Origin: an uncultured bacterium | Lineage (GTDB): Bacteria; Babelota; Babeliae; Babelales; Babelaceae | Reading direction: 5' to 3' | DNA: 64,000 nucleotides | NCBI GenBank assembly: GCA_963722385.1 | Contig: CAVRKK010000002.1 | Coordinates: 192,001 to 256,000 of the forward strand | In this document: piece after piece, positions 1 to 64,000 of the stretch | How positions within the stretch are numbered: position 1 is the first letter of the stretch | Layout of the letters: each line of letters begins with the position of its first letter | Program-made: the position numbers and the translations under genes | Notes under the pieces: generated by a model | The model's database searches: none | What the model saw: only the letters and a program-made list of their open reading frames with translations | What the model was told of the DNA's origin: nothing

Positions 1-1698
1 GTCGATGAACAGGCACAGGAATTTAAAAAGCTCTGGGATACCTACGAGATTGGCTACAACCATTTTATACGCACAACCGACGAAGCGCATAAGCGTGGCG
101 TACAGCTCTGGATAGAAAAATTATTGGCACAAGGCGATATTTATAAAGGTACGTATACCGGGCTCTATTGCGTCCCTTGCGAAACTTTTATTGGCCAACC
201 AGAAACCTACGCAAGCCCAGCGTGTGCTACCTGTGGCAGGCAGGTCATTGAGCTCTCCGAAGAATGTTACTTCTTTCGGCTCTCAGCGTATGCAGATCGG
301 CTTCTTGCTTTTTATCGCGAGCACCCCCACTTTGTTACACCCGCTGAACGCTTACATGAGCTCGTCAGCTTTGTCGAGTCAGGATTGAAAGACCTGAGTA
401 TCTCCCGAACAACGGTCACGTGGGGAATTCCCTTCCCTGGCGACGAGCGCCACAAGGTCTACGTCTGGGCCGACGCCCTCAACAACTATATCACCGCTAT
501 CGGCTATGGCGACCCGCAACGCGCGGAGGAATTTAAGCGCTGGTGGCCAGCAGATCTTGAGGTAATGGGTAAAGACATCATCAGGTTTCATGGCGTGTAC
601 TGGCCTGCTTTCTTAATGGCAACCGGTTTGCCGCTACCTCATCAACTCTTAGTACATGGCTGGATCAAGGTTGGCGAGCAAAAGATGTCAAAGTCGCTCG
701 GCAATGTCGTAGATCCATGGCAGCTCGCGCAGCGGTATGGAGCTGATGCTATTCGTTATTATCTGATATGCCACATGTCGATTGCCCAAGATTCCCCATT
801 CAGCATTGAAGACCTGGAAAAGCGGCTCAATGCCGACTTGGCCAATGACCTCGGCAATCTCTTAAATCGCATGCTCACGCTTGCGTCCAAGCATGGCATC
901 AATGTCGTGCAGGCACCCGGCCAGCTCCAGGGGCCAGAGCTTGATCTACGCGATAAATTATGGAGCACGCTGAGTGACTTTTCAAGTGACATGGAGGAAT
1001 ACTTCTTTCACCGCGCCTACTTACATGTCTGGAAATTTATAAGTCACGTTAATGCGTATTTCCATAGTCAGGAACCGTGGAAACTAGCAACCAGTGAACC
1101 GGAAAGGTTTAAGGCTGTGCTGTCGGCGACCTGTCACAGCTTGTATGCGGTGGGCGTGCTCGTTTGGCCGGTAATGCCAGTCAAAATGGAAGCATTGTTA
1201 GCTTCTCTCGGATTTACGATTGAGACAGGGACAAACATATTTGAGCGACTTTCGGTCGATCCCTGGCTCAAAACTTTTACGCTCAAGCCTATCGCCCCGC
1301 TTTTTATGCGCTATGAGCCCCAACCGATCATCATCGCCGAGCAAGCGCCGCACGTAGAAAAAGTACGCGAGATATCATTTGACGATTTTTCACGTATCGA
1401 CCTACGCGTGGGCACCATTATGACCTGCGCTGATGTGCCAAAATCAGAAAAGCTTTACCAACTTCAGGTAGACTTTGGCACCTTGGGAATGCGCACCATA
1501 TGTAGCGGCGTCAAGCACCACTTTCAGGCGCAGGACCTTGTGGGCAAGCAAGGGATCTTCGTCGTGAATTTGCCGGTACGTATGCTCATGGGTATTGAGT
1601 CGCAAGGAATGATGCTCTTCGCAAAAAGTGAAGATACTGGTAAATTTACGCTGGTAACGGTTGAACAGGGGGTTGCCAACGGGTCTCGGGTAAGTTAG
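1..1698 (+). CDS. metG: Methionine--tRNA ligase with C-terminal tRNA-binding domain, 5'-truncated by the window edge
   Basis: Frame is open from base 1 (VDEQAQEFKKLW...FIRTT). Zn knuckle CVPC/CATC, YVWADAL, GKDIIRFH, KMSKS, and a C-terminal OB-fold (DLRVGTI...SQGMML). Confidence 0.97.
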   Translation, partial: VDEQAQEFKKLWDTYEIGYNHFIRTTDEAHKRGVQLWIEKLLAQGDIYKGTYTGLYCVPCETFIGQPETYASPACATCGRQVIELSEECYFFRLSAYADRLLAFYREHPHFVTPAERLHELVSFVESGLKDLSISRTTVTWGIPFPGDERHKVYVWADALNNYITAIGYGDPQRAEEFKRWWPADLEVMGKDIIRFHGVYWPAFLMATGLPLPHQLLVHGWIKVGEQKMSKSLGNVVDPWQLAQRYGADAIRYYLICHMSIAQDSPFSIEDLEKRLNADLANDLGNLLNRMLTLASKHGINVVQAPGQLQGPELDLRDKLWSTLSDFSSDMEEYFFHRAYLHVWKFISHVNAYFHSQEPWKLATSEPERFKAVLSATCHSLYAVGVLVWPVMPVKMEALLASLGFTIETGTNIFERLSVDPWLKTFTLKPIAPLFMRYEPQPIIIAEQAPHVEKVREISFDDFSRIDLRVGTIMTCADVPKSEKLYQLQVDFGTLGMRTICSGVKHHFQAQDLVGKQGIFVVNLPVRMLMGIESQGMMLFAKSEDTGKFTLVTVEQGVANGSRVS

Positions 1699-1708
1699 GA
1701 TTGCAACG

Positions 1709-2608
1709 ATGGTAAAAAAGCTTCTTTTTTTGAGCATCTTGTGCTCTTTGGTGACTACTCGTGGCAACACGTGCGCACACAAGCCACGTATTTCGATTCT
1801 TGTCAACGTACCCGCAGAAGAAATACGATCGCGCCTCTTCATTGAGGATATACTCAATTTTAGAAATTTTGACACTTATGAGCTCGTGCTTATTATTCCT
1901 GGCCATTACGAACTTCTGCCGATGATACAGGAATATGCGACACGATTCCCCAATATTCGTTACCTACCGCTCGAAAACAACCCAGGCGTAAGCGAAGCCT
2001 TGAATCAGAGTATACTCACCGCGCGCGCCGACCTTCTCACGATGTCGTCGGTTGACGACCGGCTCAATGCTCAGATGCTTGATGAGCAGATACGCTTTCT
2101 TGAGGAAAACCAGGCCATCGATCTTGTTTATACGCGCTTTATTATTACCGACACCGTTCAGGAATCTTTTGAGAAGTGCCCGCGCCAATTTATAGGCGAT
2201 GCATTGCCATTTTCACCCGCTGCCATGAACCATGACCTTGTGGGGCCTATGCCCGTCTGGCGCAGATCGATGCACCAACAATATGGCTATTTTTGCGCTG
2301 ATCTTTGCTCGCTGCACACCATAGAGTTTTGGAATCGCGCGGCGAGCAATGGTTCGGTATTTAGTCAACTTGACGGTTACGGCGCTTGTTATCTAGCAAG
2401 CGCTCTGCCCGATCATGCACCATATGCTCGCGAGCTCGCTTTTATAAGAAAAACCTATAGCGCTTATTGGAATAGTTTTGGTGATCGCCAAAAGAGCGAT
2501 ATCACGAAAACTATTGATCAACCAAAGGTTGCTGCGTGCTCTGCTCAGCTATCAGAGTTGTGTCCGACTACTTTTTTACGCGATGTGAATACGATAATAT
2601 TGCCGTAA
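1709..2608 (+). CDS. Family 2 glycosyltransferase with N-terminal signal peptide
   Basis: GT-A-like motifs ISILV, YELVLI, NPGVSEALN, SVDD, GPMPVWRR; hydrophobic N-terminus. Confidence 0.75.
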   Translation: MVKKLLFLSILCSLVTTRGNTCAHKPRISILVNVPAEEIRSRLFIEDILNFRNFDTYELVLIIPGHYELLPMIQEYATRFPNIRYLPLENNPGVSEALNQSILTARADLLTMSSVDDRLNAQMLDEQIRFLEENQAIDLVYTRFIITDTVQESFEKCPRQFIGDALPFSPAAMNHDLVGPMPVWRRSMHQQYGYFCADLCSLHTIEFWNRAASNGSVFSQLDGYGACYLASALPDHAPYARELAFIRKTYSAYWNSFGDRQKSDITKTIDQPKVAACSAQLSELCPTTFLRDVNTIILP

Positions 2609-2669
2609 ATCCCAGGAGGCTCTTTTACCACCTTTCTTAATTATAATAACAAAAAACCATCAAGCTTTC

Positions 2670-3584
2670 ATGTGTATCATGTTAAAATTTTTGCAGTTCT
2701 TAAGCTTCATATTGATAATCACCACGAGTATACAAGGATCGGCACAAAGTGCTGATTTAATTATCTTCTCATTTGACCGGCCTCTGCAATTTTATGCGTT
2801 AATGGAGTCGATTGAGCGCTACGTTACCGGGCTAAGGAGTGTAAGCGTTTTATATCGGGTCAGTTCGCCTGAGTTTAATCAAGCCTATGATAGCTGCTTT
2901 GAGCGATTTAAGCATTTCAACATTTTAATTCGTGCGGTCAAACAAGGCGAGAACCCTCGGGCAGATTTTAAGCCACTTATCTTATCACTCATGGAACAAA
3001 CCGGCGACTATATCCTCTTCGCTGTTGATGACCTGTTAGTTAAAGATTTTATTAATCTTGATGAATGTATAACGCATCTTGAAGAGCATAAGGCCTATGG
3101 CTTTTATTTAAGAATGGGCAACAATATCACCCACTGTTACTCGGCAAACATGCCGAGCCCTGTCCCTCCTTATGAGCTCCACGACAACCTCATAAAATGG
3201 AAATTTGGTGATGGCGTTGGCGAGTACTCAGAATGGCGCTATTCAAATTCGCTTGATATGACGCTTTATCGCAAACATGATCTGCTTGGGACTTTTAGGG
3301 AGCTCGACTATGTTTCTCCAAATGTGCTGGAGATGGTCTGGGCATGGCGAAGCCATGAAAATTTGTCAAAACAGGGGATTTGCTTTACGGTCTCAAAAAC
3401 AATTAACGTTCCGCTCAACTTGGCACAACAGGATTGGCCCATATCGCTTAATATGGGATATACGCTTGCGCAGCTTCTTAAGCTATTCCAGCTTGGGTAT
3501 CGGCTCAATATAAAGCATTATTTTAGGCTTGAAAATAGTGCGCCACACGTCGAAGTGGTGCCGCATTTGATTAGACATTTTTAA
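2670..3584 (+). CDS. Exported glycosyltransferase-like protein
   Basis: Signal peptide; IIFSFDRP and ILFAVDD motifs; adjacent to the GT2 gene. Confidence 0.55.
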   Translation: MCIMLKFLQFLSFILIITTSIQGSAQSADLIIFSFDRPLQFYALMESIERYVTGLRSVSVLYRVSSPEFNQAYDSCFERFKHFNILIRAVKQGENPRADFKPLILSLMEQTGDYILFAVDDLLVKDFINLDECITHLEEHKAYGFYLRMGNNITHCYSANMPSPVPPYELHDNLIKWKFGDGVGEYSEWRYSNSLDMTLYRKHDLLGTFRELDYVSPNVLEMVWAWRSHENLSKQGICFTVSKTINVPLNLAQQDWPISLNMGYTLAQLLKLFQLGYRLNIKHYFRLENSAPHVEVVPHLIRHF

Positions 3585-3600
3585 AGATTTTAATGATATA

Positions 3601-3720
3601 TTGTATTTAATTTTACTATTTGTTGGTTCCGTTATTAATCAAACGAATGCTGCTAATTTTGGATTAGCACGGTATAACCAAGACGGTTCGCTCGATACAA
3701 CTTTTAACGCCGAAGGCCCC
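3601..3720 (+). pseudogene. Fragment containing one delta-60 (DUF5122-like) repeat
   Basis: NFGLARYNQDGSLDTTFN matches the delta-60 repeat consensus. There is no convincing start, and the frame runs into GC-rich hairpin sequence. Confidence 0.55.
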
Positions 3721-4023
3721 CTCCCACAGCTCCGGAGGCCTTGCCCTGGCCGGCTGACGGAGGCCGCGCCCGGCCGAGAGGGCGCGTGTGCTTGCTGTAA
3801 GGAAAAATTGTTGAGACCTGGAACTTTCTACGCGCGCGCGTGCATACGCGTGAATATTAATTTAATTAAATAACGCGAATTCGATGGAAGGCTTTTTTGA
3901 TCTAAATGAGTAAGCAATTAGAGAAGAAAAGATGGAGGCTAAAAAGTTGATAGACTTCTATGCTCAATAGAAATGGAAGACTTAAGGACACCAATAGCAG
4001 ACTCCACGAGCCATAATGCTTTT

Positions 4024-5232
4024 TTAATTAACTAATTTAGTCCGTTCTTCCAAAGTATTTTTGAAAAAGTGCTTTTTGAGTAAAAAGATACCGATTCCAG
4101 CGACAACAGCTAAAATGACGGCTCCTGCGCCGCCGCCAACACTCATTCCTATGATACAACCGGTACCGCAGCCGTCACCAGAATTAGCATCTGATTTTAA
4201 AGATGCTATGGTTATACTACCTGGGCCAACGAAAAGCCCGTTTACTGAAGCAAGGTAGGCGCCATTAGGTGAAAATGCTAGTGCTTCGGATGTGGTATCG
4301 TGCGTATCGAAGACATAAGAAATTGCCTTGCTTAAGCCTTCATCAGTCACGGTAAATAGAGTCACATCATTTGAATACGCGTTAGCGGTTGCAAGGCAGC
4401 TACCCGTTGGTGAAAATGCTACTACCAGAGGCTTGTCAGAACCTGATGGTAAAACATAAGAAGTTCCTTGAGTGAGTATTCCATCGATTAACCTAAACAG
4501 GGTTACATCACTTGAGCCATAATTAGCAGTAGCACAATATAAGCCGCTCGGTGAGAATGCCACTGACTGTGGCGAGCTCGAAGTAACAGGCAAAGGATAC
4601 GAAGTGCCGTTGCCGAGGATCTCTTCAGCTTCTACCTTAAAAGCGGTCACGTCGTTTGAAGCTTGATTAGCCGTAGCAAGATACGAGCTATCAGGAGAAA
4701 ACGCTACTGAATAGGGACCAGCAGAACCAGAAGGTAATGGATATGAAGTACCGTTGCTCAAGGTGCCTCCTGTTTCTACCTTAAATAGTGTCACGTCGTT
4801 TGAAACTTGATTAGCCGTAGCAAGGTACTTGCCATTTGGTGAAAATGCTACTGAGTAGGCTTCTGAAGAACCCGGCAAGAAGTAGTTCCTTGCGTTTGGG
4901 TCTAATGTCCCATCCGGATTTACCGTAGATATGGCCACACCACCGGAACACGTAGCAAGATATAAGCCATTTGGTGAAAAGTCTATTGACTGGTCGCTAT
5001 CACGTGGATAGGTAGTCCCTGCGTTTAAAATTCCCTTAGTAAGCGTAAACATGGTCACACTTCCAGCATTAGCGGTAGCCAGATAAAGTCCATTTGGTGA
5101 AAATACCATTGCTGCAGGGCTTATAACATTATCATGTAGAGAATTGGTCTATGAAGATGAGACTGAACAGGTCTGGGACACCACATTGCTTGCAAAAGAA
5201 AGTGTTAGAATTAAGAAAAATAGTTCTTTCAT
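4024..5232 (-). pseudogene. Seven-bladed lactonase-like beta-propeller with C-terminal TM helix; in-frame TAG after the signal peptide
   Basis: Seven xAFSPxGxYLATAN repeats. RBS (CAGGAG) and ATG at 5232 encode MKELFFLILTLSFASNVVSQTCSVSSS, then TAG at 5149-5151, in frame with ORF 4024..5109. Confidence 0.75.
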
Positions 5233-5395
5233 GTATCTCTCCTGAGAATCTTGAGATCTTTTCTACTCTAAGAGATTAACCGTATTTATTGCTGTTATCA
5301 AGTCGAGCGGTTGCATTGGTCGTCACAAGAAATCAAAGCCGTGGCCCATATTTGTTCGTATTTTAAGAAATGGCTGAATAGTAGTTCATCAAGAA

Positions 5396-5692
5396 GTAAA
5401 GCACGGCCGGCTTAAAAGCCGGCGCTTTCTGCTTCGAGATTGAGGCTCTATTGATTTTTAATGTATTCTCTGATTTTGTCTTCGCTAACTTGACCCGATG
5501 TTTCAGCAAAATATCCATCTGCCCAAAAGCTTTTACCCCACAAAAATTCTTTTAATTCAGGGAATTCTTCTCGAATTACTCTGCTGCTACTACCTTTGAA
5601 TAGCTGCACCATTTTGCTTACGCTTATTTCAGGCCTCATTTCACAAGTACATATACATGATCTTTTTGTATATTTAGCTCTTCTATTTTCCA
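5396..5692 (-). pseudogene. tnpA: IS200/IS605 TnpA (Y1 transposase) 3' fragment with right-end hairpin
   Basis: WKIEELNIQKDHVYVLV, a frameshift, then EMRPEISVSKMVQLFKGSSS...FWADGYF...IREYIKNQ; hairpin GCCGGCTT-AA-AAGCCGGC at 5406-5423. Confidence 0.85.
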
Positions 5693-6045
5693 TCGCCGAC
5701 TTCTCCTTTTTTTGGGTTTGAATTTTAAAAAAGGATAGTACTTTGCTCGTTTTTTTCTACTTTTTCTTATGTCGAATTCGCGTTAAATAAAACATTTCAG
5801 ATTTGATGCTGCCATGCCGGCATCTTTATTGCTAATTTTAATTATGTTTTTTCTTGTGTGAAAAAACTTTACTTTTTAATAGTTTGACTATTTAATATAT
5901 TTATACTAACATTTTAATATCCAATGGCACTTCTTAAAAGAGTAACAATAGAGAGCAATGTGTGTCAAAGGTGAGCACAGCAACACAATAAAGCACGCTG
6001 GCCAAACTAAATCAAAATATTTTCTACCACTCACAAGGAGTAATC

Positions 6046-7119
6046 ATGCACAATGGTATACATCGAGTGCTCATATTTTTATCATGCAGCGGCTTTGCAA
6101 TGGCTGCCGGAGCAGAACCAGCTGAGAACTTATTCATCGGACTTAAAGACGTTATTGATGCTGGAAAGGTATATGCTGAGGATACCGATCGCATGACCGA
6201 CAAGCTAGCACTGTATGCATGCGCGGATCAATACGTCGATGCCCTGACGTTTCAGCCTACGAATAAGGAAAAAATCTCTGAGTATCACGCTTGTTTAAGA
6301 ACAGTCAGCGAAAGCGAGTATGCAGAGACAAACAAGCAGTTTGTGGGATTTGAACCTTATTTGATTCAATATGAAGACGAAGAAGAATATAATAAGCGAT
6401 GGGCAATCACCAAATTGCTGAGCAAAACAACGGTGAAACTTCCCCACCCTTTGGCACTTCTTAAAAAAGCCGCAGAAGACCTCGGAAAATTCGCTTTTGT
6501 CAACGCGGTCGATGAACAGAAAAACTATAAGCCTCGTGACCGGTTTGTTGTTACCATAAAAGATGCGATGTTACTCGTTCTTGATCGCCAAAAATACGGC
6601 AAGCAAACTTTCGAAACCAAGCTCAAAGAAAAACTGGCTATTTTAGCTGACCTCTGCGCAAAAAATACGGTCTTCCAAAAAGATGAACTCGCCGATAAAA
6701 AAGATGAGCAACTTGAAAGTGAGTACTCATCTGAAACTCTGATCGACCTAGGCCAAAAAATTGGCTCGATCTTAGCAAGCGCTGGCGGCCAGCATGTTCT
6801 TCCTTATGAAGAGAGAATTAAATTGGGCGTTGAGGTAGCTCAAGTGCTGTTTCCCGTCTATAGCTCAATATTAAGGGCCAATGCTGAAGGCAAAGATTTA
6901 AAATTGGGCATGAGTGAGCTCGTAAAACTTGGCGATGAGGAAATTCAATCTTTCGAAAAAAATAAAGGCTCGTTGGAAGGCGATTTCGACGCCAAATTTT
7001 ACGCTATATCGATGATCTTATTTCAGCTCAATAAACTACAAGAAAGCAAATCAACCAAATCGGTAAAAAAGGCCGAGTTCAAAGAAAAAAATCCGCTTGA
7101 AAACGCTTTTGTGCTCTAA
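6046..7119 (+). CDS. Exported hypothetical protein, probably helical
   Basis: 357-aa ORF, RBS AAGGAG, signal peptide. Confidence 0.8.
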   Translation: MHNGIHRVLIFLSCSGFAMAAGAEPAENLFIGLKDVIDAGKVYAEDTDRMTDKLALYACADQYVDALTFQPTNKEKISEYHACLRTVSESEYAETNKQFVGFEPYLIQYEDEEEYNKRWAITKLLSKTTVKLPHPLALLKKAAEDLGKFAFVNAVDEQKNYKPRDRFVVTIKDAMLLVLDRQKYGKQTFETKLKEKLAILADLCAKNTVFQKDELADKKDEQLESEYSSETLIDLGQKIGSILASAGGQHVLPYEERIKLGVEVAQVLFPVYSSILRANAEGKDLKLGMSELVKLGDEEIQSFEKNKGSLEGDFDAKFYAISMILFQLNKLQESKSTKSVKKAEFKEKNPLENAFVL

Positions 7120-7152
7120 AGAGTAAACAAATAACAACGTGACAGGAATTTT

Positions 7153-8499
7153 ATGAAAAATTGCAATCAACTTATTTTTAGCATCGGTTTGTTGTGCTTT
7201 GCTGCGGCAAGCTTTGGCCAATCAGATGTGGTAATGAGGCAGGATATCCTTGCTCATGATTCGAAATATATCGTAGGAGACGAAGAGACTGAAATTACGA
7301 AAGAGTACATAACTGCGCTGGCCCTTGATGGAATGCGCCGTCTTTTCGAATCTGGCCTTGAATTTCTTAGCAGAGATGCAAAATCAACCATGAGCGAAAT
7401 TGAAAGAAAAGAAGAGGCGGTCGAATGCGCCTTTAAGCATGCTCTCATCTCAAGCGAGAATGACTATTGGAGTGATCATTACATAGCATGCGTAAAGGCT
7501 ACCGGTCAACTCGGCGGCAACATACGTAAAGACTGCGCTGGTAACGGAATTTGCATGAGCCGTTCGAGCCCGACTTTTAAAAATAATAAATTCTATAAAC
7601 CATGTGGATGGCGTGATTTTTCGCTTACGGGATTAGCTTATGACGATTGGTATTATCCTGGGCCTCTTGCAGTCATCTACTGGGCAATGGGAAATGTCGG
7701 GAAAGTTGCTATTGACCTGTCTAAAGATCCAAATACAGAACAAAAATTTCTTGACGATATCAATGCCATTCTTGAAATTATTGAAGCACGTAACCGTATG
7801 GGGCGCAAGGCCTATATTGCTGAGATGGACCAACGCTTCCGTTCTGTCCAGAGCATGATCGATGCCCACGCAAAATCTAAGGTCAATCAACAAGCCGGAA
7901 TTCTTAATCTGATGAATCTTCGTTTAACCGAAGAAGGGGCAAGTAAGTTAGGTCAAGTTGCTTTTGAAGAAGTTAATCGCGCTTATGCATCAAAGCCTAT
8001 CAGCGCTGAAAACGCAAAGGCGCTCGCTCTTTTTGTTTTGAGCAATCCCATAATATCCGAGTTGTTACAAAAGCAAAATGGAGAAGACCTCCAGGATTCT
8101 CTCGATGAAATAATTGAGGCTTATAATCTCATTTTCAACAAATACGTAGAACAAGGTGCTTCGAGCAAGGCTTCAGTGCGCATGTCAGAAAAAATGAAGG
8201 TAGCAACCAAAACGTTGGGGGCATACTACCTTAATGATATGCATGGCTTTTCCAAACAGGAAGTTGAGGCTGATCCGTTGAAAAATGCTTTTAAGATCGG
8301 TCGCATCCTCGGCAAAAATGCGCGCACCGCAGAATATGATACAGAAGAACGATCAGCTGCTCGTCTTACAGAACAAGGCAATCGCATCAATGAGTATCAA
8401 AAATTAAGCGAGCAACAACAGCGGCTTTCGCTCGGCGATGGTGCAACACTGGCCCCTAAGCTCAACGAGAGCAAAAATACGATTAAAGACGAACTTTAA
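7153..8499 (+). CDS. Exported hypothetical protein ending in KDEL
   Basis: 448-aa ORF; signal peptide (...FAAASFG); ends NTIKDEL-stop; followed by a terminator-like hairpin. Confidence 0.85.
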   Translation: MKNCNQLIFSIGLLCFAAASFGQSDVVMRQDILAHDSKYIVGDEETEITKEYITALALDGMRRLFESGLEFLSRDAKSTMSEIERKEEAVECAFKHALISSENDYWSDHYIACVKATGQLGGNIRKDCAGNGICMSRSSPTFKNNKFYKPCGWRDFSLTGLAYDDWYYPGPLAVIYWAMGNVGKVAIDLSKDPNTEQKFLDDINAILEIIEARNRMGRKAYIAEMDQRFRSVQSMIDAHAKSKVNQQAGILNLMNLRLTEEGASKLGQVAFEEVNRAYASKPISAENAKALALFVLSNPIISELLQKQNGEDLQDSLDEIIEAYNLIFNKYVEQGASSKASVRMSEKMKVATKTLGAYYLNDMHGFSKQEVEADPLKNAFKIGRILGKNARTAEYDTEERSAARLTEQGNRINEYQKLSEQQQRLSLGDGATLAPKLNESKNTIKDEL

Positions 8500-8521
8500 A
8501 AACATTAAACATCTATGTTTG

Positions 8522-8554
8522 GAAGGCGCCTCAGTTGCAGGCGCCTTCTTTCTT
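8522..8554 (+). terminator. Rho-independent terminator
   Basis: GAAGGCGCCT-CAGTTGC-AGGCGCCTTC followed by TTTCTT. Confidence 0.7.
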
Positions 8555-8705
8555 AATGGCCCCGTCAGCTTTTGCTCCTGGGAAATGTCCACCACCACCT
8601 CCTTCTCATGGCAACCATATCGAGTTATAACTTTTTTGGAAAGGTGGAAATTAGCTTTGTTTACGACGCAGCAATTCACGTCAATTATCTCGAGCTTTGG
8701 TGGAG

Positions 8706-9902
8706 CTATATTTTTTGTATTATTTCTTCCAAGGCTCGAATAAGCCCTCCCGAATATTGCCAACTAAGAACTTTAGCATCACTCCAGCTACGATTTTCCG
8801 ACCCACCATAGACGACCAAGCTCTGCTGCGGAGTTTTTGGTGCAATTGTTTTCCAGTAATCAAATTGCTTGAAAAAGTCAGAAGCAACCGTTTTAGCAGC
8901 CTTAATTTCGAGAGGAATGGTGTACTGCGACTCCTCAATAATGCAGTCAATTTCGTTTCCTTTACTATCCCGCCAAAAATAAAGAGATGGTCGGCGATCA
9001 AGATTATAATATTGTTTGAACAAATCAGAAATAATAAATGTTTCTACCAGCGCCCCTCGCATATGATGATTCATAACTTCTGTAGAAGACCGAATGTTTA
9101 ATAATGAACATGCAATGCCGGTATCAACAAAATAAAATTTGGGCGATTTGATGAGCCGTTTGCCAAAATTTTCATAATAGGGATAGAGCAAAAAGATAAC
9201 GTAACTTGCCTCAAGTACTGAAATCCATGAGCTAATAGTCTTATGGTCGACACCAAGATCGCTGCCAAGCCCGGAAAGATTAAGAATTTGCCCAGTTCTG
9301 CCGGCACATAGTTGGAGAAAACGTCTAAATAAGTTTACTGATGCTATGTTTTTTATCTGGCGCACATCGCGCTCAATGTACGAAGTTATATAGTGGGAAT
9401 AGACTTTGAGGGGCGGAAGATTTTCTGCGTACACGATGGGATACGCTCCCTGAAATACCGCTTCCTCAATTTTTGAAGGTAGTAATGATGAACCGCTCAA
9501 TTCGTGAATAGAAAGAGGAAAAAGCGTAAATAGTGCAATACGTCCAGCAAGCGTTTGAGTTACCGCTTGATTAACAAGAATATTTTGAGAACCGGTAATA
9601 ATAAAATACCCTTTTTTCTTTTCACGATCTACCATAGTCTGAATATAAGAGAGCAAGCTAGGCACATGCTGAATTTCATCAAGAATGATCCCTGCTTCAC
9701 TTGCAAAATCATTGAGAAACCGGCGAGGGTCATTCGTGGCAATCAATCGGTTATCGAGATCTTCGAGCGAAACATAGCTATGCTTGCTAAAAATACTTTG
9801 AACAAGAGTGGTCTTTCCCGATTGACGTGGACCCAAAACTGCAATCACCGGGAATTGGCTTGCGGCCTCTATAAGCTGATTAGTTATATCACGAGCTATC
9901 AT
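8706..9902 (-). CDS. AAA_14 ATPase with DUF4143 domain
   Basis: Walker A GPRQSGKT, Walker B ILDEIQ, TGS, KSPKFYFVDTG, FWRDSKGNEID...EIK. Start placed at MIARDI (9902). Confidence 0.9.
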   Translation of the reverse strand: MIARDITNQLIEAASQFPVIAVLGPRQSGKTTLVQSIFSKHSYVSLEDLDNRLIATNDPRRFLNDFASEAGIILDEIQHVPSLLSYIQTMVDREKKKGYFIITGSQNILVNQAVTQTLAGRIALFTLFPLSIHELSGSSLLPSKIEEAVFQGAYPIVYAENLPPLKVYSHYITSYIERDVRQIKNIASVNLFRRFLQLCAGRTGQILNLSGLGSDLGVDHKTISSWISVLEASYVIFLLYPYYENFGKRLIKSPKFYFVDTGIACSLLNIRSSTEVMNHHMRGALVETFIISDLFKQYYNLDRRPSLYFWRDSKGNEIDCIIEESQYTIPLEIKAAKTVASDFFKQFDYWKTIAPKTPQQSLVVYGGSENRSWSDAKVLSWQYSGGLIRALEEIIQKI

Positions 9903-9927
9903 ATTAGCGACCCTTCTTCGAGAAAGC

Positions 9928-9964
9928 TGGTACAAATTGGGAATCCAATTCCCAATTTGTACCA
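9928..9964. promoter_or_regulatory. Perfect 17-bp inverted repeat, putative operator
   Basis: TGGTACAAATTGGGAAT-CCA-ATTCCCAATTTGTACCA, 25 bp upstream of the ATPase start. Confidence 0.55.
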
Positions 9965-10115
9965 ATATAGCTCATTTCACAGAAATTTTCAAAAAGATAT
10001 GCGCTTTATTCCTTTATTGCTCTTGCTATTTTTCTTGTATTTGTTAAGCTTGCACCGTAATTTATAAAACTCTTATTGCAAAAATACTTTACCCAGCTAG
10101 AAATAAGGAGAAGCT

Positions 10116-12386
10116 GTGTTCAATTTTTGTTTTGTTATTGTGGTATTAGTTTTTTTGGTAGGGTCATCTCAAACAGAGAGTATACCTATATGTACCGTAT
10201 CCAGTAGTACCAATACTCCATTGCCAAATGGTTCGGGCCCTACTGGGATTACCTTTTCACCCAATGGACTCTATCTTGCTGTTGGTAATACTGTCGCGAC
10301 AGCTGTTACTATGTTCACGGTAGGAATAGATGGTATCATTGACAGTGGCATTTCATACCCTATGCCGGCAGGATCTTCTTTTCCTCAGGTTTTAGCTTTT
10401 TCGCCTGATAGTCATTATCTTGCTACAACTAATAACAGCTCCAATAATATTACTATCTTTACGGTTACGAGCGGAGGTGTGTTAACTAATGGTACCTCTT
10501 ATGCATTACCTTCTGGTGCGCAATTAGCTGGTGCACCAGTCTTCTCTCCTGATGGGCAATACCTTGCAGTGACTGCTGAAAATTCCAATCAGGTAGTCAT
10601 ATTTACGGTAGGATCAGGAGGCGTTTTAAGCAATGGCACTGTCTATGCTATGCCTAATGGTGCTTCACCAGACATACCCGCTTTTTCCCCTGATGGATCA
10701 TACCTCGCAATCGGTGACGACGCTAATAATGCAGTAACTATGTTTAAGGTAGGAAATGGAGGCATTCTCAGTAACGGTGTTACGTACGCCCTACCCTCAG
10801 GATCTACGTCTCCAAGCTCAATCGCTTATTCTCCTGATGGTAGCTATCTTGCTACTTCTAATTTTAGCTCAAATGACGTAACTGTTTTTACGGTAGAGCC
10901 TGGAGGAGTATTGAGTACTGGTATTTCTTATCCGCTGCCTTCTAACTCTTACGATCCAAATTCTATAGCTTTTTCCCCCAATGGTTTATATCTGGTAACT
11001 GCTAACTCATTTAGCAATAATGCAACGCTTTTTAGTGTAGGAGATAATGGTGTTCTTTCTCAGGCAGTTTCTTATAGCTCTGGAGCTCAACAGCTTGATT
11101 ATCTAGCTTTTTCTCCCCGAGGGCTTTATTTTGCAACATCTAATTATGGTTCAACCAGCGTAACGATTTTTACTTTATCTTGTTCAAGTGCTGCTACTTC
11201 ATACCCTTTACCTCCCGATTCTCTCGATCCAGATGCTGTGGTAATTTCAAAAAATGGCTTGTACCTTGCAACAGCAAATTATAATGCAAACAATGTGGCT
11301 TTTTTTAACCTAGAATCTACGGGTATACTTAACAATGGAACGACTTGTTCTTTGCCATCTGGCTCGCTTTGTCCTTCTGGTGCTGCGTTTTCAGCTGATA
11401 CAGCCTACCTTGCAACTTCTAACAGTCAATCCAATGATATTACTCTTTTTAAAATTATGGATGGTCAGTTAATTGCTGGTACTTCTTATCCGCTGCCTTC
11501 TGGGTCTATCAATCCGGTATCGCTTAATTTTTCCCCTCATGATGCCTATCTTGCTGTTGCCAATAACAACTCAAGTGATGTAACTATGTTTAATGTTGAA
11601 GCGGGTAAACTTGTGGATGCTCTTTCTTATCCTTTGCCTCTACCATCTAAAAATCCGACAGGAGTAGCTTTTTCCGCTGATAGCTCTTACCTTGCTACAG
11701 CTAATGCTGGCTCAAATGATATAACGCTTTTTAGCGTGATAAACGGAACTTTAAAAACGTTACTTTCAAAAAATATACCCGCCCAATCCTCTAACCCACG
11801 TTCGCTTGTCTTTGTGCCTGATGCTCAGAGCGAATTTTTCATAGCTACCGCTAATAGCGATTCAAGCGATATAACAATCTTTCCTTTCCAGGAAGGCGTA
11901 CTGGGTAATGGTACTTCTTATACCTTGCCTGCAGGTGATCTTAATCCTCTCTTTATCGCTGCTTCGTCCGATGGTGTTTATCTCGTTAGCGCCAATAGTG
12001 GATCTAATAGCATTACTATTTTCATTGTTACTGATGTTGCCTTAAGCCAAGGTGTTTCTTATAACTTGCCTGCTCAATCAAGTTATGATGTAGCAGTCGC
12101 GTTTTCTCCTGTTCTATCAAATAGTGGATCTATGGTAGCAGCCACCGCTAATAGTTTATCCAATGATGTGTCTATTTTTCCTCTTCTTGGATCAGGAACA
12201 GGAGATGGAGGCAGCAGCCTACCGCTCGGGCTCATTATCGGAACGACTGTTGGCATTCCTCTGGGTATCGGGGCTGTGGCACTCGTAGGCTTCCTTGGCG
12301 CCTTTTTGTTCTATAAGTATCGGCAATGTCAACGTGGAGGAGGAAACGTTAGCTTTAGTGGAGAAGAGTCTACTGATACGCTTTAG
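10116..12386 (+). CDS. Double (14-blade) lactonase-like beta-propeller, single-pass membrane protein
   Basis: GTG start with RBS AAGGAG; signal peptide; 14 AFSPDG-YLA repeats; C-terminal TM segment LGLIIGTTVGIPLGIGAVALVGFLGAFLF and a short tail. Confidence 0.85.
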   Translation: MFNFCFVIVVLVFLVGSSQTESIPICTVSSSTNTPLPNGSGPTGITFSPNGLYLAVGNTVATAVTMFTVGIDGIIDSGISYPMPAGSSFPQVLAFSPDSHYLATTNNSSNNITIFTVTSGGVLTNGTSYALPSGAQLAGAPVFSPDGQYLAVTAENSNQVVIFTVGSGGVLSNGTVYAMPNGASPDIPAFSPDGSYLAIGDDANNAVTMFKVGNGGILSNGVTYALPSGSTSPSSIAYSPDGSYLATSNFSSNDVTVFTVEPGGVLSTGISYPLPSNSYDPNSIAFSPNGLYLVTANSFSNNATLFSVGDNGVLSQAVSYSSGAQQLDYLAFSPRGLYFATSNYGSTSVTIFTLSCSSAATSYPLPPDSLDPDAVVISKNGLYLATANYNANNVAFFNLESTGILNNGTTCSLPSGSLCPSGAAFSADTAYLATSNSQSNDITLFKIMDGQLIAGTSYPLPSGSINPVSLNFSPHDAYLAVANNNSSDVTMFNVEAGKLVDALSYPLPLPSKNPTGVAFSADSSYLATANAGSNDITLFSVINGTLKTLLSKNIPAQSSNPRSLVFVPDAQSEFFIATANSDSSDITIFPFQEGVLGNGTSYTLPAGDLNPLFIAASSDGVYLVSANSGSNSITIFIVTDVALSQGVSYNLPAQSSYDVAVAFSPVLSNSGSMVAATANSLSNDVSIFPLLGSGTGDGGSSLPLGLIIGTTVGIPLGIGAVALVGFLGAFLFYKYRQCQRGGGNVSFSGEESTDTL

Positions 12387-12458
12387 CAGAACCTATAATC
12401 AATTGACCTCTAATTGCCCTTTTTGCCCAGCCAATTGAAGAAGCTGCTAGCCTTTTCA

Positions 12459-13157
12459 TTACGCTGCCGCCTTTTCAAGAAAGATCGCTAGATCGTTATG
12501 CTCCATAAATCGCGCGTAATCTGCCGGCGTTTGCCCTTCTGCTGTTTTTTGAGCAGGATTTGCACCATGAGCAATAAGTATTTCCGCAGCTTCCTTGTTT
12601 CCCTTGAGTGCTGCCTGGTGCAAAGGCGTGGACCCGCCCGCAGATAACTGGGCGTTTACGTCTGCACCTGCGGCGATTAAAAGCTTAAGCACCTCTGACA
12701 TCTTTTTAAAATTGACAACCCTGAAGAGTGGCGTGGTACCGATTTTGTCCCGTTGATTAACGTCTGCTCCATAATCAAGCAAAAGTTGCGTTAACGCTAT
12801 GTTAGGCTCGCCCTGCGAGAAGCTATAATAGAATGGCGTGTTGCCAAAACGATTAGCCTTGTTTGGGTCTGCACCAGCATCAAGCAAAAGTTTCACCATG
12901 GGTACATTGCTTTTGAGCACCGCATAGTGTAATGCAGTATAACCATCATCGTCTTGGGCGTCGACCGCCATGTTCTGTGCAAGAAGTGTTTTAACCAGAT
13001 TAATATCTTGTGCTTCAGCAGCTTGAATCAGCTCTTGTGACGGCTCGCCTGCTGAAACTTTATCAAGCCCATTCTGACCTATACAGGTCATCCAGCTCAT
13101 AAGAAGAAAAGCGAACAGTACCTGTTTCTTTCGGTTTATTAACATAGCACGCCTCAT
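12459..13157 (-). CDS. Exported ankyrin-repeat protein
   Basis: GYTALHYA, GNTPF, GTTPLF and GSTPLHQA repeats with GADVN/GADPN; N-terminal hydrophobic segment. Confidence 0.95.
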   Translation of the reverse strand: MRRAMLINRKKQVLFAFLLMSWMTCIGQNGLDKVSAGEPSQELIQAAEAQDINLVKTLLAQNMAVDAQDDDGYTALHYAVLKSNVPMVKLLLDAGADPNKANRFGNTPFYYSFSQGEPNIALTQLLLDYGADVNQRDKIGTTPLFRVVNFKKMSEVLKLLIAAGADVNAQLSAGGSTPLHQAALKGNKEAAEILIAHGANPAQKTAEGQTPADYARFMEHNDLAIFLEKAAA

Positions 13158-13286
13158 TAATTTACAAAATTATAATATTGCTTATATTATATTATATTAT
13201 ATCAATGTTTTATGGCTAGATGCAATATTTAGATAAGAAAACTATTTTCTGGCATCCGAATCTTTGAGGTGCCTGACGCCTGAAAA

Positions 13287-14198
13287 TTAACCTATCTCAG
13301 GATTTGCATTAAGAAGGGTCTTATCAAGATAATTTATTAATCGCTTTGTTGATGTATAGCTCTTGCGAATTGCTTTTTTATGTTTAACCAAGCGGTTTTT
13401 AAGCTCATTTCTTAAACTTTGCTGCTCAAAAAGCCCGGCCTCATGGATGAGTTTAACAAAATCGCTGAATAATTGTTTTGGTTTAAATTTAGCTACCAAT
13501 CGCGCCAAAGCATGACGATATTGTTTCAATGCTTGAATTTCGAAAGCAGAAAAACTAAAATCGGAACATTCGAGATCTTTTAAATTATGAAGAGCGAAGA
13601 TTGCCAGGTTTTGCTGAAAACCAGAATTAAAATCGATACCATATATCGTATCCGTTTGCTTATCATACATAAAATTTGGGCAACCTCTATCGGCCGCGCC
13701 GACAAACGTATCTAAAGCAACAATAAGGGGCAGCGTTGGATGTTTCGTCATACTCTTAATGACACGTTCGCTTAAGCCGCACAGCCCCTTGCACTTACCA
13801 CCTGCGGGTTGCTGTATTTTAACGTGTGGCCGAAAGGTGCAGCCTGACCGTCCAGGAATCAAGGTATGGAGCGTCGCAGGACTATCTTTATAATGCTTGT
13901 ACTCTTTACCCTCGCGGCTCCGAATCAACTTTACCTCATTAGAGGGGATACCGAGAAATTTAGCCATGCGGGCGCCTAAGATTTCTTTGACGCACATCAT
14001 CTGCTCAGCAAGCGAATTGCCTTTGCGCTGTTTTAAGAGCCATTGTGAGCCATCTTTTTTTTCGAGAAGAAACATCCGGCTGCTTGCAGCGGGAAAGGGA
14101 GTCTGCGAAACAAACATAGGCTTAGTTGCTTTGCCATAGGCAGATTTAAGCATCGCTAAGCTGAGCAATAGTGCGCAATAAGTAACTTTTTTAACCAT
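13287..14198 (-). CDS. Exported HipA/PI3-PI4-kinase-like protein
   Basis: Signal peptide; WLLK, KEILGARMAKFLGIP, LDTFVGAADRGCPNF, YGIDF. Confidence 0.7.
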   Translation of the reverse strand: MVKKVTYCALLLSLAMLKSAYGKATKPMFVSQTPFPAASSRMFLLEKKDGSQWLLKQRKGNSLAEQMMCVKEILGARMAKFLGIPSNEVKLIRSREGKEYKHYKDSPATLHTLIPGRSGCTFRPHVKIQQPAGGKCKGLCGLSERVIKSMTKHPTLPLIVALDTFVGAADRGCPNFMYDKQTDTIYGIDFNSGFQQNLAIFALHNLKDLECSDFSFSAFEIQALKQYRHALARLVAKFKPKQLFSDFVKLIHEAGLFEQQSLRNELKNRLVKHKKAIRKSYTSTKRLINYLDKTLLNANPEIG

Positions 14199-14208
14199 AG
14201 GCCACCTT

Positions 14209-14308
14209 GCGAGCTACCCAAACCTAAAGGTTTTGGGCTTCCTGGGCTGAACCGCTAATGCGCTTTCATATTTCCCAAGCGTTACTTTCCCTGGCTCCCA
14301 GGGTAGTT
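14209..14308 (-). ncRNA. Stand-alone IS605/TnpB omega-RNA-like scaffold (right end)
   Basis: Minus strand ACTACCCTGG-GAG-CCAGGGAAAGTAACGCTTGGG...CCCAGGAAGCCCAAAACC-TTTA-GGTTTGGGTAGCTCGC resembles tnpB 3'-end/right-end sequences; no tnpB ORF is adjacent. Confidence 0.6.
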
Positions 14309-14316
14309 GCCCTCAT

Positions 14317-14344
14317 ATTCTATCAACTTGCATGAATTATGCAA
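14317..14344 (-). promoter_or_regulatory. Putative sigma70 promoter
   Basis: TTGCAT-16 nt-TAGAAT with an extended -10 (TGn), overlapped by the palindrome CTTGCAT-AATTC-ATGCAAG. Confidence 0.5.
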
Positions 14345-14396
14345 GAACAACTTTAAGTCATTCTTACAACAAATTTGAAGCCCTTATATTCCAGCC

Positions 14397-15887
14397 TTAA
14401 AAGCGCTGGGTTTTACGGGCTTTCCTATAATAATCCGCCTGACGATGCGCAACCTTGCGTAAATACTCAGCTCCCGCTTTAAGCGTACGCTTAAATGTTG
14501 TGCGATCAATAGCGTAGAGCCCAAATTTTTTATCGTAGCCCAGGTTCCATTCAAAGTTATCAAAAAGCGACCAAGCGCAAAACATCCTTACATCGACTCC
14601 TTGTTTTATGGCCAGACTTACTGCATAAAGATAGCGCTTATACCAGAGATCACGCACTTCATCTCGTGTATCAGCAAGGCCGTTTTCAGTAATATAAATT
14701 GGCTTGCCAAGCGGCGCCAATTCTATAAGCGCCCGGTAAAGTCCCTCGGGATAGCAACCATACCCCATATCAGTTTTGATTTCACCGTCCTCGGGGCGCA
14801 ACGCCGGCTTCAGATGATGCCAGCTCACGAGGACATGTGAATAATAGTTCAGGCCAATATAGTCTTGGACTGATTTAATGGCGGGGTACTGCCAGGTTAC
14901 GGTGCCCGTATATGTTTTGAAGCCAAGGTTGCCGGTAAGCAAAAATTTTGTAATGTTATCTGAATAAATCGATCGCAAGAATGATGACATAGCCTGTTCA
15001 AGCCAGTTATTGGGGTGATACGGCTCAAAATGAATAACGTTATGAACGATACCAATCTGTGCTGCCTGACCACCTGGCATCTGCTTAAGTGCCTCGTAAG
15101 TCTTCACGTGCGCCATCATAAGATGCTTAACTACCATTGCCGCGCCATATAAGCACATTCCTAAGCCTAAGTTGCAGGGAAAGCCAAGATTTGAGCTCAT
15201 CGGTCGAGGAAATGCGTGAGTTACGTAGGTTTGTGCAGCATAGACGCCCGGTTCGTTGATCGTAACCCAGTAGGGCACTTTGGCACCAAACTCGGCAAAC
15301 ATCCGCTGGGCAAATGCCACAAAATAGGCGATATTTTCCTCTTGCTCAAATGCGCCCTTGTCCTCGAACCACCCAGGATTAACAAAATGGTGCAAGGTAA
15401 CCATCGGTTTAATCTGGTGAGCGCGCAGCTCATCAAATAACTCATGGTAGTGCTGAATAACCGCAAGATCATAGACCCCTTCGCGCGGCTGGACGCGCGC
15501 CCAGTCGATAGAGCAGCGATAGACGGTCACGCCTAACTGCTTGATGAGCGCAACATCCTCTTTGTAACGATCCCAATGGTCAACACCGCGGCCGACGGGC
15601 TCAATAGGAGCAAGCTTCTCATAACGCGACCAATTAGAATCCGGGCATATACTATTAAAGCAACTATTACCTGAAATTTGATATTCCGATGTTGCCGCAC
15701 AAAATTGAAAGTTGGCAGGAAAAGTTGCTGGGCTTACGTCAATAGTACGCCAGTCCCATCGCAACTCTTTTTCAGCCCCCCAAAGTATCACGAAGTTTCC
15801 CAGAATCATGAGATAGAAAAATTTTGAGATCAAGGTTGCCTTTGGATTACGCCTCCCTTGCGGAAGGCGCTTAATGAGCTCTGTCAT
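14397..15887 (-). CDS. Glycoside hydrolase family 1 (beta-glucosidase-like)
   Basis: ATSEYQI, TLHHF, acid/base TINEP, nucleophile ITENG, WSLFDNFEW, KFGL. Confidence 0.95.
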   Translation of the reverse strand: MTELIKRLPQGRRNPKATLISKFFYLMILGNFVILWGAEKELRWDWRTIDVSPATFPANFQFCAATSEYQISGNSCFNSICPDSNWSRYEKLAPIEPVGRGVDHWDRYKEDVALIKQLGVTVYRCSIDWARVQPREGVYDLAVIQHYHELFDELRAHQIKPMVTLHHFVNPGWFEDKGAFEQEENIAYFVAFAQRMFAEFGAKVPYWVTINEPGVYAAQTYVTHAFPRPMSSNLGFPCNLGLGMCLYGAAMVVKHLMMAHVKTYEALKQMPGGQAAQIGIVHNVIHFEPYHPNNWLEQAMSSFLRSIYSDNITKFLLTGNLGFKTYTGTVTWQYPAIKSVQDYIGLNYYSHVLVSWHHLKPALRPEDGEIKTDMGYGCYPEGLYRALIELAPLGKPIYITENGLADTRDEVRDLWYKRYLYAVSLAIKQGVDVRMFCAWSLFDNFEWNLGYDKKFGLYAIDRTTFKRTLKAGAEYLRKVAHRQADYYRKARKTQRF

Positions 15888-15892
15888 GGCGC

Positions 15893-18800
15893 TTAGCGCT
15901 CTGAGTGATAAAGCAGGAATGCGCTTGTTGGCGTTAGCACAGCGTCCGCAGGCACCATCGTGGTACCTCCCAAGGCACGAAGCTTGGTAGGGTCAGGATT
16001 CAGCAACCGTTTGTTTACCGAATCATAAACAGGGCCAGGAATACCAACTGACTTATCTCCTAAGAGTAGTGACAGCTCAGGATAATTGAGCGCGCCACCT
16101 GTAGGAATACCGTGCACATCATAAAAAACACCACTACGTAAATCAACATAAGCCGGTTGCTCGGTGCCGACCGTTGTACCGGGATAATATATCTTATTGG
16201 TGTCTTCAGAGCCGTATTTATAGAGGTAGCGCTTTTGATCAGAATCGTACACGAACTGCTTGCTCGTTATAAGCCCTTGTGCGTGTTCTCGAGCGCTTGC
16301 TGGCACATTTAAGATAGCAGCAACAGGACCGAGCGCGGTCATCAAAAGTGGCTTGAAGATACCAACGTCACCAAACGCCGTTATGCTTATATAGTTCTTG
16401 AGCTTATACTGAATATCGCGAATTGTTTTGCCACTTGTTGATTGGTAAGCAGGAATAAAGAAGTGAATACCGTTGGTATCTTCAAAAGCGACATAATTGG
16501 CGCCGGTGTTGGCATCAACAAGCCCATCATAGAAAGTAACTTGGTAGTCGGACGTGGTGCCATCAGGCAACTTGACTGCCTGCATCGTAAGCTTGGATCC
16601 GCCTTTTGCTGCTCCTTGGCATTCAATATACGCACCAAGTGGTATCTTTGCTGATGAAAGTCGGCTATCTCCCGTTGCGGCCGGAACGAAGAGCCGCTCC
16701 ACAGTAAACGCATCACCTTTCTTAGTGCCAGCAACCACGAGCAGGTTACCCGCATAGTTAGCATCCCACGTCGCTCGGGCAAATTCAAATACGGGACTTG
16801 AGCCAGGCTTTCTCGAACCAATATAACTGTAAGGCTTGATATATTCAGCGCTTGATTTATAAGTGGCTCCTTTTGGATCAAAAGCAATGACACCACTTTG
16901 TTGCTTCTGGCCTGCCTTAACAACCCACGGCTTGGCCAGGTCAAGGTCTGCGGGATCTATGGCAAGGTATTTGTCAGCATCACCAAGGGCGTTAAAGCCT
17001 TTATAAATTAAGTTTGGGTTCTTATTCGAGGTAAAGTCCATATAGTACGTATACTGGTAATAGTAGCCTCCAATATCGGTACCGAAAGCCTGTGGCATAC
17101 CGCGATTATCATTGCCAATGAACGCAGCAAGCCGGTGATTGGAATCTTCAAGTGCCTGGTACTCAGCAATGCGAGCATGCCCATTGGTATCGAACTCTGA
17201 TCCTGAATACAGATCTATATAGAAAGAGCTGCCTTGAGATGGTTTGGCGAGCGCCATAACGCGTGCACCAGGAATACGTGCATTAGTATATTGCTTAAGC
17301 GTATAGGTTGTATCGCCGAGCGTAATGGTGGGTATACTACTTGGGTAATCCTGCATCACCCCTTTTTTGTCGCCAAGTTCAATCCCTGGCATCGTATGTG
17401 GCACGCCTAAGACTTGCGAACCATCAGCATTCACCACGACGCCTGCTTTTTGGCGCGCAATATCAAGAAGTGCCCCGCTATAGATAGTGGCAGGCAAGCC
17501 TTTACCGTTATAAAGGATACCTACTTCCTGCTCTTTGCCTTCGGGGCCCTTCATAGGGTGCGCAGCGTAATCGAAAATAGATGCAGGTTGTCCATTAACG
17601 GCGTCATTGGCTGCTCCCGTAACAGCATAATACTTATTTTGATAACGTTTAAGATGCGTAAAAGGTGATGGTAAATAGGCAAGCGAACCAAGAAGCTTGC
17701 TTACCGTCACCTCGTCAAGCTGTATCACCGGTGCTGGCGGCGGCGTTGGCTGCTTCACCGGCGTTTGTCGCGTAATAAGCATGTCGAGGGCTTTTCGCAA
17801 AGCTGGCCGAACTTTGCCCCGAAGTTGCGTTAATAAACTACCAGGCGAAGAAACAACGAGTGAGGGGAAAACGCCCTGCGCATTATAAACGGTACCCGTC
17901 ACGAGGCTAATAATATATGCTGGATTACTCTCAAGGGGAATACCGAGCAATTCAGGAGTGATATTGCCTTTTGCATCCTGGTTGGCACCAATGAAGAAGT
18001 CATCAACCTGGCTCAATTTTGGTGGAAATGCCGAAGTTGGTAAAGTCGTAACGTCTTGATACACATACGTGTTATTCTTGGCATCTTCTGGGTCAATCGT
18101 CAACAAGAAATTAGCAAAGCTATAGTGCTTCCACGGCAATTGCGTTACATTCGTGGCTGCTGTGCCGAGCATACTTCTTAACGATGGACTTTTTAAGCTT
18201 GCCCTAACCGCTCCAAGGTTGCTTAACTGAACCGGTGTGCCATTTTCATCGGCCACGATGGTTACCTGGTCTTGGCTATCACGATGATAGATCGTGCCCG
18301 TTATTAAGCTTATGAGGTAGGGTTGCGGGTTCGTAGCTTCGAATGGCTCGCTCCCCACAACGGTGTTATTGGCCCCAAGAGTTTTGGCGACAATAAAATA
18401 GTCACCCGGATAGCTCGATGATGTGTAGACAAAGTCGCCTGCCCGTATGTCATCAATGCTGGTAGCTTGCAACACGATGTTTGGTATCAATTTTGAGGTA
18501 AAAGCAAAGGGCCCCATGAGCTCAAAAAGGAGCCATTCAGATTGCTTTTGCCCAATAAGCCAGAGCTTCCACATCAGATGGGAACTCTTTATGGCGTTAT
18601 TGAGTGCTGGGGAATTTGTCTCAAGGTACGTGCCGAGCAATGAACCGGTACTGTCGGAGACTGGTCCAAGATTAAGCCCTTGATTATAGAGGTATAACGG
18701 CCCGACGGGTATAAAACCATCAACGGCAAGTGTATGCTGGTAGCTTGTGCTTGGATCTAGCCCAAGATTTTGAGCAAGCCCATCAAAGAGTGGTTGGGCC

Positions 18801-21754
18801 GCTGCGGACAGTTGGTCTTTGAGTGATGTACCAACCCCTGCAAATGCCGTGGCAACAGCTGGGTTAGTGGCGGCGCTCAGTACTCTATCAAGATCAGCTG
18901 GTGATGCTTGGGCAAGTGAGTGCGTTATTACTCCATTTTGGATACCGTCGCTAACTGCTTTCGTTATACGATCAGCCAAGGTTGCACCAACCTTATCGAG
19001 AGCTGTCGGCGAAAGATCCTTGATTATAGTAGGATTCAATCCAATAGTCTGAACGAGAGACCCTACAACGCGCGCCGCTGCGTAAACGGCGAAGCGGCTG
19101 AGCACATTTTTGGCAGAAGAATAGACAGGATCATTCGAGCTTTCAATGGCATGGGCGATAGCTTGCACGAGATCAGGCACCACCTTTAAGCCCTTGGTAT
19201 AATTATAAGGGTTTACGTCATATTCTTCATAGAGGCTACCGAGTGCCGTGCTGAGATCTGAGCTCACAACTTCCATATTAGCCTTGCTTTTGAAAACCGC
19301 AAGCATATTGGCGGTGGCTATATAGGTCTCCCCGGTTGGTGTGTACTCAAGAATGCTAAAATCGATTGGCGTCTTGACGAGCGCCATGTCCTGGTCATAG
19401 ATACGTGAAGTGACGACGCTCACAAAATAGGCAAGCTTGCCACTCGGTAGCCCAACCGGGCTAAAGTACTGATCAACCGGAACCAGGTAGTCAGTTCCAC
19501 CATTTTCTAATGTTGTCTTCTTGTTATTATTCTGTGGTGCACATTCATAGAGGGAGACATTAGAGGCAAGGTCTTTTGGCCTCGTAAGGGTATAGCCGCC
19601 ATACGTAAATGGACCCTTTCCCGTTCTTGTTTCTATAGCGGTCTTTAAATTTTTGAAAAATTGCGATATTGCATCAGATGGCGACTTAAAACTTGCCGCG
19701 GCTTGTGCGAGCAGACTGGGATTTGCCTCAAGCTTGCCCATCGTTATATCGGTAAGAGCGTTATCGATGAGGCCATAAATATATTTCACCCGTGGATTGA
19801 CAGACCATGTCACGGAGCCAGGCTGGACTGCGGATATACCCTTCGTTTTTCCACGCGCCACCACGGACCCACCTAGTTTGATTTCAGCAGTACCGCCGCC
19901 TTCATTGACGCAAGGTATAAAGCCAGGTAGAGGGTTCATATCCCTATCAAGGCACATGACATAATCGTAAAGGTCGCTTGCCACTTTTACGTCAGACGAT
20001 GCCTCTTGCGCTTTAAGACTTTTACGGGCTAAGAGGGCCCATTGCGTATCAGGCGTTTGATAAATGAATATTCCCTGGGCATTGAGCGGCATGTCAAAAA
20101 GACCCTTTGATAGCAATGGTGTCGGTGCTATTTCAAGTACCTTGCTGGGATAAGCCATAGCTTGCAAGGTAAAGCCGCCCGATAGTTTTTCGCCACTTGC
20201 GCGAACCACGGGTGCGCCTAGATTGAAGATTCCTGACATGGCTTCATAGGTTGATGGCTGCTTGCCGGTAGGACCGCCGCCGCCTAGATTTTTGCTAATT
20301 TGGTCCGCAGGAGTTAAAAAGAGATTTGTTTTTTCAGTTTTAGTATCATACAATGTATTTGCTAATGATTGCCAGTATTCAGATTCCTTTTTGCCTCCGC
20401 CGCTTAAAGCTTCAGCAGCAGTTCCGCTTGCGCTGATCATACCGATATTACCGTTTTGATCGTACGTTTCAGAAAATGCTATTCCCGTATATAGCTTACT
20501 TGCCATAAGGCGGAGAAAGCGCAACATATTTGTCGCGCATTTGTGATAGGAATCAGATGCCGTTAGAGGACCTAACTGGCGATAAGGATACAAGATATCG
20601 AATGGATCACCTGCACCTAAAAATTCGAGGCCGGTATTGAGGTGAAGCATTTGGCCGGTAAACGAGTCTGATGGGATACCCCCAACGCCCCATGAAAAGG
20701 GGTAATCGCAATCGTTGTAGGCACCCGCTGTTACAAAAAAGTTTGTATTATCTACGACTTGCTCGCCTGTTTTACCCGTTAATTGGCTCCACTCGGCTTG
20801 CCACGACCCTTCGGTAACCGATTTTAAGTAAGATTCAGCTGCAGCAGGATCTTTAACAAGGGAGTAAATGTAAACACTTTTTGCAATATTGTCTTGATCA
20901 ATAAGAGGCGCTAGTGGCGCTAGCCAGAGGCCGCCAAAATATTGAGGTGCCAGAGCTGTCGTAACCTGGGCATCTTTAGCGAGCTTGGCCTGAATGGGAC
21001 CCATGACCCAGTTAGGAACCATGAAGACAAATGCTGACACAATAGTCAGGAATACATGTTGGACAAGAAAATTCTTGATAGTTTGTCCCCATGTTTCTGG
21101 TGTAGGTGCGGCGCCAGCTTCCTTGGCAGCCTGAGAAAGCTTTTCATCGGCATTATTAACCGCATTAGCTTCACTTTGTGCATTTGGTGATTCATTCTCA
21201 AGATTTTTGTCAGTCAAATTAGATACTTCAGTATCCACTTTGCCAACCATATCTTGTGATGCAGTCTTAAAAGTCTCCACCGTTGCTTCAAGCTCACTGG
21301 TCAATTCGCTGCCAGCCTTGCCAAATGCTTGTAAGTTTACGTCCTTTGCTAGATCTTCAGGAAGCAGCTTTTTTAAATCAGTTCCCAGATCAGAAAGCAG
21401 ATTGCCAACTTTTTCAAATTGCTCAGGAGTCAGCTCCGCGATAGTTTCTGCCCCTCCCATAACGTCTTTTAATCCCTCGCCAAAAGTTTCAAAGACCCCC
21501 TTTGCATCAGTCCCTAATTGCTCTAAAACAGCTGAGTCGATGCCTTTAAAAGAGTCTTCGATAGCAGTATTAGCGAAACTTTTTGTCAGATCAGCCATGG
21601 TATTTCCGCCAATGACCTCCCCTAACGAGCTGCCAACGGCTTCGCCTAGGTCACCTGTGAGAGCTTCCATACTACAGACTCGCTGGAAGCCGGTTCCTAC
21701 AGCAATTACGAGAATGGCAAATCTCATGAAGCGGTATAATTTCAAGGCTTTCAT
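15893..21754 (-). CDS. Giant (1953 aa) exported or membrane protein with internal degenerate repeats
   Basis: Long uninterrupted ORF; signal peptide; TM segment HVFLTIVSAFVFMVPNW; recurring Y-x-x-S-L-x-T-G-x-x-Y motif. Confidence 0.85.
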   Translation of the reverse strand: MKALKLYRFMRFAILVIAVGTGFQRVCSMEALTGDLGEAVGSSLGEVIGGNTMADLTKSFANTAIEDSFKGIDSAVLEQLGTDAKGVFETFGEGLKDVMGGAETIAELTPEQFEKVGNLLSDLGTDLKKLLPEDLAKDVNLQAFGKAGSELTSELEATVETFKTASQDMVGKVDTEVSNLTDKNLENESPNAQSEANAVNNADEKLSQAAKEAGAAPTPETWGQTIKNFLVQHVFLTIVSAFVFMVPNWVMGPIQAKLAKDAQVTTALAPQYFGGLWLAPLAPLIDQDNIAKSVYIYSLVKDPAAAESYLKSVTEGSWQAEWSQLTGKTGEQVVDNTNFFVTAGAYNDCDYPFSWGVGGIPSDSFTGQMLHLNTGLEFLGAGDPFDILYPYRQLGPLTASDSYHKCATNMLRFLRLMASKLYTGIAFSETYDQNGNIGMISASGTAAEALSGGGKKESEYWQSLANTLYDTKTEKTNLFLTPADQISKNLGGGGPTGKQPSTYEAMSGIFNLGAPVVRASGEKLSGGFTLQAMAYPSKVLEIAPTPLLSKGLFDMPLNAQGIFIYQTPDTQWALLARKSLKAQEASSDVKVASDLYDYVMCLDRDMNPLPGFIPCVNEGGGTAEIKLGGSVVARGKTKGISAVQPGSVTWSVNPRVKYIYGLIDNALTDITMGKLEANPSLLAQAAASFKSPSDAISQFFKNLKTAIETRTGKGPFTYGGYTLTRPKDLASNVSLYECAPQNNNKKTTLENGGTDYLVPVDQYFSPVGLPSGKLAYFVSVVTSRIYDQDMALVKTPIDFSILEYTPTGETYIATANMLAVFKSKANMEVVSSDLSTALGSLYEEYDVNPYNYTKGLKVVPDLVQAIAHAIESSNDPVYSSAKNVLSRFAVYAAARVVGSLVQTIGLNPTIIKDLSPTALDKVGATLADRITKAVSDGIQNGVITHSLAQASPADLDRVLSAATNPAVATAFAGVGTSLKDQLSAAAQPLFDGLAQNLGLDPSTSYQHTLAVDGFIPVGPLYLYNQGLNLGPVSDSTGSLLGTYLETNSPALNNAIKSSHLMWKLWLIGQKQSEWLLFELMGPFAFTSKLIPNIVLQATSIDDIRAGDFVYTSSSYPGDYFIVAKTLGANNTVVGSEPFEATNPQPYLISLITGTIYHRDSQDQVTIVADENGTPVQLSNLGAVRASLKSPSLRSMLGTAATNVTQLPWKHYSFANFLLTIDPEDAKNNTYVYQDVTTLPTSAFPPKLSQVDDFFIGANQDAKGNITPELLGIPLESNPAYIISLVTGTVYNAQGVFPSLVVSSPGSLLTQLRGKVRPALRKALDMLITRQTPVKQPTPPPAPVIQLDEVTVSKLLGSLAYLPSPFTHLKRYQNKYYAVTGAANDAVNGQPASIFDYAAHPMKGPEGKEQEVGILYNGKGLPATIYSGALLDIARQKAGVVVNADGSQVLGVPHTMPGIELGDKKGVMQDYPSSIPTITLGDTTYTLKQYTNARIPGARVMALAKPSQGSSFYIDLYSGSEFDTNGHARIAEYQALEDSNHRLAAFIGNDNRGMPQAFGTDIGGYYYQYTYYMDFTSNKNPNLIYKGFNALGDADKYLAIDPADLDLAKPWVVKAGQKQQSGVIAFDPKGATYKSSAEYIKPYSYIGSRKPGSSPVFEFARATWDANYAGNLLVVAGTKKGDAFTVERLFVPAATGDSRLSSAKIPLGAYIECQGAAKGGSKLTMQAVKLPDGTTSDYQVTFYDGLVDANTGANYVAFEDTNGIHFFIPAYQSTSGKTIRDIQYKLKNYISITAFGDVGIFKPLLMTALGPVAAILNVPASAREHAQGLITSKQFVYDSDQKRYLYKYGSEDTNKIYYPGTTVGTEQPAYVDLRSGVFYDVHGIPTGGALNYPELSLLLGDKSVGIPGPVYDSVNKRLLNPDPTKLRALGGTTMVPADAVLTPTSAFLLYHSER

Positions 21755-21944
21755 ATGCCCCCCTTACTTTTTCAGTTATTTGAATTTTTAAGCTTTAACA
21801 ACACTATAATATATTTAGATCTGAAAATTCAATATTTAAGCTTTAACAGAAAAAAGAGGCATCGCTTGCCTATTGCCGGCAACGTGATACGCTCATAGAC
21901 AAGCATTATTTACTATAAACTTATTATTAAAATTAAGGAAAATC

Positions 21945-22835
21945 ATGAAAAAGCTGCCTATCTTTCTAATGTTTATTACCCTATTACATAACCTGGGCGC
22001 GATGGAGTCTAGTTTTAAAAATGAAAAGCACGGGGTAAGCATTACGCAAGATAGCGCTCATCAGTTTGCCAAATGCTGGCTTAATGAACATGGTGGCGAG
22101 AAGGGGGACAAGGCCCTTGCCTACCTTCTCGCTCTTGGATACAATTTTGCCGCTGAGATAGCAAAAAAATTACCTGGGCTTGATAGTGAACGAGATAGTT
22201 CTTTGATTTATGGCATACTTTTAAGACAAAATGATGTGGTCGAGAACCGCCTGCTGCGTTGGCATGCGGGTTTAGAGAAAACTGATTATGATCAGTTAAA
22301 TCGTGCTTTTCTGTTTACCATTGGGCTCAAGCAAAATAATTTACTCAATTCTATTATAACGTATATGTTCATATTTATAACTGAAGAGTCACGAAGGACT
22401 GGCTTAGGTGTTGCTGCCGCCGTTAATAATGTCGAAGCATTTTCATGGCTTTATGGAATGATGCCCAAAACAACCGTGCACGATGAATCAGAATTTTCGG
22501 GCGCTCTTGAAAGCGCTCTTTATTGGGCTGCAATAAGCCGAAATTTGCCTATTTGTCATCATATTTTACAAGCCAAGATTTCCGGTGATGCACTAAAAAT
22601 TATTTTGAAAAAGATAGAGGATTATACTCTTGATAGTGAATCCAGTAGATCTTTAACACTAAAAGATAAAGAGCTATTGTTTCGCATTAAGCAAAAGCTT
22701 ATAGGTGCTATTACTGCTTTTGATATAAGCATTTTGAAGCCAAATTTCGAAACGCAGCGCCATAAGCAGCTAGTACGCCCTGCTCAGCAGATGAGAGTCA
22801 AAAGTAATAATGGTTTATTTGGAAGCGAGAACTAG
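21945..22835 (+). CDS. Exported hypothetical protein, possibly with degenerate ankyrin repeats
   Basis: RBS AAGGA; signal peptide; GLGVAAAVNNVE and ALYWAAISRNL segments. Confidence 0.7.
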   Translation: MKKLPIFLMFITLLHNLGAMESSFKNEKHGVSITQDSAHQFAKCWLNEHGGEKGDKALAYLLALGYNFAAEIAKKLPGLDSERDSSLIYGILLRQNDVVENRLLRWHAGLEKTDYDQLNRAFLFTIGLKQNNLLNSIITYMFIFITEESRRTGLGVAAAVNNVEAFSWLYGMMPKTTVHDESEFSGALESALYWAAISRNLPICHHILQAKISGDALKIILKKIEDYTLDSESSRSLTLKDKELLFRIKQKLIGAITAFDISILKPNFETQRHKQLVRPAQQMRVKSNNGLFGSEN

Positions 22836-22934
22836 CGAGCGAGGATATTAAATCGCCTGAGTCTAATTGGAATCACTTTAACATAACGTATCATATGAAA
22901 TAACTAACTATTTTTTTTGAATAGCTTCTGAAGG

Positions 22935-23346
22935 GAATGCGCCTCCGCGGCGGCGACATCCTAAGAAATACGCCTGCGCGGCGAGCGGCAAGCGGGGTTC
23001 TCGCAAACCCCCTTGCAACCCGTGCGCCGCTTTCCCCGGCCCCTAATCCAAGCGGCCCTACTCATGCACCTAGCGTTCCGGAAGAACGCGCCGGGCCACT
23101 ACGGAGGGCCTCATCAGACTTTTATTTATTAAAGATTTTGGTAAAAAGATTGCTGCAAAACAAAAATCTATTCTCCGTTAGGAGAATTGCGTTTGCCATA
23201 ATCATGCGCCCCGCATGGTTATGGCATTAGAAGAGATAAAAGATATAGCAGATAGAGTGCAGACATCAGAATCAATGGGTGCAGGGCCGCCGCCCTGCCG
23301 CTCACTGCGTAAGTGTGCTCGCCGCATAGGCGCTCTCTTCTATTCA
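22935..23346 (+). repeat. Multi-hairpin intergenic element, copy 1
   Basis: Colinear with 45101-45479; shares hairpin modules with 41892-42063 and 62246-62590. Confidence 0.9.
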
Positions 23347-23354
23347 CCCACCCT

Positions 23355-24443
23355 TCACTCAAGCTCGTCTGGATCAAGCGTGACGTACGCAGCATAGCGC
23401 TGCTTGATGGTCCCATCAAAGGCTTTTTGGATGAACCGGCGAACTTTGTAGATATACTTTTCGGGATTATAAAAATACGAATCAAAATGCGCCCTACCAT
23501 TAGTAATCCAGAGGCGCTTATACCCCTTGAGCGCATCGTAAATGGCCCGCACTGCAGAAACAGGTACTTTCTCATCGCCCTTGCAACCAATAACCATAAC
23601 AGGAATCGCTATTTTCTGGGCTGCTTCAACGGTATCAATCGGCACGATACACGTCTCCACCTGAGTGGCATCCATCTTGGCAATTGTCTTGAGCGCAAAC
23701 TTGAGCCACGACTGAACATAAGGATTATACGCATACCGCTGCAAGAGCGAGCGCCCCGGCAATGCGAGATCATAGCCTAGCATGGATAACTTCAAACTGC
23801 TCACCGCCCGCCCTATGATATTCTCGGTCGATTCAAACGGACAGTCCCAAATAGCCATATCAAACAGCGTAGGATCGTCCGCTTGCGCTAAAAGCGACGC
23901 CACAGCACCCATCGAAAACCCATATGCCACCCGCTTGGTATTCTTAAGCTCAGGATCCGATTTTACGTACTCGACGACACCCATAACATCATATTTCTCA
24001 TCATGGCCGAAGGAGCAACACTGCCCCTGAGCAACCTCGCCATGAGCACGAAAATCAATGGTAATCGTGTTAACCGGCTGCCCATCAAATGGCTGACTAA
24101 AAAGCGAGTTTGTCAAAAACCTTATATCATTTTTGTTACACATAAACCCGTGAAATACAAAAACTGTCGCCTTTGCACCGGGCCTGCGAATAAGAAACGC
24201 CTTACGTGCAAGGACGCGTGACGATTGCCCATTTTCACGGGCAAAAAACGTAATAGTCTCTTCAATACCCGTGCGGTACCGGCTCTTCTTATCGCCCAGT
24301 AATTGCTTAGGCGGACTTTTTTGCCAATGAGCTGGCCAGAAGGCTGGCGCATCCGATAACTGCCGAAAAACAGCGTAAACAACAATGCTGAAAATACAGA
24401 GAACGCCTACTATTACCAGGAGCCCCTTGCCCTTAAAATTCAT
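23355..24443 (-). CDS. Membrane-anchored alpha/beta hydrolase
   Basis: N-terminal TM segment; FHG, DFRAHG, nucleophile GFSMG, DEKVP, AHF. Confidence 0.9.
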   Translation of the reverse strand: MNFKGKGLLVIVGVLCIFSIVVYAVFRQLSDAPAFWPAHWQKSPPKQLLGDKKSRYRTGIEETITFFARENGQSSRVLARKAFLIRRPGAKATVFVFHGFMCNKNDIRFLTNSLFSQPFDGQPVNTITIDFRAHGEVAQGQCCSFGHDEKYDVMGVVEYVKSDPELKNTKRVAYGFSMGAVASLLAQADDPTLFDMAIWDCPFESTENIIGRAVSSLKLSMLGYDLALPGRSLLQRYAYNPYVQSWLKFALKTIAKMDATQVETCIVPIDTVEAAQKIAIPVMVIGCKGDEKVPVSAVRAIYDALKGYKRLWITNGRAHFDSYFYNPEKYIYKVRRFIQKAFDGTIKQRYAAYVTLDPDELE

Positions 24444-24452
24444 CCAGCCACC

Positions 24453-24998
24453 TCAACGCTGCAAAAGTTGTTTATAATAAGAAAGTTGCTTATTAAATAC
24501 GCTCCGTAGCTCCCCTTCGGGCTTTATCGGCTGACCATAGGGTGCCCCAGGAAGGCTCGCCCAGATGTTTTTAACCTTGCTAATCGCGGCGGGTAGGTCT
24601 CCTTGCTTAATAAGGTCGAGTGCGCCTGCTTCCTTAAGCATATAGACGGCGGCACAGTCCTGGTGCACCGGGCTAAAGCTCTTCATACCGACCGTATCGG
24701 CAACCTTGTCCCAGGTTTTACGTAAAAATTGATACCTTCCCGACGCACTTGAACGGAGCTCCTTGCCACCAAGCTTGGCGGTAATAACACAACGAGGATG
24801 GTCCTTAAAGCTGTCAAAAATATGCGCGCCAAAAAGCATACGGTATCCAGTATCCTGCAACGTCCCCTCAGCATACGCAATAGTGTCTAAAAAAGCCAGA
24901 ACGGCCGGATTATGCAAGTGCTCGACAAGTTCACAGGTTGGCGCATAAGCGCATGCGCTTATGAGATAGATTACTAAGTAAATATGCTTGAGTATCAT
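24453..24998 (-). CDS. Lambda-type lysozyme/lytic transglycosylase (GH104-like) with signal sequence
   Basis: AFLDTIAYAEGT, SASGRYQFLRKTW, FSPVHQD, WASLPGAPYGQ. Confidence 0.9.
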   Translation of the reverse strand: MILKHIYLVIYLISACAYAPTCELVEHLHNPAVLAFLDTIAYAEGTLQDTGYRMLFGAHIFDSFKDHPRCVITAKLGGKELRSSASGRYQFLRKTWDKVADTVGMKSFSPVHQDCAAVYMLKEAGALDLIKQGDLPAAISKVKNIWASLPGAPYGQPIKPEGELRSVFNKQLSYYKQLLQR

Positions 24999-25092
24999 AA
25001 CTTTCTCTCTCCCACAGATCCCTTTTCTCAATATATATTATTCAAATCAAAAATTAAAGCATACGATTTAATAATTTTTTCTGAAAGATTAA

Positions 25093-26100
25093 TTACCGTT
25101 CGATTCTCTGCGGGGGCGGGATAAGCTCGGCTGAAAGCCTCTGCATACGCCCAAGCGATTCTCGAGCATCTCTGGCATTCGCCGCGTTGACCTGCATGTT
25201 ATCGATAATGGTTGGTACGAGAGAAAGCTTTTCGAGAGATTTGTCATATACTTCTATGATAAATAAGAAGGATCTATCATTTCGTTGGCTAGGGTCGATG
25301 GCATAATCGTCAACAAAATCGCCCGTTTGATAAAGAATAAGTTTATCTTTGTACCATTCAATTCCTTGGAACACATGATTGCTATGCCCATGTATGACAT
25401 CTGCTCCTGCGTCAATCATTGCATGTGTTAGATCTCTAAAAGCTTGCGGTGGCCTCTCTTGCCAATTGGGTCCCCAATGCAACGTAATGATTATAAGGTC
25501 AACTTCTGGCTTTAGTTTTTTTATATCTTCTTGCACTCGCTGCCGGTCATGTTCTATCGAAATATAATTAGTTCCTGGCTTATTGGCTCCGGCTTTCCAT
25601 GATGGCTCATTATCCGTGTAGCCAAGGACGCCAATTTTTAAACCATTTTTTTCAATAATTGCCGGCCGCGCAGCCTCCTGCGCGTTCAACCCAGCCCCAA
25701 CATGCAATATTCCTGCCCGATCGAGCGTTTCAATCGTTTCTTTCAGGCCTTCGATACCAAAGTCTAAGACATGGTTGTTGGCGTTATTAACTACGTGAAT
25801 GTTTCCAGCAATTAATGCTTGCACATGCTTTGGGTCTGCCTTAAAATTAAACACCTTTGGTACCCGCTGCGTGCTTCGCGTCAGGGCTGTTTCCAAATTG
25901 ACGATATTTACATCATTGCTGCGTAACGTTGGCAAAAGGTCACCCCAGATATACGTAGGCGCCACCCGATTAAGCTTTTCGTTTACAAGCCTGCCCAGCA
26001 TCACATCGCCCCCAAGGCCAATGCGAACCACGCCATCAGTGGAAATGCACCATCCAGCAACACTCGCTAAAAGAAGAAAAAAACATCTCTTTGTTAACAT
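25093..26100 (-). CDS. CapA-family (PGA_cap) metallophosphoesterase
   Basis: GDVMLGR, NLE, ANNHVLDFG, LHWG, GADVIHGHSNH, GDF. Confidence 0.9.
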   Translation of the reverse strand: MLTKRCFFLLLASVAGWCISTDGVVRIGLGGDVMLGRLVNEKLNRVAPTYIWGDLLPTLRSNDVNIVNLETALTRSTQRVPKVFNFKADPKHVQALIAGNIHVVNNANNHVLDFGIEGLKETIETLDRAGILHVGAGLNAQEAARPAIIEKNGLKIGVLGYTDNEPSWKAGANKPGTNYISIEHDRQRVQEDIKKLKPEVDLIIITLHWGPNWQERPPQAFRDLTHAMIDAGADVIHGHSNHVFQGIEWYKDKLILYQTGDFVDDYAIDPSQRNDRSFLFIIEVYDKSLEKLSLVPTIIDNMQVNAANARDARESLGRMQRLSAELIPPPQRIER

Positions 26101-26212
26101 AATAGCTTTAGTTATATTGGTTATTTACTAACTAACATAACTCATTTTAAATGCTCGTTTCAAGATTTGCCAAAGCAGCGCATTGCCGCTTCGGCAAAAT
26201 AAAAGCACGTTC

Positions 26213-26716
26213 TTAACTTTGATAGCCAATAAGGCCTGTTGGGCCGATGTCAGTGCGGCATCCCAAAGCGCGATAGAGCTCTTTGAATTTTTGAACAAGC
26301 TCTCCGGTAAAATCCGCGTTACGACGTGGTTCAAAAAACGCCATAATAGTATTTTTTAAAGGCTTGAAAGTTACGACAAGCCATAAAAATGCCAAAATGG
26401 TCCTATATGGCTTGTCGTTCAAGCTACTTTGAACACACAACCACCAATAAACCGGCAGCGTGAGGGCAGAGCTAACAACTAATTCGCCTATGCCGACGCC
26501 CGCAGATTGCGACCATTGTATCTCACGCAATTCAGCAAGTGCGTTAAGCGTCTCAAGGCATACCGCATCACGTTCTTCTTGGCTTATAGAATCAAAGAAC
26601 TCCTGAAACTCATCAAGATTTTTGAATTCGGAGAGAAAATCAACACGGGATGTCGGAGTCAATGCGGCGCTACAGCCCATAAGCATGACAATAAGTAAAT
26701 ACCTAACAAAATGCAT
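26213..26716 (-). CDS. Hypothetical membrane protein
   Basis: RBS AAGGAG; signal peptide; two hydrophobic segments. Confidence 0.7.
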   Translation of the reverse strand: MHFVRYLLIVMLMGCSAALTPTSRVDFLSEFKNLDEFQEFFDSISQEERDAVCLETLNALAELREIQWSQSAGVGIGELVVSSALTLPVYWWLCVQSSLNDKPYRTILAFLWLVVTFKPLKNTIMAFFEPRRNADFTGELVQKFKELYRALGCRTDIGPTGLIGYQS

Positions 26717-26784
26717 TGCTTCTCCTTACTAAGCAGGGGTTTAAAAATATTTCGTATATTATTAAACCCTGTTCACACAGATTG

Positions 26785-28224
26785 TCAATTTCTGACAAAG
26801 CTCTGGAGATACTCAAGAAGCTCCTGCCTATTCATGACCTCAGTTGATCTACTCAAAAGCTTGCCCTCGTGCATAACAAGCATGGTAGGAACCATGGTTA
26901 CTTCAAACTTGCGTGAAAGTTCATCGGAAGTGCTGATATCTGTCTTGAGGAACTTAATCGTATCGCCTAAAGTTTCAGCTACTGACTCAATGACAGGCAA
27001 CATCGCTACACATGAGGTGCAGTAAGGCGCATAAAAATCTATAACAACGGGTCGCTGTTCAGCACCAAGGTGATCGGTAAGCTGTTCCAGCGTCTGCACC
27101 GATTCTAACGTATGGTGACGAATAATTTGCGGGTCGTAGTAACGGCCCGGGAGCTTTTCAGACGGCTCCAAAGTTTCTGATAAAAATGCATCGGCTTCAA
27201 GGGCCGCTTTAATGCCTTCGCCGGCAGCAACACCCGCTTGGCGATAGCGCGGATCGGCTACATCCCCAGCAGCAAATACTCCTGGCTGGGAAGCTGCTTG
27301 GCTACGCCCTTTAAGCTCAATATACCCGAGTTTGTCGGTTGCCAAGGCCCCTTGAAAAATTTTGGTGTTGGGATCATGGCCTATCGCCAGGAAGACTCCT
27401 TGCACCGCAAGAGAGCTCGATTTGCCGAGCTCTTTGATCTCCATACCTGTTACCTGGGCCCCATCTCCTTGTATACCGATGCTCTGGGTATTATAAAGTA
27501 TCTGTATGCGAGGTTGCTCATGGAGCCTTTGCTGCATAATAGCAGATGCCCGCATAGTGCTTGCTCGTACCAATAATGTTACTGATCGTGCAAAACGGGA
27601 CAACTCAAGCGCCTGTTCTGCTGCTGAGTCCCCGCCTCCTATGACAGCTACATCGCGGTCTTTATAAAATGGCGCATCGCACACCGCACATGTGCTCACC
27701 CCACGGCCCCAATATTCTTGCTCACCCGGAATATTGGTTGTTTTTGGCGTGGCGCCCGTAGCAATAATTACTGTATAGGCATATATCTTAGTGCCATTAT
27801 CTGTCTCCAACTCATGAGGATATCCCTTATCGAAATCTGCGCGAACTATAGTTGATGAATCAAATCGCGCGCCAAAATGACCGGCCTGCTTTTCAAAATT
27901 TTCCATAATGTCGGGACCGCGCTGCGTGCCAACTCCTGGCATATTTTCAACATCAGACGTACTCGTTAACTGGCCCCCCGGCATTGGGCCTTTAAAAACA
28001 ACCGTGTAACGATTCATCCGGGCTGCATAGAGGGCTGCACTCAAACCAGCCGGTCCTGAGCCTATAACAGCAACTTCAACAATATTGTTTTTTTCTAAGT
28101 CCCTTTGATCAAGGAAGATTGCTTGAAATTCAGATGGCGGCCAGATCGGCCAGAGAGAATACCATAACGCTCCCGTAATAACGAGTATACAACAGGCAAG
28201 AAATGGCCAGGGTTTAAAAGGCAT
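26785..28224 (-). CDS. trxB: Thioredoxin reductase fused to a C-terminal thioredoxin, with N-terminal TM segment
   Basis: GSGPAG, GGQL, CAVCD, GGGDSA, GVFAAGDV, RQA; C-terminal VVIDFYAPYCTSC...VPT. Confidence 0.9.
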   Translation of the reverse strand: MPFKPWPFLACCILVITGALWYSLWPIWPPSEFQAIFLDQRDLEKNNIVEVAVIGSGPAGLSAALYAARMNRYTVVFKGPMPGGQLTSTSDVENMPGVGTQRGPDIMENFEKQAGHFGARFDSSTIVRADFDKGYPHELETDNGTKIYAYTVIIATGATPKTTNIPGEQEYWGRGVSTCAVCDAPFYKDRDVAVIGGGDSAAEQALELSRFARSVTLLVRASTMRASAIMQQRLHEQPRIQILYNTQSIGIQGDGAQVTGMEIKELGKSSSLAVQGVFLAIGHDPNTKIFQGALATDKLGYIELKGRSQAASQPGVFAAGDVADPRYRQAGVAAGEGIKAALEADAFLSETLEPSEKLPGRYYDPQIIRHHTLESVQTLEQLTDHLGAEQRPVVIDFYAPYCTSCVAMLPVIESVAETLGDTIKFLKTDISTSDELSRKFEVTMVPTMLVMHEGKLLSRSTEVMNRQELLEYLQSFVRN

Positions 28225-28472
28225 GTCAGTTCCCCTTAATCAGTAGGTGTCAATTGATTGCGCATTTGATACTTTATGCGCCGAATACCTACTAATTATA
28301 CTCAATTAGAAAAATTTGTAAACCCATTTGTCTATTACTGTTCTTATATTACTTTTTTTGTCACATAATGTTAATAGTATGATCGCACCACTTCTATGAT
28401 GAACTTTTCAAAATGACATTTTAGATCTATAATTACTGGGCAATACCTAAAAACCCAACTGAAAGGAAGTTT

Positions 28473-29795
28473 ATGCGCTCACCGTGTTTACGATTACTCG
28501 TCCTTGGTGCAAGCCTTACGTGTCTGCAGGCAAATACTCTTACTGCTGCTATAAAAGAAATCGTAGGGGCACCTCTTTATTTCGCCTTAGGCCATTATAC
28601 GAATAAAGCAAGCAAAAAAGCAGGAAATTGGACAACACATGATCTCCTTGGTATCAAGCAATCTCCTGCCAATAAAATCTTAGCGCTTGACTTCAAGTTT
28701 CTTTTTAACGAATTTGGAAGAGAATTTTTGGCGAGCAACCCATTGCCCTCAGCCCTCACTTTTCCTCCTATCAAAGGACCTCTCATCCTTGCGCCTGCAC
28801 GCATGAACGCTTATGAGGCCGGAATTAAGTATCTGACCATTATTGAGCTTTTTAGCAAGGTTGGCGAAGCATGGATTGAATGGGAAAAAATGCACGGATT
28901 ACTTCCACAGAATAGCACCGTCAAAAGTTTGCCGCTCAAAAATGGAACGGTTGCTGGATCGCTATCACAGCTTCCTGAAGATATAAAAGCGTGGGCAGTT
29001 GATTACTACGTAAATACCCCGGTAGAATATATGGAAAATCTTCCGGATCAATTGCACTACCGGTTTTCTGAATTGGCAAAGGACCAGCAATCAGCCACCA
29101 TCGCGCTTGGCTATTTTTTAACAGCGCTGGGAACAACGGTGCTCACGCGAATGTTCGGTAAAACCTCATGCAATGCCCTAAACCAAAAGTGTGGTTTTAA
29201 CCTTGGTGAAAATACACCCTATAAGCTAACAAGAAGCTTTATTTCAACATTTATTGGCTTTGCCACATCATATTTTATAATGCCATATAATATATATTGG
29301 CTTGAGGAGTTATCAGATTATTTAGGCTATTATGACCCGAACGCTACAAAGCTCAATCACGCATCATACGTTGCTGCGTTCAAAGCACCGTTTGCCTGGG
29401 AAGGTGTGCGTCAACAAGCAATCGCCATTGCCAGCTTGGTAACCGCGATTGCTTTACAGATATCTAATGGCAACCAAAATGTAATCACCCATCCTGCATC
29501 ACTGGTTAAGGCAATCCTTGCGGTAACCGTAGCTGTTGCCGCTTCGAGTGAGTACTATTTTGCTCCCGGTATTGTCAGTGATAATGCAAGCAAAGCTTGG
29601 AACAAATTGATAGATGTTGCACTTCCTTCCTGGATAGGCTTTCTCAGTTTTTTGATCGCTCAGCTTGAGGAATCAGACGAGCAAGCTGAAATATTGTTTG
29701 CGCATAGCAACAATACCCATGATACACAAGGTGACCAACGCGAGGAACAAAGTCATCGTGATCAAAATGACCCCGCTCTCAAAGATGAGCTTTAG
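28473..29795 (+). CDS. Multi-pass membrane hypothetical protein ending in KDEL
   Basis: Signal peptide; several hydrophobic segments; acidic tail ending PALKDEL-stop. Confidence 0.85.
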   Translation: MRSPCLRLLVLGASLTCLQANTLTAAIKEIVGAPLYFALGHYTNKASKKAGNWTTHDLLGIKQSPANKILALDFKFLFNEFGREFLASNPLPSALTFPPIKGPLILAPARMNAYEAGIKYLTIIELFSKVGEAWIEWEKMHGLLPQNSTVKSLPLKNGTVAGSLSQLPEDIKAWAVDYYVNTPVEYMENLPDQLHYRFSELAKDQQSATIALGYFLTALGTTVLTRMFGKTSCNALNQKCGFNLGENTPYKLTRSFISTFIGFATSYFIMPYNIYWLEELSDYLGYYDPNATKLNHASYVAAFKAPFAWEGVRQQAIAIASLVTAIALQISNGNQNVITHPASLVKAILAVTVAVAASSEYYFAPGIVSDNASKAWNKLIDVALPSWIGFLSFLIAQLEESDEQAEILFAHSNNTHDTQGDQREEQSHRDQNDPALKDEL

Positions 29796-29825
29796 TCCCT
29801 CGATCATAGACGAGTTAATGTGCTC

Positions 29826-29856
29826 TACGGGGCAAGCAGGCTCTGCTTGCCCCGTA
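29826..29856. terminator. Perfect 14-bp hairpin between convergent genes (terminator or REP-like)
   Basis: TACGGGGCAAGCAG-GCT-CTGCTTGCCCCGTA. Confidence 0.6.
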
Positions 29857-29857
29857 C

Positions 29858-30298
29858 TTACTCAATTTTTTCTATTAACGATAAGCGTGCTGCATAATGA
29901 TTCTTTTTAAATTGGCACGTAAGCGCTTGACTGAAAATCCTATATGCCTCTTCATAAGTAAGATAATCGGCAGGGAAGACAAGAATATTCGCATTATCAT
30001 CTTGCCGAGATGCACATGCTATAGAGACATCCCATACGACAGCCGCATAAACACCGCTAAAGCGATTAGCCGCCATAGCCATACCAGAGCCCGTACCACA
30101 CATCAAAACGCCCATATCGGCAGCGCCACTTTGAAGAGCCCGAGCCACCGCCTGGGCAAAGATAGGGTAGTCAACACGCTCATCGCTCATCGTTCCCTTG
30201 TCGAGCCATTCGAATAAGATAGCTCCATCAGACGTGTGCTTTTTAAAAAATTCTTTCATGCCAAAGCCACGATGGTCGGCACCAATAGCAATAATCAT
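29858..30298 (-). CDS. rpiB: Ribose-5-phosphate isomerase B
   Basis: GADHRG, DYP, CGTGSGMAMAANR, DDNANIL. Confidence 0.93.
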   Translation of the reverse strand: MIIAIGADHRGFGMKEFFKKHTSDGAILFEWLDKGTMSDERVDYPIFAQAVARALQSGAADMGVLMCGTGSGMAMAANRFSGVYAAVVWDVSIACASRQDDNANILVFPADYLTYEEAYRIFSQALTCQFKKNHYAARLSLIEKIE

Positions 30299-30451
30299 AT
30301 AAAACCTTCGCGTAAATAGTATTTAAAAGCTTATAATAACTTGATCACAATTTTAAAGCTTTGATCATGCAGGCTTGGACTTTTGTTTACACACGCGTTA
30401 AAAAATGTGATAGGATATTCAAGCTTATCCGATATAGAGCAAAGGAACATA

Positions 30452-31510
30452 ATGAAAAACTACTTCTTGGCGATTGTAATAGCTCTCGGCATGCAAGTAT
30501 ATACCCCAACTTTTGGCATGGCCGCTATCCAAGACCTTGGCAGCGCCCTTGTCTACTGGAATGCAGGCAACGCAGCGAACTGGCTGAGCGCCGAATTTGG
30601 TAATTATACCGCCACCGAAATATTCCAAGTCAAGGGCCTAAAGCACCACTTCTCACGACTGAACGTCAAAAATATCTATAACGCGCTCTTTAGGCACTTG
30701 CTTGCCCTGCGATTCGGCTTGTTGCCCAAGGCTATAGCAGAACCCACAAAAACGTTGGAATTTTTCTGTTACGAATCCGGTCGGCAATGGCTCACTTTTT
30801 ACGAATTTTTAAAATCAGGCCATCAGCTGGGCACCCATTTTTTTGAGCTTCATGATGCCGACTATAGACGTAGCCTCGCTCTGCCAAAAGAGCCTTGTGA
30901 TGCTTTGATTGAGGAGCAGGGCGGCGGATGCTCGATGCAAGAAAATAGCTTCAAAGATTTTATAGAACAACTGCCTAGCGGTTCGATCACTTTGGAGGTT
31001 CTCGAGGAAATACATATGCTGACGGTCGCCAGCCTCTACTTTGGCGTTGGTTATGCGGTGGCATATCTGGGCAGAGCATTGGCAGAATCATTCCGGCAGA
31101 TAGCAACGAGCCGCGGCGTACATTACATGGAAAAAGAGCCGACTAAAAAAATTACCGAAACAACGCTCAGCGTTACCTTCGCTCAATTCCTCAAGCCCTT
31201 AGTATTTCACCACCTGCACGAGGGGCTCTCGTTTTTTTACTTATATGACGATCGTTATATCAAACTCAACGAACTCGCTTATCGAACCGGCGACAAATTT
31301 TTGTGGGCTCAACAATGGCTTGTTGATACCAAAGAAGTGGCAAAGAGGGTTTGGACGGGTCAACCGATCAAAATTCTTTCAACCAACACCGCTACCAATC
31401 ATGGCACAGCAGGTCCACTAACAAGCGCTCTTGTTGAGGATTATGGTCAAAACCAGCTCATTGTCGAAAGCATAGTACAACCTGATATTGAAAAATTAAA
31501 AAAACAATAA
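30452..31510 (+). CDS. Exported or membrane hypothetical protein, probable distant paralog of 28473..29795
   Basis: RBS AAGGA with ATG at 30452; signal peptide; alignable blocks described under findings. Confidence 0.8.
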   Translation: MKNYFLAIVIALGMQVYTPTFGMAAIQDLGSALVYWNAGNAANWLSAEFGNYTATEIFQVKGLKHHFSRLNVKNIYNALFRHLLALRFGLLPKAIAEPTKTLEFFCYESGRQWLTFYEFLKSGHQLGTHFFELHDADYRRSLALPKEPCDALIEEQGGGCSMQENSFKDFIEQLPSGSITLEVLEEIHMLTVASLYFGVGYAVAYLGRALAESFRQIATSRGVHYMEKEPTKKITETTLSVTFAQFLKPLVFHHLHEGLSFFYLYDDRYIKLNELAYRTGDKFLWAQQWLVDTKEVAKRVWTGQPIKILSTNTATNHGTAGPLTSALVEDYGQNQLIVESIVQPDIEKLKKQ

Positions 31511-32733
31511 TGTGGACACTCTTATTACTAGCACGCCGCTTTTTATGGGGTACAAGGGAAAAGAGTATTGCCGTGATGACGGGTATTTGCTTTATGAGCA
31601 TAATTCTCGGATCATGTGCCCTTGCGCTTGTTGCCGCGGTAATGAGCGGCATTGAAAAAGAGACGCGGGCGGTTGTTCAGGGAATCAACCCAGACCTTAT
31701 CATGCTTGGCGAGGGCAAGCCGCTCAATTATCCAAAGATTCAAGAATTTATCGCTAAAAATTATCATGATTCTATTGATGGTATCAGTCCGAGCATGCAA
31801 GGTCACGCGTGTATAAAAGCCCCTGATATCAATGCGATAGCAGCGCTTGTAATGCTCACGGCAATCGACCCCGACACCGAGCAGTCTGTCAGCAAGCTTC
31901 CCCTGCTGATTAAACAGCCAAAAGCAGCGTCCTTGGGAGCTGTGCTCGAAAACGATCAGCTCTTAATCGGACAGTCGCTTGCCTCTCTGCTGGGAGCCAA
32001 GCCGGGTGACCCGATTACGCTCCTCTTTGCACCTGAGGTTGAAAGTCCCGAAAATGTTATGCTTGAGCAGCGCCAAACACATATAGGTGGCATATTTAAA
32101 TCAGGTATCGAAGATATCGATGCAAACGTAATTTTTTTAAGTATCTCGCTGGCCAAAAGCTTATTTCCCGACAAGGGAATTACGCACATCGGTCTTAAGC
32201 TGCGTAATCCTGATAAGGAAAAAGAAGTGATGGCATCACTCAAGAAAGCACTCGGCCTCGCCGTATTTTCATGGAAGGATCTTTATCCGGCGCTCTTAGC
32301 TGCCTTAACACTTGAAAAATATGCCATGCTTTTTATTTTATCGCTCATAGCAATGGTAGCAAGCATTAACATAATGGCGCTCTTGTTCATGTATATTGCG
32401 TATAAAAAGGCGGAGATTGCTGTCTTGCGAACCCTTGGCTTTACGAGCAGAGACGTAATGCTTCTTTTTTTATTAATGGGTACGGGTATAGGCCTTGTCG
32501 GAGCAAGTATTGGCGTCACCCTCGCATCTATCGCTAGTTTCTTGCTCAATCGCTACCCCTTCATCCAGCTTCCTGACGCGTACTACGTTTCACACCTCCC
32601 GGCGCACATGACCATGCCTATCGGCGCAACCGTAATTATCCTTGTACTCGCGATTAGCTTTATAGCAGCACTTATCCCAGCACGCTATATCAGTAGGCTT
32701 GATACCGCAGCGCTTTTAAAAAGAACGGTTTGA
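31510..32733 (+). CDS. LolC/E-type (MacB/FtsX-like) ABC transporter permease
   Basis: LVAAVMSG, GIFKSG, WKDLYP..L..EK, EIAVLRTLG, YYVSHLP, ALIPAR. Confidence 0.9.
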   Translation: MWTLLLLARRFLWGTREKSIAVMTGICFMSIILGSCALALVAAVMSGIEKETRAVVQGINPDLIMLGEGKPLNYPKIQEFIAKNYHDSIDGISPSMQGHACIKAPDINAIAALVMLTAIDPDTEQSVSKLPLLIKQPKAASLGAVLENDQLLIGQSLASLLGAKPGDPITLLFAPEVESPENVMLEQRQTHIGGIFKSGIEDIDANVIFLSISLAKSLFPDKGITHIGLKLRNPDKEKEVMASLKKALGLAVFSWKDLYPALLAALTLEKYAMLFILSLIAMVASINIMALLFMYIAYKKAEIAVLRTLGFTSRDVMLLFLLMGTGIGLVGASIGVTLASIASFLLNRYPFIQLPDAYYVSHLPAHMTMPIGATVIILVLAISFIAALIPARYISRLDTAALLKRTV

Positions 32734-32810
32734 ATCGCGAAAGTAAATGCCCCCGAGCACTTAGATAAGCAGGGGGAAAAGGCTCTTAGGGGCAATTTAC
32801 GTTTTGTATC

Positions 32811-33002
32811 CTATTTATAGCGATTAATGCGCGAAAGGTCTGGATAGCCAAACCAACGAGGCCCGTAAAATCCACCGACCACGAGCTTGTTCGCCTTCTT
32901 CTTATAGCTGCTCAAGCCTTTGCTCCGGAGCCCACCGCATCGGTGGCAAATATGCGCTTTTTTCGAACGCGCCGCTTCTAGCTTACGATTAAAGTTTCTC
33001 AT
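32811..33002 (-). CDS. Small basic protein with CxxC
   Basis: RBS AAGGA; 63 aa; K/R-rich; CHRC. Confidence 0.45.
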   Translation of the reverse strand: MRNFNRKLEAARSKKAHICHRCGGLRSKGLSSYKKKANKLVVGGFYGPRWFGYPDLSRINRYK

Positions 33003-33219
33003 GGCAGCTTTCCTTTCTTTCTTATATCTTTATTGTAAAATATTGAATATAAAAATTGCAATAATTTGTTTATAAGTAATTGCTTGATGAGCCAAATCAC
33101 CTTAAAGATAGCAGAATCCAGCTCATTTGCAAGGCTACCCCTCATCGCTTGACTTTGCACAAAACTGCTAATAGGCTGGTTACGAATATTAAACCAAAAA
33201 CTCAAAAGGAGAGTTTGCG

Positions 33220-33627
33220 ATGCAAAATTCTATGAAAAGCAAGTTTTTACTTGCTGCCAGCTTATTAGCGGTCTTGGGCACTTCCACCAGCGTAATGGCT
33301 GGCAAGCATAAGAAGGGAGATCGCCGTAAAAGCAGTAGCGAGAATTATTACACTAATACGAAAAGGAACGTATTCTGTACTCAAGTTAATATTGATGCTG
33401 ACTTCAATTTCTCTGTTGCGGTCGCCGTGATTCTTAAAACAGCTGGAACATTGGCAGCACGAGGCCTGCTAACACCGGAAGTTCAACAAGCGCTGGCTGA
33501 TTATGCTAAATCCGAAGCAGCCAATAATCCAGCGGCGAATGAAGAGCTTGTCAGCTTCATTGAAAAGCTGAGTGCGCTCCAGAATGTCCAGCCTGCTGAG
33601 GCAAACAACAAGCATACTGAACTATAG
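33220..33627 (+). CDS. Small exported protein ending in HTEL
   Basis: RBS AGGAG; signal peptide ...SVMA; ends NNKHTEL-stop; followed by a terminator-like hairpin. Confidence 0.8.
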   Translation: MQNSMKSKFLLAASLLAVLGTSTSVMAGKHKKGDRRKSSSENYYTNTKRNVFCTQVNIDADFNFSVAVAVILKTAGTLAARGLLTPEVQQALADYAKSEAANNPAANEELVSFIEKLSALQNVQPAEANNKHTEL

Positions 33628-33649
33628 CAACGGCACTTGATTTGCAAAT

Positions 33650-33693
33650 AAAAACCCCTTGTTGTAAGATTATCGCTTACGCAAGGGGTTTTT
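33650..33693 (+). terminator. Terminator-like hairpin
   Basis: AAAAACCCCTTG...CAAGGGGTTTTT. Confidence 0.65.
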
Positions 33694-33714
33694 ACCGCCA
33701 AAAAAGGGAGATCT

Positions 33715-34827
33715 ATGAGACACATCATACTATTGAGCCTGCTCGCAACTTCCCTGTGCCCTGCCGTCGTTCAACGTTACTCGATTCTGGCTAAAACCGA
33801 GCAACCACGAGCCAAAGCAATTGTATTCTATCATGATAAGCCCAAAAACGAGCAGCTTAATATCGACAAACAAGCAACTAAGGCCATTGCTGTTTTTAAT
33901 GAAGCACGTGCAAAGAGGATTTCCGCTCAGTTTCTTATCGAAGCTCCTCAAGCGGCTCCGTATGCTCTGCGATCAAGCCTACGCGAAATGATGAGCAGCA
34001 TTTATCAGAAATCGTCGAGCAATTACTGCTTTTTAGACCGGCTGCATGATAGCTTATCTCTGACTTCCTCGCCTTTATGCCTTGACACGCAATCTCTCAT
34101 AAAAGAGCTTATCAATACGAGCATCTTGGCGGTGGCAATGAACAATAAGCAACGGCCCGACACCGGCTTACAGCAAATTCATGAGCGGCTTTTTTCGTGG
34201 CCTTGTACGGTTGAGCAGGTGCTCAACGTCATGGAGCAGTCATTTGATGAAGTTTTGTCTGATGCACGTGAATTGCTTAATCTGGTCCAAAACTCAGAGA
34301 ATATCGCGTACGTTAGTGACGTTATAAGGGAGGCCGAGCTCTATAAAGAAGACTTCGAAGAAGCCGATGCGTATTTTGCCCTCGATAAAGATAAAAATTG
34401 GTTTCAAGCACTTAATGACAAAGCACAAGCGCTTTCTTGCCAACCAATTGAAGAACTCCTCCAGGAGACTATGGGGCCTCTTGGACCTCTTGTCCACTAT
34501 GTCCGCGCAGAGCTTGATTCAAAGCTCGATGACGAGTATCAGCTGATTCACGTCGGATTCTTAAAGCAGCTGTTGTTACCATCAGCACCGCGCTTGTCCT
34601 TTGTCGCCGCGCACGTCGGCCATATCGATTTTATGCAAGAATTTCTCAAACGTGAAAACTTCACGGTCATGCACGATTCGGGTTTCTCGATCGTAGTCCT
34701 GCCAACAAAAACTATTCAGATACCAACCTATAACGAACTCAGAGAGCGAGGGATCTTGCAAGAACCGCTTAGCGTCAAGCCAGTAACATTCGACATTATA
34801 AAAAAAATGCTCAAAAAGCTTGTATAA
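33715..34827 (+). CDS. Exported hypothetical protein
   Basis: 370-aa ORF; RBS GGGAG; signal peptide. Confidence 0.8.
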   Translation: MRHIILLSLLATSLCPAVVQRYSILAKTEQPRAKAIVFYHDKPKNEQLNIDKQATKAIAVFNEARAKRISAQFLIEAPQAAPYALRSSLREMMSSIYQKSSSNYCFLDRLHDSLSLTSSPLCLDTQSLIKELINTSILAVAMNNKQRPDTGLQQIHERLFSWPCTVEQVLNVMEQSFDEVLSDARELLNLVQNSENIAYVSDVIREAELYKEDFEEADAYFALDKDKNWFQALNDKAQALSCQPIEELLQETMGPLGPLVHYVRAELDSKLDDEYQLIHVGFLKQLLLPSAPRLSFVAAHVGHIDFMQEFLKRENFTVMHDSGFSIVVLPTKTIQIPTYNELRERGILQEPLSVKPVTFDIIKKMLKKLV

Positions 34828-34920
34828 AACCGAGCAAAATTTCAAGACATCGAAATAATACAGCTACCTAAAGAATTCGTATATACTAAATAAGATCCTT
34901 TTAGTAAGAAAGTATGCTTC

Positions 34921-36243
34921 ATGGCGCTCCTCGCTTTTTTTCAATGGCTTAACAACTCCATCTTGGTGATCCCCTCGATCATCCTTTTTTGTGGCGCTGG
35001 TATCCTCTTAACCATAAAAACGGGATTTTTACAAATTCGTGGCATACCGCGATTCTTCCAATTAATTACCCGTGGCATTCGGCAAAAAAAGCAGGCCGGA
35101 CAGCTCCAAACGATTTCTTCGGCGCACGCGCTCTTTACCGCAATGGCGACGACCATTGGAATAGGCAATGTGGTCAGTCCCTCGGTAGCCATCATGGTTG
35201 GCGGGCCGGGAGCTCTCTTTTGGCTCATTCTTTATATCATCATTGGCTCATCGGTCAAGTTTACCGAGGTCGTTTTTGCCCTACGTACACGCGTTAAATC
35301 GCCTGATGGCCAGGTTGTTGGTGGCCCTATGCTCTATTTGGCTCTCGTGAGCCCTTGGTTGGCATGGTGGTATGGCAGTGCCATAGCCGTACTTATGGCT
35401 GGCTGGTCAGCTGTACAGGCAAACACCTTGGCATCCATTTTAGCACAGGAGTCTATTCCCCTTTGGGTAACAGGCTTGGCGCTTGCTAGCTTTGTTTGGG
35501 TGGTATTGCAAGGCGGCGCCCACCGCGTGGGTGACGTTGCGACCGCTCTGGTGCCTCTTATGTGCGCATGCTACGTGATTTTTGCGCTCAGCATTCTTTT
35601 AAGCGATGTACAAGCACTGGTAGCTGCTATTAAGCTCATCTACCGGGGTATCTGGTCACCCCAAGCAGCCGCGGGTGGCTTAGTAAGTATTACCTTTATT
35701 CAGGCACTTCGTACCGGAATTTATCGCGGTATCTTTATAACCGAATCGGGCCTTGGTACCTCATCGATTTCTCATTCTCTCGCTGACGTAGAGCGACCGA
35801 CCGATCAAGGGATCTTAGCCATGTTCTCAGCAGGCGCTGACGCTCTTCTCTCTTTGCTGTCAGGGCTCATTGTTCTTGTTACAGGCATATGGACGCAGGG
35901 AACATTTCGCAGTACCCTTGTTTACGAAGCTTTCAAGAATCACGTCCCCTATATTGGCCGTTGGCTTTTGGCGCTTACCATTGCGTTATTTGCCTTGACA
36001 ACCGTCGTGGGCAATAGTTTCAATGGCCGGCAAAGCTTTGCTTCCTTAACCAATTTTCGATGGGTTTCTCTCTATAGCGCGTTTACCGTTCTTACTATCT
36101 TTCTTGGATCGCTCTTGCATGTGCAATTGGTGTGGGAGATGATGGATACACTCTTAATGTTTGTTGCTTTGCCAAACCTCGTTGGCGTGCTTTACCTCGC
36201 CTATGCCAAACCACAACTCTTGGAAAATGACGTTCTAAAATGA
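34921..36243 (+). CDS. Alanine/glycine:cation symporter (AGCS family)
   Basis: ATTIGIGNV, GGPGALFW, GGPMLY, ESGLGTS, ALPNL. Confidence 0.93.
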   Translation: MALLAFFQWLNNSILVIPSIILFCGAGILLTIKTGFLQIRGIPRFFQLITRGIRQKKQAGQLQTISSAHALFTAMATTIGIGNVVSPSVAIMVGGPGALFWLILYIIIGSSVKFTEVVFALRTRVKSPDGQVVGGPMLYLALVSPWLAWWYGSAIAVLMAGWSAVQANTLASILAQESIPLWVTGLALASFVWVVLQGGAHRVGDVATALVPLMCACYVIFALSILLSDVQALVAAIKLIYRGIWSPQAAAGGLVSITFIQALRTGIYRGIFITESGLGTSSISHSLADVERPTDQGILAMFSAGADALLSLLSGLIVLVTGIWTQGTFRSTLVYEAFKNHVPYIGRWLLALTIALFALTTVVGNSFNGRQSFASLTNFRWVSLYSAFTVLTIFLGSLLHVQLVWEMMDTLLMFVALPNLVGVLYLAYAKPQLLENDVLK

Positions 36244-36705
36244 GGCGAAAATTTGGGTAAAGTACCAAAAGCCTTCTTTATTTTTATAAACGCCAATACC
36301 ACAGTATTTATAATCGCCGATTAGATTTTTTAGGTGGCCGGGTGATTTGACCCATGACACAACGGCAAGATGGGGAACATTGAGCATATGATCGGACATA
36401 TATACGTTTTCGGAGGCCGCTCGCGCTTTTAGAGGGAGTTTGTCGAGCCGCTTATTAAAGCCATGGTGACCAAACTCGACTTTATGAAGCGCCATATTAA
36501 TCGAGTGCTCTCGGGCAATGTTGGCTAAAGCTTGGCTCCATGCCACCTTGGGCAGCTTTTTTTTAGCACGAAATATATTAGTTTCATCAAAGGCTTGCTT
36601 AGCCATCTGCCAGCAGATAGTGTCTGAAGCTTTGGGTACACCAGATAGATTAAAAGATCCTATGATCAAGAAAAGTATCGCTATTTTTTTCATATTAATC
36701 CCCAT
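36235..36705 (-). CDS. CAP/SCP-domain exported protein
   Basis: AREHSINMA, FGH, ENV, WVKSPGHLKNL, GIGV, YFTQIF. Confidence 0.92.
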   Translation of the reverse strand: MGINMKKIAILFLIIGSFNLSGVPKASDTICWQMAKQAFDETNIFRAKKKLPKVAWSQALANIAREHSINMALHKVEFGHHGFNKRLDKLPLKARAASENVYMSDHMLNVPHLAVVSWVKSPGHLKNLIGDYKYCGIGVYKNKEGFWYFTQIFASF

Positions 36706-36784
36706 TTTGTCATCATTTCTTATTTAGTATGCCCTTTTTTTGCAATCAATCAAGTATTGACGCATCAGCATACTCTAGATCCCA

Positions 36785-38033
36785 CAGGGCCGGCTCACTT
36801 AAAAAATTAAAAAACTAAGATATAATGGTTCTCAAAAAAAACCGGGAGAACCAAGATGGAAGACAGAAATATTAGTTTTTTGGATTATATAGGTGAACTA
36901 GAAGACCCAAGAATTGAAAGAGGAAAACTGCATTCAATGGCAGATATTCTTTTTTTAACTCTGGTAGGGGTTATAAGTGGGTGCGAGGGTTGGAAAGATA
37001 TCGAATACTACGGAAAAGCTCGATTAGACGTACTTAAAAAGTATCTACCATTTGAAAATGGGGTACCAAGCGATGATACGTTAAGGAGATTTTTTAGAGC
37101 ACTTGATCCTAATGAGTTTTCTAAAATATTTGTAAAATGGGTAAGCGATTTAGTAGCATCAGTAAGGGATAACAGAGACACTGATGATGCAAGAACAGTA
37201 GCCATAGATGGGAAAGTGACAAAAAGAAGCTTTGATCAGGGTGAAACAGAAGATAAAGAGCCTCTTTATCTAGTCAATGCATTTGCGACAGATGTTAGAA
37301 TGGTCCTTTGTCAAAAAAAGGTAGAAGGAAAATCGAATGAAATAACGGCTATCCCGCTGCTCTTGGACTTAATTGATATCTGCGGTGCGATAGTGACGAT
37401 TGATGCAATAGGGACCCAGAAAAAAATTGCTCAAAAGATTATTGACAAAAAAGGGGATTATTTGCTTAATGTAAAGGGCAATCAAGGCAATCTTCTTGAA
37501 GAAATAAAAACTTTCTTTGAAATAGAAAGCGAATCAAAATATATCAATATTAAGCATGATACATTTTCAGAAACAGAAAAAGGGCATGGTCGAATTGAGA
37601 TTAGGACTTGTACAACAACCGATCAAATAGGCTGGATTTCTAAAAAGAATGATTGGGTCTCACTAAAGAGCATTGCCTGTATACAATCAGAGCGATTGAT
37701 TGGTAAGAATAAGACTATAGAAAAACGTTACTACATAACAAGTATTCCTGCATCAGCAGAAAGAATATTGCGCGCCGCAAGAAGTCACTGGTTAATAGAG
37801 AATTCGATGCATTGGGTACTCGATGTTTGCTTTAATGATGATCAATCGAGAATTCGAAAAGGTAATGCTCCTCAAAATGTAGCGACCATCAAAAGTTTGG
37901 CGCTTAACTTGCTCAAACGAGCCCAGCCATTGGTTGATAAGTACATCAGTATCAAATGTCTTCGAAAGCTGTCTTGCTGGCAACCTAGCACTTTGGAATT
38001 AATTGTCAATCAAATTTAGATGAGCCGGCCCTG
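36785..38033 (+). mobile_element. ISAs1-family insertion sequence
   Basis: IR CAGGGCCGGCTCA (36785-36797) / TGAGCCGGCCCTG (38021-38033); visibly AT-richer than its flanks. Confidence 0.92.
36856..38019 (+). CDS. ISAs1 DDE transposase, apparently intact
   Basis: DPR, PSDDT, AIDGK, KSNEITAIP, TIDA, KGNQ, GHGRIE, HWLIEN-MHW-LDV. Confidence 0.95.
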   Translation: MEDRNISFLDYIGELEDPRIERGKLHSMADILFLTLVGVISGCEGWKDIEYYGKARLDVLKKYLPFENGVPSDDTLRRFFRALDPNEFSKIFVKWVSDLVASVRDNRDTDDARTVAIDGKVTKRSFDQGETEDKEPLYLVNAFATDVRMVLCQKKVEGKSNEITAIPLLLDLIDICGAIVTIDAIGTQKKIAQKIIDKKGDYLLNVKGNQGNLLEEIKTFFEIESESKYINIKHDTFSETEKGHGRIEIRTCTTTDQIGWISKKNDWVSLKSIACIQSERLIGKNKTIEKRYYITSIPASAERILRAARSHWLIENSMHWVLDVCFNDDQSRIRKGNAPQNVATIKSLALNLLKRAQPLVDKYISIKCLRKLSCWQPSTLELIVNQI

Positions 38034-38117
38034 AGAATCAAAGCGCAAATGTTGAATTTGAAATTAATAAATGATATTCTGTATAATAGATTACTATAAT
38101 TTTATTAGGAGATTTCA

Positions 38118-39575
38118 ATGAAGTATGTTTTATTATTATTTGGCTTAGCATGCTCCTTTCTTGGGGCACAAGAAACCTCGAGTACGCTATCGCGTATTAC
38201 TGGATTAATCAAGCAAGGGCAAACATTGCTTGACGCGCAGCAAGCCAAGAACATTACCATTGCAGCTGGACAAACACCAGCAAATCTCATTTATGATAAC
38301 CTTGATCTCGAGCTTACTGAGTACGAAAAAGAACCGAATCCTGACGCAGCACTTATTGGTCAAGCTGACCAGGTCTTGTTCAAGTTGTCAAATTACTTTG
38401 ACTTACGAACGCCCGCAAAAGAGCTAGCAGATCAGTTTAAAGACATTGTAAATACTCGTTCTGCTGAATGGGAAAGTAAAACAGGTGAGCATTTGACACC
38501 TGAAGATATTGCTGATCCAGCCAAAAAAGAAGAGGCTTTATCATATTTACAGTATATATTTTCAGGACTTGGCCATATTGATGTGAGTAAGATTTTTGTC
38601 ATGATGCCCTACGTTTTGAATGTGAGCTACGATAAAGCGCGTGAATATGCAAAGAAGGCTTTTTTGTCAGCTGGGTATGTAGAAGCGTCACTTCTCAATC
38701 AGCAGCGAGTTGCTCAGGCACTCAAGCAAACCGATTATAAGCATGATGTAATAGTTTTGGAAGATCCTAATCCAAATGTGCATTATGGTGCTATAACTTT
38801 GCAGACACCTCCATTTAAGTTCATTGTTTTGGCATCAAAATACTTTAACGACGTCAATTTTGATGAATTTGGGTTATACCACGAAATTGGACACCTTTAT
38901 TATAATCATCCTCTTTTAAAGATGATAGATTCTTATGCGGGAATTCTTACAGCTCTGTCTACAATTCCTTCTGTTGCTGGAAGTTTGCTCGGAGTAGTAT
39001 CGCTGAGCACCGTGGTTCATTTAGCACTGAGCTCTCTTATAATTACCGCTATTAAGGGCTTTTCAAAATCAGCTTATTCGCGCTCTTACGAGCGCGATGC
39101 GGATCTTTTTGCCTGTAACCAACTTATTAAGCAAGGACGCTTAGATTTAGTTTATAGTGAGCTTCACGGCATCCGTGGAAATCTCGAACATCATGAGTTA
39201 ACCTACCAAGTGAGGCCCTTCCTGACCGAAACTCACCCAAGTTACCCCGCAAGGCAGCTCTATCTGAGGGAATGCTTAAAAATGCATGGTTTAGCGCAGC
39301 CTAATTTACCATTACCTCAATTCTATTATGATTGGAAAGAGATGAAACAAGATGAATGGGAAGTGGCAGGCAAGACAAGTGCAGCGCAGCAAATTCGCGA
39401 TTTAATTTCTAATATTAAGAGATGGTATCAGCAACTTAAAAGTACCCCACACGATATACATTATAGATTACTCATGTTTAATGGTTATAATTTGTTGCGG
39501 GAGTTAATGCACCTTGAACCAGCCACTTCGCCGGCTAAAATTAATGAGCAATGGCTTGAAGAGATAATACAATAA
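38118..39575 (+). CDS. Exported M48-like zinc metalloprotease
   Basis: HEIGH, ERDADLFA, THPS..R. Confidence 0.85.
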   Translation: MKYVLLLFGLACSFLGAQETSSTLSRITGLIKQGQTLLDAQQAKNITIAAGQTPANLIYDNLDLELTEYEKEPNPDAALIGQADQVLFKLSNYFDLRTPAKELADQFKDIVNTRSAEWESKTGEHLTPEDIADPAKKEEALSYLQYIFSGLGHIDVSKIFVMMPYVLNVSYDKAREYAKKAFLSAGYVEASLLNQQRVAQALKQTDYKHDVIVLEDPNPNVHYGAITLQTPPFKFIVLASKYFNDVNFDEFGLYHEIGHLYYNHPLLKMIDSYAGILTALSTIPSVAGSLLGVVSLSTVVHLALSSLIITAIKGFSKSAYSRSYERDADLFACNQLIKQGRLDLVYSELHGIRGNLEHHELTYQVRPFLTETHPSYPARQLYLRECLKMHGLAQPNLPLPQFYYDWKEMKQDEWEVAGKTSAAQQIRDLISNIKRWYQQLKSTPHDIHYRLLMFNGYNLLRELMHLEPATSPAKINEQWLEEIIQ

Positions 39576-39840
39576 GGGTTACTACTGGGAGACATGCCAA
39601 TTATTCTTTGGTATTATTTCAGGAAATTTTTTATGGATATTTCTCCTACGGTTACTCCCAGGGCAGATTTTTCAGGCACTCATTCTATAGCGTAATGCAT
39701 TAGGCCACGCTCACTATGCCGAGCATTTTGATCTCAGCACAAAGCTATAATGCCATATTCGTGCATCACTTAAAGAATCTCGCTATAACATTCTTTGTGC
39801 TTAATGCGAGTGGCATCTTAAGCTGCTTTTACATAATCTT

Positions 39841-39884
39841 AATCCCGTAAAATAGTACGCTACGCGCACTTATTTTACGGGATT
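39841..39884. repeat. Long hairpin with a CGCTACGC loop
   Basis: AATCCCGTAAAATA...TATTTTACGGGATT, a 14-bp perfect stem. Confidence 0.55.
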
Positions 39885-40117
39885 TCCTAATAAACCTTTG
39901 TCAATTTTTGACTTATTTTGCAATTTGATTACAATAATTTTGTTATCCTTTGCAATATTATCTTACAAGATGCAAGCGTACACATCCGCGCGATGGGCAA
40001 GGTCATATGCTCTTACATCGAGCAAAGAGGCCCGATATTCATTTATTTAAATGAGAATACCTGTTAAACACTTATTTACTTAAGCAAGCAACTTATTTTA
40101 ACCGAAAGCTATACTCC

Positions 40118-40909
40118 ATGAAAATTAAAAGCTTGTTTGTTCTTTTAGCAGGCTTATCAATAAGCTGCAGCTTTATACAAAGCACCGAGGTCGATGACAC
40201 TCCTCAATTAAACAACTCTCGCAAATCAGACGCTGTTACACTTATTGCTGCATTTCTTGCCGGTTTAGGCAAAGTAGGAATCAACATGCCCTTGCAGGCC
40301 CTTGAAAATGCATACGAACAGCTTGCTGAGGTGCTGGGGGTAAGCAAAGATGGAGATTTTGGAGATTACGAAAAATTTACGGAATGGGCTGAAAAATTTA
40401 CGGAATGGGCTTTAGCAGATAAAAGAGAGAGAAAAGGTTTCAGTCAATATTCACCAAAAAGCACGCTTGCTTTTATGGTAGCCAACCTATTAAGCAATCT
40501 CTTGATGTGGGCCTATTTAGTAGATAGGTTGGAAAAAATAATGCCTGGTCATGCTCTCTTGCCTCTTGCAGTCGCATTTTTTTTAGGAGTAGTCTTAGTC
40601 AAAGGGTGTTATTATCTAGACTTGATGTGTAATCCAAGACCATATGCAATCAATGGCTCATTAATAAAAATGGCAATAGCTGGTTTTCTTAAAGGACTGA
40701 TTGAGCCTCTCAAGATTGGCTACTTAAGCGATCATATTGATAGCTTTTTGGGAACAAGCAAAGAGGACTGGTTGGGCCAAGAACAATTAGCGAGTCAATC
40801 TTTGAGTGTTACCACTGCTTTTGGAGCAGGTAAAGTTTTGGCTGTTGTTGGTTGGGCTCGCGTCATTAGTCGCGCCTTGCAACCTATGGTCGCTGCCAGA
40901 ATTCCTTAA
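40118..40909 (+). CDS. Hypothetical membrane protein
   Basis: Signal peptide; hydrophobic segments; EKFTEWA duplicated. Confidence 0.8.
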   Translation: MKIKSLFVLLAGLSISCSFIQSTEVDDTPQLNNSRKSDAVTLIAAFLAGLGKVGINMPLQALENAYEQLAEVLGVSKDGDFGDYEKFTEWAEKFTEWALADKRERKGFSQYSPKSTLAFMVANLLSNLLMWAYLVDRLEKIMPGHALLPLAVAFFLGVVLVKGCYYLDLMCNPRPYAINGSLIKMAIAGFLKGLIEPLKIGYLSDHIDSFLGTSKEDWLGQEQLASQSLSVTTAFGAGKVLAVVGWARVISRALQPMVAARIP

Positions 40910-41787
40910 GCATCAGTAATCACCGATTCGCGCCGCACATTTTTTATTTCAAGTTTCTGCCCATCAAAGGTCAGCCCTAAACATAGGTCGACTCGCAGTA
41001 GGTGTGTGAAGATTTCGGGCTTTTTGCTATATACGATAAGATGGCCGAAGTGGTCAGCCTGTTCTGCTGCAAACGCTCCTGTCATTATGCCACCAGACGG
41101 CTCAACAACAAATTTTTGGGAAGCTATTTCTGTAAAATCGGTGCTATTTATCACGTTGATAAAACCGCCAATCTCGTGCTCTGATCTGTTATCTAACGTT
41201 ATACAATATTGCTGATGGGGTTGCATGCCAGAATAGGCACTTTCAGAAATTCCAAGCGCCTCACTCAATCGCTTGAGCGTATTAAAAGCGTCTTCCTCAC
41301 CCTTCATGACAAAGGAATTTGTATCGATTTGTGATTTAAATAGTCGCAAAATGACCATTATCATCGTACCGGCTTGGAGCATTTTAAGAACGCGAGCAAC
41401 CGATTCAATGGTTGATGTCCCGTAACCACACTTCAGGAATAGAAGAGAAAAATGTGTTAACAGAAGCGATGCTAATCCGCTTGATATGTTGATACCTGAA
41501 TAAAAACCAACTACCGCCGCATGATCGCCTTCCTGAAAAGCTCTTTCATAATCAGGCTCTAAAGCAGTTGGCCAATTAATGCTGTTGAAAGAGCATAGAG
41601 CAACTCCTAAGTCAGCACCATGGCCCACACCACGCAAAAACAGAGGAATATCGTCAATATTGCTCAAGGTGACCATGACAAAACCTATAACCGGAGCCAC
41701 GAAAAGATCCAGCTTATTAGACCACGTGCTTTTTGAAATAGTTGATAAGCTTAGGCATAGTGCTAAAAATATTATCCGAAATCTCAT
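40906..41787 (-). CDS. Hypothetical membrane protein
   Basis: Signal peptide and TM-like segments; 293 aa. Confidence 0.75.
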   Translation of the reverse strand: MRFRIIFLALCLSLSTISKSTWSNKLDLFVAPVIGFVMVTLSNIDDIPLFLRGVGHGADLGVALCSFNSINWPTALEPDYERAFQEGDHAAVVGFYSGINISSGLASLLLTHFSLLFLKCGYGTSTIESVARVLKMLQAGTMIMVILRLFKSQIDTNSFVMKGEEDAFNTLKRLSEALGISESAYSGMQPHQQYCITLDNRSEHEIGGFINVINSTDFTEIASQKFVVEPSGGIMTGAFAAEQADHFGHLIVYSKKPEIFTHLLRVDLCLGLTFDGQKLEIKNVRRESVITDA

Positions 41788-41891
41788 TATAAACCTTTAC
41801 TATTCAATAATATTTTATATTATTAGCATATTCTAATAAGTAATAAAATCAATAAATTTTTACAATAGAAAGCCTGATAAAACCCCCACAC

Positions 41892-42063
41892 TTCTCCGTC
41901 AGGAGAATTGCGGTAGCGATAAGCATGCGTGGCGCATGCTTATCGCATTCAGACCTACCAAAAAATGAGTCAATAGAGTAAAAAGATAAATAGACAGGTG
42001 CAGGAGCACGCTCCTGCTGCTCGCCGCATAGGCGCGCCCGCTGCGTAGGCGATATTCTATTCA
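41892..42063 (+). repeat. Multi-hairpin element, partial copy (3' half)
   Basis: TTCTCC-GTCA-GGAGAA, GCGATAAGCATGCG-TGG-CGCATGCTTATCGC, GCAGGAGC-AC-GCTCCTGC, CGCCGCATAGGCG. Confidence 0.85.
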
Positions 42064-42215
42064 TGCTGTAGAGCTCGATCGCGAATACGTGGGAAAGCAA
42101 TGCAATTATGTACTGGCCTTTACCGATAAAATTCTGCTAATCTAGAACAAGACTTAGTGATTAGCATAAGGTGCAGCATCCTCACAAATTTGAGCCAACA
42201 GATTGCGGTAAAGCG

Positions 42216-44996
42216 CTACGCTTGATCCGTAATTAGATCAAGAGAATGGCATTTGGTATCAAACGTACCGGGTACTAAGGTGCACTGATCGGAGGGACCG
42301 ACGCGGCCGACAAGGACCGTACTCATTTTATCGATAGCAAAGACCTTTTTGACAGCTTGCTTGACATCATCCACAGAAATATTCTGAAAGGCCTGCATAC
42401 GCGTATTATAATAATCGAAGGGCAGCTTGTGATAAGCAAGAAACTCAAAAATCCTCACGATATTGTCCGTGGTAGCATAATATTGGTGCACTGCTTCAGC
42501 AATATTAGCGCGTGCCATTTCAAGGTCTTGTTCAGTTAATGTATCAATATCATGTACAATAAAGTCCCGTAACAATTGATAAGTCTCATCCAGGCGGTCA
42601 TTTGAGACAATAGTGGAGACATAGGAGTATCCAGGCTGTAGGCTAGACCATGCAAGCAGCGAGCCGCGCACTGTATAAAAAGCACCTGTCTGCTGACGCA
42701 ACTTAAAAAGCCGGTCATATAAAAGCTGTTCATAGAGCAAAAGAGCGCCATGATCAGGATGACTATAGGGAACTGAAAGACCCGCAATAGTAAGCGATAC
42801 CTGATCGCGATTCAGATAATGGGAGACCGTTTGTGGTCCCTCATATTGGACATCCGGGTAAGTCATGTCAGATGTGCAACCACCAGTCCATGTACCAAAG
42901 GTGCCTTCCAGAAGGCCTTTTAGATTTAAGTAGGAGCCAAGGTCGCCCACCAAAATAAGCGTAGCATCGCAGGGGGAAATGTTTGTGGTATAAATCTGCT
43001 TAATATCCTCGTTGGTGATAGCGTTGATTGCTGCTGGCTCAGCAACATGATCAACAGCATTGGGATGATTCCTAAAAACAAGCTGTTGACGTATCAGGCC
43101 CATAATTGCTCGGGGATCGTCCCACAGATTTTTGTAACTGGCAAGCATCCAGGCTTTTACTTTAGAAAGCATTGCTGGGTCAAAGGCTGGCTGAGCAATG
43201 AGTTCGCCAAGCAGAGCGAGCATTTGTGGTAGGTCTTTGCTTATACATGAAGCGGTCAAACCACTGGCATTTACGCTAAAAGTTATGCCTAATCGTTTAA
43301 GTTCTTGGAACAGCTCATACGCTGTATGCTTCTGGGTTCCTCCTTCTTGGAGCATATATCCCAAGCATTCAAAAAGTCCTGGCTTGTCTTTGGGTTCATA
43401 GTCAGGCAAGCCAGCTTTAATATTAAGGTTAAGCTTAACAAGCGGGACCTGGTCAGTAATGTGATACAATACCCGAATGCCATTGCCTAACCATATTTCC
43501 TGTGGCTGCGGATAGTTTTGCACCGTAATAGCTGGCTTATCAAGTGTCTTGACGTAGCGGCCTTCTTCTACAGCGAGCGTGCGTATTTTGCCGGCCAAGA
43601 TGCGTGCGTCTTCTTCGTCAGACCGTTCCTGAAGCATCTGCCAGGTGTCAAACTCTTCTGCGGGCAGGGGCAAAATAAAGCCCTTGTGCATTTGCGCTGA
43701 CCGAAAATGCGCAGACGTAAATGCTTTAACTTTTTCGCTCAACGCTTCGGGGGCTTCGTAGATAACCTCATGCATTATTTTATAGAAATAGTTTTCATCA
43801 CCAATCGCGATATAAAGGTCACCTATAGTGTTTGCTTGCTGTGAGTTGCTTTCTAGTATGGTAAAAAAGTTTGCTTTTAATTGAGCAATTGCGGCATCGA
43901 TTTCATCCGCTGAAGGCCCATGTTGTGCAAAGTCTCTGAGCTCTTCCTGCACCACGTTAATTATCTGATCAGCGGCGACAAGGTCTCGTGGTTCAACCAT
44001 TAAGGTATACATGTCCGTATCGTCAAGATCAAGATTGAAGCCTTCGAGAGAATCGACGAGCTGCAATTCATCAACAAGTTTTTTATAAAGGCGTGACGTT
44101 TTTCCGCGTGCTAGAATAATATCGATAAGCGTAAGTAAGTGAAGTTGCTTTTGTTTTTTTCCCGGAACTGCAAAAGCGAGTGCCATTTTTGGCTGTTGAA
44201 CATCGCGATAAATAGTTACTGCTTGTGCACGTAAATCAGCGTTTAGGTAAAACTCGCTTTTTTGATAGCTCGGATCAGCTGGCAGGTGGCCAAAATTTAA
44301 TTGAGCAAGCTCCACAACTTCCCGTGGGTCAACATTACCCACCACAACCAATATCGCATTATTGGGAACATAATGCTTTTTATAAAATTTTTTTAATGTA
44401 TCAGCGCTCACGTTATAGAGATCATGCTTATACCCAATAATAGGGTAGTGATAGGGGTGTTCTGGATTAATGGCGGTGAGCATATCGAGAACAAGAGTGT
44501 GCGCGTAATTATCACGGTATATCTTGAGCTCTTGAATAACTGCTTTAAGCTCTGAGTTAAGCATTTCCTGCCTAAACGTACAGTTGCTCATGCAATCGGC
44601 AAGGATAGGGAGAGCAATCTTCCAGGATTCGGTGGGAAAGTCAAATACCATAGCCGTATGGTCATAACTGGTAAAGGCATTCCAGTTTGCCGAGAATTTT
44701 TGGCCTATGAGGTCGATGTCGGTTTCGGAGAGTCGGTCTGTGCCCTTAAAAAGCATGTGCTCGATCAAATGAGCAATTCCTTTTTCTTGTAAGCCCTCAT
44801 GCTTGGAGCCAACGCCGTAGAAAAGGCGCAGTGATACCTTTTGAGTCGTATTAATTGGTCGTACAAGCACGGTTAGGCCGTTAGTAAGCACGTGTTTTGA
44901 TACTGCAACATTCTCAAATTCGATTTTGGTAGAATCTTGTGCGATTACAAGCGAGCAGAAAAGACCTAAAAGAAAAATAAGCGTATTTATAAGCAT
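42216..44996 (-). CDS. M16 (pitrilysin/PqqL-like) zinc protease
   Basis: LTNGLTV, GIAHLIEHMLFKGT (HxxEH), NAFT, HPYHYPIIG, YVPNNA; duplicated architecture. Confidence 0.95.
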   Translation of the reverse strand: MLINTLIFLLGLFCSLVIAQDSTKIEFENVAVSKHVLTNGLTVLVRPINTTQKVSLRLFYGVGSKHEGLQEKGIAHLIEHMLFKGTDRLSETDIDLIGQKFSANWNAFTSYDHTAMVFDFPTESWKIALPILADCMSNCTFRQEMLNSELKAVIQELKIYRDNYAHTLVLDMLTAINPEHPYHYPIIGYKHDLYNVSADTLKKFYKKHYVPNNAILVVVGNVDPREVVELAQLNFGHLPADPSYQKSEFYLNADLRAQAVTIYRDVQQPKMALAFAVPGKKQKQLHLLTLIDIILARGKTSRLYKKLVDELQLVDSLEGFNLDLDDTDMYTLMVEPRDLVAADQIINVVQEELRDFAQHGPSADEIDAAIAQLKANFFTILESNSQQANTIGDLYIAIGDENYFYKIMHEVIYEAPEALSEKVKAFTSAHFRSAQMHKGFILPLPAEEFDTWQMLQERSDEEDARILAGKIRTLAVEEGRYVKTLDKPAITVQNYPQPQEIWLGNGIRVLYHITDQVPLVKLNLNIKAGLPDYEPKDKPGLFECLGYMLQEGGTQKHTAYELFQELKRLGITFSVNASGLTASCISKDLPQMLALLGELIAQPAFDPAMLSKVKAWMLASYKNLWDDPRAIMGLIRQQLVFRNHPNAVDHVAEPAAINAITNEDIKQIYTTNISPCDATLILVGDLGSYLNLKGLLEGTFGTWTGGCTSDMTYPDVQYEGPQTVSHYLNRDQVSLTIAGLSVPYSHPDHGALLLYEQLLYDRLFKLRQQTGAFYTVRGSLLAWSSLQPGYSYVSTIVSNDRLDETYQLLRDFIVHDIDTLTEQDLEMARANIAEAVHQYYATTDNIVRIFEFLAYHKLPFDYYNTRMQAFQNISVDDVKQAVKKVFAIDKMSTVLVGRVGPSDQCTLVPGTFDTKCHSLDLITDQA

Positions 44997-45100
44997 GCGT
45001 ATCTTTCGAGCAATAATATTGTTAATGCCCTGTTAGTATATCAGTGTGTTTGTAAAGTACAATAATCAAATGAATTTTGAATCAAATCGCTTGTCAGAAA

Positions 45101-45479
45101 GAATGCGCCTCCGCGGCGCCAGCGGCAAGCGGGGTTCTCGCAAACCCCCTTGCAACCCGTGCGCCATGTTCCCTGGACCCTAATCCAAGCGGCCCCACTC
45201 ATGCATCTTGCATCCTGAAAGGATGCGCCGAGCTATTACGAGGGGCCTCATCAGATTTTCATTTATTAAAGATTTTGGTAAAAAGAATGATGCAAAACAA
45301 AAAATCCATTCTCCGTTAGGAGAATTGCGTTTGCCGTAATCATGCGCCCCGCATGGTTATGGCACTAGACGAGATAAAAGATATAGCAGGTAGAGTGCAA
45401 ACATCAGAATCCATGGGTGCAGGGCCGCCGCACTGCCGCTCGACGCGGAGTCGCCCCAGCCGGGCAGGCGATATTCTTC
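45101..45479 (+). repeat. Multi-hairpin intergenic element, copy 2
   Basis: Colinear with 22935-23346. Confidence 0.9.
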
Positions 45480-45556
45480 GTTATAAGCGATTAGACTGTT
45501 GAACTCCATAAAACAATATGGCATGCTAGAGCAGCTAACTAATCAAGGACACAAAA

Positions 45557-45961
45557 ATGGGCTTTGTAACACTTGCTCGCGATAGGGCAACAGGCAACTA
45601 CCTTATTGTTGATAACGATGATGAAAAATTATACGTTGTTGCAGAGCTATTACTAAATAGCGCAGCGCGCAAAGCCGTAAAAAGCCTCATTGACATTGAC
45701 GACCCTGACCAGGACAAGGCACAGTCTGGCAACTTTAAGTTTATTAAACAGCATGAGCAACATATCGATATCAAGCTTTACGATCCCCAAAGGCCCCGCG
45801 ACGCTGCTAACCCTCTTGAAATTATAATAGCTCTTTCCCTTCTTGATGACCTCATCGATGCATGGGAAATGTATATGCTTGAGCCGCCTGAAAAATTGGT
45901 CCTTTCACGAAGACGCGACTCTGATATAATTCAGCTTGGCCCTGAGCCTATTCTTACGTAA
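45557..45961 (+). CDS. Hypothetical protein
   Basis: RBS AAGGA; 134-aa acidic ORF. Confidence 0.7.
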   Translation: MGFVTLARDRATGNYLIVDNDDEKLYVVAELLLNSAARKAVKSLIDIDDPDQDKAQSGNFKFIKQHEQHIDIKLYDPQRPRDAANPLEIIIALSLLDDLIDAWEMYMLEPPEKLVLSRRRDSDIIQLGPEPILT

Positions 45962-46047
45962 CAAAGCCGGTTAATATCGCATACGGACGATAAAAAAGTT
46001 GATATACTATGATCGGCATTTTACTTTTTCATAACCGGAGTGTTCTT

Positions 46048-46995
46048 ATGGAACTGGCAGGCATCGTGCGCTCAATAATTAAGCAAACATTGATTCTAGC
46101 AATCATAAGCATAACAGCGAGCAATATTAAGGGACATGCCATCTCAACATCGATTGGCCAATATGAGCCTGGTCTTGCTTTTGCTGCTGGCATGGTGGCG
46201 CGCGGCGTAACAACCGCTATAGGATTTCATCTCGCTGGCAAAGTGTTTGATCAACAGCGCGTACTTCGCGGCATAAACATGACCGAACCCTATAAAAAGT
46301 ATTTTGTCGAAGATCTTTTTGAGACACTTACCGGTCTTGACCTTGCTATTGTTGCCTGGACAACAGCACACCTTACCTTCAAGCCGGTAGCTAACGTGGC
46401 ATCACTAGCCAAAACAGTATCGCCATCTGACCTGGTACGAAGCAAAACTTTTGACCTTGGTTACTTAAACGGCATGGATACCTGGTATACCTACACAACA
46501 CTGCTGTCGCTCTATGCCATGCTTAAGAAATACTCTAGTAGACCGACTTTAGCAGATTATAAAGCTTTAATAGAACAAACAAAAGATACCGCCAACTCAT
46601 CCGCCTTAATAGCTTCTCTTCCCGATGAAGAATTATGGCAAGGCTTCCAGCAACGGGAAACTCTCGCTTCCTTTTCCACCGGACTTTTAACAAGCTACCT
46701 TAACTTCATGTTCGCTGAATACGTAGCCAGCAAGGCATGCGGTAAAGAATGGTATAATGAGGGCTTTAAAACAAAAGTATCCGCCGTATTGATAATTTTT
46801 AATATAGGAATCACCCTGAACGCGCTCACCAAAGCTATTTATTTTGGGCTACGTGACGAAACGCTCTCTGCCTGTCATGCATGCGATGAGTCATTCAAGG
46901 GTGGCGACGATTTGGCCTATGTGTTAAGCGGCGTTATCCCAGGATGGATGGCATTCTATAAAAATTTAATGTCACCCAAAGTCAAAACTGCGTAA
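46048..46995 (+). CDS. Hypothetical multi-pass membrane protein
   Basis: RBS GGAG before ATG 46048; signal peptide; TM-like segments; ends KVKTA. Confidence 0.75.
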   Translation: MELAGIVRSIIKQTLILAIISITASNIKGHAISTSIGQYEPGLAFAAGMVARGVTTAIGFHLAGKVFDQQRVLRGINMTEPYKKYFVEDLFETLTGLDLAIVAWTTAHLTFKPVANVASLAKTVSPSDLVRSKTFDLGYLNGMDTWYTYTTLLSLYAMLKKYSSRPTLADYKALIEQTKDTANSSALIASLPDEELWQGFQQRETLASFSTGLLTSYLNFMFAEYVASKACGKEWYNEGFKTKVSAVLIIFNIGITLNALTKAIYFGLRDETLSACHACDESFKGGDDLAYVLSGVIPGWMAFYKNLMSPKVKTA

Positions 46996-47017
46996 TTATT
47001 TTTTTCATTCACGTTAT

Positions 47018-47049
47018 TATACGGCGCTTTCCAAAAAAAGCGCCGTATA
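47018..47049 (+). terminator. Terminator-like hairpin
   Basis: TATACGGCGCTTT-CCAAAA-AAAGCGCCGTATA. Confidence 0.55.
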
Positions 47050-47120
47050 TATTCATGATTGACAGTCTTTCGCGAAGATACTATAGTTTGGTGAAGTTAA
47101 TTTTACTACTGGGGGCTGTT

Positions 47121-48101
47121 ATGAAAAGATGGCTAATACTCTGCTATTTTATAGCATCGGCATCCATAAGCAATGCTATGGAAATAAAAGATGTGTTTCA
47201 AGAATCGCACTACTTGAGTAAGGGTTCTAACCAAGCAAGTCCCGAAATAACGCAACGTGTGCACAACATACTCAAGGAAGCTGGTTTTGAAATTGATGTT
47301 AACGTTGTTCACGACCCGAGCATACCATGTGGCCAGGCATACCTTGCCGGCTACCTGCCGCCTTATTCTTTAGTAATCGGCGGCAACACGCCTGAATGTC
47401 TTGAGGAGACAAGATTCCCTATCTATGTTCACGCGGAATACGCCCTCAATAACTATCCATTGGTCAAGCCCGCCGTACAATCAGGTTCTCTTGGTGTAGG
47501 ACTATCGATCCTTTTCTCAAAACTTTTTTCCCTCAAAAATCCTCTTTCTGTCCCTCGTGGCCCCTGGATTTTGGTACCCTTGCTTTCCGTAACTTCTTTG
47601 CTTATTGGTGAAAAAGTTGATGATAAAGTGCAAGAACGTGTCGAACTGAGCATCGCAAAAAAGCTTCTCGAGCAAAACAAGCTGCCAATTGTGCTTCGTG
47701 AAATTTTAAGAAGCCAAGAAGAGAAATCCTATCATAATGCTAAAACCAGGTACCTGCGCGACTATAATTTAAAAAATTTCCTCATCGAGGAAGGGATCAA
47801 TTTTGAGGAAGAGCTCTATTCTCTCTGGAAAGCACGAAAAAGAGCAGCATGGGAACAAAATAACGTAACGGCGCTGGAACAGGTAGCGATGCTCGTTGAT
47901 GAAATAAAAACGCTGAGCTACCCTTTTGAGACCGATTACGATGACCAAATGCGCGTCGATTACCAAGAGCGCTACGAACAGCAAATATTATTTGCTTATA
48001 ATTTTTTGTGCGAAATGACTGGCATGAAGCCTGCTGTTTCGTTTAAAGAAATCACCAAGCTGTTTGAACTTGGTTTTAAGATACCTGAACCAGCCGCGTA
48101 A
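47121..48101 (+). CDS. Exported protein, degenerate paralog of the M48 protein at 38118
   Basis: Shares the C-terminal domain; lacks HExxH. Confidence 0.7.
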   Translation: MKRWLILCYFIASASISNAMEIKDVFQESHYLSKGSNQASPEITQRVHNILKEAGFEIDVNVVHDPSIPCGQAYLAGYLPPYSLVIGGNTPECLEETRFPIYVHAEYALNNYPLVKPAVQSGSLGVGLSILFSKLFSLKNPLSVPRGPWILVPLLSVTSLLIGEKVDDKVQERVELSIAKKLLEQNKLPIVLREILRSQEEKSYHNAKTRYLRDYNLKNFLIEEGINFEEELYSLWKARKRAAWEQNNVTALEQVAMLVDEIKTLSYPFETDYDDQMRVDYQERYEQQILFAYNFLCEMTGMKPAVSFKEITKLFELGFKIPEPAA

Positions 48102-48138
48102 GATCCTCATATTTATGTTTATGCAATAGTTGGCAGCA

Positions 48139-48316
48139 TTGACACTCCCCCATGGATAAAATAGTGCCGAGCACCATCCAGGGGACTCTTGCTTCATCGA
48201 GCAGCCAGCGCCGTCTCTCCACAAGCCTTAAGGACGGATCCTCCGTCGCTAAAGCTATGGCGGACAGGCTGTCCGAGCGTGGGTGACGAAGCCTTGGCGA
48301 AGTCTCCCCGCCCTGA
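48139..48316 (-). ncRNA. IS605 right end/TnpB omega-RNA with an inserted palindromic repeat
   Basis: AGGGCGG...CCGTCCTTAAGGCTTGTGGAG...CTCGATGAAGCAAGAGTCCCC...GGGGGAGTGTCAA. Confidence 0.7.
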
Positions 48317-48725
48317 TATTTATACTCGCATTCAAATCTCTGTCCATTACCATGCCACATGATTGGCAAGTATAGGTTCGAATACTGAGCGGCATTTCTT
48401 GTCTACTTTTGCATGTAGAGCAAAGCTTACTTGTTGGCTCAAACCTATCTATTATGACAAGATGTTTGCCATACCAATCACATTTGTATTGAAGATAGAG
48501 CTTAAATGTATACCAGCCAACATCCACTATCGCTCGTGCCAGTTTTCTATTTCTTATCATGCCGCTTACTGACAGGTTTTCTATTGCAACAACATCGTGG
48601 TTTTTGATTATTGCTGTTGTCAGTTTATGTAAAAAGTCTTTTCTTTGGTTTCGTACATAAAGATATTTTAGCATCATTTTATTTGACGCATAGGCCATCT
48701 TGCTGGTTTTTTTGTCCAAAACCAC
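48255..48725 (-). pseudogene. tnpB: N-terminally truncated TnpB
   Basis: RNQRKDFLHKLT, RuvC-II IENL, PTSKLCSTC...CQSC zinc ribbon, RuvC-III DRDLNASINI; RuvC-I and N-terminal domains are absent. Confidence 0.88.
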
Positions 48726-48807
48726 GAATACATCCGCTCTCTTAAGGCTTAAGCATTTGATTTTATTATAAGATACTTTATGATAATATTATTATAAATA
48801 GCAATAA

Positions 48808-49932
48808 ATGAGGTTCTTGGTGAAATTAAAATTTTTTAAAGTAAACTTTATTCCCCTTGCTCTGATCTCTATCTTTTGTAGCTTAAGCCTTATTGCCAGC
48901 GATCAACAAGACAACGAATTGGAAAGCGTTATTGAAGGCTTAGAAACTCCTACTGCCGGCTTTGCGATGGCTTCTCAGCTTGCTCTGAGCGGACTTAATG
49001 GCTGGAACACGTTTGAATTAGACTCAACCGATGGATTAGATCTTTATAATACCATGCGTAAAAAACTTGGTATGCCCCGCGCTTCTACACTTGACAAGAT
49101 AGACAAAGATTGGCTGTATGAGTTTGCCAAAACCAAGTCAAAGGCGCAAGTGCTACATTCTCAAGATGTTTGTGGGCCGCGCCTGCAGGAACAACAAATA
49201 GCTTTGGAAGCTGCTCGCCTTGTGCATTTCAATCGCCCATTAGCCGCCTTAAGCTTTACCTCTCATGCCAGAAAAGGCGCGGCTTCCATCATGCATGACC
49301 CTGTACAAAACTACATAGTTTTTGCACAACAACCAGATTTAGACATTACCTCGTTTACGGTTTACCATGAGCTCAATCATCTCATACATAATGATACTCT
49401 CAAAGAGGCGTTATTAGAGGATAACCGCGAATACCTTGACTTTCTTACGCAAGAATGCACGTTTATAGCCAGCTTGCACCGGGCGCAACAGTATCTTGAG
49501 CAAGGAGTCCGCTTATTACCGGCGTTACAGAGTACAGCAATCGGCAAGCAACTTGCCAAGCTTTTCATGCAAGCACAACAAAAGGCAGATAACCACGCAT
49601 TGTTTTGGAACATGGCAAGCGATGATGAAGATTATCAGAAAATGCTCTATCTGCGCCAACAAGAAAAGATGGCAGACCTTTTTGCTTGTGATCAATTAAT
49701 GAAGCTCAAAAAATTATCACCCATTCTGGGCTTTTTACAGGTATGGACATTTTCTCATTATTATGCGAAGCCTTTTGTGATTGCTGAGCGTTATAATATT
49801 CATCCTTCGCATACTGAAAGAGCATTGTACATTATAGGTTTACTCGCCGACCATCTTCCTAACCTTGCGCAGGTCATCCAAATCTGGAAAAACACGGGCG
49901 AATGTTCACCTATAGATCCTTTTCGCACCTAG
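48808..49932 (+). CDS. Exported M48-like zinc metalloprotease
   Basis: HELNH, QEKMADLFA, IHPSHTER. Confidence 0.8.
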   Translation: MRFLVKLKFFKVNFIPLALISIFCSLSLIASDQQDNELESVIEGLETPTAGFAMASQLALSGLNGWNTFELDSTDGLDLYNTMRKKLGMPRASTLDKIDKDWLYEFAKTKSKAQVLHSQDVCGPRLQEQQIALEAARLVHFNRPLAALSFTSHARKGAASIMHDPVQNYIVFAQQPDLDITSFTVYHELNHLIHNDTLKEALLEDNREYLDFLTQECTFIASLHRAQQYLEQGVRLLPALQSTAIGKQLAKLFMQAQQKADNHALFWNMASDDEDYQKMLYLRQQEKMADLFACDQLMKLKKLSPILGFLQVWTFSHYYAKPFVIAERYNIHPSHTERALYIIGLLADHLPNLAQVIQIWKNTGECSPIDPFRT

Positions 49933-50013
49933 CAAAATGCCCTTTAAACCCTCCTTCGCTGAGCAAATAGAAGCCGCCAGCCCGCCGGAGGCAATTTTTG
50001 CTTTTCCGCCTTT

Positions 50014-50048
50014 GTCAATGACCCACGATTAAAATCCTGGGCTTCCTT
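50014..50048. mobile_element. Isolated IS200/IS605-type end hairpin
   Basis: GTCAATGACCCACGATTAAAATCCTGGGCTTCC. Confidence 0.5.
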
Positions 50049-50170
50049 GCTCTTCTCGTGATAGAAATGCTATCAAATATTAACTTCAAATGTCGATATT
50101 TTATTTTGTTTGTTATATATTATAAATTATCCTTAGAATAGAATTTTCAAATAGAATCAGACACAACAAG

Positions 50171-50319
50171 AGCCTATCTGAACTAAATTTGTGTGAAGAT
50201 AATGATCTGGAAGGCATCTTGGATTCACGCTATCTTTCCAGCTTGGTAAAATAGCAATTCAGCAGCGACAGTTAACTATTGATGGCTTCATCAACTGAGA
50301 CATCTGGAAAAGCCTTCTT
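50171..50319. repeat. Diverged direct repeat, second copy at 51146-51296
   Basis: Shared CTGAACTAAATTTGTGTGAA, CACGCTATCTTTCC, GCTTGGTAAA, TATTGATGGCTTCATCAA, AAAGCCTTCTT. Confidence 0.8.
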
Positions 50320-50706
50320 CACGCGGGCTAGGGTTACAAGTGTTGGATTAGCACGTCTAGTTTCTAGCTTTTGATAGCTATACAGAGTATTAAAGCCCAT
50401 CTTTTTTGCAGCTTCTTGTTGAGTTAGCCCGTTCAAAATTCTGTTTCGCCTAACCATAAAAGAGAAGGCAATCTGCGGCGACACTGCTACCTCAACAATA
50501 TCTTTTTTCAGTTTAATCGATGCATCAGGCAATGCCGCAAGATCCTTAGACTTCTCGGGTTCTTCTATATAGAGATCGAGAGCTTCCTGCATATTTTTTT
50601 GAAGCTCTTCCATAGTATCACCTTCTGTTATACATCCTAGGAGCTCTATACATCGCGCTGAATAGCCCCCGACTTTTTCTTTCCTTATTTTGAAATGGTA
50701 TTTCAT
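50272..50706 (-). CDS. hicB: HicB antitoxin with C-terminal XRE-type HTH
   Basis: GGYSARCIELLGCITEGDTMEE...EAL; LTQQEAAKKMG..YQKLE..ANPTL. Confidence 0.9.
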   Translation of the reverse strand: MKYHFKIRKEKVGGYSARCIELLGCITEGDTMEELQKNMQEALDLYIEEPEKSKDLAALPDASIKLKKDIVEVAVSPQIAFSFMVRRNRILNGLTQQEAAKKMGFNTLYSYQKLETRRANPTLVTLARVKKAFPDVSVDEAINS

Positions 50707-50906
50707 TTTTTTGTCCCTTCTTTAATGCTTTCTAATAATTTTCTAAAGTCATGCTCTGTACCTGGCTTTAGTTCTTTATGATCAGGAATAATAACAGTAG
50801 GACAATTCTTTTTTTTAAGTTTCATATGACTTCCCTTCCCTCCACTGACAAGCACATAGCCACAATCCTCAAAAAGCTTGCGCATTTTTCTACCACTGAT
50901 AGGCAT
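50703..50906 (-). CDS. hicA: HicA mRNA interferase toxin
   Basis: GKGSH, VIIPDHKELKPGT; ATGA overlap with hicB. Confidence 0.9.
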   Translation of the reverse strand: MPISGRKMRKLFEDCGYVLVSGGKGSHMKLKKKNCPTVIIPDHKELKPGTEHDFRKLLESIKEGTKK

Positions 50907-51428
50907 CGCTACTCTCCACTGTTGCTTCCTCAGTTGTTTATTTTATCTTAACAACTATAGGTGGTAAAATCAAGAACAAAATAACGACAAACTGTTATTT
51001 TCAAAATAATAAGGGTGGCATCTGATACTTGGCAGGAATGCGATCATTCCATATTTTGCACTTTTTGGGCGACACCGTTCCAAGGGTCCAGGGCTTGCTC
51101 GCCGCACAGGCGATAAATTACCTTTGCCGCCTACGCAGAAGCAACAGCCTACTGAACTAAATTTGTGTGAAAATAACGACCTGTAAGGATCTCGGAGTTT
51201 TCAGCACGCTATCTTTCCTGCTTGGTAAAGCAGCAATTGAGCATCGACAGTTTAACTTATTGATGGCTTCATCAAGATACCTGGCAAAGCCTTCTTGATA
51301 ATAAATTGTCTGTCTCTTTTCGTAAACGATCAGCACTTTTAAGATAAACTGTTGCAACCTTTAATTCAAACATGCTATTTTCAAATTATAAATAATTTTA
51401 GTTTTTTAATTAATAAAAGGAGGCCCCC

Positions 51429-52004
51429 ATGATAAAGATAAATCAATTTTTAATTTTGCCTATTCTTGCGGCTGGCTTATCGAACGAGCCCCTCCAGGCT
51501 TTTTCCACGCGAATATGCAACAATACCAAACAACAAATAACGGTCAAACTTCATCCAAGCTTTGGCAATTGTCCGGCAGGTATTGAAGGCCCCTTTACCA
51601 TAAAACCCTCAAGCTCCACAGATTTCCCGTGGAACGATCCCCATTGGCACCCAAAAACCGGAACCTGCCTGCTTCAAAAAGCTGACAATTCTATTGAGGT
51701 TAATGGAGCAGCTCTCTCACGAGGCGATATCACGGTAAATCGTTCATATAACGAACATAGGGGAAGCGAAACCATCACAATCCAGTCAAAACCACATGGC
51801 GGTTTTACCGCAAGCTTATTCGGCCATACCCAAGATTGTGCGTCTCATACTCTTGGTTATGCAACCTGCGCTGACGGCACGACCAACTACATTGGCGTGA
51901 GCAGGAGCCCCTGCTGGAACTGTCGTGTTGCTCGCAGAATTTGTGACGGAGCTCATGGCGGCCTTAAGCCCGGCAGCTGGCCGTCAAATTGCGATGCATG
52001 CTAA
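51429..52004 (+). CDS. Exported cysteine-rich protein
   Basis: RBS AGGAGG; signal peptide; 10 Cys, 7 of them in the last about 55 aa. Confidence 0.8.
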   Translation: MIKINQFLILPILAAGLSNEPLQAFSTRICNNTKQQITVKLHPSFGNCPAGIEGPFTIKPSSSTDFPWNDPHWHPKTGTCLLQKADNSIEVNGAALSRGDITVNRSYNEHRGSETITIQSKPHGGFTASLFGHTQDCASHTLGYATCADGTTNYIGVSRSPCWNCRVARRICDGAHGGLKPGSWPSNCDAC

Positions 52005-52048
52005 CGAACAAAAGGTAGGACCAGATAGCAGCTGCGCTCAGCACCATA

Positions 52049-52741
52049 CTATCTGGCCGATAAGTCTTTCAAGTATAAAGGCAACAGCTGCGGCGCTGTT
52101 TCATGGAGCGTCCAGCGACGCCATGCCTGAGCATATAAAGCCTTCATCGAGCAGAGATTGGGCACATTCTCAGGTATAATAATGCGGCAGCCAAATTGAT
52201 TAAGAAGCGCTGAACGGTGTAAAAGTACGCCATTACCGACACACGTAGCTAATGGCATTTCCGAAGCAGCAGTCATCTCTAGAAGATTTTCAAGAAGCTT
52301 GATAAATTCAAAAATAGACAGACAGCCGATCTCTACCGCTTGGTTATTATTGTTATACGCAGCAAAATAAACATCATTGCAGAAAGCGTTAAGCAGCACA
52401 ACAAGGTAAGGCGTGTTAACTTTTTCGCGCTGCTCTTCTACAAAAGCAGTTAATCCATCAACACCCACCAATGGCAGCCCTGTTGCGTAGGCAAGGCCAT
52501 TGAGCGTCGATAACGAAACGCGCAACGTGGTAAAGGGCGCCGGGCCGACGTGGCCCGCCAAAAAAGAACAGCAACTCAGCGAAAGACTATTACGGCTTAA
52601 AAGAAGGTCCGTTGCGATAAGAAGGTCGCGACTCGCTTGATGCTTGGGCACGCTATACGTGTCGACAATATTCTGCTCGTAAGCAAGCGCGAGGTCTACG
52701 TGAGTGTAGCCGCTATGGTATGCTAACCCTATATGGCTCAT
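52049..52741 (-). CDS. tsaB: tRNA threonylcarbamoyladenosine biosynthesis protein TsaB
   Basis: GPAPFTTLRV..STLNGLAYATGLPLVGV; LPLYLK. Confidence 0.88.
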   Translation of the reverse strand: MSHIGLAYHSGYTHVDLALAYEQNIVDTYSVPKHQASRDLLIATDLLLSRNSLSLSCCSFLAGHVGPAPFTTLRVSLSTLNGLAYATGLPLVGVDGLTAFVEEQREKVNTPYLVVLLNAFCNDVYFAAYNNNNQAVEIGCLSIFEFIKLLENLLEMTAASEMPLATCVGNGVLLHRSALLNQFGCRIIIPENVPNLCSMKALYAQAWRRWTLHETAPQLLPLYLKDLSAR

Positions 52742-52761
52742 GCAAGCATTTTTCTCCCATG

Positions 52762-52944
52762 CTAATGGTTGCGATTCTTATATTTTTGCTGCTGGTAAAA
52801 AAGGCTAAAGGCATCATACTCGATAGTCTTTTCCTTCTTGGCTATAATTTTACCACAATTTAAGCATTTCCACCCTTCAAAGTTAAGAAAGTGATCAAAA
52901 AAAGACTGTAGTACCATAAGCCCAGAGCACTTCGAGCATCGCAT
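52762..52944 (-). CDS. Small zinc-ribbon protein
   Basis: MRCSKCSGLM...WKCLNCG; strong RBS GGGAGAGGG. Confidence 0.7.
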   Translation of the reverse strand: MRCSKCSGLMVLQSFFDHFLNFEGWKCLNCGKIIAKKEKTIEYDAFSLFYQQQKYKNRNH

Positions 52945-53154
52945 ACATTCCCTCTCCCTTATCCATCCACCTCAGATCTCATAAGCCCATATTAAAAAGA
53001 AAATCTAAAAAACGCATTACCGGGTTGTCAACAAGAAAGTAGAGATAAGTATTGGCCAGAGGTATTAAAAGGCCAAGCAAGCAGTCCGCCTTGTTATTCA
53101 CCTGAGCAGGACGGCTACTTGCGCACAAAAAAACCGAGAAACCTTTTGTCATCG

Positions 53155-53583
53155 CTAAGAATGGTCGTTTTCTTGCGATTGCTGGTGCGATAAAAAGGTT
53201 AAATAAGAATCGAGAATAAAGGCAGCAGCGATCGAATGAGATTTTCGCTTTTCTTCGGGTGTCCGTATGCGACGAAGCGTCTCAGTTCTTTTACTACTTA
53301 AACGCTCATCCCACAAAAGGAACATAACGTGCGGAAAGCGGTGCTTTAGTGCTTCATATTCATTAAGCACATGCTGCGTCTGCTCGCTCACCGTCCCCCG
53401 CAGCGTTTTGGGATAGCCTATAACAATAGCTTCGATGCGCTCTTGCTCGATTATGCGCTCAAGAAAGATCTCAAGCTGTGGGCGCTCAACAGTAATATGC
53501 GGTTGGGCGATTATTTTGAGGCTATCAGAGAGCGCCGTACCCACCCAGCGCGCGCCCAGATCAAGCGCAAGAATCTTGCCCAT
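53155..53583 (-). CDS. ruvX: YqgF/RuvX pre-16S rRNA nuclease
   Basis: ILALDLG..GTALSD, IVIGYP, WDERLSS, AAAFIL. Confidence 0.93.
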   Translation of the reverse strand: MGKILALDLGARWVGTALSDSLKIIAQPHITVERPQLEIFLERIIEQERIEAIVIGYPKTLRGTVSEQTQHVLNEYEALKHRFPHVMFLLWDERLSSKRTETLRRIRTPEEKRKSHSIAAAFILDSYLTFLSHQQSQENDHS

Positions 53584-53675
53584 GCAATCCTTTCCAAAAT
53601 CAACATAAATCTTTATACTGGAAAACAGTCTAACAACAATTCGGTTCTGTCGCCAGACAGCTTAAGGGAGCACTC

Positions 53676-55040
53676 ATGCCTTCATTCGACCTCAATCTGA
53701 TAGTGCAGCGCATTGATGAGTGGATGTGGGGATGGCCACTCCTTGGCTTTGTTATTGTCGTTGGGGTAGTTTTAACAGGAGCATTGCGGTTTGTACAGTT
53801 TCGCTATTTTTTTTCCTCATGGCGGTACGTTATCCGGCCTGAATCAGGTGGTAAACGAAGTGAAAATTACATCACGCCTTTCCAAGCATTTTTAAACACG
53901 CTCAGCTCAAGCATCGGTAATGGCAGCGCAGCAGGTATGTCAACCGCCGTTGTCGGTGGTGGCCCTGGCGCAGCCTTTTGGATATTTGTGCTTGGTTTCT
54001 TGTACATGGCTATTCGTTATGCGGAAGTTTACGCAAGCATGGAATTCCAAGAAACGACGCCAGCAGGCGTAACCCGCGGCGGTCCCATGGTCTATCTCAA
54101 ACGGGTGCCCGGCGGCGCTATTCTTGCGTATTTATATGCATTTTTTTGCTTGTCATTAGCCTTTGTCACGGGAAACGCAATCCAATGCAATTCGATTACC
54201 TTGGGCATCCAGCGATTGACCGGTATCAATCCAATTTTTATAGCAATTACTCTCTTTGGATTACTGCTCTATATCATGTTTGGCGGCGCAACACGGATCA
54301 TTAAAGTCTCTGAAAGAATCGTACCGATCAAGGTTGGCTTGTTTTTTGTAGCTACGCTTATTGTTCTTGTCTACCATTATCAAGCTCTCTTGCCTACGCT
54401 CAAGCTCATGCTTGCCTACGCATTAACGCCCAAGGCAATGGCGGGCGGCCTGATCGGCTTTTCGGTCCAACAAGCAATTCGCTTCGGTATGTCACGGTCG
54501 CTGAATGCAACAGAAGCAGGCCTTGGCACTGCCGCTATCTTGTATGGCGCAACTCGTGGGACACACCCGGTGGAAAACAGCCTTATGTCCATGGTATCGG
54601 CATTCATCACGAGCTATCTTGTTTGCTTCACGCTCATGGTTGTGCTGGTAGCCTCTGGCGTCTGGAACAGTGGGCTGGTAAGTACGCAGCTTACAATGGC
54701 TGCTTATGAAACAGTTTTTGGCACCTTTGGCGGCGTCGTGGTTGCCTTCTTGACCATCAGTTTCGGCCTCGGCGTATTGGTCGCCTATGCTTACATCGGT
54801 CGTGAATGCTGGCTTTACCTAACAAAAGGCCGCTTTCTTTTAGCCTATACGCTCATTTATTGCTTAATGGCGTTCTGGGGCTCTCTATCAAAGGTTGATC
54901 TTGTGTGGAACGCTACAGCGATCATCAATGCAGGACTCGTAGCGGTTAACCTGTTTGGCCTGCTCTGTTTGACGCCGAGCATACGAAAAGGCCTGTTTGC
55001 CTGGGAAAAAAGTCGTGCTCACGGCAAAAGCGACGCTTAA
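53676..55040 (+). CDS. Alanine/glycine:cation symporter (AGCS family), second paralog
   Basis: TPFQA, IGNG, GGPGAAFW, GGPMVYL, EAGLGTA. Confidence 0.93.
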   Translation: MPSFDLNLIVQRIDEWMWGWPLLGFVIVVGVVLTGALRFVQFRYFFSSWRYVIRPESGGKRSENYITPFQAFLNTLSSSIGNGSAAGMSTAVVGGGPGAAFWIFVLGFLYMAIRYAEVYASMEFQETTPAGVTRGGPMVYLKRVPGGAILAYLYAFFCLSLAFVTGNAIQCNSITLGIQRLTGINPIFIAITLFGLLLYIMFGGATRIIKVSERIVPIKVGLFFVATLIVLVYHYQALLPTLKLMLAYALTPKAMAGGLIGFSVQQAIRFGMSRSLNATEAGLGTAAILYGATRGTHPVENSLMSMVSAFITSYLVCFTLMVVLVASGVWNSGLVSTQLTMAAYETVFGTFGGVVVAFLTISFGLGVLVAYAYIGRECWLYLTKGRFLLAYTLIYCLMAFWGSLSKVDLVWNATAIINAGLVAVNLFGLLCLTPSIRKGLFAWEKSRAHGKSDA

Positions 55041-57181
55041 TTGCCACCAAGCGCCTGCACAATGTGGTCAACGGCAATAATGCCTCCTGCTGGTTCCTGC
55101 GCATACAGCGCCGGCAAATGGGGCAGGGACAAGCGCCGGCTTTTGTTCTGAATGAGCCCCTTAGCAAGGTCAGGCGGTGGCGGATTTTGATTATCCCATA
55201 CCATGGTGTACGTTGCATGATCATGTGTCAGCCGCACCCCATTAACAAGCTGAGCTGGCGTTGGCACACCATTAAACAGAATTACATCGGTAAACGTGTC
55301 AGACTTTACCGACGGCTTAAGATCGTTGGCACAGGTAAGTTTTTTAATAATAACAAGCTTTGAGACACCCAATCCAACACAGGGAAAGAAGCAGTCGATA
55401 ATCTCCGAAAGCGTATGCTGAGGCGCTTGTAGCTCAGCAATTACATGGGCTGCCTTGCCAGGAATATATGAAACGACTAAGGGGAAAGGCGCCATGTGCT
55501 CAACAATCAGAGCAGGTATTTCGTGTGAACTCAAGAGAAGAATCTCTTTTTCAGGTTCCAAGGTTATTGGCTTGTTGGCTGATGTGCTTTCCAGGCGAAG
55601 AAAAGCATCAGTACCATCGATAACATCAAATGATAGCGCACGCGGCAAGCGTATTGAACTCAGATTATTGACTTCACTCGCTAGAAATGGCCTTTTTGCG
55701 CCAGGAGCATGGTTTCGATGCGCTGGGTTAACGCTCTGCAAGAGCTCATGAATTAAAGAAGCACTTGGCTTCTTAATCCGTGCTTTGGCGAAAAAAAGAG
55801 GAAAATCATAGAGCGTATCAAGCCTCAATGTGCGCTTTTCCCAATCAATTAATTGATCAAGCGATGCTCTTTTGACCGAACGGCAATCTAACCGAAGCAC
55901 AGGCGTGGCATTGAACGCTGGTGCTTCGACAAGCGTATCGGCCAAAACCGTGTACGAAAGGTCAAGGTGCTCAAAAGCCTTGATAAATTGCATGCCACCA
56001 GCCGAGCAGCTTGAGTAATGCACGAGACCCGTATTGAGAGACTCATCGAGGTAAAGAAGAAATCGTCTAAATTGATCAAGACTTAAGCCAACAATACGGT
56101 TTGCCTTCTCAAGCTCTTCTTCGTGTTTGAGGCAGGACCTGAGTGACCTTTTGGAGGCCTCATAAGCAGCTTGTTTCTTTTCACGTTTGAGTTGCTCAAC
56201 TCTTTTAGTGAGCGTCTTCACTTTTCGCCGCACGGGCCCAAGCAACGCATAAGCCTCATCGGAATAAGTCCCATGCCCCATAACATAAAAAGCCCAACGA
56301 TTTCTTAAGTTTTCGGGTATTTCTTTATTATCAATGAAAAGCAGCGGCAATGTCTTAAGAAGTGCCTCTTGATACCTACTCGCAACATCTGGCATGAGGT
56401 GCCTGATGCGAAGAGGCTCCGTTAAATCGTTAAAATGGTCTACTTTAAGTCCTAATGCAATTTCACGCGATGACAAGCCAGGTATATGCGGCGTATTATG
56501 AGCATGCTGTAGGGAGCTCTTAGGTAGAAAGAGGTAAAATGGAAGCTGAGAATCAACTGCTACTTCTTTAATCTGGTACTTATCAAGAGGTACATATGAA
56601 CTTAAAAGATAAAGCGACAGCTCAAACCATGGCCGAGAAGGCGCTCGCCTGATACTGGTCGGTGCATGAGCAGGGTCAAAGATAGGGTTTTCCGTCAGCA
56701 GTTGCTTTATTTTGTCGTGCGAGGCACCATCTGCCAGGGACTCAGTTATGGCAAGGTATCGCTCTTTTATAAGGCGGCATTGCTCCTGGAATATTTTAAG
56801 GTCACGCTTAGTCCTAAAGCGGTTATGGGCACCATACTTCTGGTAAAGGTATGAGATATCGCCGGCCTGCGTTACGTCGTCAAACAGGTTTTTATGCTCA
56901 AGAATGACGTTCCATAAATGGGCGGGAACCAGAACAGGAACCTCCTGATATAGTGCGGTGAGCAAGAGATTTGACACGGCGCCAAGGCCTATGGGCTTCA
57001 TAAGGTCATGTGCCTCCTGGTCCAACGTCAAGGCAATGTTTTCGTTGTCACCATATTCTGAGAGAATCAAGAGCTCTTGGGTACTTCCCACAAAAGCGCC
57101 TACCGGTATATTTTGTGCCAAAAATATACCAAGCAGCAAGATAGCACGTGTTTTTGTAAGCATATTTCGGTAATCTATCAT
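55037..57181 (-). CDS. Large exported hypothetical protein
   Basis: 714 aa; signal peptide; YVMGHG and YSSCSAGG could be a caspase/CHAT-like His-Cys pair (weak). Confidence 0.75.
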   Translation of the reverse strand: MIDYRNMLTKTRAILLLGIFLAQNIPVGAFVGSTQELLILSEYGDNENIALTLDQEAHDLMKPIGLGAVSNLLLTALYQEVPVLVPAHLWNVILEHKNLFDDVTQAGDISYLYQKYGAHNRFRTKRDLKIFQEQCRLIKERYLAITESLADGASHDKIKQLLTENPIFDPAHAPTSIRRAPSRPWFELSLYLLSSYVPLDKYQIKEVAVDSQLPFYLFLPKSSLQHAHNTPHIPGLSSREIALGLKVDHFNDLTEPLRIRHLMPDVASRYQEALLKTLPLLFIDNKEIPENLRNRWAFYVMGHGTYSDEAYALLGPVRRKVKTLTKRVEQLKREKKQAAYEASKRSLRSCLKHEEELEKANRIVGLSLDQFRRFLLYLDESLNTGLVHYSSCSAGGMQFIKAFEHLDLSYTVLADTLVEAPAFNATPVLRLDCRSVKRASLDQLIDWEKRTLRLDTLYDFPLFFAKARIKKPSASLIHELLQSVNPAHRNHAPGAKRPFLASEVNNLSSIRLPRALSFDVIDGTDAFLRLESTSANKPITLEPEKEILLLSSHEIPALIVEHMAPFPLVVSYIPGKAAHVIAELQAPQHTLSEIIDCFFPCVGLGVSKLVIIKKLTCANDLKPSVKSDTFTDVILFNGVPTPAQLVNGVRLTHDHATYTMVWDNQNPPPPDLAKGLIQNKSRRLSLPHLPALYAQEPAGGIIAVDHIVQALGGN

Positions 57182-57304
57182 GTGAGTATTTTCTCGCCTG
57201 AGTGTTTTAAATGGCTAACTAGAAATAATTTAAAATTAATTACATATTGATTATTATACCTGAAATATAATTTTTGAAAAGTTTTTTGCCGAAACGGTTA
57301 CCCG

Positions 57305-58735
57305 ATGAACAACAAAATTGAGCTGCCCCGTATTTTCCCGGTCGCCTGCCATACGGATAACATTGGACCAGGTAGCATTTTTGTGGCGGTCAAAGGCATG
57401 AAGGAAAATGGGGTAGCGTACTTGCCTAAAGCGCTGGAGCGAGGCGCGCGTACATTTGTTGTCCCGCAGGACGCGCAGATTGATCAACATATTCTTGGGC
57501 AGATTTATGCACAAGGAGGCCGCATTTTATCGGTCGCCGACACACGTCATGCGCTGGCCGAGCTCAGTGCATTAATGCTCGGCAAACCTGCTTCCAAGCT
57601 AAAAATAATAGCCATAACGGGTACCAAGGGAAAAACGACGACGGCATTTTTGCTGGAGCATCTCCTCAAGAATACTGGGTATAAGGTAGCGCTCTTAAGC
57701 AGCGTCGAAAACCGTATTTTTCTCAAGAACTTCCCGGCCCATTTAACAACGCATCACCCCGACTATCTTCATGCTTTTTTCGATCTTTGCGTGCGCGCAG
57801 GTGTTGAATGGGTGGTGATGGAGGTTGCCGCGCAGGCGGTTAGCTTAAAGCGGGTCGCTGGCCTCGCATTTGATGCAGTTATTTTTACTAATTTCAGCAA
57901 AGAGCATGGTGAATTTTATACGAGTATTGATGATTATTTTGCCGCAAAAAAGTCTTTACTCGGGCAGGTTAACCCTGACGGGCTTGTCCTGCTTAACCGT
58001 GACGACGCGGATGTAGCGTCGCTTTCCCAGAGCTTTTGCCGGACCAAGCTTTTTACCCTCGAGTCACCTTCAGCCGATCTTACCGCATCATTAATCAAAA
58101 GCGATATTATGGGTCTTCAAGGAAACCTAACACTCAATGATGAAGAAGCATACCTGCAGGTGCCCAACCTCATGGGGAAATATAATCTGTATAACATTGC
58201 GGCTGCAACTTTGTGCGCATCGGCACTTGGTATCGATATGTGCTCAATCAAGCAGGCATTAGCCTATTTTCCTGGGGTGCCAGGGCGCTTAAATAGATAT
58301 AACTTGCCCAATGGCGCGTACGCCTTTATTGATCAAGCGCCCAATCCCGTCTCATTTGAGGCAACGTTGAGCACCCTAAGTAATTTGACCTCGCACTTAA
58401 TAGTTGTTTTCGGTGCAGGTGGTGACCGTGACCCATCCCGACGGCCGCTCATGGGCGCTGTTGCCGCGAAATATGGGGATGTGCTCGTGCTAACTACCGA
58501 TAACCCTCGCTCAGAAGATCCAGCGACTATCATCGAGCAGATTTGCCAAGGAATACCAGCCAGTTGTGAGTATACCATTGAGCTTGATCGCGAAAAGGCA
58601 ATTCGCTTTGCCTATCAACAATCAAGCGCGCAGAGTATTATTGCGCTCCTGGGTAAAGGCCCGGAGCGATATCAGATTGTTAAAGGGGTCAAAATTCCGT
58701 TCAGTGAGCCGACAATACTTGAAAGTCTGAAGTAA
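57305..58735 (+). CDS. murE: UDP-MurNAc-tripeptide synthetase
   Basis: ITGTKGKTT, MEV, GRL, VFGAGGDRD, DNPR (DAP-type motif), DREKAI. Confidence 0.92.
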   Translation: MNNKIELPRIFPVACHTDNIGPGSIFVAVKGMKENGVAYLPKALERGARTFVVPQDAQIDQHILGQIYAQGGRILSVADTRHALAELSALMLGKPASKLKIIAITGTKGKTTTAFLLEHLLKNTGYKVALLSSVENRIFLKNFPAHLTTHHPDYLHAFFDLCVRAGVEWVVMEVAAQAVSLKRVAGLAFDAVIFTNFSKEHGEFYTSIDDYFAAKKSLLGQVNPDGLVLLNRDDADVASLSQSFCRTKLFTLESPSADLTASLIKSDIMGLQGNLTLNDEEAYLQVPNLMGKYNLYNIAAATLCASALGIDMCSIKQALAYFPGVPGRLNRYNLPNGAYAFIDQAPNPVSFEATLSTLSNLTSHLIVVFGAGGDRDPSRRPLMGAVAAKYGDVLVLTTDNPRSEDPATIIEQICQGIPASCEYTIELDREKAIRFAYQQSSAQSIIALLGKGPERYQIVKGVKIPFSEPTILESLK

Positions 58736-58873
58736 ACTTGCAAAAGAATTTGCTTGATTAAGAATAACGCAGATGCCATCATAAAGGGGCAAAATACATT
58801 TATTGGTTGCAAAATCACGCATTTTAATGATATACTTAATTCTGTCAAGAAAATCTAAAACAATAGGAAGTAC

Positions 58874-59101
58874 ATGGCATCATCAATTAAGTTATCAGAA
58901 AGTATCATGTCGGACGCAAAAATTATGGCCAAGGTTTACAACCGCTCAGTAGCCGGCCAAATAGAATATTGGGCCAAAATAGGCAAAATTGTTGAAGACA
59001 ATCCCGAGTTAACATACGAATTTATTAAAGATATACTCATCGCACAAAATGAGGCACTCATGGGGAAGCGTGAACCATATATCTTTAACCAGAGAAAATA
59101 A
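58874..59101 (+). CDS. ParD-like antitoxin
   Basis: SIKLS...RSVAGQIEYWAKIGK..EDNPEL; overlaps the toxin start. Confidence 0.85.
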   Translation: MASSIKLSESIMSDAKIMAKVYNRSVAGQIEYWAKIGKIVEDNPELTYEFIKDILIAQNEALMGKREPYIFNQRK

Positions 59102-59376
59102 TGCACATTTTGCAAACGCCAACCTTCGCTAAGAAAGCAAAAAAGTTACATGAGAACCAAAAATTAGCACTTGATCAAGCAGTTTCAGAAATTTTGAGCG
59201 ATCCTGAGATCGGAGATGCGAAAAAAGGCGATTTGGGCAATATTCGAGTATATAAATTTACGATGCTTCATCAGCTCATTCTTTTGGCGTATGAATTTGA
59301 TGACGATGAGCAGATGGTAACGCTCTTAAGCTTCGGCCCTCATGAAAATTTTTATCGTGATTTAAAAAGTAAATAA
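59101..59376 (+). CDS. RelE/ParE-family toxin
   Basis: QTPTF, P.IG..KKGDL..IRVYKF, LLAY, GPHENFYRDLK. Confidence 0.9.
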   Translation: MHILQTPTFAKKAKKLHENQKLALDQAVSEILSDPEIGDAKKGDLGNIRVYKFTMLHQLILLAYEFDDDEQMVTLLSFGPHENFYRDLKSK

Positions 59377-59410
59377 GGCCCGGCGTTATAAGAAAATGAG
59401 CAGCTCTTTT

Positions 59411-60067
59411 TTACGCTGCTAAGCGATTGAGCTCTTGCAAAGCTTTGGCAGGATTGGGCGCATCAAAAATTGCTGAGGCAACCGTGAGGTCATTGGCGCC
59501 TTTTTTTACGAGTTCCTTAATAGTAGCATCATTAACGCCACCATCTATGCCAATAGAAAACTTTAACGAATGTTCTTCACGCAGAACGTAAAGCGTATCT
59601 AAGCGCTCATAAGTACTTGGTAAAAGCACTTGACCCCACATGCCTGGCTCAACCCCCATAAGCACAACCTGGTCGATATAATGCATAAAGTGCTTGACCA
59701 CTTCGAGGGGCGTTTTAGGATTGAGCGATAAACTAGCCTTTAATTTTCTTTCTTGTAAAGCATGGAATATACGCGTCAAATGATTATTTGACATATTTTC
59801 ATAATGTATCGTGACAATATCGTGTTCATGAAGAGCGAGATGGTCTAAGTATTTCTCAGGCTCTTCAACCAGTAAATGCACCCAAAGTGGCTTATGAGCA
59901 ACTTTCCTGATTGCGTCAATAAACCCTGGGCCCCAGGTCAAGTGCGGGGCGAAGCGAAAATCCATGACCTCGAGGTGAAAACCTGCGCAATGCGGTTCAA
60001 GCACTTCAATAGCGTGCGCTAAATTGACTAAGTCGGCAGAAATAAGTGATGGGAAGATTTTAGCCAT
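59411..60067 (-). CDS. rpe: Ribulose-phosphate 3-epimerase
   Basis: IFPSLISAD, HLEVMD.FAP.LTWG, VHL, LMGVEPG..GQ, IDGGVN. Confidence 0.92.
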   Translation of the reverse strand: MAKIFPSLISADLVNLAHAIEVLEPHCAGFHLEVMDFRFAPHLTWGPGFIDAIRKVAHKPLWVHLLVEEPEKYLDHLALHEHDIVTIHYENMSNNHLTRIFHALQERKLKASLSLNPKTPLEVVKHFMHYIDQVVLMGVEPGMWGQVLLPSTYERLDTLYVLREEHSLKFSIGIDGGVNDATIKELVKKGANDLTVASAIFDAPNPAKALQELNRLAA

Positions 60068-60269
60068 GATGCGGGCCCTCATTTTTTACGGATTTATACC
60101 TAATCTACCTGAATTACGGGTGTTGAGTGAAGAATCGAAAAAAAGTTGAGTCTTGCTCTATAAAAAATTGCACTTTTTAGGCATTCAAGTATATTAAAGG
60201 TGATGCGCCAATTAGCGCACTTCTTTTTTAGGTAAAACAACAATAATTTTTCTATTTGTGGGAGGACTT

Positions 60270-60560
60270 ATGTTTGAAAAATTCCGTCCACTCTACGACA
60301 GGGTACTGATTGAGCGTATCGAGACAGAAAATGAAAAAAGCGCTGGAGGGATTATCATCCCCGATGCTGCTAAAGAAAAAGCTCAAACAGGTAGGGTAAA
60401 AGCTGTCGGCTCAGGGCGGGTAACACCTGAAGGCAAGACAATACCTTGCCAGGTTCAGGTCGGTGATATGGTATTTTTTGGCAAATATGCAGGTACCGAA
60501 GCCGGTCACGACCTTTTGATTATTCGCGAAGATGAAATTCTTGGTGTTTTTGGCAAGTAA
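60270..60560 (+). CDS. groES: Co-chaperonin GroES
   Basis: PLYDRVLI, GGIIIPDAAKEK, KYAGTE, EDEIL; RBS GGAGG. Confidence 0.97.
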   Translation: MFEKFRPLYDRVLIERIETENEKSAGGIIIPDAAKEKAQTGRVKAVGSGRVTPEGKTIPCQVQVGDMVFFGKYAGTEAGHDLLIIREDEILGVFGK

Positions 60561-60583
60561 ATTCTATATAAGGATAAAAACAC

Positions 60584-62221
60584 ATGGCTAGTAAAAAGAT
60601 ATTATTCGGGCTTGAAGCTCGTCAAAAGCTGGGTGTTGGTGTTGACACGCTCGCAAACGCGGTAAAGGCAACGCTTGGACCGCGGGGACGTAATGTTGCT
60701 TTTGAAAGCAAGTTTGGCTCACCAAAAGTAACGAAGGATGGCGTGACGGTTGCCAAAGAGATTGAGCTTGCTGATCCTATTGAGAACATGGGGTCTCAGA
60801 TGGTACGTGAAGTTGCCAGTAAAACTGCCGACGTTGCGGGGGATGGAACAACGACCGCTACGGTATTTGCGCAAGCTATTTTCCGTGAGGGAAACAAGTA
60901 TGTGACCTCAGGCGCCAATCCTATGGACCTAAAACGCGGCATCGAAAAAGCAGTGAATGCTGCGGTCAATGATATTAAAGGGCGTGCCAAGAAGATTAGT
61001 GATAAAAAAGAGATTGAGCAAATCGCCACAATTTCGGCTAATTGGGACACTTTTATTGGCGAGCAAATTGCTCAAGCAATGGAGCGTGTTGGTCGTGACG
61101 GCGTTATCACGGTAGAAGAGGCAAAAGGGACGGAAAGTGAGCTCGACGTTGTTGAGGGAATGCAGTTCGATCGCGGCTATCTTTCACCATACTTTGTTAC
61201 CGACTCGGAAAAGATGGAAGCTGTCTTGAGCGAGCCGTACATTCTTATTTACGAAAAGAAAATCTCCAGCATGAAGAGCTTATTGCCTATTCTGGAGCAG
61301 GTTGCCAAAGCGGGGCGGCCTCTTTTAATTATTGCTGAAGATGTTGAAGGCGAGGCACTTGCTACGCTCGTTGTCAACAAATTACGTGGCATACTCAATG
61401 TGATTGCTGTCAAGGCGCCGGGGTTTGGCGATCGTCGCAAAGCTATGCTTGAGGACATTGCTATCCTGACCGGTGGCAAGATGATTTCCGAAGAGCTCGG
61501 CATTAAGCTTGATAATATCGGCGTTCAAGACCTTGGTCGTGCCAAGAAGGTACTTGTTACCAAGGACAATTGTACGGTTATCGACGGTTATGGTACCGAG
61601 TCTGCTATCAAGGGCCGTGTTCTGCAAATAAAGGCACAGATCGAAAATACGACATCTGATTACGATAAAGAAAAGCTCCAGGAGCGTTTAGCAAAGATTG
61701 CTGGCGGTATTGCGGTGATTAAGGTTGGCGCAACCACCGAGACAGAGATGAAAGAAAAGAAGGACCGCATAGACGACGCGTTGAGTGCTACGCGTGCCGC
61801 GATTGAAGAGGGCATCATTCCAGGTGGTGGCGTTGCTCCATTGCGCGCACAGGCCGCTGTTCAGGCGCTTAATTTAACCAAGGATGAAAAGCTTGGTGCT
61901 GATATCGTATATCGAGCACTTGAGGAGCCGATTCGTATTATTTCCTCAAATGCCGGTTTTGAAGCATCTGTAATCGTTGATGCTGTGCGTAAAGGTTCTG
62001 GCAATTACGGCTTTGACGCGAAGACAGGCGAGTACGTTGACATGGTCGCAGCAGGCATTATAGATCCTGCGAAAGTAGTGCGCAGCGCATTGCAAAATGC
62101 TGCCTCGATAGCCGGGCTTATGCTCACCACCGAGGTTGCGATTGCCGAGATACCAGAAGAGAAGAAGGCCGAAGCTGGCCATGGCCATGGGCCACGTGGC
62201 GGCATGCCGGACATGTACTAA
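60584..62221 (+). CDS. groEL: Chaperonin GroEL
   Basis: [45 protein letters not shown]. Confidence 0.99.
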
Positions 62222-62245
62222 GCAGTACATAGAATAAATAGACTA

Positions 62246-62590
62246 GAATAGAATAAAATCGCCTGCGCGGCTGGCGCCAAAGGGGGTTACCCCCTTTGGG
62301 ATCCCAAAGCGCTATGCTTATAGGCTTGGTGTGAGTAGTTATCGTACGCAAAAGCGTACGATAACTTACGCCATTATCATGTACCGCTACGCTCCATGAT
62401 AAGGATCAATATCGCTTTCTATCTTCCGTTAGGAAGATTGCAGGAGCTATAATCATGCGCCACGCATGTTATAGCATTCACGAGCAAAAAATAAAGACAA
62501 AGCATAGAGAGAAATAGAGATTAGGCAATGGGTGCAGGGCCGCCGCCCTGCCGCTCGACGCGGAGTCGCGCCCGCTGCGTAAGCGTCCCC
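62246..62590 (+). repeat. Multi-hairpin element, mosaic copy
   Basis: CGCCTGCGCGGC start, TCTTCC-GTTA-GGAAGA, GCTATAATCATGCG-CCA-CGCATGTTATAGC, ATGGGTGCAGGGCCGCCGCCCTGCCGCTC. Confidence 0.85.
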
Positions 62591-62593
62591 TTA

Positions 62594-63121
62594 TTAAGAA
62601 GGCTTAGGTACCCTCGCTATAACCTTCTTAAGCTGCTCCCATACTGCTTTAGAAGCACGGGCTAGTTGGCCCTCAGACTCCTCAGGATCAGTCGTGCAAA
62701 TATTATAGAACGAGGCCGGCGCCAACTTACGCACCAGCTTATCAGCCGGGCCCAGCACCCCCGTCATCGGCTCGGCAGCAGCACAACCCTCAAACATGAT
62801 CGACTTGATCTCTTTAACACCAAACATCTTCTCTGCCCGCGCCTTAAGAACCTCAAACTCCTCTTGACACGCCTTCCTAATACCATCACGCCAATCAGCA
62901 CAGTAATAAGGATGACAGCCAAACCGATAACAACTCGTAACCGCCTTGTTTTCAGGGTAAAAAGTCATATCCCTCACGGTACCATCCTGGTACGTAATCA
63001 TCGCGGTACATCCCGTCAACCGCCATGGATACCAACGACACAGAGAAAGCTGCGCCTGCGCACAAGTAAACACGCCCATCATCACCATGCCAACAATAAA
63101 TCGTATAACAGCCTGCTTCAT
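62594..63121 (-). CDS. Exported cysteine-containing hypothetical protein
   Basis: RBS GAGGG with ATG 63121 (MKQAVIRFIVGMVMMGVFTCAQA). Confidence 0.7.
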   Translation of the reverse strand: MKQAVIRFIVGMVMMGVFTCAQAQLSLCRWYPWRLTGCTAMITYQDGTVRDMTFYPENKAVTSCYRFGCHPYYCADWRDGIRKACQEEFEVLKARAEKMFGVKEIKSIMFEGCAAAEPMTGVLGPADKLVRKLAPASFYNICTTDPEESEGQLARASKAVWEQLKKVIARVPKPS

Positions 63122-63219
63122 ATCATCCCTCATAAGTAAAAGCTTCATGTACAGAATAAATAAAATAAGAGACAAATAGCAATGATATTTCTTGCGCTGG
63201 CACAATAACAGTTCTGTTA

Positions 63220-64000
63220 TTATATAATTTTGTCGTGAATAAGCATCTTATGCGCTACTTTCTCAAACAAGAGTGAGGCCGTTGAGGCCGCGGTAGCATC
63301 TTTTTTATCCGTCTCTTTAATAAAAGTGACGATAATCCGCTTATAGGCACCCTTCTCAATAAGCCCTACGAAGGTAAAAATATTGTGACTCGGTTGATAA
63401 ACGCCATTGATCAACAGGTTAGCCGTTCCTGTTTTGCCAAACACGTTATAGCCATTGATTCTTGCCCGATGGGCTGTTCCGTGAGTAACGGTTTTTCTCA
63501 GCATGTCACGTATTGTTTCGATGGTATCAGCTTTATAGAGCCTTGGCGACAGCTGGCAAGGAGCTGAGAGCAACAGACGCGGTGTTACCAAAGACCCGTC
63601 ATTGGCGACAATCGAAAAAGCTCGAGCAAGCTGGAGCAGCGTAGCGCGAATCTCATAGCCAAAAGACAGCGAAAACTTGCTCAGTTTGGACCACTTGGTC
63701 GGATGATTTACAAAACCACGCTGCTCGCCCGCAAAATTAAGCCCCGTCTTACTGCCAAAGCCACAACGCTTATAATGTTGGTATATACGCGCGCCCAACC
63801 GCGGCGCAATTTTGGACGTACCAATATTATTGGAAAGCTCGATAACCCGAGAAAATGTAAGAAGCCCGTGGGGCTTCAACGTATTTACCTTAAACCCGTC
63901 AATATACGTGGACATGGTATTTTCACAATCAATCATCTCTTCGGGGCACACAACAGCTTCCTCAATCGCCGCAAGGGCAAGGAAAACTTTGATTACCGAG
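63220..64000 (-). CDS. Class B penicillin-binding protein (FtsI-like) transpeptidase domain, 5'-truncated by the window edge
   Basis: Frame is open to the window end; SVIK (SxxK), SNN (SxN), SFGYE, KTGTA. Confidence 0.9.
   Translation of the reverse strand, partial: SVIKVFLALAAIEEAVVCPEEMIDCENTMSTYIDGFKVNTLKPHGLLTFSRVIELSNNIGTSKIAPRLGARIYQHYKRCGFGSKTGLNFAGEQRGFVNHPTKWSKLSKFSLSFGYEIRATLLQLARAFSIVANDGSLVTPRLLLSAPCQLSPRLYKADTIETIRDMLRKTVTHGTAHRARINGYNVFGKTGTANLLINGVYQPSHNIFTFVGLIEKGAYKRIIVTFIKETDKKDATAASTASLLFEKVAHKMLIHDKII

Follow-up and report, generated by a model that had tools for sequence, protein, structure and literature searches.

Bacterial use of the host KDEL receptor has so far been described for single toxins. 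Cholera toxin A, E. coli LT, Pseudomonas exotoxin A, and yeast K28 are AB toxins that combine a signal peptide with a C-terminal KDEL-type motif, and the Streptomyces scabiei RIP is a KDEL-type non-host protein of the same class (available text of PMC9220330, PMC6471375, and PMC13592729). As portrayed there, the AB toxins are single proteins with catalytic domains from extracellular producers, whereas here we find 13 to 14 unrelated tailed proteins in one genome, mostly orphans, in an intracellular parasite, with gain and loss of the tail across a clade. Eukaryotic ER residents have the same layout of signal peptide and terminal motif, which is exposed in them and may be exposed here too (available text of PMC2140024), but the carriers here are bacterial genes. 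Cowpox virus is likewise an intracellular parasite that uses the receptor for ER retention, in its case of MHC-I (available text of PMC9220330); host ribosomes make the viral protein, which goes straight into the ER, whereas one made inside a bacterium needs prior export to a lumen. Precedents for contact with this compartment are “Ca. Nucleophilum amoebae,” which lives in the ER or perinuclear space, and the Rickettsia effector SrfD, which is targeted to the ER via several domains and binds Sec61; the available portions of these reports describe no KDEL-tailed protein set for either (PMC4642509, PMC11258249), and we found no earlier description of such a set in the literature.

The receptor code allows L, F, or M at position -1, prefers E over D at -2, leaves -3 free, and takes K, R, H, N, or an aromatic residue at -4; the available text states that all KxEL spellings are functional except that with proline and lists human ER proteins ending in KDEL, HDEL, KEEL, HEEL, KTEL, KVEL, KEDL, REDL, and QSEL, while its main text makes no mention of HTEL, KSEL, or KKEL (PMC2140024). 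The tail ends that we observed lie at the extreme C terminus and fit this code, which was measured in mammalian cells rather than in protists.

Three exported proteins and their surroundings

The initial annotation of the window (the whole stretch of 64,000 nucleotides analyzed here) had proposed that three unrelated exported proteins end in KDEL, KDEL, and HTEL, and our analysis confirmed these ends on P0001, P0002, and P0003, respectively (Table 1), together with the differing codons given for the two KDEL motifs. The three proteins are mutually nonhomologous, all pass our own hydrophobicity heuristic for signal peptides (not SignalP), and have hydrophilic spacers, with Kyte-Doolittle means over the 10 residues preceding the motif of -1.31, -1.85, and -1.52. 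The reported hairpins are present downstream of each gene, with fold energies below both the genome-wide median (-11.4 kcal/mol) and 10th percentile (-21.3 kcal/mol) for downstream sequence. No housekeeping gene in the window is so tailed, as P0001 to P0003 have the sole xxEL ends among its called ORFs. Outside the window, the housekeeping tRNA-guanine transglycosylase (Tgt) ends in RDEL, which is within chance.

Table 1. Positions of the tailed genes, their paralogs, and neighboring elements in the window
Feature	Positions	Strand	Description
Upstream gene	6046..7119	+	Probable distant tandem paralog of P0001, without motif; BLASTP 21% over 230 aa, E 2e-4
P0001	7153..8499	+	448 aa, all-helical exported orphan; signal peptide; disordered tail; ends ...NTIKDEL*
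P0001 KDEL codons and stop	8485..8499	+
Hairpin 3' of P0001	8521..8549	+	Terminator-like, then T-rich run; -22.8 kcal/mol over 70 nt
Beta-propeller family member	10116..12386	+	C-terminal membrane anchor, acidic-Leu tail (TDTL); left out of main count
P0002	28473..29795	+	440 aa, exported orphan between trxB and rpiB; ends ...PALKDEL*
P0002 KDEL codons and stop	29781..29795	+
Hairpin after P0002	29826..29856	.	14 bp, separates P0002 from convergent rpiB; -30.6 kcal/mol
P0002 paralog	30383..31510	+	Distant, without motif, ends KLKKQ; hhalign probability 95, E 3.5e-8
P0003	33220..33627	+	135 aa, small exported orphan; ends ...NNKHTEL*
Hairpin after P0003	33649..33694	+	Terminator-like, ends in T run; -25.2 kcal/mol

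None of the three proteins has a match in Pfam or NCBIfam, and an Rfam search of the window returned no match. P0002 is laid out as two weakly hydrophobic segments and an acidic linker before its KDEL end, and P0003 has one weakly hydrophobic segment, which would allow more than one topology for their tails. The P0001 model has a pLDDT of 68 (54 in an earlier model), falling below 50 at residues 426 to 448, and neither model had a Foldseek match at an E value of ≤0.001; the best VIA match (Z 7.4 over 102 residues) was generically helical and was rejected. The P0001 family profile also matches, at 7.6e-11, the G001 gene that corresponds to the upstream gene in Table 1, and the distant P0002 paralog overlaps a lolC/E-like permease gene.

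KDEL-type ends across the genome

The genome-wide count against shuffled tails that had been proposed as a check places the excess solely in signal-peptide proteins: among ORFs of at least 100 aa, [KHR]xEL ends occur in 13 of 610 that carry a signal peptide, compared with 2 of 659 that do not (Fisher p=0.003), with signal peptides assigned by our own hydrophobicity rule rather than SignalP, a rule that overcalls (a G001 AAA ATPase ending KDEL and an FkbM protein ending KKEL are examples). In 1,000 tail shuffles, the mean was 0.70 and the maximum 4. The 15 [KHR]xEL proteins fall into 15 separate BLAST families, and over the 10 residues that lead up to it the motif set is more hydrophilic (median Kyte-Doolittle -0.97) than other signal-peptide proteins (-0.24, p=0.009).

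Chance, or helical tails rich in K, E, and L, would be one source of such ends; termini in this genome are K-enriched 1.5- to 2-fold, and the RDEL of Tgt and the KDEL of the AAA ATPase are instances of chance ends. Against this stand the 10 tailed proteins among 576 signal-peptide proteins that remain when the window is excluded entirely, where 0.44 are expected (Poisson 5.5e-11, and still 2.9e-7 after inflating the expectation 2.5-fold), and the scrambled motifs [KH]xLE, EL[KH]x, and [KH]xDL, each of which is at background with 0 of 578 signal-peptide proteins. With the propeller family removed, [KH]xEL occurs in 13 of 578 signal-peptide proteins (0.31 expected) and 1 of 643 others (0.39 expected). 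Neither E at -2 nor L at -1 shows much enrichment on its own, and EL is enriched solely at the last position (23 cases, versus 1 to 9 at the 19 preceding positions). Of the 18 signal-peptide xxEL ends, 13 have K or H at position -4, whereas 10 different residues appear at -3. The tail is present on ∼2% of signal-peptide proteins, with 565 of 578 lacking it.

Legionella effectors with C-terminal CAAX prenylation motifs, which are type IV-injected into the cytosol and lack signal peptides, are likewise several unrelated bacterial proteins sharing one eukaryotic C-terminal signal, but neither CAAX nor PTS1 ends are enriched here. KKxx (10 versus 2.9) and KxKxx (10 versus 2.4) ends are enriched, but every class of protein has K-rich termini, so they were left out of the count. 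The motif set has no excess of N-glycosylation sequons (13 versus 14.6 ± 3.5), and there is a mild one in the propellers (274 versus 244 ± 13), a family of ∼50 copies whose anchored members also end in xxEL or xxDL.

Homologs and distribution of the tail

Conservation in orthologs, which the initial annotation had put forward as a further check, held in part: a KDEL-type end, variously spelled, is retained by the majority of homologs but is missing from some orthologs. Nine of 12 full-length P0001 homologs are so tailed, ending in KEEL (two), KDEL, KKEL (two), KQEL, KVEL, KEDL, and REDL at 25 to 65% identity, and the three without the tail form one clade. Within sequences of this family, [KRH]x[ED]L occurs internally only twice in 5,777, which further argues against chance. 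One of the tailed homologs is listed by NCBI as belonging to Gammaproteobacteria, and the reader of the tail would therefore be common to different phyla. A profile search recovered zero additional P0001 homologs, and P0001 had no Atlas match, no plasmid match, and no locus in viral or metagenome contigs. P0002 is present in 3 of 261 genomes of the phylum, with no homolog among 8,000 scored candidates and no Atlas match; its syntenic G001 ortholog (28% identity) ends in KDEL after an unalignable linker. No P0003 homolog was found in 5 genomes and no credible one in 40 other genomes of the family, where a single match at E=0.047 was unconfirmed as an ORF.

Several ortholog pairs have exchanged one spelling for another (HDEL/KEEL at 28% identity, KSEL/KDEL at 29%, and KTEL/QSEL at 37%). 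The tail is absent from the same-genus G001 orthologs of P0001 and the D-Ala-D-Ala dipeptidase, from the shorter P0002 ortholog in G008, from a G000 thioredoxin homolog, and from 12 of 12 homologs of a 249-aa protein ending HEEL. The dipeptidase ends in KSEL here and EKEL in G008, with no such end at the other 28 loci, and a DUF1653 protein ends in HEEL here and at 0 of 29 other loci; judging from these comparisons, the tails in these two ordinary bacterial families are added extensions. This argues against the tails being relics of eukaryotic ER-protein genes, and together with the counts above it leaves the explanation by chance or relics largely refuted and, in our estimate, very improbable.

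Other carriers include a G001 protein with a signal peptide, a CGAC thioredoxin, and a KEEL end, whose best NCBIfam match is a PDI domain below the cutoff, and low-complexity secreted peptides of 55 to 82 aa in G015 that consist of little beyond a linker and KKEEL, KEKEEL, or KKDEL. Carriers cluster in one four-genome clade, with none among 30 other Babelota. Raw DNA-pattern counts of the motif are misleading: apparent enrichments in G004 (13), G028 (10), G044 (14), and G107 (13) were nearly all out of frame, and noncoding sequence accounted for many AGGAGG-core matches in G001.

Candidate readers of the tail

The organism is an obligate-intracellular-type member of the Babelota (Dependentiae, TM6), a group living inside protists, with a 16S rRNA gene that matches the phylum probe TM6_681 (PMC12172432) with 0 mismatches. 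Its 1.60-Mb genome encodes three tandem TLC (ATP/ADP translocase) genes, found in 0 of 14 control genomes, as well as a signal peptidase, two GspD secretins, and a type II secretion cluster; PMC4776705 provides the comparison for the small genome, the ATP/ADP translocases, and the two gspD genes.

Given the fit of the tails to the receptor code, we consider it likely that they are read by the host KDEL receptor, whether for retention or along a toxin-style route. As to which, we lean toward the tails being mimics of the eukaryotic ER-retrieval signal that would keep proteins in an ER-type lumen via host ERD2. In such a scheme the proteins would be exported by Sec, lose their signal peptides, and cross the outer membrane, most likely via type II secretion, to be released into the lumen of a compartment communicating with the host ER and Golgi. 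By catching escapees in the Golgi and returning them, the receptor would prevent the secretion of about a dozen bacterial proteins and keep them in an ER-type lumen around the parasite. The habit may go back to the ancestor of a single Babelota clade, individual genes having since acquired or lost their tails. Three of the four refuting conditions named at the outset, concerning enrichment, conservation, and lifestyle, were covered by the analysis, and none of them refutes the proposed host-ER addressing, although the trait is confined to one clade and does not extend to the whole phylum. Several observations count against retention: the D-Ala-D-Ala dipeptidase has no obvious role in the ER lumen, some orthologs dispense with the tail, few signal-peptide proteins carry it, and the anchored propellers bear their tails on the anchor side, which a lumenal receptor could not read. 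Cultured Babelota, moreover, have been described inside a vacuole or surrounded by mitochondria in two isolate papers, from both of which the word “endoplasmic” is absent, and mitochondria are also shown in a third isolate report.

The same receptor could instead act as a toxin-style ticket, carrying proteins from the phagosome, vacuole, or outside by Golgi-to-ER retrograde transport and then by ERAD to the cytosol, or the tailed proteins could be decoys that saturate or trigger it. Such a route would give a type II-secreting bacterium passage across the vacuole membrane, type II being the sole secretion system reported in Babela, and the receptor is exploited in this manner by cholera toxin, LT, exotoxin A, and K28 (available text of PMC9220330 and PMC6471375); the short G015 peptides would suit decoys. 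We nevertheless regard this as rather unlikely, since none of the 14 G000 [KH]xEL proteins has a catalytic toxin domain by Pfam, the CxxC thioredoxin with KEEL suits a lumen, and most signal-peptide proteins lack the tail, which therefore is not a general effector route.

PDZ domains bind C-terminal hydrophobic residues, with specificity for the last and third-last positions, and the GspC PDZ domain selects substrates in Dickeya. The tail could accordingly have a bacterial reader: xxEL would mark substrates for the PDZ domain of GspC, or be recognized by a protease or an anchor specific for such tails, and its resemblance to KDEL would be convergent. The G000 GspC carries a PDZ-like region (residues ∼248 to 340, with matches below curated cutoffs), and the acidic-Leu tails of the propellers are placed such that they would be accessible only to a reader on the cytosolic side. 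The motif runs contrary to PDZ preference, however, leaving the third-last residue free while fixing E at the second-last and K, H, or R at the fourth-last; type II secretion is reported in all seven TM6 genomes studied (PMC4776705) but the tail is limited to one clade; and the many untailed signal-peptide proteins and the tailed gammaproteobacterial homolog also count against a bacterial reader, making it a decidedly unlikely one. A search for an ERD2-family gene, which was also blank on controls and had no positive control, found none in 41 family genomes.

If the host receptor is the reader, a proteome-level set of tails, on ordinary enzymes and kept in divergent orthologs, would represent a new scale of host-address mimicry, and it would offer a candidate answer to where the Sec- and type II-exported proteins of Babelota act as well as a testable prediction of where in the host cell this uncultured clade of parasites lives. 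More tentatively, the clade could inhabit the host ER or a continuous compartment and use its lumen as an extended periplasm, possibly filling it with enzymes of bacterial origin, a PDI-like oxidoreductase, and peptides that tune the receptor, all of them kept in place by that receptor. KDEL-tail counts would then predict the ER niche of uncultured symbionts from the genome alone, including unrelated Gammaproteobacteria with the P0001 family, and would serve as an inexpensive genomic marker with which further bacteria inhabiting the ER could be found. A soil-run contig covering the end of P0002 (positions 29194 to 29868) has zero differing letters and may come from the source sample, and a strain variant of P0003 in one run alters one residue and keeps HTEL.

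KDEL-type tails in the window and across the genome

Direct reading of the ORFs confirmed that P0001, P0002, and P0003 end in KDEL, KDEL, and HTEL, as the initial annotation had claimed; the proteins share no similarity with each other, and their hydrophilic linkers and the strong hairpins downstream of the genes are both real. Pfam and NCBIfam returned no match for any of the three, and P0001 and P0002 each have a distant paralog nearby (table). The P0002 gene and its paralog flank rpiB in the window genome (G000) and in a second Babelota genome (G008), the slot is syntenic in a third (G001), and the paralog either overlaps a lolC/E-like permease gene or lies directly beside it.

Coordinates of features in the window and in other loci
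Feature	Location	Remark
P0001	window 7153-8499	
Distant paralog of P0001	window 6046-7119	motif absent; weak similarity
P0002	window 28473-29795	
Distant paralog of P0002	window 30383-31510	motif absent
rpiB slot	window 28473-32733	
P0003	window 33220-33627	
Propeller proteins	window 4024-5109, 10116-12386	
1953-aa ORF	window 15893-21754	no Pfam match
DDE transposase gene	window 36856-38019	Pfam
TnpB-like remnant	window 48255-48725	Pfam
HicB-like antitoxin gene	window 50272-50706	Pfam
Type II secretion cluster	G000 L439:10049-19336	two ~1000-aa GspD secretins, GspL/PilM, GspM, PDZ-bearing GspC; family matches mostly below curated cut-offs
CGAC thioredoxin protein	G001 L106:1815-3020	
Its homolog	G000 L440:101-1129	
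Peptide arrays	G015 L139:201-1122, L141:878-1327	
Repeated noncoding sites	G001:C1 (several); G000 C2:7702, C2:408087	

The proteome count proposed in the initial annotation was run with a simple longest-first ORF rule and a hydrophobicity rule for signal peptides, in place of Prodigal and SignalP. [KHR]xEL ends 13 of 610 signal-peptide proteins versus 2 of 659 others (Fisher p=0.003), against 0.70 (maximum 4) in 1000 shuffles of the tails. Of the 2 carriers outside the signal-peptide class, one is Tgt and the other shows a signal peptide on inspection by eye. An FkbM protein (KKEL) among the 13 is probably a false signal-peptide call. Outside the window, 10 of 576 were observed and 0.44 expected. 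With a 48-member beta-propeller family excluded, [KH]xEL ends 13 of 578 signal-peptide proteins (0.31 expected) versus 1 of 643 others (0.39 expected), and the scrambled or altered motifs [KH]xLE, EL[KH]x, and [KH]xDL each give 0. The 15 [KHR]xEL carriers represent 15 separate BLAST families. The tail set is real, statistically strong, and evolutionarily maintained; that it arose by chance or is a relic is highly improbable.

Distribution and maintenance of the tails

The 1.60-Mb genome belongs not to a free-living organism, which the initial annotation had set against its own proposal, but to Babelota, a phylum of intracellular parasites, and its 16S rRNA has 0 mismatches to the Babelota probe TM6_681 (excerpt of PMC12172432). 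It encodes three tandem ATP/ADP translocases, two signal peptidases I, and a type II secretion cluster (table). Excerpts of PMC4776705, PMC6561590, and PMC4378268 describe Babelota as protist-infecting intracellular parasites with type II secretion and put signal-peptide proteins at 44% in one isolate; by the hydrophobicity rule, they are 610 of 1269 in G000.

Matches to a DNA pattern encoding [KNHQ][DE]E[LF]-stop were tallied across 230 genomes of the phylum and then checked in frame. Counts are highest in G000 and G001, at 21 each (scrambled pattern, 4 and 2), inflated by repeated noncoding CAGGAGGA[AG][TC]TTTAA sites that probably serve in ribosome binding or belong to a repeat family. Among all 21 matches in G001, eight terminate ORFs of at least 130 aa, of which seven have credible signal peptides and the eighth is an AAA ATPase; 13 of 23 matches to a second pattern were fetched and added two ends, KTEL and QSEL. 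Seven of the eight matches in G015, all examined, terminate ORFs (two families; four with signal peptides). That genome carries tandem arrays of 55- to 82-aa secreted peptides with the motif [WF]QLP[SP]GxGVG and no Pfam match, where copies ending in KKEEL, KEKEEL, or KKDEL adjoin tail-less ones. Five of eight matches in G008 yielded one secreted protein with KDEL. The 152 matches read in 30 further Babelota genomes (part of each genome's matches, with xxEF-coded ones skipped for some) included no credible secreted protein ending in [KH][DE]EL; two secreted candidates ended in NEEL and QEEL, respectively, and a PilM-like protein ended in KEEL. None of 414 complete ORFs from loci of these genomes and ortholog loci ends in [KHR]x[ED]L, and 14 matches in three Campylobacterota genomes included no secreted protein with a KDEL-type end. 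The remaining ~195 genomes were assessed by pattern counts alone, by which weak cases may be missed. A single-gene GroEL tree of 21 genomes unites G000, G001, G008, and G015 in a clade with support of 91/96 that recurs in 93% of bootstrap trees. Selection acts on an ordered terminal motif, only in exported proteins and only in one clade of an intracellular-parasite phylum.

The conservation in orthologs raised by the initial annotation held in part. Nine of 12 full-length, non-self P0001 homologs (excluding P0023, which is truncated, and P0007, P0012, P0024, P0026, and P0027, which are fragments or near-copies) have KDEL-type ends, namely KEEL (2), KDEL, KKEL (2, near-identical proteins), KQEL, KVEL, KEDL, and REDL, behind unalignable linkers, and the syntenic G001 ortholog of P0002 (28% identity) ends in KDEL; the G001 ortholog of P0001 and the shorter G008 ortholog of P0002 have no tail. 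The three tail-less P0001 homologs (QIIQ, KIQQ, and KIVN, the last from G001) form a single clade (support 89/95), which argues for one loss. Other tailed pairs differ in spelling: HDEL/KEEL, KTEL/QSEL, and KSEL/KDEL, with paralogs of the last ending in KDDL and HDEL. D-Ala-D-Ala dipeptidase matches came from 135 genomes; among the best 30 loci, the end is KSEL in G000 and EKEL in G008, and 28, including G001, have no tail. DUF1653 matches came from 91 genomes, and of the best 30 loci that of G000 alone is tailed (HEEL). Both tails are add-ons. A 249-aa HEEL protein has 12 tail-less homologs, and a PDI-like CGAC thioredoxin protein with a signal peptide ends in KEEL in G001 and is tail-less in G000.

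Within Babelota, the P0001 family occurs in 2 of 261 genomes, and NCBI names P0020 (KEDL) a Gammaproteobacteria protein. Its near absence from Babelota, yet presence in at least one other phylum, suggests movement between co-resident symbionts. P0025, another member, lies on a 1.8-Mb contig.

Candidate readers of the tail

Conservation of the signal across two bacterial phyla speaks for an outside reader common to both; a bacterial one, such as the PDZ domain of GspC, for which the PDZ binding code is the background, is quite unlikely. The fixed and free positions of the tails match the KDEL-receptor code as excerpted from PMC2140024, where human ER proteins also terminate in KEDL, REDL, and KVEL, three unusual spellings of the P0001 family. 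We lean toward the host KDEL receptor as the reader, with the proteins retained in an ER-type lumen. This receptor picks up its ligands in the acidic lumen of the Golgi and lets them go in the ER (PMC9220330, in part), so tailed proteins would have to reach the lumen of the host secretory pathway. The simplest route there would be type II secretion into a compartment connected to the ER. Against this reading, cultured Babelota isolates are described in a vacuole or among mitochondria (PMC6561590 and PMC4378268, in part; PMC8812299), and the tail is patchy even inside the four-genome clade. The same receptor could instead serve toxin-style retrograde delivery or be met by decoys, which is doubtful: the bare tailed peptides of G015 suit decoys, but no toxin domain was found in the carriers and one has a PDI-like architecture, both of which favor retention.

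KDEL use is established for cholera toxin, LT, exotoxin A, and K28 (PMC6471375, PMC9220330) and for cowpox virus (PMC9220330), and, in the portions consulted, a Streptomyces RIP with KDEL (PMC13592729), bacteria in the ER-continuous perinuclear space (PMC4642509), and a Rickettsia protein, SrfD, that reaches the ER via several domains (PMC11258249) are described; PMC7922382 contributed nothing further. The G000 proteins, candidate receptor ligands, would follow the working principle of toxin KDEL mimicry and differ by proteome scale. Legionella CAAX offers a parallel. The searched literature, which leaves most subscription papers outside, yielded no report joining Dependentiae or Babelota with KDEL and none of a KDEL-tailed bacterial secretome, and the set is apparently undescribed.

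Leu-ended tails of the propeller family

The lactonase/WD40 beta-propeller family has ~48 copies in G000, many of them fragments. Its layout of signal peptide, propellers, Gly/Ser stalk, long Gly-rich membrane segment, basic residues, and short tail resembles that of eukaryotic type I membrane proteins. The tail has SVN[FY] and an acidic-Leu end (QDEL, NEEL, GQEL, VEDL, and NDAL among them), with K or H rare at -4. Lying behind the membrane anchor, these ends are unreadable for a lumenal receptor and look like a separate signal; Leu-ended tails thus have other readers in G000, which counts against the host-receptor reading. The family is possibly a second host-sorting mimic or a GlyGly-CTERM-like export anchor.
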